NCBI GenBank assembly: GCA_951406725.2
Contig: OX597824.1
Span: 73,842,001-73,906,000 of the forward strand
Length of the DNA: 64,000 nucleotides
Direction of reading: 5' to 3'
Origin: Octopus vulgaris
Lineage: Eukaryota
Below are positions 1 through 64,000 of this stretch, one piece after another; position 1 is the stretch's first letter; the number at the start of each line of letters is the position of its first letter. The position numbers and the translations under genes were made by a program. The notes under the pieces are model-generated. The model saw only the letters and a list, made by a program, of their open reading frames with translations, was not told the DNA's origin and did no database searches.

Positions 1-152
1 TCGAACAAATCGACCCCGGGACTTATTCTTTGTAAGCCCAGTACTTATTCTATCGGTCTCTTTTGCCGAACCGCTAGGTGACGGGGACGTAAACACACCA
101 GCATCGGTTGTCAAGCAATGCTAGGGAGACCATCACAGACACACAAACACAT

Positions 153-195
<43 letters not shown>

Positions 196-358
196 CGACA
201 GGCTTCTTTCAGTTTCCGTCTACCAAATCCACTCACAAGGCATTGGTCGGCCCGGGGCTATAGCAGAAGACACTTGCCCAAGATGCCACGCAGTGGGACT
301 GAACCCAGAACCATGTGGTTGGTTAGTAAGCTACTTACCACACAGCCACTCCTGCGCC
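1..358 (-). mobile_element. tRNA-derived CORE-like SINE (family A), 3' end outside window
   Basis: Reverse complement of head ggcgcaggagtggctgtgtggtaagtagc...gggttcagtcccactgcgtggcatcttgggcaagtgtc, with internal (TA)n/(CA)n; the family recurs many times in the window. Confidence 0.85.
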
Positions 359-429
359 ATATGTGTCAAAAGAAAACAATATTGTAAACAAAATTGAAAA
401 CAAAATAGTAATTGGTAAGTTTAATGTTT

Positions 430-511
430 TCTTTTGACACATTCTACCAGTATACGAAGTTTCAAATTGTTTAGTTAACTAGAAAATTCCGTCCATCAAA
501 AGGAAAAGATC
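430..511. mobile_element. Terminal remnant of the GGATCTTTTC-TIR MITE family
   Basis: acacattctaccagtatacgaagttt...aaaagatcc matches the right end of the MITE at 39389-39807. Confidence 0.55.
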
Positions 512-748
512 CAGAAGCTTGCTTCCTAACCACATAGTTCGAATCCTCGGCGCCACTGATATGTCCCATGATGACGACGTATTTCGGACCGGTTGATTGT
601 GTCAGTCCACTATTTATTAGTAGTGGACCAGCCCACTTTTCGCCGGGAGGCGTCCACCACAACAGTATGTATGTGCGTGCAGATTTGTATGTTTTATATA
701 TGTATTCCCCTGCATATAGTTGCATATCTAGACATGCTCACATATATT

Positions 749-1004
749 TAAATGATAAACTTCTGGAAAGTTTTACAGATTTTCATAGTTCCAGTGATGG
801 ATTGAATCTGTAGTCTTCGAATTAGCTTTCTCCTTTCTGGTTATGAGAAGCCTAATTCCTCAAGATTGGTATTTAGGCAGTCTCTAACATATCTCATGGC
901 CCCAATAATTACAGATTTAAACCTGAACTTGTAATCTGGATAGAGTAACTGCAGATTTCTCAATAGTTCAGCATAAGTGTTCTCTTTTTCACTGATCTTC
1001 AGCT
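749..1004 (-). mobile_element. R4/Dong-like (RLE-type) LINE, ORF C-terminus fragment
   Basis: Minus frame LKISEKENTYAELLRNLQLLYPDYKFRFKSVIIGAMRYVRDCLNTNLEELGFS*PERRKLIRRLQIQSITGTMKICKTFQKFII* resembles the region after the restriction-like endonuclease K..KY motif; a more decayed copy (ISGTIKICKT) lies at about 1180-1300. Confidence 0.6.
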
Positions 1005-1319
1005 ATATGAATGAATGAATGAATGAATGAATGAATGAATGTATGTATGTATGTATGTATGTATGTATGTATGTATGTATGTATGTATGTATGTTTTTCT
1101 CTTTAGTTTAGAGCAAATTTTGACTGGTCACCTACATGGTAGCATGTAGTGAAAGAAAGCATCTTGTTTTAACCATGACTCTTTAAATGTTAAGGTCTTG
1201 CAGATTTTTATAGTCCCAGATATCATGATCACTTGCTGACTATGAATTAAGGGTTTGCGTTCTCTCCCCAAGATCCTAAGACTAGCCATTCTTTGCTCCA
1301 GACGTATGTATCTAATAAT

Positions 1320-1528
1320 CTTTTCTACTATGGGCACAAGTCCTGAAATTTGTGGGGAGGCGGATAGCCGATTACTTCGATCCCAGTGTTTCACTGGTGC
1401 TTAATTTATCGACTCCGAAAGGATGAAAGGCAAAATCGACCTCAGCGGAATTTGAACTCAGAACGTAAAGACCGACGAAATGCTGCCAAGCATTTCCCCG
1501 GTGTGCTAACGATTCTGCCAGCTCGTCG
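1320..1528 (-). mobile_element. Meta-domain SINE (family C)
   Basis: Minus strand has tRNA-like head, gagttcaaattcc B-box and gcctttcatcctttcggagtcgataaattaagcacc central domain. Confidence 0.75.
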
Positions 1529-1706
1529 TCTTTCACGTATGTATCTAATAATAATACGTGTGAAGCTGAAAGTATATCCTGGGTACTGGATTTACAAACT
1601 TCTTATCAATGGTCAATGCATGCATTTTTGCATGTATGAGTGAATGATTGCCTGTATTTACGCATGTATGTTTGTATGCATGAATATATGTATGCATGCA
1701 AATATA

Positions 1707-1898
1707 GGTGCAGGAGTGGCTGTGTGGGTAGGTGCAGGAGTGGCTGTGTGGTAAGTAGCTTGCTTACCAACCACATCGTTCCGGGTTCAGTCCCACTGCA
1801 TGGCACCTTGGGCAAGTGTCTTCTATTATAGCCTCGGGCCGACCAAAGTCTTGTGAGTGGATTTGGTAGACGGAAACTGAAAGAAGCCCGTCGTATAT

Positions 1899-1957
<59 letters not shown>

Positions 1958-2164
1958 CGTGTGTGTGTTTGTCCCCCTAGCATTGCTTGACAACCGATGC
2001 TGGTGTGTTTATGTCCCCGTTACTTAGCGGTTCGGCAAAGGAGACCGATAGAATAAGTACTGGGCTTACAAAAGAATAATTCCCGGGGTCGAGTTGCTCG
2101 ATTAAAGGCGGTGCTCCAGCATGGCCGCAGTCAAATGACTGAAACAAATAAAAGAGTAAAGAGT
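1707..2164 (+). mobile_element. SINE family A, full length with duplicated head
   Basis: ggtgcaggagtggctgtgtgg occurs twice; B-box ggttcagtccc; internal (TA)n(TG)n; (aaagagta)n tail. Confidence 0.85.
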
Positions 2165-2256
2165 ATATATATATACATGTATGTATGAATGTATATGCTT
2201 GTGTATTTGTAAACATATTTGTATGCATGCATGTATGTATGTATGTATGCATATTG

Positions 2257-2478
2257 ATAGCTCTCTGAAGAAGACCATTTTCGGGTGACGATTATCAGGC
2301 GTCCTGATAACGTGGCCGACTCATCTCAGAAGATGGCATTGGATCATGGCTTCAACGCCGGAGATTCCTGCTTGCTGGAGGATTTCTGTGTAGGAGACCT
2401 TATCTTTCCAAGTAATGCATAAAATTCGTTGGAGACAATGGATGTGAAATATCTCTAGCTTCCTCAAGTAAGAAGTAA
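2257..2478 (-). mobile_element. RTE/BovB-like LINE ORF2 C-terminal fragment
   Basis: Minus frame LRKLEIFHIHCLQRILCITWKDKVSYTEILQQAGISGVEAMIQCHLLR*VGHVIRTPDNRHPKMVFFREL, the typical RTE post-RT domain. Confidence 0.8.
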
Positions 2479-2622
2479 AGCATGTATGTATGTATGTATG
2501 TATGTATGTATGTATGTATGTATGTATGTATGTATGTATGTATGTATGTATGTATGTATGTGTTTGAAAGTGTGATGCCAGTGCACGTGTGTACCTGGAT
2601 GTTTTTATCTATATATAACAAA

Positions 2623-2671
<49 letters not shown>

Positions 2672-2934
2672 TTATTATTATTTATATGTACCAACAAATA
2701 CGTATATATGCATATATATTACTGATTAAAATTTTGAGACGTTGCACACATTTTCACGGCTCTGTCTATAACGTCTAACTTCATCAATGGTTTGGTCTAA
2801 TATTTCGAGAACTTTACGTCATATGACAGCTGCCTGAAGACGGCTGGCAGATACGACGACCGAATTGTCACTTGTCATTATAACAACCAAGATGAGTACA
2901 CTGGCCCGAATATATCAGTCGTACATATAACAAT

Positions 2935-3892
2935 CCTTTCTACTATAAGCACAAGGCCTGAAATTCGAGGGAGGGGGTAAATCGCTTACATCGACCCCAG
3001 TGTGTAATTGGTATTTATTTAATTGATCCCGAAAGGATGAAAGGCAAAATGTACCTCGGTGAAATTTGAACTCAGAACGTTGAGACAGACAAAATACTGC
3101 TAAGCATTTTGCCCGGCGTACTAACGATTCTTTTCACCTACTATAGGCACAAGGGGTGATATTTGGAGGAGGGGGATAGGCAATTTCATCGATCCCAGTG
3201 TTTTACTGGTACTTAATTTATCAATCCCGAAAGGATGAAAGGCAAAGTCGACCTCGGCGGAATTTGAACTCAGAACGTAACGGCAAACAAAATACCTATT
3301 TCTTTACTACCCACAAGGGGCTAAACACAGAGAGGACAAACACGGACAGACAAAAGGATTAAGTCGATTATATCGACCCCAGTGCGTAACTGGTACTTAA
3401 TTTATCGACCCCGAAGGGATGAAAGGCAAAGTCGACCTCGGCGGAATTTGAACTCCGAACGCAGCGGCAGACGAAATACCTATTTCTTTACTACCCACAA
3501 GGGGCTAAACACAGAGAGGACAAACAAGGACAGACAAAAGGATTAAGTCGATTATATCGACCCCAGTGCGTAACTGGTACTTAATTTATCGACCCCGAAG
3601 GGATGAAAGGTAAAGTCGACCCCGGCGGAATTTGTACTCCGAACGTAGCGACAGACGAAATACCTATTTCTTTACTACCCACAAGGGGCTAAACATAGAG
3701 GGGACAAACAAGGACAGACATAGGTATTAAGTCGATTACATCGATCCCAGTGCGTAGCTGGTACTAATTTAATCGACCCCGAAAGGATGAAAGGCAAAGT
3801 CGACCTCGGCGGAATTTGAACTCAGAACGTAGCGGCAGACGAAATACCGCTAAGCATTTCGCCCAGCGTGGTAATGATTCTGCTGGTTCGCT
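2935..3892 (-). mobile_element. Head-to-tail array of Meta-domain SINE units (about 5)
   Basis: Repeated gaaaggatgaaaggcaaagtcgacctcggcggaatttgaactc; the core units recur at about 181-bp spacing. Confidence 0.85.
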
Positions 3893-5214
3893 ATCTTAGT
3901 CATACATATAATAATGATACATGCTTAATAGAAATTCTAACCAAATGCGTGCATATATCTGTAAGTTTATTTTATTTTCCTGAGATTTAAATAAATTCTT
4001 CGCAGATTCCAAACATGTCACTAACAAAATGACAAGTCTCCTTTGTTTGAATGAAAACATTTTCACGAATATGTAAATATCTGAGTGAGTGTTACATGTA
4101 TACACATAGACAAATATAGCTGTATCAAATCTCATGCAACATAAACTCTTGGTTTATTAAGATTATCTCCGCCTCCAGAGGATGTGTCATAATTACCAGA
4201 TGGTATTGAAGACTAGCTCCAGATGAGAAGGGGAGAATAACTCAAAAATTGGAATCCCATTAAAGAAAAGAACAGGCTTATTGTCTGAAGATAAGAAGAC
4301 AGTCGTATACTCGTATTCCTGCCTCAATAGACGCCGTCAGCATGCCGATCGTTCTAACTTGTCTCCAACAGCCAAGTGACAAAAACATATTCAGGTAATG
4401 TGCATAGCTTAAACCAAAATGTGCCAAGAGAAATAATTCAGTGGCCAGTGGGATTTATTTGAACAACAAATAACACTGCATCAAATATCAATCAACGAAA
4501 ATTTTATGGTTTAATATTCTCATAATATTTCAGAAAAACAAAAAAAAAAGACCTTTTTCCAAATAAAAGATGTTATTACATCAGTAAATCTCTTCATTGT
4601 TCTACGAGGTTGTGTCTCCTTTTTCTCTCTGGAACTTATTCATTTTATATTTATTGTATCGACCGTGTGATCTACTAAGGAACCACTCACGTCACCCTCG
4701 CATCGCACAGTCCTTACAAACCCCCAGAAATTTCTTATTATCAGGAAACCATATCGAAATGTTTCTAGGAATATTAAACTACGTACGTCAGTTTATACTA
4801 TATCATAATCTTTGTTTATGGCTATGTGCTTAGGAAATTCCCTCTCCAACCGTGCAGTTTCTGGTTCAATCTCAAGTATGATCCCGGGCCAATCAAAGCT
4901 TTATGAGTGAATTTGGTAGATGGAAACCGTATGGAAGCCCATGCAAGTGGCACGTTAATTTCACGAGCAGGCTGCTCCGTTGATCGGATTAACTTGAACC
5001 CTCGTCGTCGTAATCGACGGAGTGTCAAAATATGCTCATGTATTTACAATATACGTTAATGTTCTTGAAGTTTATTGAAGCCGGTTACTAGCAAAACAAC
5101 AAAGCATTCTTCATACACTGCTTCTGGCATTCCTAAAAATATGCATGTGAGTACATATTTGTAAATTGGTATGTGTTTGCTTACATGCATATATATATGT
5201 GTATATGTATAAAT

Positions 5215-5599
5215 GTGGAGGCGCAATGGCCCAGTGGTTAGGGCAGCGGACTCGCGATCATAGGATCGCGGTTTCGATTCCCAGACCGGGCGTAATGAGT
5301 GTTTATTGAGCGAAAACACCTAAAGCTCCACGAGGCTCCGGCAGGGGATGGTGGTGATCCCTGCTGTACTCTTTCACCACAACTTTCTCTCATTCTTACT
5401 TCCTGTTTCTGTTGTACCTGTATTTCAAAGGGCCGGCCTTGTCACTCTCTGTGTCACGCTGAATATCCCCGAGAACTACGTTAAGGGTACACGTGTCTGT
5501 GGAGTGCTCAGCCACTTACACGTTAATTTCACGAGCAGGCTGTTCCGTTGATTCGGATCAACCGGAACCCTCGTCGTCGTAACCGACGGAGTGCTTCCC
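5215..5599 (+). mobile_element. tRNA-Arg-like SINE (family B) with TSD
   Basis: Head tggcccagtgg (A-box) and gtttcgattcc (B-box); flanked by atatgtataaat at 5203-5214 and 5600-5611. Confidence 0.85.
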
Positions 5600-5859
5600 A
5601 TATGTATAAATACACGCATGGTTGTATTTTGCGCATCTGTGGCTTTCTAATAACAGATGAAAGCGCATAACATGTACATGAAGCTAGTACTGTAAGCAGA
5701 TATTCTGCGTAGCAGCGGATATCTATAACGTATATTGTCAGCTAATGATCTTATCGCTATGAGACAATATGTAAGATTTTTAGTAGCAAATGTTTACTTA
5801 CGTATAGATACAAACACCCTCCCCACCACATACGTATGTACATACATACATACATATAC

Positions 5860-6102
5860 TTTTATTCTTTTACTTGTTTCAGTCATTTGAGCGCGGTCAT
5901 ACCGGAGCACCGCCTTGAAGGGTTTTTAGTCGAACAAATCGACACCAGGACTTATTCTTCGTAAGCCTAGTACTTATCCAACCGGTTTCTTTTGCCGAGT
6001 CTGCTAATTTATGGGGACATAAACACACCAACACCGGTTGTCAACCGGTGGTGGTGGAAAACACAGACATAAAGACACACACACATAGATGCACACACAC
6101 AT

Positions 6103-6150
<48 letters not shown>
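5860..6150 (-). mobile_element. SINE family A, 3' half
   Basis: tacttgtttcagtcatttga...gcaccgcc...aaacacaccaacaccggttgtc followed by (CA)n. Confidence 0.7.
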
Positions 6151-6156
<6 letters not shown>

Positions 6157-6499
6157 ACACAAGTACAACCATAAGAGAGCTTGATTCGGTTTAATGCGAC
6201 TTGTTCATGTCGTAAGAATTCAGAAATTTTGAGACGCGAAATAAATATTTTTTCTCTTATTTCAGTGGAACGTGAAATAGATAAAGCTATAAATAATAGC
6301 GTATAACTTTTGAGTTAAAAATTCTTAGATGGAAAAAAAAAAAACCCAAAAAACAAGGGTAGCCTCTGACATTTCCCTCCGAGGGATTTTTTAAACCCGA
6401 TATTTACATGCCATTATTTATAGCTCTATCTATTTCGCGTTCCACCTTCATAAAATAATGGCGGTATGTTATGCATACTGTTTTTATTTGTCGGATTGG

Positions 6500-6750
6500 T
6501 ATCTTTATTTCCATTGTTGATTCCACTACGTTTCAGCTGTTATACGCTCAAGCCTTTTTCGGGTGTCTTGTGTTGAACTTAGTTGTTGCATCGGAATTTC
6601 AAACTTAACCTTTTATTTGATCGATGGGAGAACACTGTTCTCATTCCGCTCTCTGCGTTTCGTGACATTTTTATTTTACTTCAGTTCATTTTTTATTTTT
6701 TTTTGTTGTGAATTACCTTGGTGTCTTGCCTGGGATTGAACTCAGAATAC
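6500..6750 (-). mobile_element. Decayed copy of the tRNA-head + hammerhead element (see 62797-63225)
   Basis: Same module order: acgtttcagctg...agcctttttcgggtgtcttg, gaatttcaaac, ttctcattcc, T-rich spacer, gcctgggattgaactcagaat. Confidence 0.55.
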
Positions 6751-6803
6751 ACACACATGCACACACGATTTTAATCACCTTACTTTGAAATTATATATGT
6801 ATA

Positions 6804-7199
6804 CTAGCAGTATCGCCCGGCGTTGCTCGGGTTTGTAAGGGAAATAACTATATAAGCATTTTTAGAGATGTAAAGTATAATAGCCATCTCAATATGGCTA
6901 AACACAAAAGTGGGGTGTTACTGTAGCTTTTTAAGTTCTGAGATTTAATAATACATTTTTAGAGAGTTACTTCCCTTATATGATTGCAAAAAAATGCGTT
7001 AAAAATGGGAAAAAATGATGGTAATTTTTTTTTTTAATCGTAGACTCATCATAGACGCGCGCTACTACCCAGAAGGGCTCGATATGAATCACGACTATAA
7101 GATACCCGGTTTTGGTTAAACTGCACCGCAAAATGTGGGAGTAGTTAGGAATCTAAATCGTAGGAGACAGACACACAACTTCTCTTTTATATATAAAGA
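6804..7199 (-). mobile_element. Non-autonomous Helitron
   Basis: Minus strand begins TC(tttatatataaaa) and ends with hairpin cccgagcaacgccggg + CTAG; inserted between A and T, no TSD. Confidence 0.8.
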
Positions 7200-7513
7200 T
7201 AGATATATATCAATAATACAGTGATTGTTTCTTATCAGGAACAAAATGTTTAATAGGACTGCTATAGAAGTGCTCAATTAAATGAGACAAATATATATAA
7301 ACTATTGTTGCAGAACAAACAAATACAAGGTCATCCACGTAACATTTCATATCTCGAACATTTAATCACATAATGCTTTTTCTTTCAGATAGAATACACA
7401 TGTTTAACATCACGGAAGATGAAACATAACTCATCAGTACAAGCATGTAAGAAAATGCAAGAAAAATGTGTGAATACAGTTCATCACGGTTAAAAGTTAA
7501 TACTTTAGCGATT

Positions 7514-7728
7514 TATCTGTAAATATAATATGTGACTATTATTCGGTAGCCATGATAAAACTTCGAGTTTCGGAAAGTCGGAGCGGAAATCCACGCCGGC
7601 ACCTCTTCAGTTATCGGGTCCGATAACTGAAGAGATGCCGGTGTGGGTTTCCGCCCCGACTTTCCGAAACTCGGAGTTTTATCATGGCTACCGAATAATA
7701 GTCACATATATTATTATATTTACAGATA
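7514..7728. repeat. About 215-bp near-perfect palindrome, each arm carrying a hammerhead motif
   Basis: Centre gttatcgg-gt-ccgataac at 7618-7619; arms of about 105 bp with few mismatches. Confidence 0.9.
7622..7683 (+). ncRNA. Type-I hammerhead ribozyme candidate (mirror copy on - strand about 7556-7616)
   Basis: GATAA-CTGAAGA-(32-nt stem II)-GAAA-CTCGGAG-TT-TTATC; stem I GATAA/TTATC; near-palindromic stem III. Confidence 0.55.
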
Positions 7729-7747
7729 TATATATATATATATATAT

Positions 7748-8391
7748 AACAAAAGGGACATTAGCCATTTGAATGTGGCTAGGGACAGAGCAGGGCGATG
7801 GGGGTGTTACTGTTGCATTTAGCCCCAGGCGAACATCAACGTCACCAGAAAGGCTTGACACCATCACGGCGTCCTCTATCCTGCAAAGGGAGATCATCCA
7901 CCGAAGAAGCGGAAGCCACATACGGACCCAGGTTTCGAGGTGTTTGCCTCTCGTCAACGTATGGTAGGCACTGCCCTTCGATGAACGACTCTCTGTGCAG
8001 GATATTTATATAAAGATTTTCACGTAAATACATTTACTGATTTCGAAAATCTGTTCGACAGCAATAATAATTCTCTAAACGAGATATAGACAGTAACTGC
8101 TCCATAACAAAAGGGACATTAGCCATTTGAATGTGGCTAGGGACAGGGCAGGGCGGTGGGGGTGTTACTGTTGCATTTAGCCCCAGGCGAACATCAACGT
8201 CACTCGTTCATCGCAGGGCGGTGCCTACCATACGTTGACGAGAGGCAAACACCTCGAAACCTGGGTCCGTATATGGCTTCCGCTTCTTCGGTGGATGATC
8301 TCCCTTTGCAGGATAGAGGACGCCGTGATGGTGTCAAGCCTTTCTGGTGACGTTGATGTTCGCCTGGGGCTAAATGCAACAGTAACACCCC
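7748..8391. mobile_element. Penelope-pLTR-like repeat in direct and inverted copies
   Basis: 7748-7990 is partly repeated at 8105-8203 and inverted at 8204-8391; hammerhead motif in both long copies. Confidence 0.6.
8228..8276 (+). ncRNA. Type-I hammerhead candidate with U3 core variant (second copy on - strand 7916-7964)
   Basis: CCATACG-TTGACGA-GAGG caaaca CCTC-GAAA-CCTGGG-TC-CGTAT(A/G)TGG; GUC cleavage triplet. Confidence 0.65.
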
Positions 8392-8417
8392 GTTTAGAGA
8401 ATTATTATTGCTATATA

Positions 8418-8921
8418 TCTATATATATAAAACTCTAGTTGTGTGAGTGTCTGTCCCCTTCGATTTAGATTCCTAACTCCTCCCACATTTTGCGGTGCAG
8501 TTTAACCAAATTCGGGTATCTTATAGTCGTGATTCATATCGAGCCCGTCTGACTATTAGCGCGCGTCAACGATGAGTCTACGATTTTAAAAATAATTTAA
8601 CATCATTTTTTATTCCATTTTAATGCATAAAATGCATCGTGTGTCGATGGCGGCGGAGTTGGCGTCCACGCTCACAGCTGCACCTGTTTGCTTCTCCCCT
8701 TCCCTCCCTCGTGAAGCTGTGGGGAAGGGAGTGTAAAGAAATCAACGTCGTAATGCGTTGTGAAGGAAACCAGCGTTCTTTTAGAACAACGACTTCATGG
8801 CTTGAAGACACCAAAACAAAAATGGCTAAGAAAGCCCGAATTTATAAGGGAAGTAACTCTCTAAAAATGCTTATATAGTTATTTCCCTTACAAACCCGAG
8901 CAACGCCGGGCGATACTGCTA

Positions 8922-8922
<1 letters not shown>
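8418..8922 (+). mobile_element. Non-autonomous Helitron with extra internal segment
   Basis: A|TCtatatatataaaact...cccgagcaacgccgggcgatactgCTAG|T; homologous to 54189-54494 plus about 200 bp of unshared interior. Confidence 0.8.
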
Positions 8923-8953
<31 letters not shown>

Positions 8954-9120
8954 TTTGATAGGTTTCGGCCATTATCGGCCCAGGCCATGTCTAACTTAAT
9001 AGCACCACCATATAATTGTTTTTACACAATTCCTAATAATATTTAATTATAAAAACATAGCAAGACTTTTTTTGAAGTATAAAATGGCTACGAAGATCCC
9101 TTAGAATAAAATACGAATCA

Positions 9121-9690
9121 AGGGGCAGGGCACGAATTTTTTTCCCACGAGAGTTCTGGACCCCAGTTATGAACTCGTTTGCATACAGCCAATCAGAGCT
9201 CAACTATCAAACTAATTTATGGGCGCATAATAAGTGATGGGTGATAAGATAAGGTCACTTGGGTAAGGAATGACCATGCTTCTTTTTCTCTTTTGATAAT
9301 GCTTGTTCTTGTTCTTGTTTCAACCATGGCTGCCTCTGCGTAGTTATTTGTGTTGTTGTTTACTTGTAAAACAGTAAGGGGAGAGGGTTGCTAGCACATC
9401 ATCCTCTACCCACATTTTTCCCATCCACATCTTTACCATATGGGGCCCCTAACAAAATCCGATAATAGGTATAGATGCAAATCTATCCAATTACTTGTCC
9501 CCTTCTAAAATCAGCCATAACTTGGCGATCGGTCGACTTACAACACCGTTCTTCGTCTCGAGCTTACTTTGTAGAGTGTGTTTGTTAACTTGACAACAAG
9601 TTCAAGGTGGGCTCTGATTGGCTGTATGCAAATGAGTTCATTACTGGCGTCCGGATTTGTCGTGGGAAAAAAATTTCGCGGACGGGGCAG
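9121..9690. mobile_element. MITE-like element with about 70-bp imperfect inverted repeats
   Basis: aattttttcccacga...gaactcgtttgcatacagccaatcagagc (9135-9200) is inverted at 9612-9677. Confidence 0.6.
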
Positions 9691-10577
9691 AGGTAAAAAA
9701 TGGTTGAGAAATACTGATCTATAGGAATAGAAGGTGTTGGGTTGGCTGAAAGCATACGCGCGTAAATATAAGTAAACATACAAACACTGTGGTAGCGAAG
9801 TAGACAAACATGTTTGTATTTCAATGCACACAAGTGTATTTTATTTACACTCACACACACATAAACACTACACAGTTATCATTTCTATTTATAATACATT
9901 TACATGGAATAAAATTAATCTAAAAATTAGCTCAATCGCCAAAGACTAATACACGCCCTCATGCAGCCAGGCACGCGCGCACACACACACACACACACAT
10001 ATACATACACAGAGGCACACACACACTCACACACGTGTGTGCGTAATGAACTTTGGGACTTCATTTACGATATTTAGGGTTCATATTATCTGGCATTACA
10101 TATATAATGTCATCATGCTATATATACTTTATATGTATATATATATATGTGTATGTGTATGCGTGTGTGCGTGTGTATGTATATTTGCGTAAATTTATAT
10201 ATATATATATATATATACATAACACATATATATAATTATACACACACACACGCACGCACTTGTGCTGATGGAATAAAACAGACGACACTCGATCAACAAA
10301 GTTATTAATCAACATATATTATACACTTCGTCCCTTATCGAGTTTGATGGATATTTTGATGAGTGCCACTATACAACTCACGATTTAGCAGCGAAAGTTG
10401 TTAATTATGCGGCTATAAATTAATAGGTTTAAGGAACAGGTAAATCTGTACTACATATGTTTCCAAGAACAGCGGAACATGTGTTACGTAACTTAGCGTT
10501 GTAACATATATATTAGGTTTGACTTACTTTCACGCAATTTTACCTGCGGTTTACAAGTTCAGTGTCGCAAGGTTTCA

Positions 10578-10764
10578 GATTTTGGTACAAGGCCAACAGT
10601 TTCTGGGGCGGGGTAAGTTTATCCCATTAGTTCTATTGTGTAACTGGTACTTAATTTAGCGACCTCGAAAAGGTGAAAGGCAAAGTCGACCTCGGAGCTA
10701 AAATCAGAAGAAATGCCGCCAAACATTTTCCCGGTGCGGTAACGATTCTGCCAGCTCGCCACCT
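10578..10764 (-). mobile_element. Meta-domain SINE, decayed
   Basis: taactggtacttaattt...aaaggcaaagtcgacctcgg...ctgccagctcgccacc. Confidence 0.65.
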
Positions 10765-10799
10765 TAAAATAGCAGAAAGAAATATTAATACAAATTTTA

Positions 10800-11078
10800 A
10801 AACGTGTGCGAAATATAAATAATCTACATTCGCATTCCAATAACACTGAATGGTTTCCAAGTTCTTATATCTGTTTCTTGTTGTGACCAATTCAGAAGGC
10901 AAAATACAAATGTTGCGGAAGGTACGGAGAAAGTGTTCTGGACAAATATATTTGTTGTAGATGGATTCTAAGCGATGCTACTTTCTTTGTTCTCTTGAAA
11001 TATTCATTTCTTGATAACAATTTGTCTATGGATCTATTGCATCTGACATTGTCACCTTGTCCAAGATACCTATAGTAC
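10800..11078 (-). mobile_element. R4/Dong-like LINE post-RT fragment, decayed
   Basis: Minus strand with frameshifts: YYRYLGQGDN...NEYFKRTKKV...YNKYI..QNTFSVP...DIRTWK...NANVDYLY. Confidence 0.5.
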
Positions 11079-11478
11079 TACAGTGTATGTATGTATGTAT
11101 GTATGTATGTATGTATGTATGTATGTATGTACGTTTGTGAGCATGTGAGTGTGTGCAACTTGTTTGTATAAACTAATGAATATATGTATGAATGTATCTA
11201 CCCACATATAAGTGTATGTGTGTTTGCTTACGTAGCATATTTGCACACGCTTTTATGCATACAAACATAGATATAAACATATACATACATACATATATAC
11301 ATATAGGTATGCATGAACATTATATTCATATACATAATATACATAATATATGTGTGTATGTGTGTATGTCTGTGTGCTGTTTGTATATATGCATTTTCGC
11401 GTGGCCCTATGTGTATGTATTTGACTTGTTTTATATATGTATATAAACATAAAACATATACATAGTTACACACACACA

Positions 11479-11516
<38 letters not shown>

Positions 11517-11746
11517 TACTAATGGAATAAAGCAGACGACACTCGATCAACAAAGTTTATTAATCAGCATATGGTATACCCTTATGTGTGTAAGTATATA
11601 CATATTTATGTGAGCATAAGTATATAAGCTGTGTGCGTATATTTTTGTTTGCATGTGTGCACCCGTCGACTTCGAGTATATTATTTGGGTATGTGGTATT
11701 TCCTATATATGTGAGTACCTAATGAAAGAATGACTGAAAGACAGAG

Positions 11747-11789
<43 letters not shown>

Positions 11790-11869
11790 TGAGGGGGAAG
11801 TAAATAGAAAGAGAAACAGGGATGGGTCACGTGGGAGTGAGAGACATTACCATTGGTGCATTCATAACA

Positions 11870-11901
<32 letters not shown>

Positions 11902-12184
11902 GTATGCATGCATGTAAGCATATATATGTATGTATGTAAGCATATATATGTATATGTGTGTGTATGCATGTATATATATATATGATGTATATAAATCACA
12001 TTAGTGTCTTTGTATATAAACATGCGATTGTGTAAACTTTTCCATACATGTATACATATACACTCGCGTTCGTATACACTCGTGCACTGTCCATCCGAGA
12101 GCTCCAATGAATTCGAAATTGTTCATGCCTACCCATGCACACTAATAAGCATGCTAGGAAACTAAAAAAAGAAGAAGGTGAATG

Positions 12185-12406
12185 TGTATGTATGTATCTG
12201 TGTATGTATGTATGTATGTATGTATGTATGTATGTATGTATGTATGTATGTATGTATGAATGTATGTATGTATGTATGTATGTACGTATGTGTGTATGTA
12301 TGTATGTATGTATGTATGTATGAATGTATGTATGTATCTATGTATGTTTGTATGAAAATATACACACACACACATATATATACATATATATATATGTATA
12401 TGCATG

Positions 12407-12444
<38 letters not shown>

Positions 12445-12486
12445 TATATACTTATATATACAAATACATATATATATACATATATG

Positions 12487-12535
<49 letters not shown>

Positions 12536-12559
12536 TATACAAATACATATATATATACA

Positions 12560-12598
<39 letters not shown>

Positions 12599-12640
12599 AT
12601 ATATAAATTTCGTTGCGTATTTATATGTGTGTGTGTGAGT
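12185..12640. repeat. Compound (TATG)n/(TA)n microsatellite
   Basis: Directly visible; source of the spurious YI/VC/HT ORFs. Confidence 0.95.
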
Positions 12641-12984
12641 GTACATTTTTGTCCCGTTAAAGTGTTATAGTTGAAAGAATGGAGACAAAAGACAAAGAAC
12701 GAGTGTGGGCGGGGCACACAAAATCTTACTCTTATACACTTGCATATCAACACACATGCACACAAACACGCGCACGCACACACACATAATAGGTATATTT
12801 AGAAATTATGTCATAGGTGATAAGCTATTTATATAAATTACGCCGTATATTATACGTATACATACATACATACATACATACATACATACATACATACATA
12901 CATACATACATACATACATACATACATACATGAAGAAAATATATACTAAAAGTAAGATAGATATATATATAGGAAGAAAAAAAA

Positions 12985-13292
12985 GGTCGGCAATGCCTGT
13001 GCAGAGTTTTAGGTCCAATAAGGCTTGCACAACACCTCATAGACCCTCTCTATTGACATTATCCAGAGACAAGCCGGAGCAAGATGTCTGGTGCCAATAT
13101 GAGTCGCAGGCTCAGGGATGTGGGAGCGCCGTGATCTCTAGCACAAACCAAAGACCCCCAAAATGTTCAATGCCATTCCCTGCATATCTGGTTTTATATC
13201 AGAGTGACCTTCTCCTAGAAACGTGCTTTAACAAAAGCTGAGGGGCGCCTCACTCCTAGTGGTCTTTCAGCACGCCGGACACCACCCCGGAA
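12985..13292 (-). mobile_element. RTE-related non-autonomous element (5'UTR-like motif)
   Basis: gagtgaccttctcctagaaacgtgctttaacaaaagctgagg resembles the motif in the elements at 37312 and 41340. Confidence 0.4.
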
Positions 13293-13426
13293 TTTCATAC
13301 ATACATACATACATACATACATACATACATACATACATACATACATACATACATACATACATACATACGTAAATACATACATACCTACGTACGTACATAC
13401 ATACGTACGTACGTACGTACGTAAGT

Positions 13427-14673
13427 ACATCAAGTCATTAAGAATGAAACGTCCGATTTAGAACTGAAAGTTTATTTTACTTTATCTCAACAAAAAAGCA
13501 ATGCAGTTAATCAACGTGTGCACCTAAATCATTAACACAATTTTGCCTTTTTATCGCTAGCTTATTTGTGCCAGCAGCAAAGAATTCTGGAGAGCAAGAG
13601 GTGATGAAATCACAAAAGGCTGTTTTTGCATCTTCTTCAGATTTGTAGGTTTTTCCTTGCAAAATGTTGTCTAATGCCTGGAAAACGTGATAGTCAGTTG
13701 GTGCAAGGTCTGGTGAATATGGTGGATGACAGAGTACTTCTAAGTTTAATTTGCTGTAATTTGAGTTGCGTTTTTTATGCAACATGTGGTCGAGCATTGT
13801 CTTGGAAGATAATTGGTCTGTCTCTATTGAACAATCTCAGTTGTTTAATTGCAAGTTCACTCATAATTTCATCCGCTGTAATTGACTTATCAGGTTTCGT
13901 GAAGATGTAGCAGATGACACCAGCACCGGACCACCAAACAGACACCATTAACATTTTTTGGTGAATATTCCTTTTTGGATTGTATTTTGTCACATCGTCT
14001 CTCTCCAACCACCGTGCAGAACGCTTGCTATTGTTGAAATGAATTCATTTTTCATCACACGCAACAATACGATGCAAAAAAATGGTTCACTTTTATGCCA
14101 CGACAGCAAAGAACAGCAAGATTCAAGACGACGTGTCTTTTGATACTTTTTCAGTTCGTGTGATATCCACTTGTCCAGCTTCTTTACCTTGCCAATTTGT
14201 TTCAGAAAGTCCAATTACAGTCGGAATGGAAACATCAAGCCTTGCTGCTAACTCACGCGTAGTTTGAGATGTATCCGCTTCCACTACAGTTTCCAGCTCA
14301 TCATTAACCACCTTATCTCGGGTCTACCTCGGGGCTAATTTTCAAGAGTAAAGTCACCAGACCGGAACTTCTTAAACCGTCAACATTCTGTGCGCTCATT
14401 CGCCACATCTTCACCAAACACCTCATTAATGTTTCGAGCTGTCTGGGATGCATTAGTTTAGCGACGGAACTCATATTCATAAGCATCCCAAATTTTTGAT
14501 CCATGAGTTTGATCCAGGCGTGGCTGTGTGGTAAGTAGCTAGCTAACCAACCACATGGTTCCGGGTTCAGTCCCACTGCGTGGCATCTTGGGCAAGTGTC
14601 TTCTGCTATAGCCCCGGGCCGACCAATGCCTTGTGAGTGGATTTGGTAGACAGAAGCTGAAAGGAGCCTGTCG

Positions 14674-14704
<31 letters not shown>

Positions 14705-15101
14705 TTGTGTGTCTGTGTTTGTCCCCCCAACATCGCTTGACAACCGATGCTGGTGTGTTTACATCCCCGTAAGTTAGCGTTTCGGCAAAAGAGACCGATA
14801 GAATAAGTACTGGGCTTACAAAGAATAAGTCCCGGGGTCGATTTGCTCGACTAAAGGCGGTGCTCCAGCATGGCCGCAGTCAAATGACTGAAACAAGTAA
14901 AAGAGTAAAAGAGTAAAAGAGTAATAAATGATTTACAAGAGACAACTCACAATCTAATCAGACACCATGAATTGCATTTCAAAAAGTGATGATGTAACTC
15001 TTCAGTGTTGTAAAACAAAGAATTGCCAGGATAAAACATTAGAGTTAACGACTCTCAAACTTAGTCCATAAGAGAATCGGAATTTCATTTCTAATAATCT
15101 G

Positions 15102-15105
<4 letters not shown>
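13427..15105 (-). mobile_element. Mariner (DD34D) transposon relic with nested SINE
   Basis: Frameshifted transposase 14504->13507: YEYEFRR.TNASQTARNINEVFGEDVANERT, CDEK, FQDNARPHVA, HPPYSPDLAPTDYHVF; imperfect TIRs acatcaagtcattaagaatgaaacgtccgatt / aatcggaatttcatttctaataatctgatgt; about 1.27 kb without the SINE. Confidence 0.85.
14516..14922 (+). mobile_element. SINE family A inserted just upstream of the mariner ATG
   Basis: Near-complete body ending in (aaagagta)3. Confidence 0.85.
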
Positions 15106-15163
<58 letters not shown>

Positions 15164-15319
15164 GTGAGTGAGTGAGTGTATGTGTGCGCGCGTGTGTGTG
15201 TATATACATGCATACATAGAGTATCTTAGGTGATTATGACATTACATAAAAATTTGAAAATTTTTCTTCTTTTCACTCTGATGTCTGTGAGATTAACGCT
15301 CTAAATATTGATTTCCGTT

Positions 15320-15742
<423 letters not shown>

Positions 15743-15803
15743 TTTCTTCACCGTGATGTTGGATTCTTTTATTTGTTTCAGTCATTATATATATATATAT
15801 ATA

Positions 15804-16171
15804 CTAGCAGTATCGCCCGGCGTTGCTCAGGTTTGTAAGGGAAATAACTATATAGCATTTTTAGAGAGTTATAGCCAAAAAATAGCAAAAAAATGGAAAA
15901 AAAATGATGGTAAATTTTTTTTGAGAGTTAAAAAAGGTCGAGTTGCGTCCCCTAGACAGTCTGTGGTTTGTGTTTCTGATTCTCGACCCCATGTCGAATT
16001 TATCGATTTTTTTCAGAACTGGGGGAACTTTTCAAAATTTTCGCTGCGTTAGTTTTGAATTATGACATTGGGCTATGTGTGTGTCAAGTTTCATCAGAAT
16101 CGGTTGAAAGCCGTGGTCAGGGTGAGGGTACAACCTAACAGACACACAGACACACACACAGACAAACTGCC

Positions 16172-16180
<9 letters not shown>
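15804..16180 (-). mobile_element. Non-autonomous Helitron with a different 5' half, inside a SINE A remnant
   Basis: Shares ctagcagtatcgcccggcgttgctc...gggaaataactatat end with 6804; SINE A pieces at 15765-15787 and 16255-16412. Confidence 0.7.
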
Positions 16181-16254
<74 letters not shown>

Positions 16255-17142
16255 AACGACGGGCTTCTATCAGTTTACGTGCCTACCAAATCCACTCACA
16301 AATCTTTGGTCGGCCCGAAGCTACAGTAGATGACACTTGCCCAAGGTACCAGGCAATGGGACTGAACCCGGAAGCATGTGGTTGGTAAGCAAGCTACTTA
16401 CCACACAGCCATGCGTGCGCATATCTGCTATAGTTTTAATTTGATTAAACTTAACAATGTGACTGCGATTTTTCGCAGTCTTCATAAGCCCGTTTCCAGA
16501 GTGAGGGTGGAGCATGCCTCCAGGGCCTCCGAGGAAAATATTTTGCAAGGGGGAATGTGACTGTTCTCGGAACACCCTATCGGGGCAGTTCTTCTCGCAA
16601 TTCAAAGCAGCTTGAAGGGTTTCTTTTCCCTTTTTTTTGTTTTCTCCTTTATTTCTTCTCTTTTATTGGAGAAGAGACCTGTATGATATTCACAAGCTCC
16701 TCCTTGCTTCTCTGTGCTCCGGACTGGTATACAGACCGAACTACCCCGTTTATAAGCCCCAGCTACCCTTCAAAGAGAAGCACTGTTTTAAATATATTGC
16801 TTCCTCCTACCCTAGTTCTAGTGTTCAGTGTCTTCTTGTATGCGTGTATGTTCCAGAAATGGCCTCCGCAAAGGGTGACAAAGTAACACGATAGGGGTGC
16901 GGCAGTTCCTGTTCCACCGCATTTATCTCTTGTGGTATTTACCCCAGCAAAGTATTTGTGGCTAATTAACCAACTGATATTGCTGTTGTTTTCGTGCGTC
17001 AACCAAGTCTAGTATACATACATACATACATACATACATACATACATACAAATATATGTGTGTATATATACATATATAGGTATATATATATACATACACA
17101 TATACATACATATATACACATATGCATAGATATATATACATA

Positions 17143-17198
<56 letters not shown>

Positions 17199-17252
17199 TA
17201 ATAGTAGGGAATATAAAATTTAACGTTTATTTAATTTAGTGATTTTTACACA

Positions 17253-17302
<50 letters not shown>

Positions 17303-17308
17303 AATACA

Positions 17309-17342
<34 letters not shown>

Positions 17343-17803
17343 CATATATATATATACACACACACCATATATATATATAATATATTTATATATATATATA
17401 TATATACATACATACATACAAATATATCCTTGTGCCATTTTTTCCCCATTCCTCTTTCATTTGACCTAGATATTTATGCATTAAAAAAAAAAAATTAGCA
17501 TTTCTTATCTTTCTAATGTCTAGGAATAAATATTGGTGTGCATGAGTATGTTTTCTGCAGAATTGAAGCGGCAAATTTACTTTATCTCATCTTACTCCAG
17601 CCAAATTTGTCTTTTATATGCTCAAAGAGAACGGCGATAATTTTCTGAAATAGTGATCAGGTTATGTTTTAATGCTTTTAATACATTTAGGGGAAGTCAT
17701 TTTGCTTAGCTGATATAGTTTTCGTTCGGTAGTTAACATTTGCAAACAATGTATTCTGTCGCAAAGTCAAAAGCGCAGTAAAATCTCCCCATTCTTTTCC
17801 CTG

Positions 17804-17805
<2 letters not shown>

Positions 17806-17878
<73 letters not shown>

Positions 17879-17895
17879 CCTACCTACCTACCTAC

Positions 17896-17964
<69 letters not shown>

Positions 17965-17983
17965 CATCCATCTGTCTATCTAT
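17806..17983. repeat. (TATC)n/(TACC)n microsatellite
   Basis: Directly visible. Confidence 0.95.
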
Positions 17984-18207
17984 CGAAATAAGGAGTAGAA
18001 GGACAGCCGACGACTGATGAAGGGTCGTTTTTTATGTTGCTTGTCTTGTTTTCCATTTGTTTCTCTTGTTCTTTGCGTATCCAACGTTATTTTCGTATTT
18101 CATGTTGTTTACGTTTTGCGACGTCCTGTACCCATATATGCATACCTATATACATGCATATGTATGTATGTACATATGTGTGTATATATGCATATATATA
18201 TTATTTA

Positions 18208-18267
<60 letters not shown>

Positions 18268-18513
18268 GTCTGTCTGTCTGTCTGTCTGTCTACATGTATG
18301 TATGTATGTATGTATGTATGTATGTATTTCCAGCAATGACGTTCCAGCAATGACCATCCCACTTTTAAAGAAATATAAGATTCATTGTCCGCGCCCTTCC
18401 TTCTTTTTTTTTTTTTGTTTTGTTTACGTTTTGATTCTGTTTTGTTTTTCCTAAAAACGGTAGGATGTGATTTGAGAGGTATATGGCGGTTGCTTCTATA
18501 AAGTCGAATAACC

Positions 18514-18744
18514 TATTTCTTTATTACCCACAAGGGGCTAAACACAGAGGGGACAAACAAGGACAGACATAGGTATTAAGTCGATTACATCGACCCCAGT
18601 GCGTAACTGGTACTTAATTTATCGACCCCGAAAGGATGAAAGGCAAAGTCGACCTCGGCGGAATTTGAACTCAGAACGTAACGGCAGACGAAATACCGCT
18701 AAGCATTTCGCCCGGCGTTCTAACGTTTCTGCCAGCTTGCCGCC
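18514..18744 (-). mobile_element. Meta-domain SINE, full-length monomer with 16-bp TSD
   Basis: ataaagtcgaataacc at 18498-18513 and 18745-18760. Confidence 0.9.
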
Positions 18745-18860
18745 ATAAAGTCGAATAACCGTGTAGAAAGTGAAGCTCCACTCGTTCGTTGCCTCCCGCG
18801 TTAACAGTAACAACAACAGCAGCAGCAACAGCAACTAAAACATCGTCAAAAACAGCAATG

Positions 18861-19025
18861 TGGAGGCGCAATGGCCCAGTGGTTAAGGCAGCGGACTCGC
18901 GGTTTCGATTCCCAAACCGGGCATTGTGAGTGTTTATTGAGCAAAAACACCTAAGCTCCACGAGACTCCGGCGGGGGAGGGTGAACCTCGCTGTACTCTT
19001 TCACCACTACTTTCACTCTTTTTCC
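18861..19025 (+). mobile_element. SINE family B, 3'-truncated
   Basis: tggaggcgcaatggcccagtggttaaggcagcggactcgcggtttcgattccc head. Confidence 0.75.
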
Positions 19026-19171
19026 CTACTTCGGCCACAAAGCAGAATAACCATGGTGTAACCCACTATGGTGTGGTAAACTTTCAGACCCTAGTCTAGA
19101 TTGCGAATCCGCTGTACCCCAGGATGATTCGGCTCTCCACCGTTGAAAGCCACCGTTTATGGAATGAGGAT

Positions 19172-19240
19172 AACAACGTAGCTTTCGCACCCGTGTAGCC
19201 GCCAGTCTATCGCGTGTGGTGGGTGCATCTTCAAGTTGCC
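19172..19240 (-). ncRNA. Type-I hammerhead candidate (U3 variant)
   Basis: Minus strand: GGCAAC-TTGAAGA-t-GCACCC...GGGTGC-GAAA-GC-TA-c-GTTGTT. Confidence 0.5.
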
Positions 19241-19317
19241 ACACGCATTCTTAGTAGCTTAGAGTAGGCTCGAATTAGAGATTATTCTTTGTGACTAATG
19301 GCGTGAGTCCCAATTAG

Positions 19318-19413
19318 AAGAAGAAGAAGAAGAAGAAGAAGAAGAAGAAGAAGAAGAAGAAGAAGAAGAAGAAGAAGAAGAAGAAGAAGAAGAAGAAGAA
19401 GAAGAAGAAGAAG
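19318..19413. repeat. (GAA)n, about 32 units
   Basis: Uninterrupted tract. Confidence 0.95.
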
Positions 19414-19919
19414 ACAACAGCAGTAACAATGATTTTAAATTTTGGCACAAGGCTAGCAACTTCACGGGTGAAGTAAGTCGATTACATCGACTCCAGTGCT
19501 CGACTGGTACTTATTTTATCGACCCTGAAATGATGAACGCCAAGTCGACCTCAGCAAAATTTGAATACAGAACGTAAAGACGAACGAAGTGCCGCGAAGC
19601 ATGTCGTCCGGCGTGTTAACAATTCTGCCAACTCGCCGCAGAAGGAAGTGTAAGAATATTATAAAGAATGAAATATAGACAGAAGGGTGAGAATAAAAGG
19701 GCTAGGTCCCTAAGGTGTCACAATGAAAACAAATCAACAGCGAATATTTCTGTTTTGTGTGCTATGTTTTTTAACCACCGGTCATGTCTGATCATGCGGA
19801 TGAACTATTATATAATCAAAGGAACCTCATTTATGGTCATCTTATCTTCTTTGGAGTGTGGGGATCTTCAAGACACAGCATGGCTCTGCAATCACGAGGT
19901 TTCGGGTTCGATTATACTA

Positions 19920-20331
19920 CTCTCTTTTACTCTTTTCACTTTTACTTGTTTCAGTCATTTGACTGCGGCCATGCTGGAGCACCGCCGTTAGTCGAGCAAA
20001 TCGACCCCGGGACTTATTCTTTGTAAGCCCAGTACTTATTCTATCGGTCTCTTTTGCCGAACCGCTAAGTGACGGGGACGTAAACACGCCAGCATCGGTT
20101 GTCAAGCAATGCTAGGGGGACAAACACAGACACACAAACGTATACACACACATACATATATATATATACATATATACGACAGACTTCTTTCAGTTTCCGT
20201 CTACCAAATCCACTCACAAGGCATTGGTCGGCCCGGGGCTATAGCAGAAGACACTTGCCCAAGATGCCACGCAGTGGGACTGAACCCTGAACTATGTGGT
20301 TGGTTAGCAAGCTACTTACCACACAGCCACT
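19920..20331 (-). mobile_element. SINE family A
   Basis: Near full-length reverse copy. Confidence 0.85.
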
Positions 20332-20911
20332 ACTGTGTGATATCTTGGGTAAGTGTGAACCTAAGAAGATTTTGAGCAAAATTAGATTGACGGAAACTGT
20401 TGCGAAGCCCTCCAGATGGATTGTTTCTGTATTTCAGAAGCTCCAGCCTTGTTACATATTGTGTCACACCGAAACTGCTTGGAGACTGCGTTAAGAGCTC
20501 AAGTGTTTGTGATTACTCAGCCACTTACACGCTAATTAAATAAGGTTTTTAAGATTCAGGAGTGTGATTTGGGGAAGAATTGGTTGTTATTACGATTAGT
20601 TATATGTAACGCACAAAAGATTCCTTCGTCGCCTGACTTTATTTCCTGTAAGTTCTTTTTCTTTCTTCTTTATATCTGCAAGTATTTCCCAATTTTCCGC
20701 AGTCTATATTCCCCCCCCCCCCCGTTAAAAAAGAAAAACTTCATTAACTAATCTATCCTTCATATATTAAAAATTTCGAACAAGAATTAGTTGAAATTTG
20801 TAACAAATTGGTTGACTATTCCGAAGTCTTTATCTTGAGTTCGTAAAACAAACAAACAAACGAACGAACAAGCGAACTAACAAAAAACTTAAATTTTTGC
20901 TGTTAAACCCT

Positions 20912-21498
20912 TTCTTATTTCTTTATTGTCCACAAGGGGCTAAACATAGAGAGGACAAACAAGGACAGACAAAGGGATTAAGCCGATTATATCGACCCCA
21001 GTGTGTAACTGGTATTTAATTTATCGACCCCGAAAGGATGAAAGGCAAAGTCGACCTCGGCGGAATTTGAACTCAGAACGCAACGCCAGACGAAATACCT
21101 ATTTTTTTACTACCCACAAACACAGAGGGGACAAACAAGGACAGACAAAGTCGATTATATCGACCACAGTGCGTAACTGGTACTTAATTTATCGACCCCG
21201 AAAGGATGAAAGACAAAGTCGACCTCGGCGGAATTTGAACTCAGAACGTAACGGCAGACGAAATACCTATTTCTTTACTACCCACAAGGGGCTAAACACA
21301 GAGGGGACAAACAAGAACAGACAAACGGATTAAGTCGATTATATCGACCCTAGATCGTAACTGGTACTTATTTAATCGACCCCGGAAGGATGAAAGGCAA
21401 AGTCGACCTCGGCGGAATTTGAACTCAGAACGTAGCGGCAGACGATATACGGCTACGCATTTCGCCCGGCGTGTAAACGTTTCTGCCAGCTCGCCGCC
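20912..21498 (-). mobile_element. Meta-domain SINE trimer
   Basis: Three units joined at gacgaaatacc|tattt; only the distal unit has the tRNA head. Confidence 0.85.
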
Positions 21499-22198
21499 TA
21501 TTCAACCGTTTCTGATCAAGGACATTCCAGTAGCAACCATTCTATATTTGTCCTATGTGCAAGGAACCAAAGACAACATTATCCAGTGTCGCCTTAAAAA
21601 AAAAAAATTTAAACAGTAGAGGTCCAGTTTGAGGGAGATTTGACAGTCGTTTCTACCAGATCGAGCTACCTACCATATAGCGGTTCACTCGTTTGCTCAT
21701 AAAACTAAACTCGGTTCGTTCCTAAAAGGTAGCTTTTGATCTGACAGAACATATATCTCTTCGAAGTTACATTTCTTCATCAAGGAAATACGTTGACTGT
21801 TGGTTTCTTCTGATTGTGGAACTTCACTGATTTAGCCCTTTCATTCCCTTCCTCCCTCTCTCCCTCACTTTCCCCTCTCTCTGTTCTTTTCCATCCTTCT
21901 ATATGTTATTGCTTTTTAGTTGTTTTTGTCTTTTTTTGGTAACGCCATTTTCCTTCGCCTCTTTTGAACAGGTTTTTCTGTTTGTTTTTAGCTTTTAAGT
22001 ATTTTTGTCAACATTCTGGTGAGCTTTTTCTTATCTTTCAATCTTTATATCATTATTTCTTTTATTCTTCCAAACTGCCTCTTACGTTTTTCCTTCTTTC
22101 TTTCTTCCCCTCCCACTTTCACACCTTTTCACTACACACAAGCATACGTACATACATACATTAAGACATAGAAACACACACACGCATACATATATATA

Positions 22199-23538
<1,340 letters not shown>

Positions 23539-23864
23539 AACAAATATATTATTTAAAAAATGAAAATATAAAAAAACCCTCAAATCGCATTCTGCCATTT
23601 TACAATGACACATTGGATAAGGTATTCATGGGGAGGGTTTCACAACAAGTTTGGCGGGCGGGAGTGGGGGAGTCACAACAAGAACGTTTTTGATCATGTT
23701 TACTCGATCAGGGTTGACCCGGGGTTAAACAACAATGACTTCTTTAAAATAAAAAAAAGATGAGAAGACAAACATATCAATAGATTAAATAAACAGCAAC
23801 AAAATAAACGCTTTGTAAATACGAAATAACAATAATATCTGACACCGCCCAATGCTACCATTCA

Positions 23865-24008
23865 ACCATCACCACCATCACCATCACCGACCACCACCAC
23901 CACCACCACCATCACTTCGTTCCTCTCTTTCTTAGCCCTTCTTCACCTCGCTTTACTACTACTACTACTACTACTACTGCTACTACTACTACTACTACCA
24001 CCACCACC

Positions 24009-24083
<75 letters not shown>

Positions 24084-24566
24084 ACTAATGTATCATCATC
24101 AGCATCATCGTTATCACCTCGCATATACGCACACGCTATCCCTTTATATATGTGTATATGTGTGTGTGTGTGTGTGCATGTTTATATACATGTGTATACA
24201 TGTGTGTGTATATATATATATATATATATAAACACACGTATATACGTACATACATACATACATACATACATACATACATACATACATACATACATACGTA
24301 CATACACACACACATACGTACGTACATACATACATACATACATACATACATACATACATACATACGTACATACACACACACATACGTACGTACATACATA
24401 CATACATACATACATACATACATACATACATACATACATACATACATACATACATACATACATACATACTCATATACAAAACACAAGCGATGCTTTTGAT
24501 CATAAGTCAGCTCTATCGGGATTGACCCGGGGCTAAGCAATAGAATCATCATCGTCATCATCATCG

Positions 24567-24646
<80 letters not shown>

Positions 24647-24966
24647 GTCATCATCCAACGCAGTATTGTCATCACCTCCGACATCACTGAATAACTCCGT
24701 CATCACTTCTGCTAATAAAACAGCCTTACCAACCAAACACTCGTCACCTCTTATCGCAAAGACCAATACCACTTACCACCACAACCACCACCACCACCAC
24801 CACCACGACGTCCAGCATCACCAACACCACCGCGTCCAGCATCACCACCTCCACCAAAACCTCTAATACTAGCACTACTACCACTACAACAGCCACCACG
24901 GCCATCACCACCACCACCACCACAACCACCACCACCACCACCACCACCACCACAACCACCACAACC

Positions 24967-25000
<34 letters not shown>

Positions 25001-25065
25001 TCATCACTGCCACTGTCTCTGCCGCCTCCCTCTCCACTTTCACCCCTACCACCACCGTTACCACT
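23865..25065. repeat. Compound trinucleotide (CAC/TAC/TGC/CAT) and (TACA)n block
   Basis: Directly visible; explains the poly-V/M/D/G ORFs. Confidence 0.9.
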
Positions 25066-25491
25066 AGCATTGCCCCTCTTAGACACACCCTATAAACTAT
25101 TTACCAATCTTTCTTCCATCCACCCCTCTTTCACACACACCATCCTCTCCGAGAGCTAACCATCTCCGTGCCATAGCACCCACCCTTCACACCATTCTTC
25201 CCTTCTTACCATCACCATATTCACCAACTTCTCCAGCAGACAAGGCGAGAGAACAACAGCTTCTAAGAAGGCGCACAGCCAGCTAAAAGTAGCAACCGAA
25301 TTCCCCTCGAATAGCACCTTGCGGTGTTTAAAAAAATTACAATAAGGATACATTGGAAAATGTATTCTTAAATTATTCCTGAAAAGAAAAGGGATAGAAT
25401 GGAATGAGATGGTCATCGCTGGAATGCCTCTGATCATAAGATTTGCTCGATCACTATTGACCTTTGTCTATTAAAATAAGATTGACTTAAT

Positions 25492-25663
25492 AGGCGTAGG
25501 AGTGGCTGTGTGGTACGTAGCTTGCTTACCAACCACATGGTTGTGGGTTCAATCTCACTGCGTGGCACCTTGGGCAAGTGTCTTCTACTATAGCCTCGGG
25601 CCGACCAAAGCCTTGTGAGTGGATCTGGTAGACGGAAACTGAAAGAAGCCCGTCGTATATATG

Positions 25664-25705
<42 letters not shown>

Positions 25706-25840
25706 TGTGTGTGTATGTGTGTGTGTGTGTATGTGTGTGTGTTTGTCCCCTCGACATCGCTTGACAACCGATGCTAGTGCGTTTACGTCCCCGTAAACTA
25801 GCGGTTCGACAAAAGGGACCGATAGAATAAGTACTAGGCA
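25492..25840 (+). mobile_element. SINE family A, 3'-truncated
   Basis: ggcgtaggagtggctgtgtgg head through gaataagtactaggc. Confidence 0.8.
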
Positions 25841-26005
25841 AATTTTCAGATTGCTTTCAATTTTGGTGTATCGATGCAACTCTGAATTTTGATTACGATC
25901 AACCAATTACTTTGACTCGTAAGTTAAAGAATCTGATGTTATTTGAAATTAAAGTTGGGAAATTTGGGTAATTTTAGCCAATCAACAGACAGCGTGGTAT
26001 TACCA

Positions 26006-26292
26006 TCATCATCATCATTGTTCGGCTGTGGTCGAGACAATGGAATTTACCATGCTACGCCAGACTTCACGGTCCATCATGGCATTACGGAGGTCCTGTT
26101 GCTGGATGCCTGTATCCCTGGAGATTACATCAGGGTAGGAGAGTGTGCGCCCTCTGGTATTGCGAGTAGATGGCTTCCAGAGGAGAAGAGTAGAAATTAC
26201 TTCTTTTTCAGCTCTACAACAATGTCCAGCAAACTGGACTCTCTTACCTTTCACAAGAGATGACACAGGTGGTAGTTTCCCATATATTTGCA
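26006..26292 (-). mobile_element. RTE-clade LINE 3' end, 5'-truncated
   Basis: QIYGKLPPVSSLVKGKRVQFAGHCCRAEKEVISTLLLWKP...AMMDREVWRSMV...* then (TGA)n tail; possible TSD attacca at 25999 and 26293. Confidence 0.8.
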
Positions 26293-27517
26293 TTACCAGC
26301 TGGTTACCATGACAACCGCACGCTGTGTTGTGGTTCACTATTGTCTGTGCCACTGTTGCCTATGTTGATTTTTCCCACTAGATTCTTCACACCACGAGAT
26401 TCTTTTCACCCGCGTTTTGTTTTTAATTCTTCTGTGTGTTAGTATATTACATATTTTTCTGTGCTTCTGTGTGTTGGTATTTTCCTGTCCTGTTTTCTGC
26501 ATGTTAGTATTTTTACATATTTTTCATTTTATATATTTTTGGGACTCATTGACTCAGATAGCTGGGGATTTCACTAGGTTAATTCTGTTCATAAAAATTT
26601 TAACTAGGAATATTTCTTAAACCGTTAGCTTCACATTTCAACAGCCTAACTGAAATTTAACCCGCGAAACAGGAACTGAGAGGGATATCGTGGAACAGAG
26701 AAACTGTGGGTGATACAGTTAATTTGACATTATTTTTGCAAAATATATGCATGCAAAAACACATAAGATACAGGTATTCTTTTCCTTGGGACAAATTCTT
26801 TGTTGACCAGTGTTATTCTTATCGTAGTTTGCAAATCCAAGCATGAAAACGTTACTCAACTTTGGAGTTTTGGAGGCAGATGAATGCATACATGTACATA
26901 TAAGCTTATGTATGAATACATACATCCACATGCACGTATATATTAATGCTGTACACAAATACATGACAGGTATACATAATACTGAAATACGCATAAAGTA
27001 AACATATGCAGACAGATATATTAATATCACAAATTAAAAAAAATAATAAGACCATACAATCAATGAAGAGACAAAAGAAACAGTAAGCTGATGCATGTTG
27101 ATTTTATTAGGTATTTTTGTTTATTTAGAAACCTACAATGAACAAGTGTGACATTAAACTATAAATTTCACAGGGTAAAACCTTAAAGTTGACACCGCTC
27201 CGCTAAAAGCAGAAAACATTTGTTTCGTTATTGGCTAAAAAAACACAGTTTTTTCGATTTTTAAACTTCTGTAACATTTTTCTCCATAACATCATACGTT
27301 CAAAGCAATGAGACTGGAAGGCTACATTATTATAGCCGACTTTCAGATTTTTTACTTCCTTTTAAAAAATGTATAGTTTGCGAATGAAAAAAAAAACTAG
27401 ATCCTTAGAAAGAATAAGTCCTGGGGTTGATTTGCTCGACTAAAGGCGGTGCTCCGGCATGGCCACAGTCAAATGACTGAAACAAGTAAAAAATAAAAGA
27501 ATGCTCATAATCACCAT

Positions 27518-27825
27518 TTGGAGGTACATGGCCTAGTAGTTAGTGCAGCGGACTCGCGGTCGAGGGATCGTGGGTTCCAATCTCAGACTGGGCAGTGTGT
27601 CTGTGTGTTTATAAGCGAAACACCTAAGCTTCACGCGGCTCCGGCAGAAGGTAATGGCAAACTTCTGCTGACTCTTTCGCCACAACTTTCTCTCACTCTT
27701 TCCTCCTGCATCTTGCAGCTCACCTGCGACGGACGGCGTCCCGTCCAGATGGGGAACCTATACACCAAGGAAACCGGGAAACCAGCCCTAATGAGCCAGG
27801 CATGGCTCGAGAAGGAGCAAACAAC
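27518..27825 (+). mobile_element. SINE family B variant
   Basis: tggcctagtagttagtgcagcggactcgcggtcgagggatcgtgggttcc head; tail ggcatggctcgagaaggagcaaacaac. Confidence 0.7.
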
Positions 27826-27877
27826 ATTATCATCTTATCACTTTGATGGCAGAGATGTTAGCGTTGGTTGTACAGAC

Positions 27878-28290
27878 GGTGGCGATCTGACAGAATCGTT
27901 AACATGCCGGGCAAATTGCTTAGCAACATTTTGTCCGTCTTTACGTTCTGAGTTCAAACTCCGCCGAGGTTGATTTTGCTTTTCATCCTTTCGGAGACAA
28001 AAAAAATAAGTACCAGTTGATTACTGGGGTTAATGTATTCGACTTAACCACATCCCCAGAAAGTGCTGACCTTGTGCCAAATTTTAAAGGCTGCGAGTTG
28101 ACAGGATATCTAGCATGCCGAACAAAATGCTTTTCGCAGCATTTCATTCGTCTTCACCTTGCCAATTCAAATTCCGCCGAGGTCGACATTAATCCTTTCG
28201 GAGTCGATAAAATAAGTAACAGCCGAACACTGGAGTCGATATAATCGACTTACCGAAATTGCTGGCCTTGTGCCAACATTTGAAATCGGT
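27878..28290 (+). mobile_element. Two decayed Meta-domain SINEs
   Basis: gttctgagttcaaactccgccgagg...tttcatcctttcgg, present twice. Confidence 0.65.
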
Positions 28291-28879
28291 GCTGGTTGTA
28301 CAGGTACTGGTAAAAAAAAACTAATACGCTGAAAAGGAATCACCAAAATCAATAACTCAGAGGCGCCATCCACGTAAAAGATATACAACAGTTAAATTAG
28401 TGTTACTAGAATCAAAATATCTAACACCTTATAATTGTGTCTAAATAGATTGTTGATATTTCTCCTCTTTTTTTTTCTTACCTACCTGGGTGGCTTGTGC
28501 TGGGCAATTTACACTACTGCGTGCACTATAGGCATCTCATAGATGTTTTTTTTTTTGAGAGATAACAGCTGTGTATTGACAGACGTTGCTTGTACGATAG
28601 GTGTTGTTATCTTCTGTTTTCATATAATCTTTAGCGATATCGCTGATAACTTTTAAAAAGAGATTAGTTTATCTCCCTTGTTTACTTTCTTTAAGGAACA
28701 AAACAAAAAAAATGACAGCCTGTTTAATGGAAGTTTGGAGAATTTAGATACAGTTTTCGGACGACAAAGATGTCTGTTGTTGAAGCTGCTTTTATTTTAT
28801 TTATTTATTCTTAATCATTCCATTCTACGTAAATCACCACACTTCATGCCTGTCTTTGCATCGTTCCCCTCGTCCGTCG

Positions 28880-29097
28880 CCCTGGTGGCAGACTGTACCA
28901 CCTGCCGATTTTCTCGAACGATGAGCAGCTGTAGGCTCCGTTTGTAAGACACGTTCACCTCTTTGACGGAGCTGCAGTTCTGGGTCAAGCAAAGACCAAG
29001 GCTGGGCGTTTAGCACCAAGAATTTCGTCAAACCCTCACCGATCTCTACGTGTCGGGTAATGCGGTCAGTAGAAGTTCTATGACGACGGTCTTCTTT

Positions 29098-29144
<47 letters not shown>

Positions 29145-29835
29145 TAATTTACAAATTTATTCTTTTACTTGTTTCAGTCATTTGACTGGGGCCATACTGG
29201 AGCATAGTTGAGTAACGTTTTCATGCTTGGATTTGTAAATTACGATATAGTTGTTGGTAAGAGCGATTACCTTCTCGGGGAAATTGAACGCGTTGAGGAG
29301 GGCGAACTAGTCGGTCTGTTCCGTAAGACTTTCTTACAGAAATAACCATGGTTATTTCCAGAAATCCTTGGTCTGGTAATGCTCCCGATGAGTGCTGCCT
29401 GTTCAAGATAAAGTCTACAAGCATAAAAGGCGGGAAGGCCCGAGTTGCGCGCTAAGCGATGAAACCGTACTGCACGCATTCGTGAAGCGTCCGAGCATTT
29501 CTAGCTTTGCATATTTATGTTGATGACCTGTTGTCGCGTAAAGGATGAACTATCGGCCGGGTCCATGGTGAGGATTGTCCCACGATCCACTTTTAAGAAA
29601 ACAAGGCAGGCGTTATTCCCCTGTCTAGTGGTTATGGCAGAAGAGGTTGTATCGTGGACGAGGTTGAATGGACCGAAGTTAGAGACTTTCCTCTTCGGTC
29701 AAGCTCTCATTGACTATTTCCAGTTTCACTTGGAAAGGAAAATGAGGATGGAGAGTGAAGTACTCTCCTCTCCCAGTAAATTCGTCAAAAGGTGGATTAC
29801 TGTAAGAAAAACCGTTAGATTGGAGATTGGAGAGC
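28880..29835 (+). mobile_element. Tx1/L1-like LINE ORF2 3' fragment (interrupted at 29098-29250)
   Basis: SLVW*CSR*VLPVQDKVYKH; decayed zinc knuckle GPSCALSDETVLHAFVKRPSI; CLVVMAEEVVSWTRL...FVKRW; ends at (TG)n. Confidence 0.7.
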
Positions 29836-29918
<83 letters not shown>

Positions 29919-29936
29919 TGTGTGTTTGTGTGAGCT

Positions 29937-30144
29937 ACTCTCTTTACTCTTTTACTTGTTTCAGTGATTCGACTGTGGCCATGCTGGAGCACCGCTTTTA
30001 GTCGACCAAATCGACCCCAGGACTTATTCTTTGTAAGCCTAGTACTTATTCTATCGGTCTCTTTTGCTGAACCGCTAAGTTACGGAGACGTAAACACGCC
30101 AGCATCGGTTGTCAAGCGATGTTGGGGGGACAAACACAGATACA

Positions 30145-30230
<86 letters not shown>

Positions 30231-30512
30231 TATACATATATATATACATATATATACACGTAAACACACCACCATCGGTTGTCAAGCGATGTTGGGGAGA
30301 CAAACACAGACACAAACATATATACACACATACATGTATACACATATATACGACGGGCTTCTTTCAGTTTCCGTCAACCAAATCCACTCACAAGGCTTTG
30401 GTCGGCCCGAGGCTATAGTAGAAGACACTTGCCCAAGGTGCCACGCAGTGGGACTGAACCCAGAACCATGTGGTTGGTAAGCAAGCTACTTACCACACAG
30501 CCACTCCTACGC
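29937..30512 (-). mobile_element. SINE family A with internal duplication
   Basis: cgtaaacac...catcggttgtcaagcgatgttgggg...caaacacaga occurs at about 30089 and 30259. Confidence 0.85.
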
Positions 30513-31016
30513 CAGAGCTATGGACAAATGTATTAAAAAAGAAAGTAAACCATAACAAAAAGGTGATGACCTCTGGTTCCAGATATACCTTGTCTCCGCT
30601 TATATATGTACCCATTCTACGAAGTTATCCACTGTTTGCAAGTTACACACTGTATGCAATGGTTTTCGTATGGGGATGCACTTCCGTCACTCTTCACATT
30701 ATTATTTTTGTACATTTAAATATTCTGACTGGGGCAAGTAAGATTATCTTGGTCGGGTCGCAATTGTTACTATTCGTCCAAGCATAGTGTTCGGTGTCAA
30801 TGATGCATTTAATACTTAGTTTTTGTGTGTAAGAGAGAGAGGGAGAGAAAGAAAAAGAGAGAGAGAGACAGACAGAAACACAGACAGAGATAGAGAGAGG
30901 GTTTTGCTATTCTGACTAAGTGGTAGAAATGATATTTTGGGGGATATCTCGGCTGTAATATTCCCACGGTGTAGAGCCTACAAAAAAAAAAATTTTGTGA
31001 GCTAAAACATAACGGC

Positions 31017-31078
31017 TTTAGGTCCCGGGGCCCGGGGTGCGGGAAGACGTCCTCTCCAAATTCAAGATGGCCGTGAGT
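31017..31078 (+). promoter_or_regulatory. Candidate GC-rich first exon with YY1-like motif and splice donor
   Basis: ggtcccggggcccggggtgcggg...CAAGATGGCC|GTGAGT. Confidence 0.3.
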
Positions 31079-31387
31079 TTTCCTTTCTTTCTCCCTTCAT
31101 TCATTCACTCTTCTTTCTTTCTTTCTTTCCTTTCCTCCTTCCTCCCTCCCTTCTTTCTTTCTTTCCTTCTTTCTTTCTTTCTCTTCTTTCTTTCTTTCTT
31201 TCTCTCTTTCTTTCTTTCTTTCTTTATTTCCTTCCTCCCTTCTTTCTTTCTTTCCTTCTTTTTTTCTTTCCCTTCTTTCTTTCTTTCTCTTCTTTCTTTC
31301 TTTCTTTTTCTCTTTCTTTCTTTCTCTCTTTCTTTCTTTCTTTCTTTTTCTCTTTCTTTCTTTCTCTCTTTCTTTCTTTCTTTCTCT

Positions 31388-31419
<32 letters not shown>

Positions 31420-31630
31420 TCCTTCCTTCCTCCTTTCTTTCTTTCTTTCCTTCTTTCTTTCTTTCTTTCTTTCTCTTCTTTCCTTCTTTCTTTCTTTCTT
31501 TCTTTCTCTTCTTTCTTTCTCTCTTTCTTTCTCTCTTTCTTTCTTTCTTTCTTTCTTTGTCCTGACATTCTTTCTTTTCCTTCCTTGCTTTCCTGCTTTC
31601 TTTTTCCCCCTTTTATCTCCCTTTCTTTTC
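31078..31630. repeat. (TTTC)n-like polypyrimidine tract
   Basis: About 550 bp almost purely C/T; source of the F/S/L and K/E/R ORFs. Confidence 0.95.
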
Positions 31631-32001
31631 AGGTCTTTATTACTTCCTTCCTTTTGTTTTATTATTTTTTTTAAGCAGGGTTTCTGGAGATATTCTTACT
31701 TCTTTAGACCCCTGAAACCACGCATCGGCCGAGTCCTTCATATTAACCCCGGCACGGCGTTGCTATTGCGTTCTAGTCGTGCTCTTGTTCTTTTTATCAA
31801 GGGGAGATGGAGAAACCATCTGGGGCAGACGTTGGCCAGAAATACGAGAAGAAAAATTGTTATGTAAATATTGATAACAATATAATGATCATCCTACATT
31901 ATGTGTTCAAGAGATATAGAGATATATTTGGAGTGGCGTGACTGCTGTGTGTCGGTTCCATCATATTAAATATATATAGGACAGATAACATTCTGTTTGT
32001 G

Positions 32002-32048
<47 letters not shown>

Positions 32049-32249
32049 TCACACACACATACATACATACATACATACATACATACATACATACATACAT
32101 ACATACATGCGTACATACATACATGCACATATATATATATATGTATATACATACACAGTGTGTGTGTATGTATGTACATATTTATGAGTGTATTTACACT
32201 ATCACACTCACAGATTTAGTTATTCAACTTGAGTCATGTTAGTTAATTA

Positions 32250-32303
32250 TAAGTTTATATAAATACATATGTGTATATGTATGTATAAATATATATATAT
32301 GTA

Positions 32304-32350
<47 letters not shown>

Positions 32351-32499
32351 ACATATATATACATATATATATACATATATATATATTATATATACATATA
32401 TACAGATATGTTTGTATATATATATATATGCATATATGTATATATATATGCATATATGTATATATATATATATATGTATATATAAATATATATATACAT

Positions 32500-32589
<90 letters not shown>

Positions 32590-32618
32590 GTATGTCTAGC
32601 TATATAGATATGTATATA

Positions 32619-32657
<39 letters not shown>

Positions 32658-32662
32658 TACAT

Positions 32663-32707
<45 letters not shown>

Positions 32708-32842
32708 TATACATATGTATGTCTAGCTATATAGATATGTATATACATATGTATATATACATGTATGAATATATATATACATATATATATATATATATGT
32801 ATATATACATGTATGAATGTATATATATATATATACATATGC

Positions 32843-32882
<40 letters not shown>

Positions 32883-32920
32883 CATATGTATGTATATATT
32901 TATATGTGTGTATTATGTAT
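32250..32920. repeat. Long degenerate (TA)n block with internal duplication
   Basis: tatacatatgtatgtctagctatatagatatgtatatac at about 32581 and 32708. Confidence 0.9.
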
Positions 32921-33086
32921 ATACACATATGCACTCACACACACACACACACATATATGTATAAGCTGAGATAATGAAGAGGGCCCATCTATCGTTCGTG
33001 GGTGGATTTTTCAGTTGAAACAAGACATTCCAAGAGAGAGTCAACAGCTAGACTATTGTAAAGAATTTATATACTTATATGTATAC

Positions 33087-33117
<31 letters not shown>

Positions 33118-33320
33118 TGTATGTATGTATGTATGTATGTATGTATGTATGTATGTATGTATGTATGTATGTATGTATCAATGTATGTATATCTGGGTTA
33201 ATAGAAAATCTTATCTTTCTGGTATCATCCTACAAAATTTCAGGAAATAATTTCAGCTACTGACGTGTCGAATGTTCTTGATGACGGTATGCAATTGAAG
33301 TATGATTTTCTGAATATACA

Positions 33321-33367
<47 letters not shown>

Positions 33368-33736
33368 ATATATACATTCATTATACATGCATAGAAACAC
33401 ATGCATAATATAAATATATATTACTATATATTTAAATTTATACTACACAGAAAACAGGCTTTAATTACAAATTACTTTTGTTTCTGGGCCATATTGTAAT
33501 GGCTATTTTTTTCAACTTCTTGAATGATTTTTTATATGAATCCTATACAAAAACGAAGTTAGTCATGCTTATGCAGCTCAGAAATGGCCTTGCAGTATGA
33601 TGGCATATGGTTGCCGATAACAGTTTAGGACCTTTTAAATGCATGATATGAGTGTATATTGAATACAGACACAGACACACACAAATACACACACACACAC
33701 ACATATATATACATATGTACATATATATATATATGT

Positions 33737-33783
<47 letters not shown>

Positions 33784-33965
33784 TACATTTATATATAAAT
33801 ACGGAATCTAATGCGCTTAGCTTAGTTTTTCCTTGGGGCTGGCCAGATTGGAGCAATCTCAAGATTAATCAGCCGAAATTGCGTGGATGATCCGGTTCTT
33901 GACTGAAGATTGAAGGCTTCGAATGTCCCGTCCGTGTTTTTTGCGTCGTCTTCTAAATGTCCCAG

Positions 33966-34027
<62 letters not shown>

Positions 34028-34258
34028 AACAATCTTACTTAGAAATGGATGCGTGCGTTCAGTCATATATAAATAAATAAATAAAACATATGCATATATA
34101 CATACATATTTGTATGTAACTACCTCTACATGTATATATACATCTAGAGGTAGGTACGTACAAATATGTATGTATATATGCATATGTTTTATTTATTTAT
34201 ATATATTCTGCACGCATATTTTTTTTCTCTCCTTCTTTCTGTGTTTTTTCTCTGTGTA

Positions 34259-34296
34259 TCTTTCTGTTGAAAAGCGTAGGCTCGAAACGTTAAAGA
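34259..34296 (+). ncRNA. Minimal hammerhead-like motif, core mutated
   Basis: TCTTT-CTGTTGA-aaagc gtag gctc-GAAA-CG-TT-AAAGA; A6 is replaced; relative at about 51710-51750. Confidence 0.4.
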
Positions 34297-34424
34297 CTTG
34301 TTTTATTTATATTTCCTGAGCGCCATACTAATACAATTGTTTGTTTGTATTCCACCTGCCTTCGTCTTTTGTTTATTTCCGTAAACCTGCCTTCGTCTTT
34401 TGTCTATTTTCATAAAGCTTCCCG

Positions 34425-34526
<102 letters not shown>

Positions 34527-34643
34527 TCAGATGAATATGGTACTTAAGTTGAGGCACCAGAATTTAGTACAGTATTATCCATACAATTTCAAAATAAGGT
34601 GATTAAAATCAAAATAAGCTACAAGGATATCCAGAGGTTTATT

Positions 34644-34729
34644 GCAGTACGATCGTTTCAAGCAATTCCATTTAATTGAACAATGCAATCATTACATCAA
34701 TTTAAATGCAGAGCAATCCTCAGCAGCCC
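34644..34729 (-). ncRNA. Hammerhead-like motif with long stem II region
   Basis: Minus strand: gggctg-CTGAGGA-(about 57 nt)-GAAA-CGATCG-TA-ctgc-AATAAA; palindromic stem III ACGATCGT. Confidence 0.4.
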
Positions 34730-35268
34730 AAAGACATAAAATTTAATTAAATTAAAACAGATGGACACATTAGTACAATTTTACCTAAAATCTCCAAGAA
34801 GGTAAGAAGATAGACAGAGAACATGCTGTCTTCACTTGAGCTTAGAGTAGCTTCTAAGCTGAAGTACAACATCGATATTCTTCCCTGTGTTTGTGAAATT
34901 TTTGTATCTCTGCCGTAAGGTTTAACTTCCACACGCGCCAGCTTAATTCAATTCGTCCTTAGTCGAAAGACACCTGTTGTTATGTCCTGTTATTATTTTT
35001 ATTGTATTCTTTTTATTTCATTTATATAACATTGTTTCTGTATACATTCGATGCTTTCTCCAAGTTTTTCCTTGGGGCTGGCCAGATAGGAGCAATCTCA
35101 AGAATGATCAGCCGAAATTGCGAGAATAATCTGGTTCTTGACTGAAGATAGAAAACTTCGAATGACCCGTCGTTGTTTTCTTTGTATCGTCTATCTCGAT
35201 GTTTTGTTGTCCCTTTTTATATCACCTAGTTGTCCGGATGTTTTGCATTCTTGTCCCATTTTGTATTT

Positions 35269-35396
<128 letters not shown>

Positions 35397-35402
35397 GTAA
35401 AT

Positions 35403-35914
35403 ATATATTTACTTCTTTGTATATTTTTCCCTCACGGGCTATTCTTTACTGGAAAGCAATACTCTAGCATTGCATTACTAATTTATTGAAACTTCTTCAC
35501 CGTTCTCGTTCTGTTAGCGTTTCGGCGTTTCAGTCGAGTGTATTGGCATTAATGTGGTAACATCTGAAATGTTGTCGTGGTATATGTTTGGCTGATGAAG
35601 ATAGATCAAGTATATGTGGGCAGGCATATCTTGAAACATCTGAAACCGGCGCCGGTCCCACGTTATCCTTTTCTAGGTATTTCATCTTTCAGATGTTCTC
35701 CCTGGAGGTAAGACAATTTTTTTCAAGTTTGTTGCACTCACGCATTTTTGCTAGTACATACGCGGTGAAGCTATACATTAGCGTTGTATTATTACGTTCG
35801 CTATTTCCAGTAAATATCGGTACTTCGTTGTGCCATATATTTACTTCTTTGTATATTTTTCCCTCACGGGCTATTCTTTACTGGAAAGCAATACTCTAGT
35901 ATTGCATTACTAAT
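35403..35914 (+). mobile_element. Retrozyme/pLTR-like unit: 432-bp period with about 80-bp terminal direct repeat
   Basis: atatatttacttctttg...cattactaat at 35403-35482 and 35835-35914; (TA)n on both sides; contains a canonical HHR. Confidence 0.65.
35587..35661 (+). ncRNA. Type-I hammerhead ribozyme, canonical core
   Basis: tTGG-CTGATGA-AGAT..tcaag.atatg[loop]catatcttga..ATCT-GAAA-CCGGCGCCGG-TC-CCAc; GUC triplet ends at 35657. Confidence 0.75.
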
Positions 35915-36044
35915 ATATATATATATATATATATACATCTCTTTATACACATATCTATATGCTTATTGAATTCAAAATTTTGAAAGCGTGGTTTCTTGAA
36001 TATTCGGAGTCTCCGCCATCGAAAACATAGGAATCCGCTGAAAA

Positions 36045-36445
36045 AGGAGTGGCTGTGTGGTAAGTAGCTTGCTTACCAACCTCATGGTCTCGGGTTCAGT
36101 CCCACTGCGTGGCATCTTGGGCAAGTGTCTTCTACTATAGCCTCGGGCCGACCAAAGCCTTGTGAGTGGATTTGGTGGACGGAAACTGAAAGAAGCCTGT
36201 CGTATATATGTATATATATGTGTGTGTGTGTGTGTGTTTGTATGTCTGTGTTCCTCCGACATCGCTTGACAACCGATGCTGGTGTGTTTACGTCCCTGTA
36301 ACTTAGCGATTAGGCGAAAGAGACCGACAGAATAAGTACAAGGCTTACAAAGAATAAGTCCTGGTGTCAATTTGCTCGACTAAAGGCAATGCTCCAGCAT
36401 GGCCGCAGTCAAATGACTGAAACAAGTAAAAGAGAAAAATAAAAG
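36045..36445 (+). mobile_element. SINE family A
   Basis: Complete head-to-tail body. Confidence 0.85.
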
Positions 36446-36449
36446 AGGC

Positions 36450-36930
36450 GAGATTTCGTCTGACTTTACGTTTTGAGTTCAAATTCCGCCGAGGTCGACT
36501 TTGCTTTTTCTCCTTTCAGGATACTGGAGTCAATGCGATCGATTGTCCCCCTCTCCACAAAAAAATCTAGGCCTTGTACCTATAGTAGAAAAGATTGTTA
36601 TTATTGGCAGAATTAAGGCGGCGAGCTGGCAGAAACGTTAGCACACCGGGCGAATAGCTTAGCAGTATTTCGTCTGCCGCTACGTTCTGAGTTCAAATCC
36701 CGCCGAGGTTGACTTTGTCTTTCATCCTTTCGGGATCGATAAATTAAGTACCAGTTACGCACTGGAGTCGATATAATCGACTTAATCCGTTTGTCTGTCC
36801 TTGTTCATCCTCTCTGTGTTTAGCCCCTTGTGGGTAGTAAAGAAATAGGTATTTCGTCTGTCTTTACGTTCCTAGTTCAAATTCTGCAGCGGTCGAATTT
36901 GTCTTTCATCGTTTCGGAGTCGATGAAATA
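36450..36930 (+). mobile_element. Meta-domain SINEs, including a head-to-tail dimer
   Basis: Head ggcggcgagctggcagaaacgttagc at about 36617; junction aaagaaataggtatttcgtctg at about 36840. Confidence 0.8.
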
Positions 36931-37237
36931 TAGTGAAAAGAATTATTCTTATTATTAGCTAAGGGAATTAAAGATTAGACCACAGTGAGTATATATCAAA
37001 TTACTTAAACTGTGCGCAACATATGCACGAAAAATGTCATGACACATAACAGGATACAAAACAAGATAACAGGAATATTATTTTCAATTATCTTTGGTTT
37101 ACTAAGCTTCTCCGTGTTTCGTTTCCCTGCCAAAATTTCACAACAGTTAGAACGAGACCGCTGCTTTCGATTCGAGAATTTGCTTCACCAGACATATTTC
37201 TATAAGGAATGCAACAAACTACGTACACACGCACAAT

Positions 37238-37311
<74 letters not shown>

Positions 37312-37314
<3 letters not shown>

Positions 37315-37770
37315 GCTTGGTGAGGAGGGTGTTTATTGGACACCCTGCGGGATGAAAAACAAGACCCTCCAACGGGCGGAGGAACTCTTGAGAGTGAACG
37401 GCCATCCAATAAATGTCTTAAGGCTGTATCATGCGCGGAGACATAGAAATAATCGACTGAATACCCGATCACGCGGTGAAACGATTGGGAGTGAAGGACT
37501 CCTAGCCTTTGTTAGGGCATCCTTCTAGGAGAAGGTAACTCAGGTAACTGGGATAACTCCGACATAAAACCTGCGGCTCAGTGGTTACCGATGATGTTGA
37601 CTTGTTCTTCTTTTCGGATTATGGCTGCTGTTGCTTAGTGAGTGGGATTGACTCAGTGCACAGCCTTTCCCTCACTTTAAAAAAAAATCTTTTTCCACAG
37701 GCATTGCACGATAACAACATTGATTAAGCTTCGTGCAATGGCCATACTCGATAACGAGGGGGCAGCCACC
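37312..37770 (+). mobile_element. RTE-related non-autonomous element
   Basis: cctagcctttgttagggcatccttctaggagaaggtaactc (RTE 5'UTR-like); inverted homolog at 41340-41890. Confidence 0.6.
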
Positions 37771-37839
37771 TATATATATATTCAAGCCGACCAAAGCCTT
37801 GTGAGTGGATTTAGTAAACGGAAACTGAAAGACTTTTGC

Positions 37840-37904
<65 letters not shown>

Positions 37905-37905
<1 letters not shown>

Positions 37906-38624
37906 ATAAAACTTATATATAAAGAACGTGAAATTCACGAATTGACAAACACGGAAAAACGGACAGTAATTCAGAGCCTTCATTCTTCAGTCAGAAACCG
38001 ATTCATCATGGCAAATTTCGGCTGTTTAATTCTGAGATTTGCTCCGAAAAGGCCAGCCCCAAGGAAAAGCTAAGCTATGGGCATTAGATTTGCTTGGTAG
38101 AAGGAAAGAATGTGACAACAGAGACGAATAGGAAAACAAGAGACGAAGATAAAATTGGAAACAGTAACGAATAAAAACAGGAATGATACGGGGGCGTCTT
38201 ACGACTTTGAGACAAAATGAGACAAAACAATTGATCAGCAAGCGTGGGAAGCGGTTACCTTTTCGGTAGAGAAGACACGTGTAGTACAAGCGGCTGTCAG
38301 CAGTGGAATGGCTTAGCAGCAGCAGGTTGCAAGAAGGTGAGAGAGAAAGAGAGAGGGGGATTGAGGAGGGCCGAGAAATGACCAAGAGAGAGAGAGAAAG
38401 AAAGAATTAAAGAGGGTGAGAGGAAGGGGCGCCAAAATAACTTGGTAAAGAAGCGCCAAAATACCTTGAGGAAGAAGCAATGGCGGATGATAAAGGGGAA
38501 GTTTAAAGTTGAAGACATCGTGCAATAGTGGAGATATGACAAACATAAATGGATTGGTGCACGTACGCTGCGATAATATAGAATAAAACTTATATATAAA
38601 GAACGTGAAATTCACGAATTGACA
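37905..38624 (-). mobile_element. Direct-repeat-bounded element nested in a SINE A microsatellite
   Basis: aataaaacttatatataaagaacgtgaaattcacgaattgaca at about 37905 and 38582; SINE A halves at 37786-37835 and 38820-39040. Confidence 0.55.
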
Positions 38625-39042
38625 TGTATGTATGTATGTATGTATGTATGTATGTATGTATGTATAGTTGGAATTTACAAAAAAGCAAAAGACAAAGACA
38701 GGTGTGTAAACAACAAACAGGTGTATTAGTTTAACGGTCGGGAAGGTATTTGTATGCATGCATGCATGCATGTATGTATGTATGTATGTATGTATGTATG
38801 TATGTATGTATGTATGTATGTATTTGTATATCTGTGTTTGTCTTTGTGCCCCCACCATCGCTTGTCAATCGATGTTGGTGTGTTTAGGTCCCTGTAACTT
38901 AGCGGTTCGGCAAAATAGACTGATAGAATGAGTACTAGACTTACAAAAAATACGTCCTGGGATCGTTTTCTTCGACTAAAACCCTTTAAGACGGTGCTCC
39001 AGCATGGCCGCAGTCAAATGACTGAAGTAAAAGAATGAAAGA

Positions 39043-39197
<155 letters not shown>

Positions 39198-39388
39198 TAC
39201 ATGCACACTAACGCGCGCACAAACATTTCAAAATAGAAGACTAGCAAAAATTTGGTATATTTGTAATATATATTTTCAAAGTATACCAATTTTTTTCAGT
39301 CTCCTGTTTTGATATATGATTACGGTGCAAATTGGTTTCACCAAAAATTTCAATCGCTTTGTATAACATTTAAAATAAAAGAACTATA

Positions 39389-39807
39389 GGATCTTTTCGG
39401 TTTGAACGGCAGTTTTTTTTTAGCGGTGTCATATGAAATTGTCACCCATAATTATGACCCTAGTATCGATCTATTGCATTTCAATCTGTTTTAGGGTTAG
39501 GGTTAGGGGTGGGGGAAGGGTATCTTTTTTTCTTCACAAATGTAAATAAACCCAATCTGTTTCTTAAACGAGGGACATATTCATACGGCAAAGAATGTTT
39601 TTTTTACCTCAATAGACGTCATTGATTGGTTGAAATTGCAGAAATTGAAGAAAAAAAACAACAAATATCTTACAAACTATAGAATTTTCTCAATAAAGCC
39701 AAGCGAAAAAGATGTTTTATAAACACATTCTACCAGTATACGAAGTTTAAAAGTGTTTAGTTACCTAGAAATTATGTTAAAAACTGCCGTTCAAACCGAA
39801 GAGATCC
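39389..39807. mobile_element. MITE with GG-terminal TIRs and 8-bp TSD (Merlin-like)
   Basis: TIR ggatcttttcggtttgaacggcagttttt / aaaaactgccgttcaaaccgaagagatcc; flanks gaactata/aaactata; internal (TTAGGG)3. Confidence 0.8.
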
Positions 39808-41279
39808 AAACTATATACATACATTGATTTAACGTAAACATGCAGATGTGCTTTACGAGGACACGACTTGGATGATAACCTCTATATTCACACGTTAACC
39901 TATATATATATAAAACCATCTTTTTGTTAAATTTTTTAAAAATCTCACCGTTGCGTCAGTACCATTTTCCGAACATAGCAATACCAATAACGTGCTGAGT
40001 AATCGTCAATGGCGCGTGTTAACTGCATAGATGTGTCTTCGTAAGTAAAAATATTTTCTCTAACGAGAAGAAAAGAATTGAAAGAGGGGAAAACCAACAA
40101 TAACTCAAACAAGCAAAATTTAATTTTCAACAAATTGTTAAAGTAAAGCTATTTGAAATTTTCATGAATATTTTGCTGTGAGTAGCTTTTTTTTTGTTTC
40201 TTGTCTTAAAACTTTTGAATTCTAGAGTGTGTATTAATGGCGGATTTCCGGTTTAGCTATCACAATCTCATGGGGGGGAGGAGAACGAAAAAGAGAAGGA
40301 ATGAAGAAGGTGGGGGACAAAAATATGTAAGAAAAAAACTGAAACGTTTCAGAAAAATATGCGATAATTCTTTCCTTTTTGCTTTTAAAAAAAAATTTAA
40401 GCTCTTACATCCTTCTTACGTTGAATGTGAAAAATGTGTATTTCTAACCGTTTGTTTTATGTGTTTTGTACGAATCTGACCATTCCAAACCGCCGAAAGT
40501 CACTCGTTCTGTAAGGTAGAAATTCACCATTAGTGTGTGACGAGAGTAATAAAAAAGAATTAGTGAAAATTCTTTCAGAATCGTAATTTCCGTTCTATGA
40601 CACAGAAGAATACAAAAAATTAAAGAGTGGAAATAAACTTAAGAAAACAACTTAATTCTTACAGAACGCAGAAGACCTGAAATTTGGCGGGAGGGGACTA
40701 GTCGATTACATCGACCCCAGTGTTTCACTATTATGTAATGCATCAACCCCGAAAGGATGAAAAGCAAAGTCGACCTCATGGAATTTGAACTCAGAGTGTA
40801 AAACCGGAAGAAATACCATTAATCATTTTATCTTACGTGCTTACGAGTTTTCCAGCTCATTTACATACATATATACATACATACATACATACATACATAC
40901 ATACATACGTACGTACGTACGTACGTACGTACTTACATACATACAGACAGACATACATACATACATACATACATACATACATACATACATACATACATAC
41001 ATACATACATACATACGTACGTACGTACGTACGTAAAGACAGACAAAATACTGCTAAGCATTTCACATACATGCATGTACGTACGTACGTACGTACGTAC
41101 TTACATACATACAGACATACATACATACATACATACATACATACATACATACATACATACATACATACATACATACATACATACATACGTACGTACGTAC
41201 GTAAAGACAGACAAAATACTGCTAAGCATTTCACATACATGCATACATACATACATACATACATACATACATACATACA

Positions 41280-41313
<34 letters not shown>

Positions 41314-41339
41314 CATACATACATAATACATACATACAT

Positions 41340-41892
41340 GGTGGCTGCCCCCTCGTTATCGAGTATGGCCATTGCACGAAGCTTAATCAATATTGTTATC
41401 GTGCAATGCCTGTGCAAGAAGATTTTTTTTAAAGTGAGGAAAGGCTGTGCACTGAGTCAATCCCACTCACTAAGCAACAGCAGCCATAATCCGAAAAGAA
41501 GAACAAGTCAACATCATCGGTAACCACTGAGGCGCAGGTTTTATGCCGGAGTTATCCCAGTTACTTGAGTTACCTTCTCCTAGAAGGATGCCCTAACAAA
41601 GGCTAGGAGTTCTTCACTCCCAATCGTTTAACCGCGCGATCGGGTATTCAGTCCGATTATTTCTATGTCCCCGCGCATGATACAGCCTTAAGACATTTAT
41701 TGAATGGCCGTTGACTCTCAAGAGTTCCTCCGCCTTTTGACGGGTTTTGTTTTTCATCCCGCAGGGTGTCCAATAAACACCCTCCTCACCAAGTAAGCTT
41801 GGTGGGGTTGCCGGTTTAGTCGCCGACGACCCGACCATGCAACAGGTTGTATTGGGTTACATGTTACCAGTAGCACTCGAAAGTGACCTGAC
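41340..41892 (-). mobile_element. RTE-related non-autonomous element, longer copy
   Basis: Reverse complement of 37312-37770 with about 90 additional 5' bases. Confidence 0.6.
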
Positions 41893-42447
41893 ATAAACAT
41901 ACATGCATACGTACGTACATAAAGACAGACGAAATACTGCTAAGCATTTCACCCGGCTTGCTAACGTCTCTGCCAGCTCGCCGCCTTTTTCCCATTAGGA
42001 TATTAATAGTTGACAAACAATAACGAACTTTGTATAGTGGTGATATCTGTTTATATTTCTGGGTGGTTGGAAGAGAATGGAAGACCTAAGGATGAAGTAG
42101 AGTGGGGTGGGATGGGGATTGAGGGGAAATAGATAATAATAATATGAATATTATTATTATTATTATCCTTGAATACCTTTGGTGTATATAATACTGTAGT
42201 CGCTAGGTACGGTAATTTTGTTCACGAGGCAATAGTTTCCTTGTGGCTATATACATAACATACGTACATCCATACATACATACATACGCACGCACGTACG
42301 TACATCTATATGTTTACACACACAGACACACTGACACACTGTCCGGCGATGGCTTAGCCGGCCGAAACTTCGAAATCACTGTCAATACTCTATAAAAGTA
42401 TGGAGTAATCCTTTAGATTAATGTAAAATTGTTTTTATCACAACTGA

Positions 42448-42808
42448 ACATACGTACGAACATACATACATACATACATACATACATACATACATACATA
42501 CATACATACATACATACATACATACATACATACATACATACATACATACATACATACAAACATACATACATACATACATGCATGCATATATACATACATA
42601 CATACATACATACATACATACATACATACATACATACATGCATACATACATACATGCATACATACATACATACATACATACATACATACATACATACATA
42701 CATACATACATACATACATACATACATACATACATGCATGCATGCATACATACATACATACATACATACATACATACATACATACATACATACATTCACG
42801 CATGCATG
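42448..42808. repeat. (TACA)n microsatellite, about 360 bp
   Basis: Directly visible. Confidence 0.95.
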
Positions 42809-43015
42809 CAGTACCAACCCTCATGTAGGGCCTCACCTGAGTTATTTTTGATATTTCTTCCCCTTCTTCTTCCATTTCCTCCTCCCCTTCTCTTCCTCCA
42901 CTCTATCCCCCTCTTCATCGTCCTCCTCTCCCGTTTAATTCTTTATATTATTTTACTGTTTTAATTTTTTTTTAAGTTTCATTTATTGATGGGTTTTTTT
43001 CTTCTTCTCTAGATC

Positions 43016-43234
43016 ATGGAACCAAATACAAAACAGGTATACGATAACCAAAACGATAAAGACTCTACATCGTCCGTCCAGATTAGCGACGTGACACTCA
43101 TTTCTTATGTCCCTATAATGATGAGTTGTCAGACATTAATGCATCTTTACGCACATTCACGTATCGAGGAAGAATATAGTGAAAAGCAGGGTTTCTCTTC
43201 GGTGTATCAAGATTTCGTGAAAATAAACGAGGAG
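43016..43234 (+). CDS. SLC46/PCFT-like MFS transporter, coding exon 1
   Basis: Polypyrimidine + AG at 43011-43012, ATG at 43016, MEPNTKQ...VKINEE|gtaaga (phase 0), joining VQRLTSTW. Confidence 0.75.
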
Positions 43235-43254
43235 GTAAGATAAAACACTAATGT

Positions 43255-43415
43255 AACGGTGGAAGAGTGGTATGAAGCTTGCTTCTCAACCACATGATTC
43301 CGGTTTCAGTCCCACTGCGTGACACATTCGACAAGTGTCTTCTATTATAGCCTCGAGCCAACCAAAGCCTTCTGAGTGTATTTGGGGGACGGAGACTAAA
43401 AAAGAGGCCCGTCGT
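43255..43415 (+). mobile_element. SINE family A, decayed 5' half
   Basis: caaccacatgattccggtttcagtcccactgcgtgacac...aagtgtcttctattatagcc. Confidence 0.65.
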
Positions 43416-43772
43416 ATACATACATACATACATACATACATACATACATACATACATACATACATACATACATACATACATACATACATACATACATAAG
43501 AAAGTGTGTCTATCTGTCTGTGTGTCTGCATGTGTGCATCACAAAAACTCGAGAACCAACCAGCCGATTTCATTCAAATTTTAGACATGCCTTACTTAGG
43601 GTCCATGCTGTGTCATGGGCCAAAAAATATTTCAAATTCTTGCCTAGTGCGTGCTAGGAGCAATCTATTATCTCTTACACTATTTGAGTATTATGTGTCA
43701 AAAGTGAAACAATAACATCTCTAGTGTAATGTGAGATAATACTTTCAGTTTAATACTTTCACTATTAGTCCT

Positions 43773-45354
43773 TGTTGTGTGGACGCCCCCAGACGATGAA
43801 GTAGGCTAGCTCAGTACGTAGATATAGAGGGAGAAGTTTAGACGTCGAGAGTAGCGTTGAGTAGCGGTGAGAGTCGAGCAGATTAGAGTTGAGTAGCAGG
43901 CATCCGAACGTGCGACATAACAGTGGCGATGATGATTTCGTAGCTCACACAGCCACTGTGTAGTATTGCGATATAACAGTGGTGACGAGGTTTCGAATTG
44001 TACCGAAATGGAAGAGTTACTGAAAGCAGTTGTAAAACAACAAGAGCAGCAGCAGCAGCAACTACAGAAGTTAACAGAATTGTTCCTGCAGTCGAGAAAT
44101 ACGACAGATTCATTTTCAGCAGATGGTGTTGCAAATTCCATCGAAGAATTTCATAACAATCCGGATGAAGGATACAATGAATCTCTTCGGGACAGATTTA
44201 ATGGAAGGATTCGACCTGAGGGATCTATCATTGAATACATTATGTAACAAGGTGAATGCGTCACAGTCTGTGTCAGAAAAAGCATCGGAAAAAATGAAAT
44301 TAAAATTGAAAAAGATGTACCCTAATATTTTTTCGAAAGAGCTCGGTATGTGTAAAAAATTAAATTAAGTTTGAGTTGAAAGAAAATGCGGTGCCGGTGT
44401 TCAAACCGAAAAGGAATGTACCTTTTGCGGCGTTAAATCAAGTTGAGAAGGAATTAAAAAGATTGGTAGACATGGAAGTAATTGAAAAAGTAGACTACTC
44501 TGAGTGGGCGGCTCCTACGGTACACATAGAAAAGAAGGTCAATGAGGTAAGAGTATGTACGGACTTCTCAACTGGTCTTAATGATTGTTTAAAAAATTAC
44601 AATTATCCTCTTCCAAACCCAGAAGAAATATTTGCTAAGTGCAATGGTGGGAAAATTTTTTCCAAGCTGGATTTGTCAGAGGCCTACCTCCAACTACTGG
44701 TAGATGAAGAATGTGCTAAAATATTAACAATCAATACTCATAAAGGTCTGTACCGTTTCAAAAGACTTCCATTTGGGGGTAAAGGTCGCACCAACATTTC
44801 AGCAAGTGATGGATACTATGCTAGCAGACTGTGGGTTCGCGGTTCCATACTTGGATGACATATTGATCAAAAGTGAATTTTTTAAACATAGGTGACAAAG
44901 TGTATTTTAAAATATATAGTAACGGAAAACAGGACTGGGAACAAGGAAGCATAACTGGACGTCTTGGTAACGTGATGTACATAGTAAAAGGACCAAAATA
45001 TGAACACAGAAGGCATTTAAACCAATTTTAAAAAAAATATACCAAAAATCAAGAGAGGCAAGAAGAACCAATGGATTTATGGTATGATTTGTTCCAGGTC
45101 CTAGAACCACAAGCAAAAGTGTTCGAGGTCCCAGAACCACAAGCAAAAGCAGAACCAACACGTAGGTCGAACAGGAAGAGAAAACCTACAGAAATGATGG
45201 AAATTAACACTAAGAGAAAAAGATATGCCAGTTTCTCACCGTAGAAATAAAATTGATAAATTCGGATTTAAAAAACTCAAAAGGGGGAGGTGTTGTGTGG
45301 GCGCCCTCAGACAATGAAGTAGACTAGCCCAATACGTAGATATAGAGGGAGAAG

Positions 45355-45355
<1 letters not shown>
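43773..45355 (+). mobile_element. Internally deleted Ty3/Gypsy LTR retrotransposon
   Basis: 5' LTR TG..CA 43773-43978; PBS tggtgacgagg; gag start MEELLKAV; RT WAAP..VRVCTDF..YPLP..FSKLDL..RLPFG, YLDD at 44848; PPT 45279-45290; 3' LTR begins at 45291 and is cut by (TATC)n. Confidence 0.9.
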
Positions 45356-45414
<59 letters not shown>

Positions 45415-45621
45415 GATAGATAGATAGATAGATAGATAGATATGTAGGAGACCAAAGTGTACGTACGCCGCTATATGTATATAAAAAAGGAATATAAAAA
45501 AATGGGGCAAGAATGCAACAGGCGACAACAAAACATCCAGACAATTAGATGATACAAAAGGGACAGGAAAAAACAAGGACGGGTCATTTGGAGTTTTTTT
45601 TCGTCAGTCGAGTACCGAATT

Positions 45622-45652
<31 letters not shown>

Positions 45653-46059
45653 GCTCACTCACATACTTACTAAATTCTGTCTACAAATTGAATCCGTGTA
45701 TTTCAATTAATCGTGCGTAAAAATCTTTGTTGTAACGGTTTTTGTACGTTCTCCCTGAAAAATAATTTAGTTATTTCTAATTTTTGTTTACCCGGCGTGT
45801 TTAAAATCAGTTTTGCCACATTTGCCTAAAAATTGACTTCAGTGTACTTCAATTTTGCCTTGCGTAAATATATTTGTCTCTACGGTATTTGTACGTTCTA
45901 CCAATAAAGAATGTCTGTGTGTTGCGTGTGTATTACGTATGCATTTCTACAGTTTTCAACCGATTTTCACCAAACTTTACATACAAATTACTTATGTGCC
46001 AAGGATGGTCATGTACTATAACATTTTGCCCAGAGCTCGAGGAAATCTACCGTCGAGGA

Positions 46060-46397
46060 AATCGACCCCCAGGACTTATTCTTTGTAAACCTAGTACTTA
46101 CTCTATCGGTCTCTTTTGCCGAACCGCTAAGTTACGGGGACGTAAACACACCATCATCGGTTGTCAAGCGACGTTGGGGAGACAAACACAGACACACAAA
46201 CATATATACACACATACATGTATACACATATATACGACGGGCTTCTTTCAGTTTCCGTCAACCAAATCCACTCACAAGGCTTTGGTCGGCCCGGGGCTAT
46301 AGTAGAAGACACTTGCCCAAGGTGCCACGCAGTGGGAATGAACCCGGAACCATGTGGTTGGTAAGCAAGCTACTTACCACACAACCACTCCTGCGCC
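46060..46397 (-). mobile_element. SINE family A close to the exon-2 acceptor
   Basis: Reverse copy ending ...accactcctgcgcc, about 55 bp before the acceptor. Confidence 0.8.
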
Positions 46398-46450
46398 TAT
46401 ATTGGTCTTCATACTGATTTTTATAACTTTTTCTGTTTTTTTTTTTTCAG

Positions 46451-47300
46451 GTGCAACGTCTAACGAGTACGTGGATGACCAATGCTTTATCCGTGGAATA
46501 TTTTATAAACATTTTTTCAATTCCTTTAATACATTTCATAAGCGAAGTTTTTGGTCGTAAAGTTGGCTTGCTGTTGTCTCTGAGCGGTACACTTGGAAAA
46601 GTCATAGTAATTACAGCAACGATGTTCTTCAAACTACCTTTGGACGTCTTGGTTTGGGCATGCGCTATCAATGGCATCACCGGAGGAACTGGTGGCTTCA
46701 TCACTGGTATAGTTTCGCACATTTCCGATAAAAGCAACCTCGGAAAATCCTGCTTCGATCATTTTTCAAGAATTCTGGCTTTAGCCATTGGAGTGTCCGG
46801 CATTTTTGCTGTTATCTTCGGTTATATAATGACTTCCTTTAGCAGAATCATCGTGTCTCTGTGTTTGGTGTATTTAGCTTTAGTCTGTGCAATCATTATT
46901 ATATTTCGTTTTGAGGAATCACAAAACAGAAACGCCAGCCAAATGAGTCCAACAATGAAATGTTCCTTTCGGGATTTATGGAATGTAGTGCCTATCAGAA
47001 AATTTTTATTGTTGTTCTTTTTCTTGTCAATGGCAGCCTTTAGTTATTTGCCTGCTGGAGGACAGACTATCTTTGTCACGCAGTTTTTTATTAACAAATC
47101 AGTTAACGCCTGCAACAACACCACGATCGGAATATACTTAGGTATTTTCGCTTTCAGCTTTTACATCACTCACTTCTTCGCAAGCATGGCAAAAATGGAG
47201 AATATAAGCAGTAATGTGATAATCGTTGGATGTCTTCTACTCGGGTTCGTCAGCAGTATTGTTCTTTCTTTCACAATGAGAATGTTCTTTTATCAAGCAG
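46451..47300 (+). CDS. SLC46-like transporter, coding exon 2 (850 bp)
   Basis: ttttttcag|GTG...caagcag|gtataa; several hydrophobic helices; MFS motif-A-like ISEVFGRK; GITGG; SHISD. Confidence 0.85.
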
Positions 47301-47539
47301 GTATAAACTCCTTTATTTCTTTCGCTTTCCCCCTTTTATCTTTCGTTTCTTCTTTTTTCTTTTTTCGTTTCTTTTATTTTCCTTTTTTTCTCACGTTGGC
47401 AGTGTTGTTCTTTTTTTAAATTCATAGTATTTTTTAAAAATCTTCTTCTGTAACTTTACAAAAATACAATAATCCGCATCATTAGTATTTAATCCAAGGT
47501 TACTAGGATGAAGTTTGCATCTCTATTTAAGACTTTTAA

Positions 47540-49090
47540 CTACCACAGTTATTTTCATCGAGTTTAGGGCTTTTAACTACCACAGTTATTTTCATCGAGG
47601 GGTACAGAACTCAGTATTACAAGTCAATGAACTTCAATGTTGTCCACACTTAAAAATTGACCCTACAATAATTGGCTCTGTTAATTCTCATCTTTTGGTC
47701 CCCCTAATCGTCCCTAAAAGACTTGCATATAGTTATTCTCTAATTGCTGCAATTCTTCTCACAGTCTCTCCCTGTCAACACATTTGGCTGAATGTCAACT
47801 GGTAACAATTTAAACAAAGATAAACTTTAATTATTCCATCCTTTATAATCCGTTTAGGCCAACAACTTTGCTTTTCTTCAGACCAACAAAAGAGGAATAC
47901 CATTCTTACAGAAGAATACAACAATACGTTGTGAATACTAAAGTCACTTAAGCTACCAACGCAATGACCAGTTCCTCGGTGTCTTTAGTCCAGGACACTG
48001 TGTGATAGGTATTCTTACTAAATTCTTGGTCGGAAGAATATACAATTTTGAATCAATCTTCCTTTGCATCGTTCCGTCAGAAAATTCAAAAGGCTTCTTA
48101 ATTATGGTCCACCTTCGGTCAGAACAGCGGACTGGTTTTGTAGTCCTGTCAGCTGATGCATATTACAGTTCTGTGTCCACTTCTGTTACAACTCGAGGCA
48201 GGTGTTCTATTGGGCATTTCGAAAAACCTACTTGTAGCCATTGACTACTCACAGATACCAAAGTATTGATTAAGAGCAACTGATGAAAAGTGAATTCGTT
48301 TTCCTTTTTCACCAAAATACTAATTTAACTATGAAGTATTAAATCAACTATGAAACATGGTCAATCTGTTGGGCAAAAATGATTTTGTTGATGGAACACT
48401 CGTTGAAAAAGTCTCCATCTTTGCTGCCTGCTTCGATCGCGTTTACCTCCGCAGTGTATGCACACAGCAAAAGACCTAAACTTTTATTTTGGATACCATC
48501 AGTCTCGCAATTTCCTTCACAGACTACCCATATTTGAAAAATCCTCTGATTGCTCCAACTCAACTAGGTGACCAGTTCTCTTCTTCTTTTCATCACTATC
48601 AAACAATAAGTTCCAGATCTACTTTCTTTCCTAATACACAAAGCAATTTTATTATTTATAAATTTACTACAATGTTTCTCATCCAAATATTTTTTTACCT
48701 ACTTCTCTTTCTTCCAACATCTTTGACAGTTTAAGGTCATAGAAATAGCTTCAAGCAATGGCTTCTGTCATTACTTTCAGTCTCTCTCTGTCAACAGCCG
48801 CCAGTACGACATCTATGAGGTAAGCTCTACCAGTAACTTACTCTCTTATGTCTCTCAACATTACATTTAAGAATCCAGCGAAGGCGATGTTGTATCACTC
48901 ACGTAAATCTACCTTCAGCTATGTCTGGCATGAGAACTTGGTAGTCTTCAACTTGGAAACTTTCTTGTCAGATCACACCATTACAGTGTATGCAGACGGT
49001 GTTCTCTCCAATCCGAACTCTATCAACGTTGATGTGTCTCAAGATTGGTCTCTTCCCAACACATTCTTTTCTTGAACTTCAGCGAGTTAC
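47540..49090 (+). mobile_element. Highly decayed Jockey/CR1-like LINE
   Basis: 48880-49075 reads STFSYVWHENL...FLSDHTITVYADGVLSNPNSINVDVSQ, resembling KAFDxVWH...FLS.R...GVPQG; the 5' extent is uncertain. Confidence 0.45.
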
Positions 49091-49391
49091 TTGCAAAATT
49101 ATTTAATTATTCGTTTATATAATTTTTACCGCAATTGTTTAACTATAGCATCGTTGGTTACAGATTTCCCACAGGACAATCACTGGTTTAACTGCATTTT
49201 GACAGTTTGGGTGACACGGAAGTATCTGCAACTTGGTGTAGAAAAAAATATCATAAAGGGAATTCGTGTGAAAAGCATCGGCATTTCGATTTTCACACCG
49301 GTGTTTATATCATTTACGTTTATTCAAAAGGAACCGATCTTTTTTAACCGGACATCAACTAACGTGGGCACAGTAATGTTGTGGTTGCTGT

Positions 49392-49788
49392 TTGTTTGTT
49401 TGTTGAGCGAAGCGGTCTTCGTTCCAGAGCTCGCAAGATCGCGCCTCAGTAGTGGGAGAAGTCCGAAACATTGGTCTTTTGCTATTCGTAAGACCCGCAG
49501 ACGAGAAAGCAGGTCAACCCCCGACACCGAGAGCATCGACGGATGGATGAATGCGCATCCAGGCTCAGCGGTTGCGTAGAACGTCGGGAACAGGAAACAG
49601 GAAGAAAGAGAGTGAGAAAGTTGGAGCGAAAGGGTACAACAGGGGTCGCCACCACCCCCTGCCAGAGCGTCGTGGAGCTTTAGGTGTTTTCGCTCAATAA
49701 ACACACACAACATCCGGCCTGGGAATCGAAACCGCGATCCTCCGACCGCGAGTCCGCTGCCCTAACCACTGAGCCATTACGCCTCCAC
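49392..49788 (-). mobile_element. SINE family B variant with 13-bp TSD
   Basis: ttgtggttgctgt at 49379-49391 and 49789-49801; (AAAC)n tail. Confidence 0.85.
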
Positions 49789-49901
49789 TTGTGGTTGCTG
49801 TGCTGTCTATGGAGGAACTTGACATTAGCCTGATAGTAGCCATATTACGCTTATGTCAGTTAGTCATCGATCGACGTGTGATAAAGTAAACAAGTTGAAA
49901 A

Positions 49902-50850
49902 ATGAAGGGATTAGAAGAGCAACGTGTTGATGGCAAATTCTGTTTTAAACTGCGTTAAACTTACACGAATACTTTTCTATGTTGTAACAACTTGGTGAGG
50001 AAGATTATCTGATCCGTGCGCAATGTTACGAATGGAAGCGGTATTCCAAATGAGTAAGAACATCTACTACAGACGATCCCAAATTTTCACGAACTTCACA
50101 GCGGCCTTATTTTTTTGGCCCGTAAAAATTGTCATCTGAGTGTGAAGTTTCTGAGGAAGATGGCATCCGTAAAAGTCGTATGATTTCAGCAGAAACATCG
50201 AAGATGCATCATGTTGCAACAAAATATGAGCACAAAAGGGAAAAAAGATTGAGTTACAGTCAGTTATAAGCTGTATGGTTGCTCGCATGTTGATTTAAAC
50301 ATTTTGAAAAGTGTCGTAACAGATGATAAAACATGGGTGTACGTCTACGATGTCGAAACAAAAAGACAATCGTTGCAATGGGCTGGGTCTCACTTCCAGA
50401 ACCACATATTGCACGCCTCCGACGTGAAATTAATGTTGATCATGTTTTGCTTTTTTTTTTTTCTTGGAAGGGCGTCGTCCATCATTAGTGATCGGACTAA
50501 TAAAGGGTTCTATTTGGATATTCTAAGGGATTTAGGAGAGGTAGTGCGAAGCAAGAGGTCTGAAGCATAGACAAACAAAACTTGGATGTTGCCCTCATGA
50601 CAGCGCCCCTACTAAGATACGTAACGTTTTAGCTAGGCAAGAAATGACTCTCATTGCCCCATCCGCCCTTGTCTCCAAATTTGGCCCCATACGGATGTTT
50701 TCTATTCTCAAAGTTGCGAACGAGCTTGAAGGGTCACTAATTCCAGACGTTAGAAAGAAATCATGAAAATTCGCAAGATCTGTACATTAATTCTGTAAAC
50801 ACGTCACTTGAGACCATTTTCCCAAACTGGAAAAATGTTGGGAACGGTGG
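49902..50850 (+). mobile_element. Mariner transposase relic
   Basis: EEQR..KFCFKL...RAQCYEW; KSVVTDDKTWVYVYDVETKRQSLQW; HDSAP; HPPLSPNLAP; many stops and frameshifts. Confidence 0.75.
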
Positions 50851-51061
50851 AGCGGGTATAGCATTGGTTGTGTGAACCTTTTGAAGCAAAATCGTAAGTA
50901 AAGCTTTCTTTATTAATGCTTCCTTTCATTTGGGCAAGATCTCTCTCTCTCTCTCTCTCTCACTCACTCACTCTCTCTCTCTTTCTCCCCCCCCCCCACA
51001 CACAGACACACACACATTCATGCTCTTATAATTGCTCTCTCTTTCTTTCTAACCTTTCTAG

Positions 51062-51145
51062 TTCTGGTGAACAACTTGGTTGTCTACACAGTAATGTATT
51101 TCATCGGCAGAGAGTTGTCTCTGCTTGTTGACGTCCGCTTACATG
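51062..51145 (+). CDS. SLC46-like transporter, coding exon 3 (84 bp, phase 1-1)
   Basis: ctttctag|TTCTGG...TTACATG|gtaaaa; VLVNNLVVYTVMYFIGRELSLLVDVRLHG. Confidence 0.75.
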
Positions 51146-51199
51146 GTAAAAATATAATTTTGTATTAAACTTTTTCACGAAGTCACTGAATCCTCTGAC

Positions 51200-51263
<64 letters not shown>

Positions 51264-51282
51264 CCCTCTCACCTCCTCTCTA

Positions 51283-51323
<41 letters not shown>

Positions 51324-51327
51324 TTTT

Positions 51328-51536
51328 TTCAACTCTAGGCACAAGGCTCGAAATTTTGGGGGAGGGGGCCAGTCGATTAGATCGACCCCAGTACGTAACT
51401 GGTACTTAATTTATCAACCCCGAAAGGATGAAAAGCAAAGTCGACCTCGGCGGAATTTGAACTCAGAACATAAAGACAGACGAAATACCACTAAGCATTT
51501 CGCCCGGCATGCTAACATTTCTTCCAGCTCACCGCC
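51328..51536 (-). mobile_element. Meta-domain SINE
   Basis: Full reverse copy. Confidence 0.8.
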
Positions 51537-51541
51537 TCTCA

Positions 51542-51638
<97 letters not shown>

Positions 51639-51904
51639 CTTCAGCAATGTAACTACATACATGCTGGTGATATTTTTTTCCTTCTTTGGACTTTTCCCTT
51701 TTCTCTTTTTTCCTTCCCGACAAAGAGCTATGTTCGAAACGTCAAAAGCTTTTTAGTGAGCATTAAACTAATACATTCCATGTGCACGTTCTCTTGTTGT
51801 TTGTTAGTGTTGTTATTTTTCATGTTCGTGTGTTTGATTTGATTATGTATATATATAACATACAGAAAATACTTTATTTTCCTTCTCCCGTTTTTTTTTT
51901 TCAG

Positions 51905-52061
51905 GTTGCCTTTATGCCCTGTTGTTCATCATCAATTTATGTGCTACGTCACTGACGCTACCTTTCCTCAATATGATATATAAGAGAACGCTCAGCCATT
52001 TTCCTGGTTCTCTATATTTTGCATATGCCGCGTTCTTTTTAATTGCAGCATCTTTTCAATT
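51905..52061 (+). CDS. SLC46-like transporter, coding exon 4 (157 bp)
   Basis: ttttttcag|GTTGCC...CAATT|gtaagc; GCLYALLFIINLCATSLTLPFLNMIYKRTLSHFPGSLYF... with the SLC46-type N.IY..T...FPG motif. Confidence 0.85.
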
Positions 52062-52109
52062 GTAAGCAGGCACTGATTTATTTTATTTATTTATTTATAT
52101 ATGAATTCT

Positions 52110-52360
52110 GTGAAGGCCCGCGGCTTAGTGGTTAGGGTGTCAGCTTCATGATCGTAAGATTGTGGTTTCGATTCCTGGACCTGGTGACGCGTCGTGTTCT
52201 TGAGCAAAACACTTCATTTCACGTTGCTCCAGTTCACTCAGCTGGCAAAAATGAGTAACGCTGCGATGGACTGGCGTCCCGTCCAGCTGGGGAACACATA
52301 CGCCATTGAAACCGGGAAACCGGACCCATGAGCCTGGCTAGGCTTTAAAAGGGCGCATTT
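52110..52360 (+). mobile_element. tRNA-derived CORE-type SINE
   Basis: ggcttagtggttaggg A-box; gtttcgattcc B-box; ttcttgagcaaaacacttcatttcac; (TTA)n tail. Confidence 0.7.
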
Positions 52361-52543
52361 ATTATTTTATTATTATTATATAAATTCTACTTACCGTTTT
52401 GATTTCTCCATGATTATTCACGGTGGTCAAAGGCGGCGAACTGGCAGAAATTTAATCAAGCTTAGCAGCATTTCTTCTGGCATTACACCCTGAGTTCCGC
52501 TGATTTCGATTTAGCCTTTCATCATTTCGGGGGTTGATTAAAT

Positions 52544-53851
52544 AAGTAAAAGTCGTACACTACTGTCGGTGTACCCGACTATCCCCTCTCCTAAAATTTC
52601 TGGCCCTGTGCCAAAATTTGAAATTATTATCAAGTAAAAGTCGTGCACTAGGGTCGCTGTACCCGACTATCCCCTCTCCTAAAATTGCTGGCCTTGTGCC
52701 AAAATTTGAAATTATTATCAAGTAGAAGTCGTGCACTAGGGTCGGTGTACCAGACTATCCCCTCTCCTAACATTGCTGGCCTTGTGACAAAATTTGAAAT
52801 TATTATCAAGTAAAAGTCGTGCACTAGGGTCGCTGTACCCGACTATCCCCTCTCCTAAAATTTCTGGCCTTGTGCCAAAATTTGAAATTATCAAGTAAAA
52901 GTCGTGCACTAGGGGCTGTACCCGACTATCCCCTCTCCTAAAATTGCTGGCCTTGTGCCAAAATTTGAAATTATTATCAAGTAAAAGTTGTGCACTAGGG
53001 TCGATGTACCCGACTGTCCCCTCTCCTAAAATTTCTGGCCTTGTGCCAAAATTTGAAATTATTACCAAGTAAAAGTCGTGCACTAGGGTCGCTGTACCCG
53101 ACTATCCCCTCTCCTAAAATTTCTGGCCTTGTGCCAAAATTTGAAATTATTATCAAGTAAAAGTCGTGCACTAGGGTCGGTGTAACGACTGTCCCCTCTC
53201 CTAAAATTGCTGGCCTTGTGCCAAAATTTGAAATTATTATCAAGTAAAAGTCGTGCATTAGGGTCGGTGTACCCGACTATCCCCTCTCCTAAAATTTCTG
53301 GCCTTGTGCCAAAATTTGAAATTATCAAGTAAAAGTCGTGCACTAGGGTCGGTGTACCCGACTATCCTCTCTCCTAAAATTGCTGGCCTTGTGCCAAAAT
53401 TTGAAATTTTTATCAAGTAAAAGTCGTGCACTAGGGTCGGTGTACCTGACTATCTCCTCTCCTAAAATTTCTGGCCTTGTGCCAAAATTTGAAATTATTA
53501 TCAAGTAAAAGTCGTGCATTAGGGTCGGTGTACCCGACTATCCCCTCTCCTAAAATTTCTGGCCTTGTGCCAAAATTTGAAATTATCAAGTAAAAGTCGT
53601 GCACTAGGGTCGGTGTACCCGACTATCCTCTCTCCTAAAATTGCTGGCCTTGTGCCAAAATTTGAAATTTTTATCAAGTAAAAGTCGTGCACTAGGGTCG
53701 GTGTACCTGACTATCTCCTCTCCTAAAATTTCTGGCCTTGTGCCAAAATTTGAAATTATTATCAAGTAAAAGTCGTGCACTAGGGTCGCTGTACCCGACT
53801 GTCCCCTCTCCTAAAATTGCTGGCCCTGTACCAAAATTTGAAATTATTATT
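52544..53851 (+). repeat. About 88-bp minisatellite (about 15 units) derived from a Meta-SINE 3' part
   Basis: Unit aagtaaaagtcgtgcactagggtcggtgtacccgactatcccctctcctaaaatttctggccttgtgccaaaatttgaaattattatc; follows the SINE head at 52431. Confidence 0.9.
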
Positions 53852-54188
53852 AAGGTGGTGACTGGCAGAATCGTTTGCACGCTGGGCAAAATGCTCAGCG
53901 GCATTTTTAAAAAGTTATATCCACAGGTTTTCTAAAGAAATTACAGCACTGACAGTTACGAAGATTCGTATACGAATACATCTGTATAAACAATTTGATC
54001 GAATAAAGGAATGGGTGCATATGCATATTTCACGAGTTATTGCTCCTTTTTCAGCACCACATCCAAACCATTAACTATCCACGAACGCATTGTAGAGATA
54101 AATTTTTAAAAAATTATCGAATCACACTGCTAACACACGTAGGACACACAGCATTGACTTACAAGCCTTTAATATACTTGTTTGCTAA

Positions 54189-54494
54189 TCTTTATATATA
54201 AAACTGTAGTTGTGTGTGTGTCTGTCCCCTTCGATTTAGATTCCTAACTACTCCCACATTTTGCGGTGCAGTTTAACCAAAAGCGGGTATCTTATAGTCG
54301 TGATTCATATCGAGCCCTTCTGGGTATTAGCGCGCGTCTACGATGAGTCTACGATTTAAAAAAAAAATTACCATCATTTTTCCGCATTTTTAATCCATTT
54401 TTCTCTCGGTTTTATATAAGGGAAGTAACTCTCTAAAAATGCTTATATAGTTATTTCCCTTACAAACCCGAGCAACGCCGGGTTATACTGCTAG
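54189..54494 (+). mobile_element. Non-autonomous Helitron
   Basis: A|TCtttatatataaaact...cccgagcaacgccggg..CTAG|T. Confidence 0.85.
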
Positions 54495-54499
54495 TGTTT

Positions 54500-54670
54500 T
54501 ATAAATACAAGGAATAGTTTTATTCATCAAAGTATGCACCCATATTGTCAATACACTTTTACCATTTCAGCGATAGTCAGTGGGGTCAAGATCAGGTGAG
54601 TATGGTGGACCATGAAGAACTTCCAACTCCGACTCCTGTAATTTCGCCAATGTCATTTTTGCGATGTGTA
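54500..54670 (-). mobile_element. Mariner 3' remnant
   Basis: HIAKMTLAKLQESELEVLHGPPYSPDLDPTDY...KCIDNMGAYFDE*. Confidence 0.75.
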
Positions 54671-55031
54671 TCTATAGTGATTGTAAAAAGAAAATGTGGA
54701 AATTGACTACTTAATGTCTGTTCTCAGCATATTGGCATGGAAATAATTTTTCTTTTGCCCTTGTTTATAATTGTTTATAATTTTAACTTTTAAAGGTATT
54801 TTAATATGCTGCCAGTTTTGATGAAATTTTTTTCTGAAAAAAAATTTATCCTATATATGCATAAATGTAATTCTTTTTCCAAATAAACTGCACTTCATAT
54901 TCGAGCCTCCGATGAAGCTATAAGGTGTTACTCAGTTGTAAGCTAATGAAGTTCAGAAGATAATCGTCTGTTCCTTTGTCATCTCATTATATATATATAT
55001 ATATATATATATCCTTTCTCTGTTTTTCCAG

Positions 55032-55068
55032 CGGAGTGTGGTTTTACGAGAAAGATAAAAAAGAATGA
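55032..55068 (+). CDS. SLC46-like transporter, terminal coding exon
   Basis: ctttctctgtttttccag|C GGA GTG TGG...TGA (phase 2; FGVWFYEKDKKE*); several AATAAA follow. Confidence 0.6.
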
Positions 55069-56644
55069 AACGTTTTGCATGAAGGATACAAGAGAATAAA
55101 ACGTTTTGCATGACACCTCAACAAAGCAGAACTCAAAGATTTTCTTAATGATGTTTCGTAGATTTACTAAATAAAGTATCTTGAAGAAGAAACATTGGTA
55201 ACTCGCAGCAAATAAAGCATAATGAGGTTTTTCTTTCTTTTTTCATTACGAATGAATGTGGGTGTGCAAGAATTCACGTGTGTGTGTGTGTAGATTGATA
55301 GAGAAATAGATATACATATGTATGTACTTCCAACTTTAATGCTATATCGCCTGAAGAAATGAACGCACGAACAGACTCACCTGATATCCGTGGATATTAG
55401 AGTGGACTGTAATCATCCCAGGTATGCGGACTATGGTTACAAAAAAAACTTGTGATTTGTGGAAAAGCGCAGAGCGATACATTGAAATATTAATAAATTC
55501 CATCCATGAATTATAATTATTATTACTATATTTATCTTACGCTATATCGGCACAGCTCGATGCTTTCCCATAAACTGCTGTTGCAAGTTAGAATCACTAG
55601 GCCGTAGCCGACACAGTAAAATAGGAGCTATTATATGTGTACTCAAAAACATTTCCCGTAAACGAACTTAAAGGATATATATATATATATATATATATGC
55701 GAATTCCTGTCTATATAAGTATATGTAACGGATTTAATTGATTTCTAGCTTTTGGTGAAGTAGAAGAGGTTAGAAAGGGTCAAGTGGTGAAGACATTATT
55801 TCGGCCCAGGTAAAGGCATCCGGAAAACGTAAAACTGCTGTCAGAGAAAAACCATTGTTCCATCGTGGGAAAAGTTCTATTGCAGTGTTAATTTAAATTT
55901 GGCTATGGTGGATCGAATCCACTTCATGCTTGCAAGATTCACTACATATATATGAATATGCATCTGTTCATTAATTGAACAGATACGCATTAACTGAGCG
56001 AACCTGAAATCAAATATCACCAGTAATTAACAGACTTATGACGAAGGTTCAGCAATGATTAAACCCATGTATTGTAAACTGTCTGCATTAACTGAACAGA
56101 CTTATGATTAAAGTTTAGCGTCAATTGATGAAGCCTCTGTCCAGACGTCGGACTTAATTGGGTAAACCTAAGATCAAAACCCCCCAGTAACTGAATACTT
56201 CTACGATCATTTCGTTCGGTATTGTGCACATAAGGCGGCTTATCAATTTTTTTTACGGTATTGTCACTAGTCCCATTTACTTGAACCTATTTCTTTAGTA
56301 CCACAAGGGGCTAAACACAGAGGGGACAAACAAGGACAGACAAACGGATCAAGTCGATTACATCGATCCCAGTGCGTAATTGATACTTAAGCAAGCTACT
56401 TACCACACAGCCACTTCTGCGCCTCCACACAGCCCGACTTTATAATCATCCACTGTATACACATTTTTGAAATACCATATGTATGCATGTAAGGACTTAA
56501 ATGGTTTCTGTCTACCAAATTCACTCAAAAGAATTGATTGACATGGGGCTATAATAGAAGACATTTGCTGATCGATATGATTGGACAGAAGTTCTGATAT
56601 ACTATTTGGCATCACCGACGATAATTTCTATTGGACAGCCACCG

Positions 56645-57214
56645 AGGCAATGACTAGTGACCGACACCTTTGGAAATATGCTGTGCTTGAGAAAATCCGG
56701 CAAGCCAAGTGAGACCATAAAACCGTGGCCTATGCCAGGGGTGTAACCAGCCCACTTATGCGTAACTTTCCTTCTTTGGACACTAAACTCTGCTTGCGAA
56801 GACCTGTTGAGGCAAGTGAAATCGAAATCAAATTCGATGACTGGCTTCCGTGCCGGTGGCACGTAAAAAGCACCATTCGAGCGTGATCGTTACCAGCGTG
56901 GCCTTACTGGCACGAGAAAAAAAGCATTCGAGCGTGGTCGTTGCCAGTGCCGCTGGACTGGCTCCTGTGCAGGTGGCACGTAAAAAACACCATTTGAACG
57001 TGGCCGTTGCCAGTACCGCCGGACTGGCCCTCGTGCTGGTAGCAAGTAAAAGCACCCACTACACTCTCGGAGTGGTTGGCGTTAGGAAGGGCATCCAGCT
57101 GTAGAAACTCTGCCAGATCAGATTGGAGCCTGGTGCAGCCATCTGGTTCGCCAGTCCTCAGTCAAATCGTCCAGCCCATGCTAGCATGGAAAGCGGATGT
57201 TAAACGATGATGAT
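56645..57214 (+). mobile_element. RTE LINE 3' end
   Basis: EAMTSDRHLWKYAVLEKIRQAK*, internally repetitive 3'UTR, ggcgttaggaagggcatccagc, (GAT)n tail. Confidence 0.75.
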
Positions 57215-57822
57215 AAACTTTCACTCACCCGAAGTTCTCATGGAAACTAGTCATCTGACCCGAAAGAACATTCTTTAGAGTAGCTAACCCCGTCCCACAC
57301 GTCATATCTGAGCGCTTTTCCCTTAATTCGTAGGTTTATGTCGACTCGAACAAGTATTGCTTATTTACACTGTATAACAGAAATACATAACACAGTGACC
57401 TCCCTTGCGGTGCGAAATTGTAAGAGAACTGAAATTTATTTCATTTGTTACTTGTTTCAGTGATTTTAGATAAATGAAAGACAGTCAACCATGGTGTGAT
57501 TTGAAATGAGAACTTATAAAATATTTGCAGATATTGCTTCAGTATGCATAGTTTCACATCACAAGGGAGATCACTGTGTTATTTACAATTTAAATGGTAA
57601 TGCTTCGTCTTCCTTCCTAGTTATAAATTAAGCTGATTTCAGTATACACACACTTAAGATTTTGACTTGAAACCTCAGCATGATGAGTGAGGATAGTGAA
57701 AATATATTAACCAAAGGAATTTTTTTTTGTAATAGATTTGTTTTATGTTTTCCGTTCACTACTATAACATTTTAAATCAAATATGGAAATTAGAATTTAA
57801 GTCTTTATTTAAAAAAAAAAGG

Positions 57823-58233
57823 GGATCTTTTCGGTTTGAACGGCAGTTTTTAACATAATTTCTAGGTAACTGAAAAATTTTAAACTTCGTATACTGGTAG
57901 AATGTGTTTATAAAACATCTTTTCCTCTTGGCTTTATTGAGAAAATTCTATAGTTGTAAGATATTTGTTGTTTCTTTTCTTCAATTTCAACCAATCAGTG
58001 ACGTCTATTGAGTTAAAAAGCTTTGTGCTGTATGAATATTCCCGCGTTTAAGAAACACATTGGGTTTATTTACATTTGTGAAGAAAAAAAAGATACCCTT
58101 CCCCCACCCCTAACCGTAACTAACCCTAACCCTAAAAGAGATTGAAATGCAATAGATCGATACTAGGGTCATAATTATGGGTGGCAATTTCATGACAACG
58201 CTAGAAAAACTGCCATTCAAACCGAAAAGATCC
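57823..58233. mobile_element. MITE of the same family as 39389, opposite orientation
   Basis: Same TIRs; flanks aaaaaagg/aaaaaacg; internal cctaaccc repeats. Confidence 0.8.
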
Positions 58234-58651
58234 AAAAAACGTTTCATGAGACAATTTAGTTATGGAACCAATATTAGTTATTAATTTTTGTTATAATTAT
58301 AACCATTATTTCTTCATTATTCACAAATATGACTTATATAGTCACAGAATTCTACATAAGATGGTGACCGCCCTTGTAGTGCAAATGTATACAAATAATA
58401 TTACCATAATTTCTGACATACAAGATGAGTTTTTCAGACCAAAATAATACTGGTAGCTGACTTATACACCAAAATGACATTGGAGGACCAAAAATTCCAT
58501 GTGAAATAGAACAGGATTTAGAAAGACAGTGACAATGTTTGAATGTTTATATAACACGTTTACACTATATACCACATCGATTTGTATGTCAGAACATATG
58601 ATATTTCAGCAACTGAGGTGTTTGAAGGGAAAAGTCAACTCTTAAGATTTG

Positions 58652-58937
58652 GGTACTACTTGAAAACAGTGGTCCCGGTGCCTGCACTCGCGTAGTCACG
58701 CATCCGTGCTAGCTAGTCGTGACTAGTCGATCCTACAACGACTACCTAGCAAAGTAAATAAAACACAAAATAAATAATTTTTTTACACTAAGTAAATAAC
58801 TTTTGTTAAACACAGTAAATAAAACACAAAAACACAAAGTAAATAATTTTTTAAACAAAGTAAGGATCGACTAGTCATGACTAGCTAGCGCAGATGCGCG
58901 AGTGCGCGCACCGGGACCACTGTTCTCAAGTAGTACC
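58652..58937. mobile_element. MITE with about 80-bp TIRs and 9-bp TSD (Mutator/Merlin-like)
   Basis: ggtactacttgaaaacagtggtcccggtgc... / ...gcaccgggaccactgttctcaagtagtacc; TSD taagatttg at 58643-58651 and 58938-58946. Confidence 0.85.
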
Positions 58938-59224
58938 TAAGATTTGAACGCAAAAACACAAAATCAAATAACCACAACATCTTTACTCTTTCATTTTTCC
59001 TGTTTAACTCACTTTGCCTTCTTTCAGTTTTGTTTTGCTTTCTTTTTTTTAAATAAAATAGCCATTTTTCACTTTTGATTTTTTTTTAAATATTCCTTCT
59101 TTTTTTTAAGTTACAGTGCATTTATTAGTATTGATAACAACAGGTTCAAACTTCAAAGCAGTATTTTCACTCATCAACTGTACTCAATGGGTTCAAGAAA
59201 ACTCCATTTTAACAAGAATTCTTT

Positions 59225-60400
59225 ACTGTACTTATGGGCATTATTCACAAATGTTTACAATGCTTATAGCATTGTTCACCACTATTTACCATTCTTATGA
59301 GTACTGTTCACAAATGTTTACACAGTTGTTTACTGAGATAACAAGCATTGTTCACAACTGTTTGCGATGCTTATGAGAACAGTTAACAAATGTTTACAAC
59401 TGTTTACTATGCTTATGAGCATTGTTCACAAATGTTTACTATGCTTACAGCACTGTTCTCTACCGTTTTCTATGGTTATGAGCACTGTTCACCAATGTTT
59501 CCTATGTTTACATCATTTGTTTACTCAGTTAATAAGCATTGTTCACAACTGTTTACTATGCTTATGAGTGGTGTCCATGAATGTTTCACAGTATTATTTA
59601 CAAAAGTTTACTGAGCCAACAAATAGTTCAGAGTTCATACAGGTGTACTGGTCTTAAATCATTGTTTACAAATGATTACCCAGTTTATAGTATTGTTCAT
59701 GTTTACCTTTAAAACAAGCATTGCTCATAAATGTTTATCATGCTCACTGTAAATATTGTCCATGCTAACATTGTTCACTAATATATCCTGCATTTGTAAG
59801 CTTTGCTTACAACTGTTTACCAGGCTAACAACATTCTTCATAAACGTGCTCATAAGTTTTGTTCATAAATGTTTACAATGCATATAGTACCCTTTACTGT
59901 TTGCCATGCTTAGAGCATTGTTCACCAATGTTTACTATGCTTAAAGCATTGTTCACCAATGTTTACTATGCTTAAAGCATTGTCCACAAATGTTTACCAT
60001 ACAGCATTCTTCACACAGTATGGTCAACAAAGTTTATCATACGTCCAGTATTGTTCACAAATGTTTACCATGCTTAAAATATTGTTCACAAATGCTTAAA
60101 GTGCTAATAAGCATTGTTCATACTTAATACTTACATTCTTAATACTTACAATCATTCTTAATACTTACAGTGTGGTTCACAAACGTTTACCATGCTTACA
60201 GTATTGTTTACAAATGTTTACTGTACTTCTAGCATTGCTCATGGATGCTTGCAATGCTAACAGGCATTGTTCATTAAACTTTACAATGCTAACAAGCATT
60301 GTTTACAATGTTTACCATGCTAAGAAGCACTGTTCACAATATTTACCATGCTAACAAGAATTGTTCACAATATGTTTACCATACTTCCAGCATTGTTCAG
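59225..60400. repeat. Degenerate minisatellite, unit about 31-33 bp
   Basis: Consensus about gcattgttcacaaatgtttaccatgctta(ca). Confidence 0.85.
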
Positions 60401-61819
60401 AAAAAGGCTAATAACTTTCCAAAAGTCCACAATCCTTAAAATACAATAAACCCCCCTAGTTTTTTTATCAGTTTTTTCTTCTTCCCTTGGTTCCAGTTAT
60501 TGGACTGTAAACCATGCTGATAACCATCTTCAGTGGTATTGTATAATCAACTATATCCACACCAGTAATTGTTTCATTGACATTTATTTTATCAAACTCA
60601 GAAAGATGAAAAGGCAATGTCGACTTGAGCAACATTCAAATCCTATACAAAATAGGTTATGGATAATAGGAAAGAAAAAAAAAAAGGGAAAAAAAATCTA
60701 TTAGGGGGTAAAAATACTGATTTATTGCCTATTTTTTGTCATCTTTTTTTTATATATTAAAAAATTTTTTTTCTTCTTTTTATTTTACTTTAGATAATTG
60801 TTAAGTTACATGTCAATGGTAGTGGTGGTGGTGGTGGAAGTGGTGGTTGATGTTACTGTTGTTGTAGTGTTCCTCATTATTATTGTTGGTGATGTTACTG
60901 CTAATAGAGTTCTGCCATTGCAAGTGTTGTTTAGAAATGATGTTGTTGTTGTTGTTGGGGGTGGTGGTGTCATTATCAGTTATGTTTCTGTTGCAGTTCT
61001 TTACAATATGCTGCTGCTGTTGTTGTTGTTGTTGTAGTCATCGTCGACGTTGCTGTTAATCCTTGATAATCCGCTGCTTTAGTCGTCATGTCATCGTTGT
61101 TGCTTGTTCTTATTGAATGGTTTAGTCTATGACCTGACTGACAGCAGGTTTTTTTTTAAGACAATGGAACCGTCTCACAGAGAAATTTCACAAAGCAGAA
61201 GAAAGAAAAGAAAGAGTACAGGGGAAACAAAGGCAGATACGGAGAGGTGAGTGTGGATAGGATGGTAGGAGGGGAAGAACAGATGGAGAAAAAGGATAGA
61301 AGGAAAGTAAAAAAAAAAATTAAAAGAAAAAAAAAACTAAACCAAATGATGAAAGACAGAGGAACATGTAAAGGGCAGCACAGCTTAAAATAAGAAATAC
61401 TTAGTGACATTCATGACAAATCCAGTACAAAATAGAGATATCGTCACGAGGAATCCATCTGGCTGTCCAACTAGTTCTCGTATCGCTGTCAAAGATTTCA
61501 TCAACCAATTTGCATTGCTCTGAGAGTCAATGGGCTGAAAAGTACAGAAAATAAAACAATGACAATAAAACAAAAATAAGAATTGAAAATTCAATCAATT
61601 AATACTTATCTAAACCCCCACACACACTTTTTTTTTTATCCCAACACATCTGAAATTACCTGTTAGCTCTGTGATACAATCTTCCAGTTGCTAAGTGATT
61701 TCAATAGAAACCTTTCATCAAAATTTCGCAATTTATGCTCCAAATGCTAGCTTAATAACGACAAAGTTAGTTTACCAAATTCTTTGTTATTTTCAAAATT
61801 GAAACACAGGTAGTGTATT

Positions 61820-62102
61820 CATCATCATCATCATCATCATCGTTTAACGTCTGCTTTCCATGCTAGCATGGGTTGGATGATTTGACTGAAGTCTGGCGAA
61901 CCAAATGGCTGCACCAGACTCCAATCTGACCTGGCAGAGTTTCTACAGCTGGATGCCCTTTCTAATGCCAACCACTCCAAGAGTGTAGTGTGCGCTTTTA
62001 CATACCACCTGCATGAGGGCCAGTCAGGCAGTACTGGCAATGGCCACACTCAAATGGTGTTTTTTTTATGTGCCACCTGCACAGGAGCCAGTCCAGTGGC
62101 AC
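61820..62102 (-). mobile_element. RTE 3'UTR copy
   Basis: (CAT)n cgtttaacgtctgctttccatgctagcatggg...ggatgcccttt, the reverse of the 57000-57214 region. Confidence 0.8.
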
Positions 62103-62684
62103 TAAAACATATAGTAACAAAAGGGTTAATTATCTCAATTATCTAACTAAGGTGGTGACCTGCTAACCACAAGGTTGCAGGTTCAGATCTTACTATAAGC
62201 CAGTGTTGTGCATTTTGTGCAAGATGCTTCATTCTGACTGCTTATACCAGTTCTCTTAGAATATGTCACTCTAAGTCTTTCTACTATAGGCTCAAGTCCT
62301 GAAAACTTGATTACAGTGTTTGACTAGTAATGATGTCAATGCAATCAAGTTATAGTATTTAAACTCAGACAGTGAAGCTGGATAAAATGCTAAGCATTTT
62401 GTGTGGTGTGCTAATAATTCTGCCAGCTCACCATCTTAAAGACCTATAATGCAAGATTATTATTGGGACTTAGTATATCTAAAGACTACGTTATTAAAAA
62501 AATACTTTTTCGAAGAAATAGTGTAACGTTGCCTGTTTATGTGAGTTCGTTGAAGAAAAATTTGCATGCTCAAATTTATAAACCCATTTTCACCTTGTAA
62601 ATTAAAAAAATCATATATATGCCTCATAACATACGAATGGAAATTATTAACTTGTAAATAATTATTACAAATGAAATTAAGTTG

Positions 62685-63315
62685 GCGAGCTGGCAGAACC
62701 ACGGTGTATTTCTTCTGGCTCAACATTCTGAGTTCAAATCTGCCCAACTCAACTTCCCCCTTCATCATATTGGTGTTGATAAAATAAGTACCAGTTCTAT
62801 ATTTAAGAGATGAGGAATTATGTACATTATTTACATTCAACGGATATTTGTCCTCATCTTGCTTGTTGTTAACATAACGTTTTGGCTGATATACCCTCCA
62901 GCCTTCTTCAGGTGTCTTGGGGAAATTTCAAACCCGAGTTCTCATTCCTAAGGTATTTTTCGATGTTGTTATTATTATTATTATTATTATTAACATCATT
63001 ATTGTTCAGGTCACTGCTTGGAATCGAACTCAGAATCTTGGGCTTAGTAGCCCACGCTCTTAACCACTACGCCATATGCCAGTGGGCTTAGGGAAAATAT
63101 CTTAGGAATGAGAACCCAGGTTCGAAATTTCCCCAAGACACCTGAAGAAGGCTGGAGGGTATATCAGCCGAAATGTGTTAACAACCAACAAGATAGGGAC
63201 AAATATCCGTCAAATGTAAACAATGTAAAATAAGTACCAGTTTAGCGCTGAGGTTGATGTCATTGATTTATCCCCTCCCTCAAAAGTGCTGGTCTTGTGT
63301 CAAAATTTGAAACAA
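62685..63315 (+). mobile_element. Meta-domain SINE split by an insertion
   Basis: 5' part up to aaaataagtaccagtt (62796); body resumes after 63242. Confidence 0.7.
62797..63225 (-). mobile_element. tRNA-headed element with inverted hammerhead-bearing arms and 17-bp TSD
   Basis: TSD taaaataagtaccagtt at 62780-62796 and 63226-63242; arms 62823-62960 / 63093-63225; tRNA-like head on - strand 63080->63006. Confidence 0.75.
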
Positions 63316-64000
63316 TTAATAGAAGTGAAATTAAGGTGGTGAGTTGGCAAAATTGTTGAGCATCGGAAAAAAAATGATCTGCAGTATTTCTTCCAACTTT
63401 TTAACGTTTTAAGTTAAAATTCCACCAAGGTCTGAAATTTTGGGTGAGGCACTAGTCACTCTCCCACATACATTACTGGTACTAATTTTATCAATCCCCA
63501 AAAGAGGATGCAAGGCAAAGTCAGCCTCTGTTGAATTTGAACTTAGAACATAAAAAACAGATGAAACGTCATTAAGCATTTTTTCCAGCACATTAATGAT
63601 TTTTACCAGCCTCTTACCTTGTAGTTGTTTGTTCCTTCTCGAGCCATGCCTGGCTCATAAGGGCCAGTTTCCCGGTCTCATTGGCGTATAGAAAACCATA
63701 ATACTTTTGAAAATGACCTTTTGATAGCGAAAGCTAATGTATATGTGTATTGTTCACAGTTATGAAAAAAGTATTATGGGACAGGTAAGAATTATTTCAG
63801 CTTCTACCTTACCTGATTTGTAGCCATGAAACTGAGTTGCCAATATTGCTGTATGAGATGTCAAAAGATTGGGTAATCTTTTGGCTATCTACATAAAGTA
63901 AGTTTTTTGCACAGCAACCCTATTTTACTACAAAAATTAACACCAAAATGAGGCTGGGTCACACAATTCTGAGGTCTTTTTTGAGGCAATGTTAAGATTT

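What the first reader, a model, noticed from the sequence alone, without database searches (positions are those of the whole stretch)
6500..63225. High density of apparently unrelated hammerhead-bearing repeat families
About seven sequence-distinct HHR-like motifs occur in 64 kb (7622, 8228, 19172, 34259, 34644, 35587, 63137). All have type-I topology with short palindromic stem III, several lie beside (TA)n tracts, and none has a recognisable adjacent RT/GIY-YIG ORF. Inference: a large, under-annotated set of non-autonomous ribozyme retroelements in this genome.
Basis: inference. Interest (0 to 1): 0.7.

Follow-up and report, generated by a model that had tools for sequence, protein, structure and literature searches.

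The report
Penelope retrotransposon ends carrying hammerhead ribozymes
Six of the seven motifs are real hammerhead-shaped sequences at the ends of common jumping-gene families (Penelope-like elements, plus protein-free repeats that likely borrow their enzymes); this is a known kind, no denser here than elsewhere in a genome that likely holds about a hundred thousand of these predicted self-cutting RNAs.

Summary
The motifs are real, but the 'non-autonomous' reading is half right. Six of seven belong to multi-copy families that keep type I hammerhead architecture; 19172 is a defective motif lying antisense in a tRNA-type SINE. 7622, 34259 and 63137 are cut-short ends of protein-coding Penelope-like elements (PLEs): longer copies elsewhere carry GIY-YIG and/or RT sequence in the same orientation. 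8228 (about 358 nt) and 35587 (about 432 nt) are tandem non-coding retrozymes. 34644 has no coding partner shown. A family-independent descriptor finds 3 motifs here against 0.2 in shuffles, but also 18 in 400 kb sampled across the genome (2.9 per 64 kb), so the window is ordinary; extrapolation gives about 1.1e5 motifs. Scattered PLE hammerheads are published (PMC4209133). Less ordinary: the 63137 end repeat opens with a tRNA-like promoter at which solo copies begin, the 34259 family has U at core position 6, and three unlisted motifs have a scrambled strand order. The scan noted the density, the tRNA-like promoter and the scrambled motif before on other DNA of this genome. Cleavage and expression are untested.

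The parts
7522..7617 (-). Family A, inverted 5'-truncated arm; hammerhead core starts at 7610
7618..7715 (+). Family A (7622): 3' end of a coding PLE; core 7627-7633, predicted cut after 7678; stem II mutated in this copy; ends at (TA)n 7706-7748
7746..8203 (-). Family B retrozyme, about 1.3 monomers of about 358 nt; intact U3-variant hammerhead, core starts at 7957
8204..8391 (+). Family B (8228), head-to-head second arm; intact hammerhead, core 8235-8241, predicted cut after 8267
18860..19414 (+). Family C: tRNA-headed SINE with (GAA)n tail; the 19172 motif (about 19172-19240, core 19228-19234) is on the opposite strand and defective
34206..34427 (+). Family D (34259): 3' end of a very young coding PLE; minimal hammerhead with U at position 6 and an extra base after A9; core 34264-34270, predicted cut after 34291; stem II mutated in this copy
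34527..34858 (-). Family E (34644): 5'-truncated end of a long AT-rich element; core starts at 34723; U.U at base of stem II; stem I damaged in this copy; coding partner not shown
35403..35912 (+). Family F (35587): retrozyme, partial tandem of an about 432-nt monomer between (TA)n tracts; intact hammerhead, core 35592-35598, predicted cut after 35657
62780..62796 (+). 17-nt target-site duplication, left copy (right copy 63226-63242), bracketing the whole family G pair as one insertion
62792..63085 (-). Family G full end repeat (pLTR) of a Poseidon-like PLE: tRNA-like head (about 63081-63010), (AAT)n, hammerhead (core starts at 62911, GAAA mutated), tail
63095..63225 (+). Family G (63137), head-to-head truncated arm; core 63142-63148; cleavage triplet damaged in this copy
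6466..6747 (-).
33803..33960 (+). Family H, not listed: scrambled-order hammerhead-like motif, core at 33903
34864..35272 (+). Family H copy, core at 35142
37966..38102 (-). Family H relative with compensatory changes in stems I and III, core at 37990

Best explanation
The motifs are the hammerhead-bearing ends of several retroelement families: three are 5'-truncated ends of protein-coding Penelope-like elements (PLEs), two are tandem non-coding retrozymes that likely borrow the PLE enzyme, and all were likely pasted by a PLE reverse transcriptase-endonuclease that nicks AT-rich or (TA)n DNA and usually stops early. Shown: family membership, coding sequence in longer copies, ladders of 5' ends, head-to-head inverted pairs, (TA)n ends, a target-site duplication. 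Inferred: the enzyme primes inside the RNA a short way past the ribozyme, so even the shortest copies keep the hammerhead; priming from the opposite strand would give the inverted arm; the palindromic stem III would let two hammerheads of a tandem transcript pair and cut as a dimer, releasing unit-length RNA (possibly circles for the retrozymes). Solo genomic copies then decay. The many families and high copy numbers of PLEs in this genome give about three recognisable motifs in any 64 kb.
For: A: of 30 loci found with a GIY-YIG fragment from one A locus, 15 have the A hammerhead downstream in sense, 13 of them 1,115-1,337 nt from the match start; an unbroken 717-aa RT+EN frame with an A-like end exists (L256, L257). 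D: a PLE C-terminal frame (Pfam GIY-YIG E 0.0017, below the curated cut-off) ends about 530 nt upstream of the hammerhead in L216; 25 copies start 24-1,519 nt upstream of the core. G: the unit precedes the ORF start and follows the ORF stop in the same copies (L364, L366, L362; Pfam RVT_1 E 5.5e-10 and 5.8e-08), and the reading frame runs through the hammerhead as in anole Poseidon (PMC11167929 passages). B and F: monomer periods 357-358 and mostly 431-434, copies run through the predicted cut site. Stems differ between families while the core is kept; a B relative shows a compensatory change in stem I. Density 18 hits in 400 kb vs 1.7 in shuffles. PMC4209133 reports the same anatomy.
Against: No cleavage or RNA data. 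No full-length D element with RT was recovered. Pfam gave no hit for the 717-aa A partner, for its EN fragment or for the G EN region; those calls rest on recalled motifs. E reaches more than 2 kb upstream without an ORF. One of 30 B loci has a GIY-YIG-like motif nearby that I did not follow up (L066). D departs from the canonical core in 27 of 27 copies. In anole Poseidon hammerhead cleavage was not needed in vitro and no reads ended at the cut site (PMC11167929), so the dimer-cutting step may not matter for mobility.
Confidence: 0.85

Rival explanations
1. One reading: each motif marks a dedicated non-autonomous ribozyme retroelement family.
For: True for B and F (tandem non-coding monomers). 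Possibly for E (no ORF in more than 2 kb upstream). Solo G repeats start at a fixed point and so behave like a SINE.
Against: A, D and G continue into PLE coding sequence in longer copies. A and D show ladders of 5' ends rather than one start. C is a SINE with an antisense defective motif.
Confidence: 0.1
2. The window is a local hotspot or a host-selected ribozyme cluster.
For: Family profiles give 11 hits in the window vs 27 in 400 kb (4.3 per 64 kb), and none in 20 kb of flanks.
Against: Those profiles were chosen from this window and count inverted pairs twice. The family-independent descriptor gives 3 here vs 2.9 per 64 kb elsewhere (P 0.55). Most window copies carry disabling changes.
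Confidence: 0.04
3. Chance matches in repetitive AT-rich DNA.
For: The loose descriptor is reached by 1 of 60 shuffles; one of three hits (7437) belongs to no family examined; 19172 fails.
Against: Strict and relaxed descriptors: 0 of 60 shuffles; architecture kept across six unrelated families with different stems.
Confidence: 0.01

Closest known systems
Minimal type I hammerheads of metazoan Penelope-like elements (Cervera and de la Pena 2014, PMC4209133; read parts 1-2 of 4)
   Same: Many sequence-distinct families per genome, mostly single motifs attributed to truncated PLEs, pairs on opposite strands 100-700 bp apart, extra base between positions 9 and 10.1, palindromic 15.2-16.2, predicted dimer action.
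   Different: Density here is far higher than their counts (about 2,000 in S. mansoni, 4,000 coelacanth, 9,000 X. tropicalis; descriptors differ). U at position 6 in family D is not in the parts I read.
Non-LTR retrozymes of animals (PMC7229834, passages and section 15; bioRxiv 10.64898/2026.07.22.740005, parts 1-2 of 5)
   Same: B and F are non-coding tandem monomers of 350-430 nt with a type I hammerhead; mussel repeats are 350-390 bp; a U.U at the base of stem II (family E, some B copies) is described for axolotl HHR_Amex2, which cleaves.
   Different: Circular RNA and cleavage are not shown here; insertions are short partial tandems with head-to-head arms in (TA)n. Axolotl has 126,247 motifs in about 28 Gb, roughly a tenth of the per-base estimate here.
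Poseidon of the green anole (PMC11167929, passages)
   Same: Hammerhead overlaps the ORF start in the pLTR; genomic copies end in a tail inside the ORF start; AT-rich targets; both strands extended in vitro.
   Different: Family G's pLTR opens with a tRNA-like A/B-box head followed by (AAT)n; no such promoter appears in the passages read.
Schistosoma SINE-like hammerhead repeats (Sm-alpha, Sj-alpha), seen only through the review PMC6765202 (passages); originals not held or not read
   Same: A polymerase III-type promoter followed by a hammerhead in a short repeat.
   Different: Those are non-coding tandem repeats; G is the end repeat of a coding PLE.
Type-SGC hammerhead (Eckert et al. 2023, PMC10085705, passages)
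   Same: Family H has cleavage site, GAAA and CUGANGA blocks in S-G-C order.
   Different: In H the 5' strand of stem II lies upstream of the cleavage block instead of right after CUGANGA, which that paper assumes cannot be split; theirs came from metatranscriptomes.

Membership tests
Type I hammerhead ribozyme | CUGANGA and GAAA core with UH cleavage site | tested here: met
   A, E, F, G canonical; B has U3; D has U6 in 27 of 27 (departure)
Type I hammerhead ribozyme | Stems I, II, III in type I order | tested here: met
   Six families (21/42, 35/46, 25/27, 10/24, 24/30, 16/100 intact copies)
Type I hammerhead ribozyme (19172, family C) | Paired base of stems I and II, on the transcribed strand | tested here: not met
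   G-C at base of stem II in 2 of 25; stem I off by one base; antisense to the SINE
Type I hammerhead ribozyme | Self-cleavage | not testable with these tools
   Needs an in vitro assay or raw RNA reads
Endonuclease-positive PLE (A, D, G) | RT plus C-terminal GIY-YIG ORF continuous with the hammerhead end | tested here: met
   A; G; for D only the C-terminal part with GIY-YIG
Endonuclease-positive PLE (A, D, G) | 5' truncation, head-to-head inverted copy, pLTR on both sides of the ORF | tested here: met
   Ladders; inverted arms; pLTR on both sides seen for G only (L364)
Endonuclease-positive PLE | Clade by RT phylogeny (Poseidon, Neptune, Nematis) | not tested
   Clade names used here (G Poseidon-like, D Neptune-like) rest on recalled motifs and on likeness to PMC11167929
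Endonuclease-positive PLE (E, 34644) | Coding ORF upstream | tested here: inconclusive
   More than 2 kb of shared non-coding upstream sequence, no joined ORF in 25 plus 8 loci
Non-LTR retrozyme (B, F) | Non-coding tandem monomer of 150-450 nt with a type I hammerhead | tested here: met
   Periods 357-358 and 431-434; no PLE motif in 25 F loci, one unexplained nearby motif in 30 B loci
Non-LTR retrozyme (B, F) | Circular monomer RNA | not testable with these tools
   No raw RNA reads were offered
tRNA-derived SINE (G) | tRNA-related head with A and B boxes | tested here: inconclusive
   Boxes at tRNA spacing; Rfam tRNA aligns model positions 1-58 but at 11-14 bits, cut-off 29
tRNA-derived SINE (G) | Independent non-coding family | tested here: not met
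   The unit is the pLTR of a coding element

The most novel reading that the evidence does not exclude
Family G is a protein-coding Penelope-like retrotransposon that has captured a tRNA gene as an internal RNA polymerase III promoter: the whole element is transcribed by polymerase III, and its downstream end repeat is transcribed on its own and spreads as a SINE that is part of its own driver. Support: 21 of 32 heads start within -7..+8 of tRNA position 1 and none more than 17 nt upstream, whereas D and A copies form long ladders; three near-full copies have no run of four T in 2.1-2.4 kb; an older subfamily keeps the same layout. Alongside it, the genome carries about 1e5 hammerheads, including a young active family with U at core position 6 and a scrambled-order motif with compensatory changes.
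Probability: 0.45. Interest if true: 0.65.

Novelty: new member of a known kind. Interest (0 to 1): 0.33.

Why it matters
As filed, it is an ordinary sample of a known phenomenon. It matters modestly because this genome likely has one of the highest hammerhead densities yet estimated (about 41 per Mb), invisible to Rfam, and offers young families of coding PLEs and non-coding retrozymes side by side with the same insertion marks, which makes the proposed PLE-retrozyme link testable. If family G is really read by polymerase III, it would show a route from a coding retrotransposon's end repeat to a SINE.

Tried and rejected
Rfam on the whole window: the 150 best of 384 matches shown were microsatellite or hairpin artefacts, no hammerhead. 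ARAGORN found no tRNA in 18 of 18 loci at default score; lowered thresholds gave mixed, unreliable calls. My first reading of G as a separate tRNA-SINE was dropped after finding the ORF on both sides. Sequencing runs for 35400-35910: no RNA holder listed and only assembled contigs, so no reads were laid; no evidence either way. Walking upstream of E found no joined ORF. 2834 and 18014 hold a CUGANGA but no full fold; 2834 had no family match among fetched loci. Minimum-energy folding does not recover the hammerhead fold for A, B, E, as expected for dimer-type motifs; not used. Literature searches: hammerhead+Penelope+octopus, SINE+tRNA+Penelope+hammerhead, retrozyme+hammerhead+Penelope, hammerhead+SINE+tRNA-derived, SINE+Penelope-like+tRNA-derived+non-autonomous, octopus+SINE+Penelope+retrotransposon, Penelope+polymerase III+retrotransposon+tRNA promoter, hammerhead+A6U: none listed a PLE with a tRNA-type promoter or a natural U6 hammerhead family, judged from listings only. 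Lunse et al. 2016 (PLE hammerhead variants) and Ferbeyre et al. 1998 were not held, and no supplements were read; variants such as U6 may be described there or in Repbase.
Full report
Setting. The window is G000:C11:73842001-73906000 of a 2.80-Gb genome. It is rich in microsatellites and SINE-like repeats. From recalled repeat types it looks octopus-like; no call established that.

Noticed in passing
window 33803-33960(+), 34864-35272(+), 37966-38102(-), 45513-45622(-): Family H, ending in (TA)n: three of four copies carry a hammerhead-like motif in scrambled (S-G-C, split stem II) order with an extra helix; the 37990 copy has compensatory changes; one more in 400 kb of sampled genome. No coding partner seen in 24 loci.
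   Followed up: partly
window 6466-6747(-): Older relative (G2, about 75-80% identity among copies) of the tRNA-headed PLE end repeat; 367 first-look candidates.
   Followed up: partly
window 2790-2950(+) and 17985-18135(+): Decayed repeats with a CUGANGA core but no complete fold; the first resembles the G/G2 tail by eye, the second has relatives in three other loci.
   Followed up: partly
window 46427-47419(+): 330-aa open frame of a multi-pass membrane protein with splice-like ends (about 46452-47290); resembles a major-facilitator transporter exon (recalled; Pfam no hit). Nearby repeats may be intronic.
   Followed up: partly
window 44200-45300(+): Broken Ty3/gypsy-like retroelement remnant (Pfam RVT_1 E 6.5e-05 at 44364-44855).
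   Followed up: partly
window 26015-26359(-): C-terminal fragment of a LINE frame ending in (GAT)n; RTE-like by recall.
   Followed up: no
window 52544-53854: 15 tandem copies of an 88-nt unit at 92% identity, apparently cut from the common SINE.
   Followed up: no
window 6806-7200 and 8420-8922: A repeat present as inverted halves around the A and B insertions (arms 7010-7177 and 8444-8611, 90% complementary).
   Followed up: no
L256, L257 (G000 C8 and C1): A young PLE subfamily with unbroken 717-aa frames and many near-identical copies; its A-like hammerhead core is mutated in L257.
   Followed up: partly
L412, L417, L424, L428, L431-L433: Family E's upstream region is more than 2 kb of AT-rich sequence with internal repeats of several hundred bases, unusual for a retroelement tail.
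   Followed up: partly
L121: A B-like retrozyme relative with C.C at the base of stem II, a compensatory change in stem I and a different stem III palindrome.
   Followed up: partly

Follow-up and report, generated by a model that had tools for sequence, protein, structure and literature searches.

An ORF-less hammerhead repeat family dispersed in Octopus vulgaris, with insertion ends of the PLE type

Hammerhead repeats and PLE insertions

Metazoan non-LTR retrozymes and their circular RNAs have been described, with Penelope-like elements (PLEs) as candidate mobilisers, and hammerhead cutting followed by monomer ligation has been demonstrated for other retrozymes (Cervera & de la Pena 2020, PMC7229834). 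The retrozyme unit spans approximately 170–400 nt (350–390 bp in mussel; PMC7229834) and reaches 972 nt in Li et al. 2026 (10.64898/2026.07.22.740005), who argued for a PLE origin of retrozymes from co-occurrence and from pLTR homology and phylogeny in vertebrates, and where only one of nine predicted Xenopus retrozyme dimers was cleaved in vitro. Concerning PLEs, inverted 5' copies and a tail at one end belong to the standard anatomy of their insertions (PMC8557442; PMC3846280). For PAc, reverse transcription has two internal start sites, both downstream of the hammerhead, and what separates them corresponds to the genomic tail; PAc acts on both strands of AT-rich DNA, is a predicted dimer, and its hammerhead mutants still inserted in vitro (PMC11167929). 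Additionally, circle templates were proposed earlier for more-than-unit PLE copies (PMC4209133), and Penelope and Chlamys-3 have an intron in the 5' UTR that crosses the pLTR boundary (PMC8557442). Both the movement of retrozymes and the origin of inverted, tailed, more-than-unit PLE insertions have been called open (PMC7229834, PMC8557442, PMC11167929).

The repeat family presented here, found through one copy in a 64-kb stretch of O. vulgaris DNA (the window), joins the two questions, as its hammerhead unit, which has no ORF, shows the end signature of PLEs. The retrozyme class and its PLE link are already known, and what this family appears to add, from its genomic copies, is unusually direct support. 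Our literature searches returned no study of cephalopod retrozymes and none that gives tail or inversion evidence for retrozymes, although Repbase or Dfam may catalogue the family; the words "ribozyme" and "retrozyme" are absent from the main text of an octopus repeat annotation (PMC13282606).

The window copy and its hammerhead

The initial annotation had reported an 80-bp direct repeat 432 bp apart, and both copies were located with a single mismatch between them (35468 against 35900; Table 1). Its left boundary at 35403 had to be given up, since a short inverted arm extends further left and meets the long arm in a perfect palindrome. The copy follows the end rule of its family, with a 516-nt arm ending at E2, a 22-nt inverted arm ending at E1 and a palindromic junction.

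Table 1. Features of the window copy (positions in the 64-kb window).
Feature	Position	Strand	Remarks
Left (TA)n target	35341..35390	.	Preceded by (CA)n at 35272-35338
Short inverted arm, ending at priming site E1 (unit 1-22)	35385..35406 (approximate)	-	20/22 matches; AT-rich and weak alone, arm predicted by the family rule
Head-to-head junction of the arms, 20-nt palindrome	35395..35414	.	Perfect
Long arm, 1.19 units, ending at priming site E2	35403..35918	+	
Single 432-nt unit	35403..35834	+	Folding beats 100/100 shuffles, z -4.44
Repeat copy 1	35403..35482	+	Contains internal E1 (~35424) and most of the tail
3' splice-site-like pyrimidine tract and AG (35516-35517)	35503..35517	+	AG missing in subfamilies B and E
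11-bp long-range stem around the hammerhead	35559..35697	+	35559-35569 with 35687-35697; 97.5% of cells paired, no double change
Type I hammerhead (predicted)	35579..35668	+	Helix I 35579-35591 / 35658-35668; predicted cut after C35657
Hammerhead parts	35592..35656	+	Core 35592-35598; long helix II 35599-35641; GAAA 35642-35645; palindromic helix III 35645-35656
5' splice-site-like motif (predicted), GT at 35708	35705..35713	+	Present in subfamilies A-F
11-bp clamp stem enclosing E1 and two small hairpins	35804..35887	+	35804-35814 with 35877-35887; predicted recognition element
Repeat copy 2	35835..35914	+	
Optional 62-nt tail	35857..35918	+	E1 (35856) to E2 (~35918)
Right (TA)n target	35915..35936	.	

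The CTGATGA (at 35592), stem II, GAAA, 12-nt palindromic stem III and GUC (35655-35657) all lie where they had been annotated, and the palindrome has a single occurrence in the window. Stem I, previously given as 3 bp, is longer: a 2-nt bulge separates those 3 bp from 3 further ones, after which come a 3x3 internal loop and a closing GG/CC. In subfamilies B and F helix I is an unbroken 6 bp, and in the window copy a private A>G at 35662 converts one of its pairs to a wobble. Rfam returned no hammerhead match in the element, whose helix II is long, and for the whole window the best 150 of 241 Rfam matches were nearly all microRNA models on simple repeats. A pattern of the hammerhead core gave 270 exact matches genome-wide, against 0 for the control, and the core is intact in 177 of 192 passes. 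In an alignment of 40 diverse copies 95.1% of helix cells are paired, compared with 29–46% in slid controls. Changes on both sides of a pair were found in 72 cells, a count as high as in 0 of 500 shuffles, with compensatory changes in helices I and II; this covariation counts sequences, is inflated by relatedness and mostly represents a few subfamily-level events. It is thus confirmed that the hammerhead motif is not due to chance. Among the copies, helix III has 6, 8, 10 or 12 nt and is palindromic in most of them (in one common variant, found in 13 of 133 regions, the loop is not palindromic), and the cut triplet is GUC or GUA.

Self-cleavage at 35657/35658 and a circle joined at this position are predictions, and the active fold of the window copy would cost 3.7 kcal/mol in the folding model. 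A hammerhead blocked within the circle was considered, as the active fold costs 2.6–14.2 kcal/mol in 14 of 15 units, and set aside as too model-dependent. One outlier hammerhead (L186) was removed, as it belongs to another family. The TA-rich flanks of the fetched loci hold roughly 15–20 further sequence-distinct type I hammerhead families (counted by eye), most of them with a long helix II and a palindromic helix III (e.g., L245, L040, L137, L089, L060, L026, L072, L200, L069).

The clamp stem is kept in 27 aligned copies, almost without double changes, and also in distant subfamilies. Its self-complementary pattern occurs about 490 times genome-wide (491 and 484 strand hits; control 0), and the stem may be the recognition element. 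Read round the unit, E1 and E2 fall between the splice-like donor and acceptor, that is, inside a predicted intron. On a tentative and rather doubtful view, only unspliced RNA could then be copied; if true, such copying would explain intron retention in PLEs. Searching for a spliced genomic copy gave 0 matches. Eight runs (contigs, with RNA status guessed) contained no joint at the splice-like sites and are uninformative on expression, splicing and circles. A stop of the RT at the 5' splice-like site (9 ends seen, 4.0 expected) is not claimed, as the site had been picked post hoc among 432 windows; among 30 additional loci, 4 ends lay at unit 301-310, two of them already known.

Copies, insertion ends and the PLEs of the genome

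Searching the 2.8-Gb genome with the unit led to 1,489 first-look candidates (40 scored, 82 matches), and searches with two diverged copies to 1,576 and 1,382, sets that may overlap the first. The family is dispersed over many contigs (the window copy lies on contig C11), mostly as insertions of 0.05–2.7 units. The 14 natural full periods measure 427–437 nt and are 62–97% identical, the oldest subfamily (62–69% identical) having the same period and the same ends. Partial tandems are common, with 75 of 205 arms in a biased sample exceeding one unit, and there are no long arrays among the top matches. These candidates, together with seamless arms of up to 2.66 units, uphold the earlier view of a retrozyme-like, multi-copy repeat arising from more-than-unit cDNA. 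A look-up of the unit sequence gave no match. The unit contains no ORF, its longest stop-free run round the circle being 112 codons, and in 60 loci the longest frame was never PLE-like, in line with the lack of coding similarity noted before. Across about 300 family loci no arm exits the unit into an ORF, and every long arm re-enters the hammerhead within one period. Several nearly identical loci on contig C31 (L035, L036, L041, L048, L274, L288) share one insertion, consistent with segmental duplication, and it was counted once.

The ends were surveyed in 224 loci, representing 143 distinct elements. Outer 3' ends fall at two sites in 205 of 220 cases, namely E1 at about unit 22 (120 ends) and E2 at about unit 84 (85 ends), 62 nt apart, and TA adjoins 180 of these 205 mapped ends, while 5' ends are scattered. 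Head-to-head pairs with their 3' ends outward were found in 78 of the 143 elements; 66 pairs could be classified (the other 12 could not), and 65 of them combine E1 with E2, one is E1+E1 and none is E2+E2. Some searches demanded an end, but loci picked by the hammerhead alone give the same end pattern. Genome-wide, the end patterns gave 157 E1 and 118 E2 matches, and among the 98 and 76 listed ones (contigs C1-C15), which overlap the earlier sample, 23 of 23 outward pairs are mixed. Target-site duplications are unreadable inside the (TA)n flanks. The permuted endpoints proposed as a check on the retrozyme reading are thus seen at the 5' side, whereas the 3' ends are fixed at two priming sites of PLE type; fixed 3' ends speak of the mobilising machinery and do not thereby refute a retrozyme. 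In windows chosen post hoc, 5' ends cluster at unit 104-112 (10 against 2.8 expected) and 383-392 (14 against 5.2), just upstream of predicted hairpins, and these are possible RT pause sites. The lengths of E1 arms peak at exactly one unit, a peak that TA-like microhomology could explain and to which we give no weight.

At least four PLE families with intact RT and GIY-YIG ORFs reside in the same genome, as judged from 150 scored candidates out of 6,136 GIY-YIG ones. In three local families the copies have two end sites against (TA)n, and their tails measure about 37, 26 and 30 nt. The tail is present on 4 of 15 ends in family 1; family 2 has 14 tailed and 13 untailed ends out of 30, with two tandem and one unresolved, and family 3 has two ends. 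Upstream of the ends, two local families also have a hammerhead of variant form and a donor resembling a splice site. Family 2 (L337-L366), with 76 of 76 scored proteins at 100% identity and many open frames of 775 codons, is by its sequences apparently a very recent burst. In one inverted PLE pair (L346/L347) the tail occurs on one arm only. The commonest PLE (L081-L096) has a separate ORF upstream of its 765-aa RT/EN ORF, a hammerhead with U3-A8 replacing C3-G8, and a promoter-like region in which CCAAT-like and CRE-like boxes recur.

Comparison of the unit with 108 PLE loci, covering the at least four intact families, by blastn and profile search revealed no homology apart from nested copies. 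An ordinary pLTR beside a PLE ORF, the alternative raised by the initial annotation, is therefore not supported, as there is also no ORF contiguous with the repeat in about 300 family loci; with no homologous partner among these loci, the PLE link rests on insertion anatomy. PLE fragments near copies are set apart by TA repeats or unrelated DNA, and two candidate chimeric insertions of PLE plus unit (L231, L304) were discarded on finding unrelated DNA in between.

The family shares with the non-LTR retrozymes (PMC7229834) a short ORF-less unit (427–437 nt) that contains a type I hammerhead and is poor in GC, a copy number in the thousands and tandem continuity. It differs from them in occurring mostly as dispersed insertions with no long arrays found, in its long helix II and palindromic helix III of up to 12 nt, in circles that are here predicted, and in ends that are mapped and follow the PLE two-site inverted rule. 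It is a variant of the metazoan non-LTR retrozymes and behaves like one, although it is only partly a member, since cleavage and circles are predictions and no long arrays were found. The plant LTR retrozyme (type III hammerhead in LTRs, PBS/PPT, 4-bp TSD, as defined in 10.64898/2026.07.22.740005) was rejected, since the unit has type I topology and repeats circularly. With Li et al. 2026 our work has in common the conclusion of PLE-dependent hammerhead repeats. Their main text includes no insertion-end analysis and no mollusc, for the octopus family no pLTR homologue was found among the 108 PLE loci, and their definition demands two complete hammerheads in succession, which among the octopus arms would admit only the longest.

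Like the EN+ PLEs and PAc (PMC8557442, PMC3846280, PMC11167929, PMC4209133), the family displays two fixed 3' ends, 5' truncation, an inverted 5' copy, a tail at one end and AT-rich or microsatellite targets, as well as two RT starts downstream of the hammerhead, palindromic junctions and a splice site upstream of the ends. It departs from them in the absence of an ORF, in the one-of-each pairing counted on 66 pairs and in more-than-unit copying of a 430-nt unit, and its 62-nt tail exceeds both the published 30–40 bp and the 26–37 nt of the local PLEs. Non-autonomous PLEs of Chlamys such as MRC1 (PMC8557442) are a further parallel; those elements have pLTRs and head-to-tail copies, are similar in their 3' ends to the autonomous partners and are, as described there, mostly without canonical hammerheads.

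Template, mobilisation and alternative readings

We consider it probable that the element is a copy of an old, dispersed, ORF-less hammerhead family, likely mobilised by PLEs in trans and probably from a circular monomer RNA. That the family is non-autonomous and PLE-mobilised is very likely judging from its copies, and a circle is the likely template. More-than-unit copies would be transcribed, cut by the hammerhead after C35657, probably as a double hammerhead via the palindromic helix III, and the monomer ligated. A PLE RT/GIY-YIG protein, likely a dimer, would then nick both strands of a TA microsatellite and prime one cDNA at E1 and one at E2, the end pattern being observed and the enzymology presumed after PAc (PMC11167929); the counted one-of-each pairing rule fits a dimer priming twice. 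The length of each cDNA would vary, copying going on beyond the cut and circling the unit as many as the observed 2.66 times, and the two cDNA ends may join via short complementarity, giving the inverted arms and the tail on one side that are seen.

Concerning the template, arms cross the predicted cut seamlessly up to three times, the longest (L326, 2.66 units) being followed by arms of 2.11, 2.06 and 1.96 units. In 94 arms with overlap (14,979 nt) the two repeats differ by 4.5% and belong to one subfamily. Variants private to one arm (private, that is, among 227 sampled arms) occur in both of its repeats 7 times against 0.29 expected, one of the seven lying in a gappy stretch. Differences between repeat 1 and repeat 2 are nearly symmetric (113 against 97, with three alignment-artefact sites dropped). 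The seamless arms and duplicated private variants favour, from sequence comparison, a model in which one closed monomer is copied repeatedly over one with linear tandem sources.

A PLE-mobilised unit with a linear template, either uncleaved multimeric read-through RNA or a cleaved monomer with end-to-end template jumps, is in our judgement unlikely. Jumping on one monomer would likewise duplicate private variants, PAc used unprocessed RNA in vitro (PMC11167929), and three arms (L324, L307, L310) have 2–3 oriented differences in common, a pattern expected of a tandem linear source. Moreover, of 28 long arms, 14 terminate at the second passage between +25 and -10 relative to the cut (39 rows, with 2 query sources and 9 edge rows dropped). 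However, later windows lose 13 of 36, a similar share, and 5' ends show no excess at the cut over 188 arms (3 seen, 3.8 expected), so an RT stop at the hammerhead cut was rejected on the pooled analysis. At the cut the junctions show no seam, no long array was found, and 5'-truncating copying of linear RNA would shorten the units, yet the period survived 35% divergence. That the copies are stumps, i.e., solo or partial-tandem pLTRs of an autonomous PLE missed by our searches, is very improbable: the terminal features are all like those of PLE pLTRs (PMC8557442, PMC3846280) and the PLE searches scored top candidates only, but in about 300 family loci long arms always return to the hammerhead instead of exiting into an ORF, and even the oldest subfamily keeps period and ends. 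Satellite-like amplification of a decayed pLTR by unequal crossover or slippage has been proposed for multimers (10.64898/2026.07.22.740005), and segmental duplicates do exist on contig C31. Against this scarcely credible origin stand the many contigs, the individual 5' junctions, the fixed 3' ends, the E1+E2 inverted pairs and the maintained hammerhead structure; it is largely refuted by the end statistics.

Returning to the circular template, a bolder extension can be offered, which is tentative and rather doubtful. The family may be a viroid-sized circular RNA lineage with no coding parent, persisting through 35% divergence by rolling-circle target-primed RT, with a PLE dimer priming once per site and a structural clamp, not homology, borrowing intact PLE proteins. 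If true, the thousands of insertions would be a genomic record of a rolling-circle reaction. Intact, very young PLE ORFs are present in the same genome, and a 430-nt RNA with four candidate proteins makes the circle-template model testable in the existing in vitro assay.

The window also bears other features. Two 117-nt copies of another repeat (33824-33940 and 35063-35179), 89% alike, contain CTGAAGA...CGAA, a degenerate motif like that of a hammerhead. A microsatellite lies close to the end of each copy, and one of the two sits immediately left of the element. Partial arrays of a SINE-like repeat, of 184 bp and 168 bp, are located at 3188-3848 and 20916-21450. A frame of 164 codons (44364-44858) resembles an LTR-retrotransposon RT fragment, and one of 330 codons (46427-47419) a multi-pass membrane transporter. 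Finally, 15 copies of an 88-bp unit form an array at 52544-53854.
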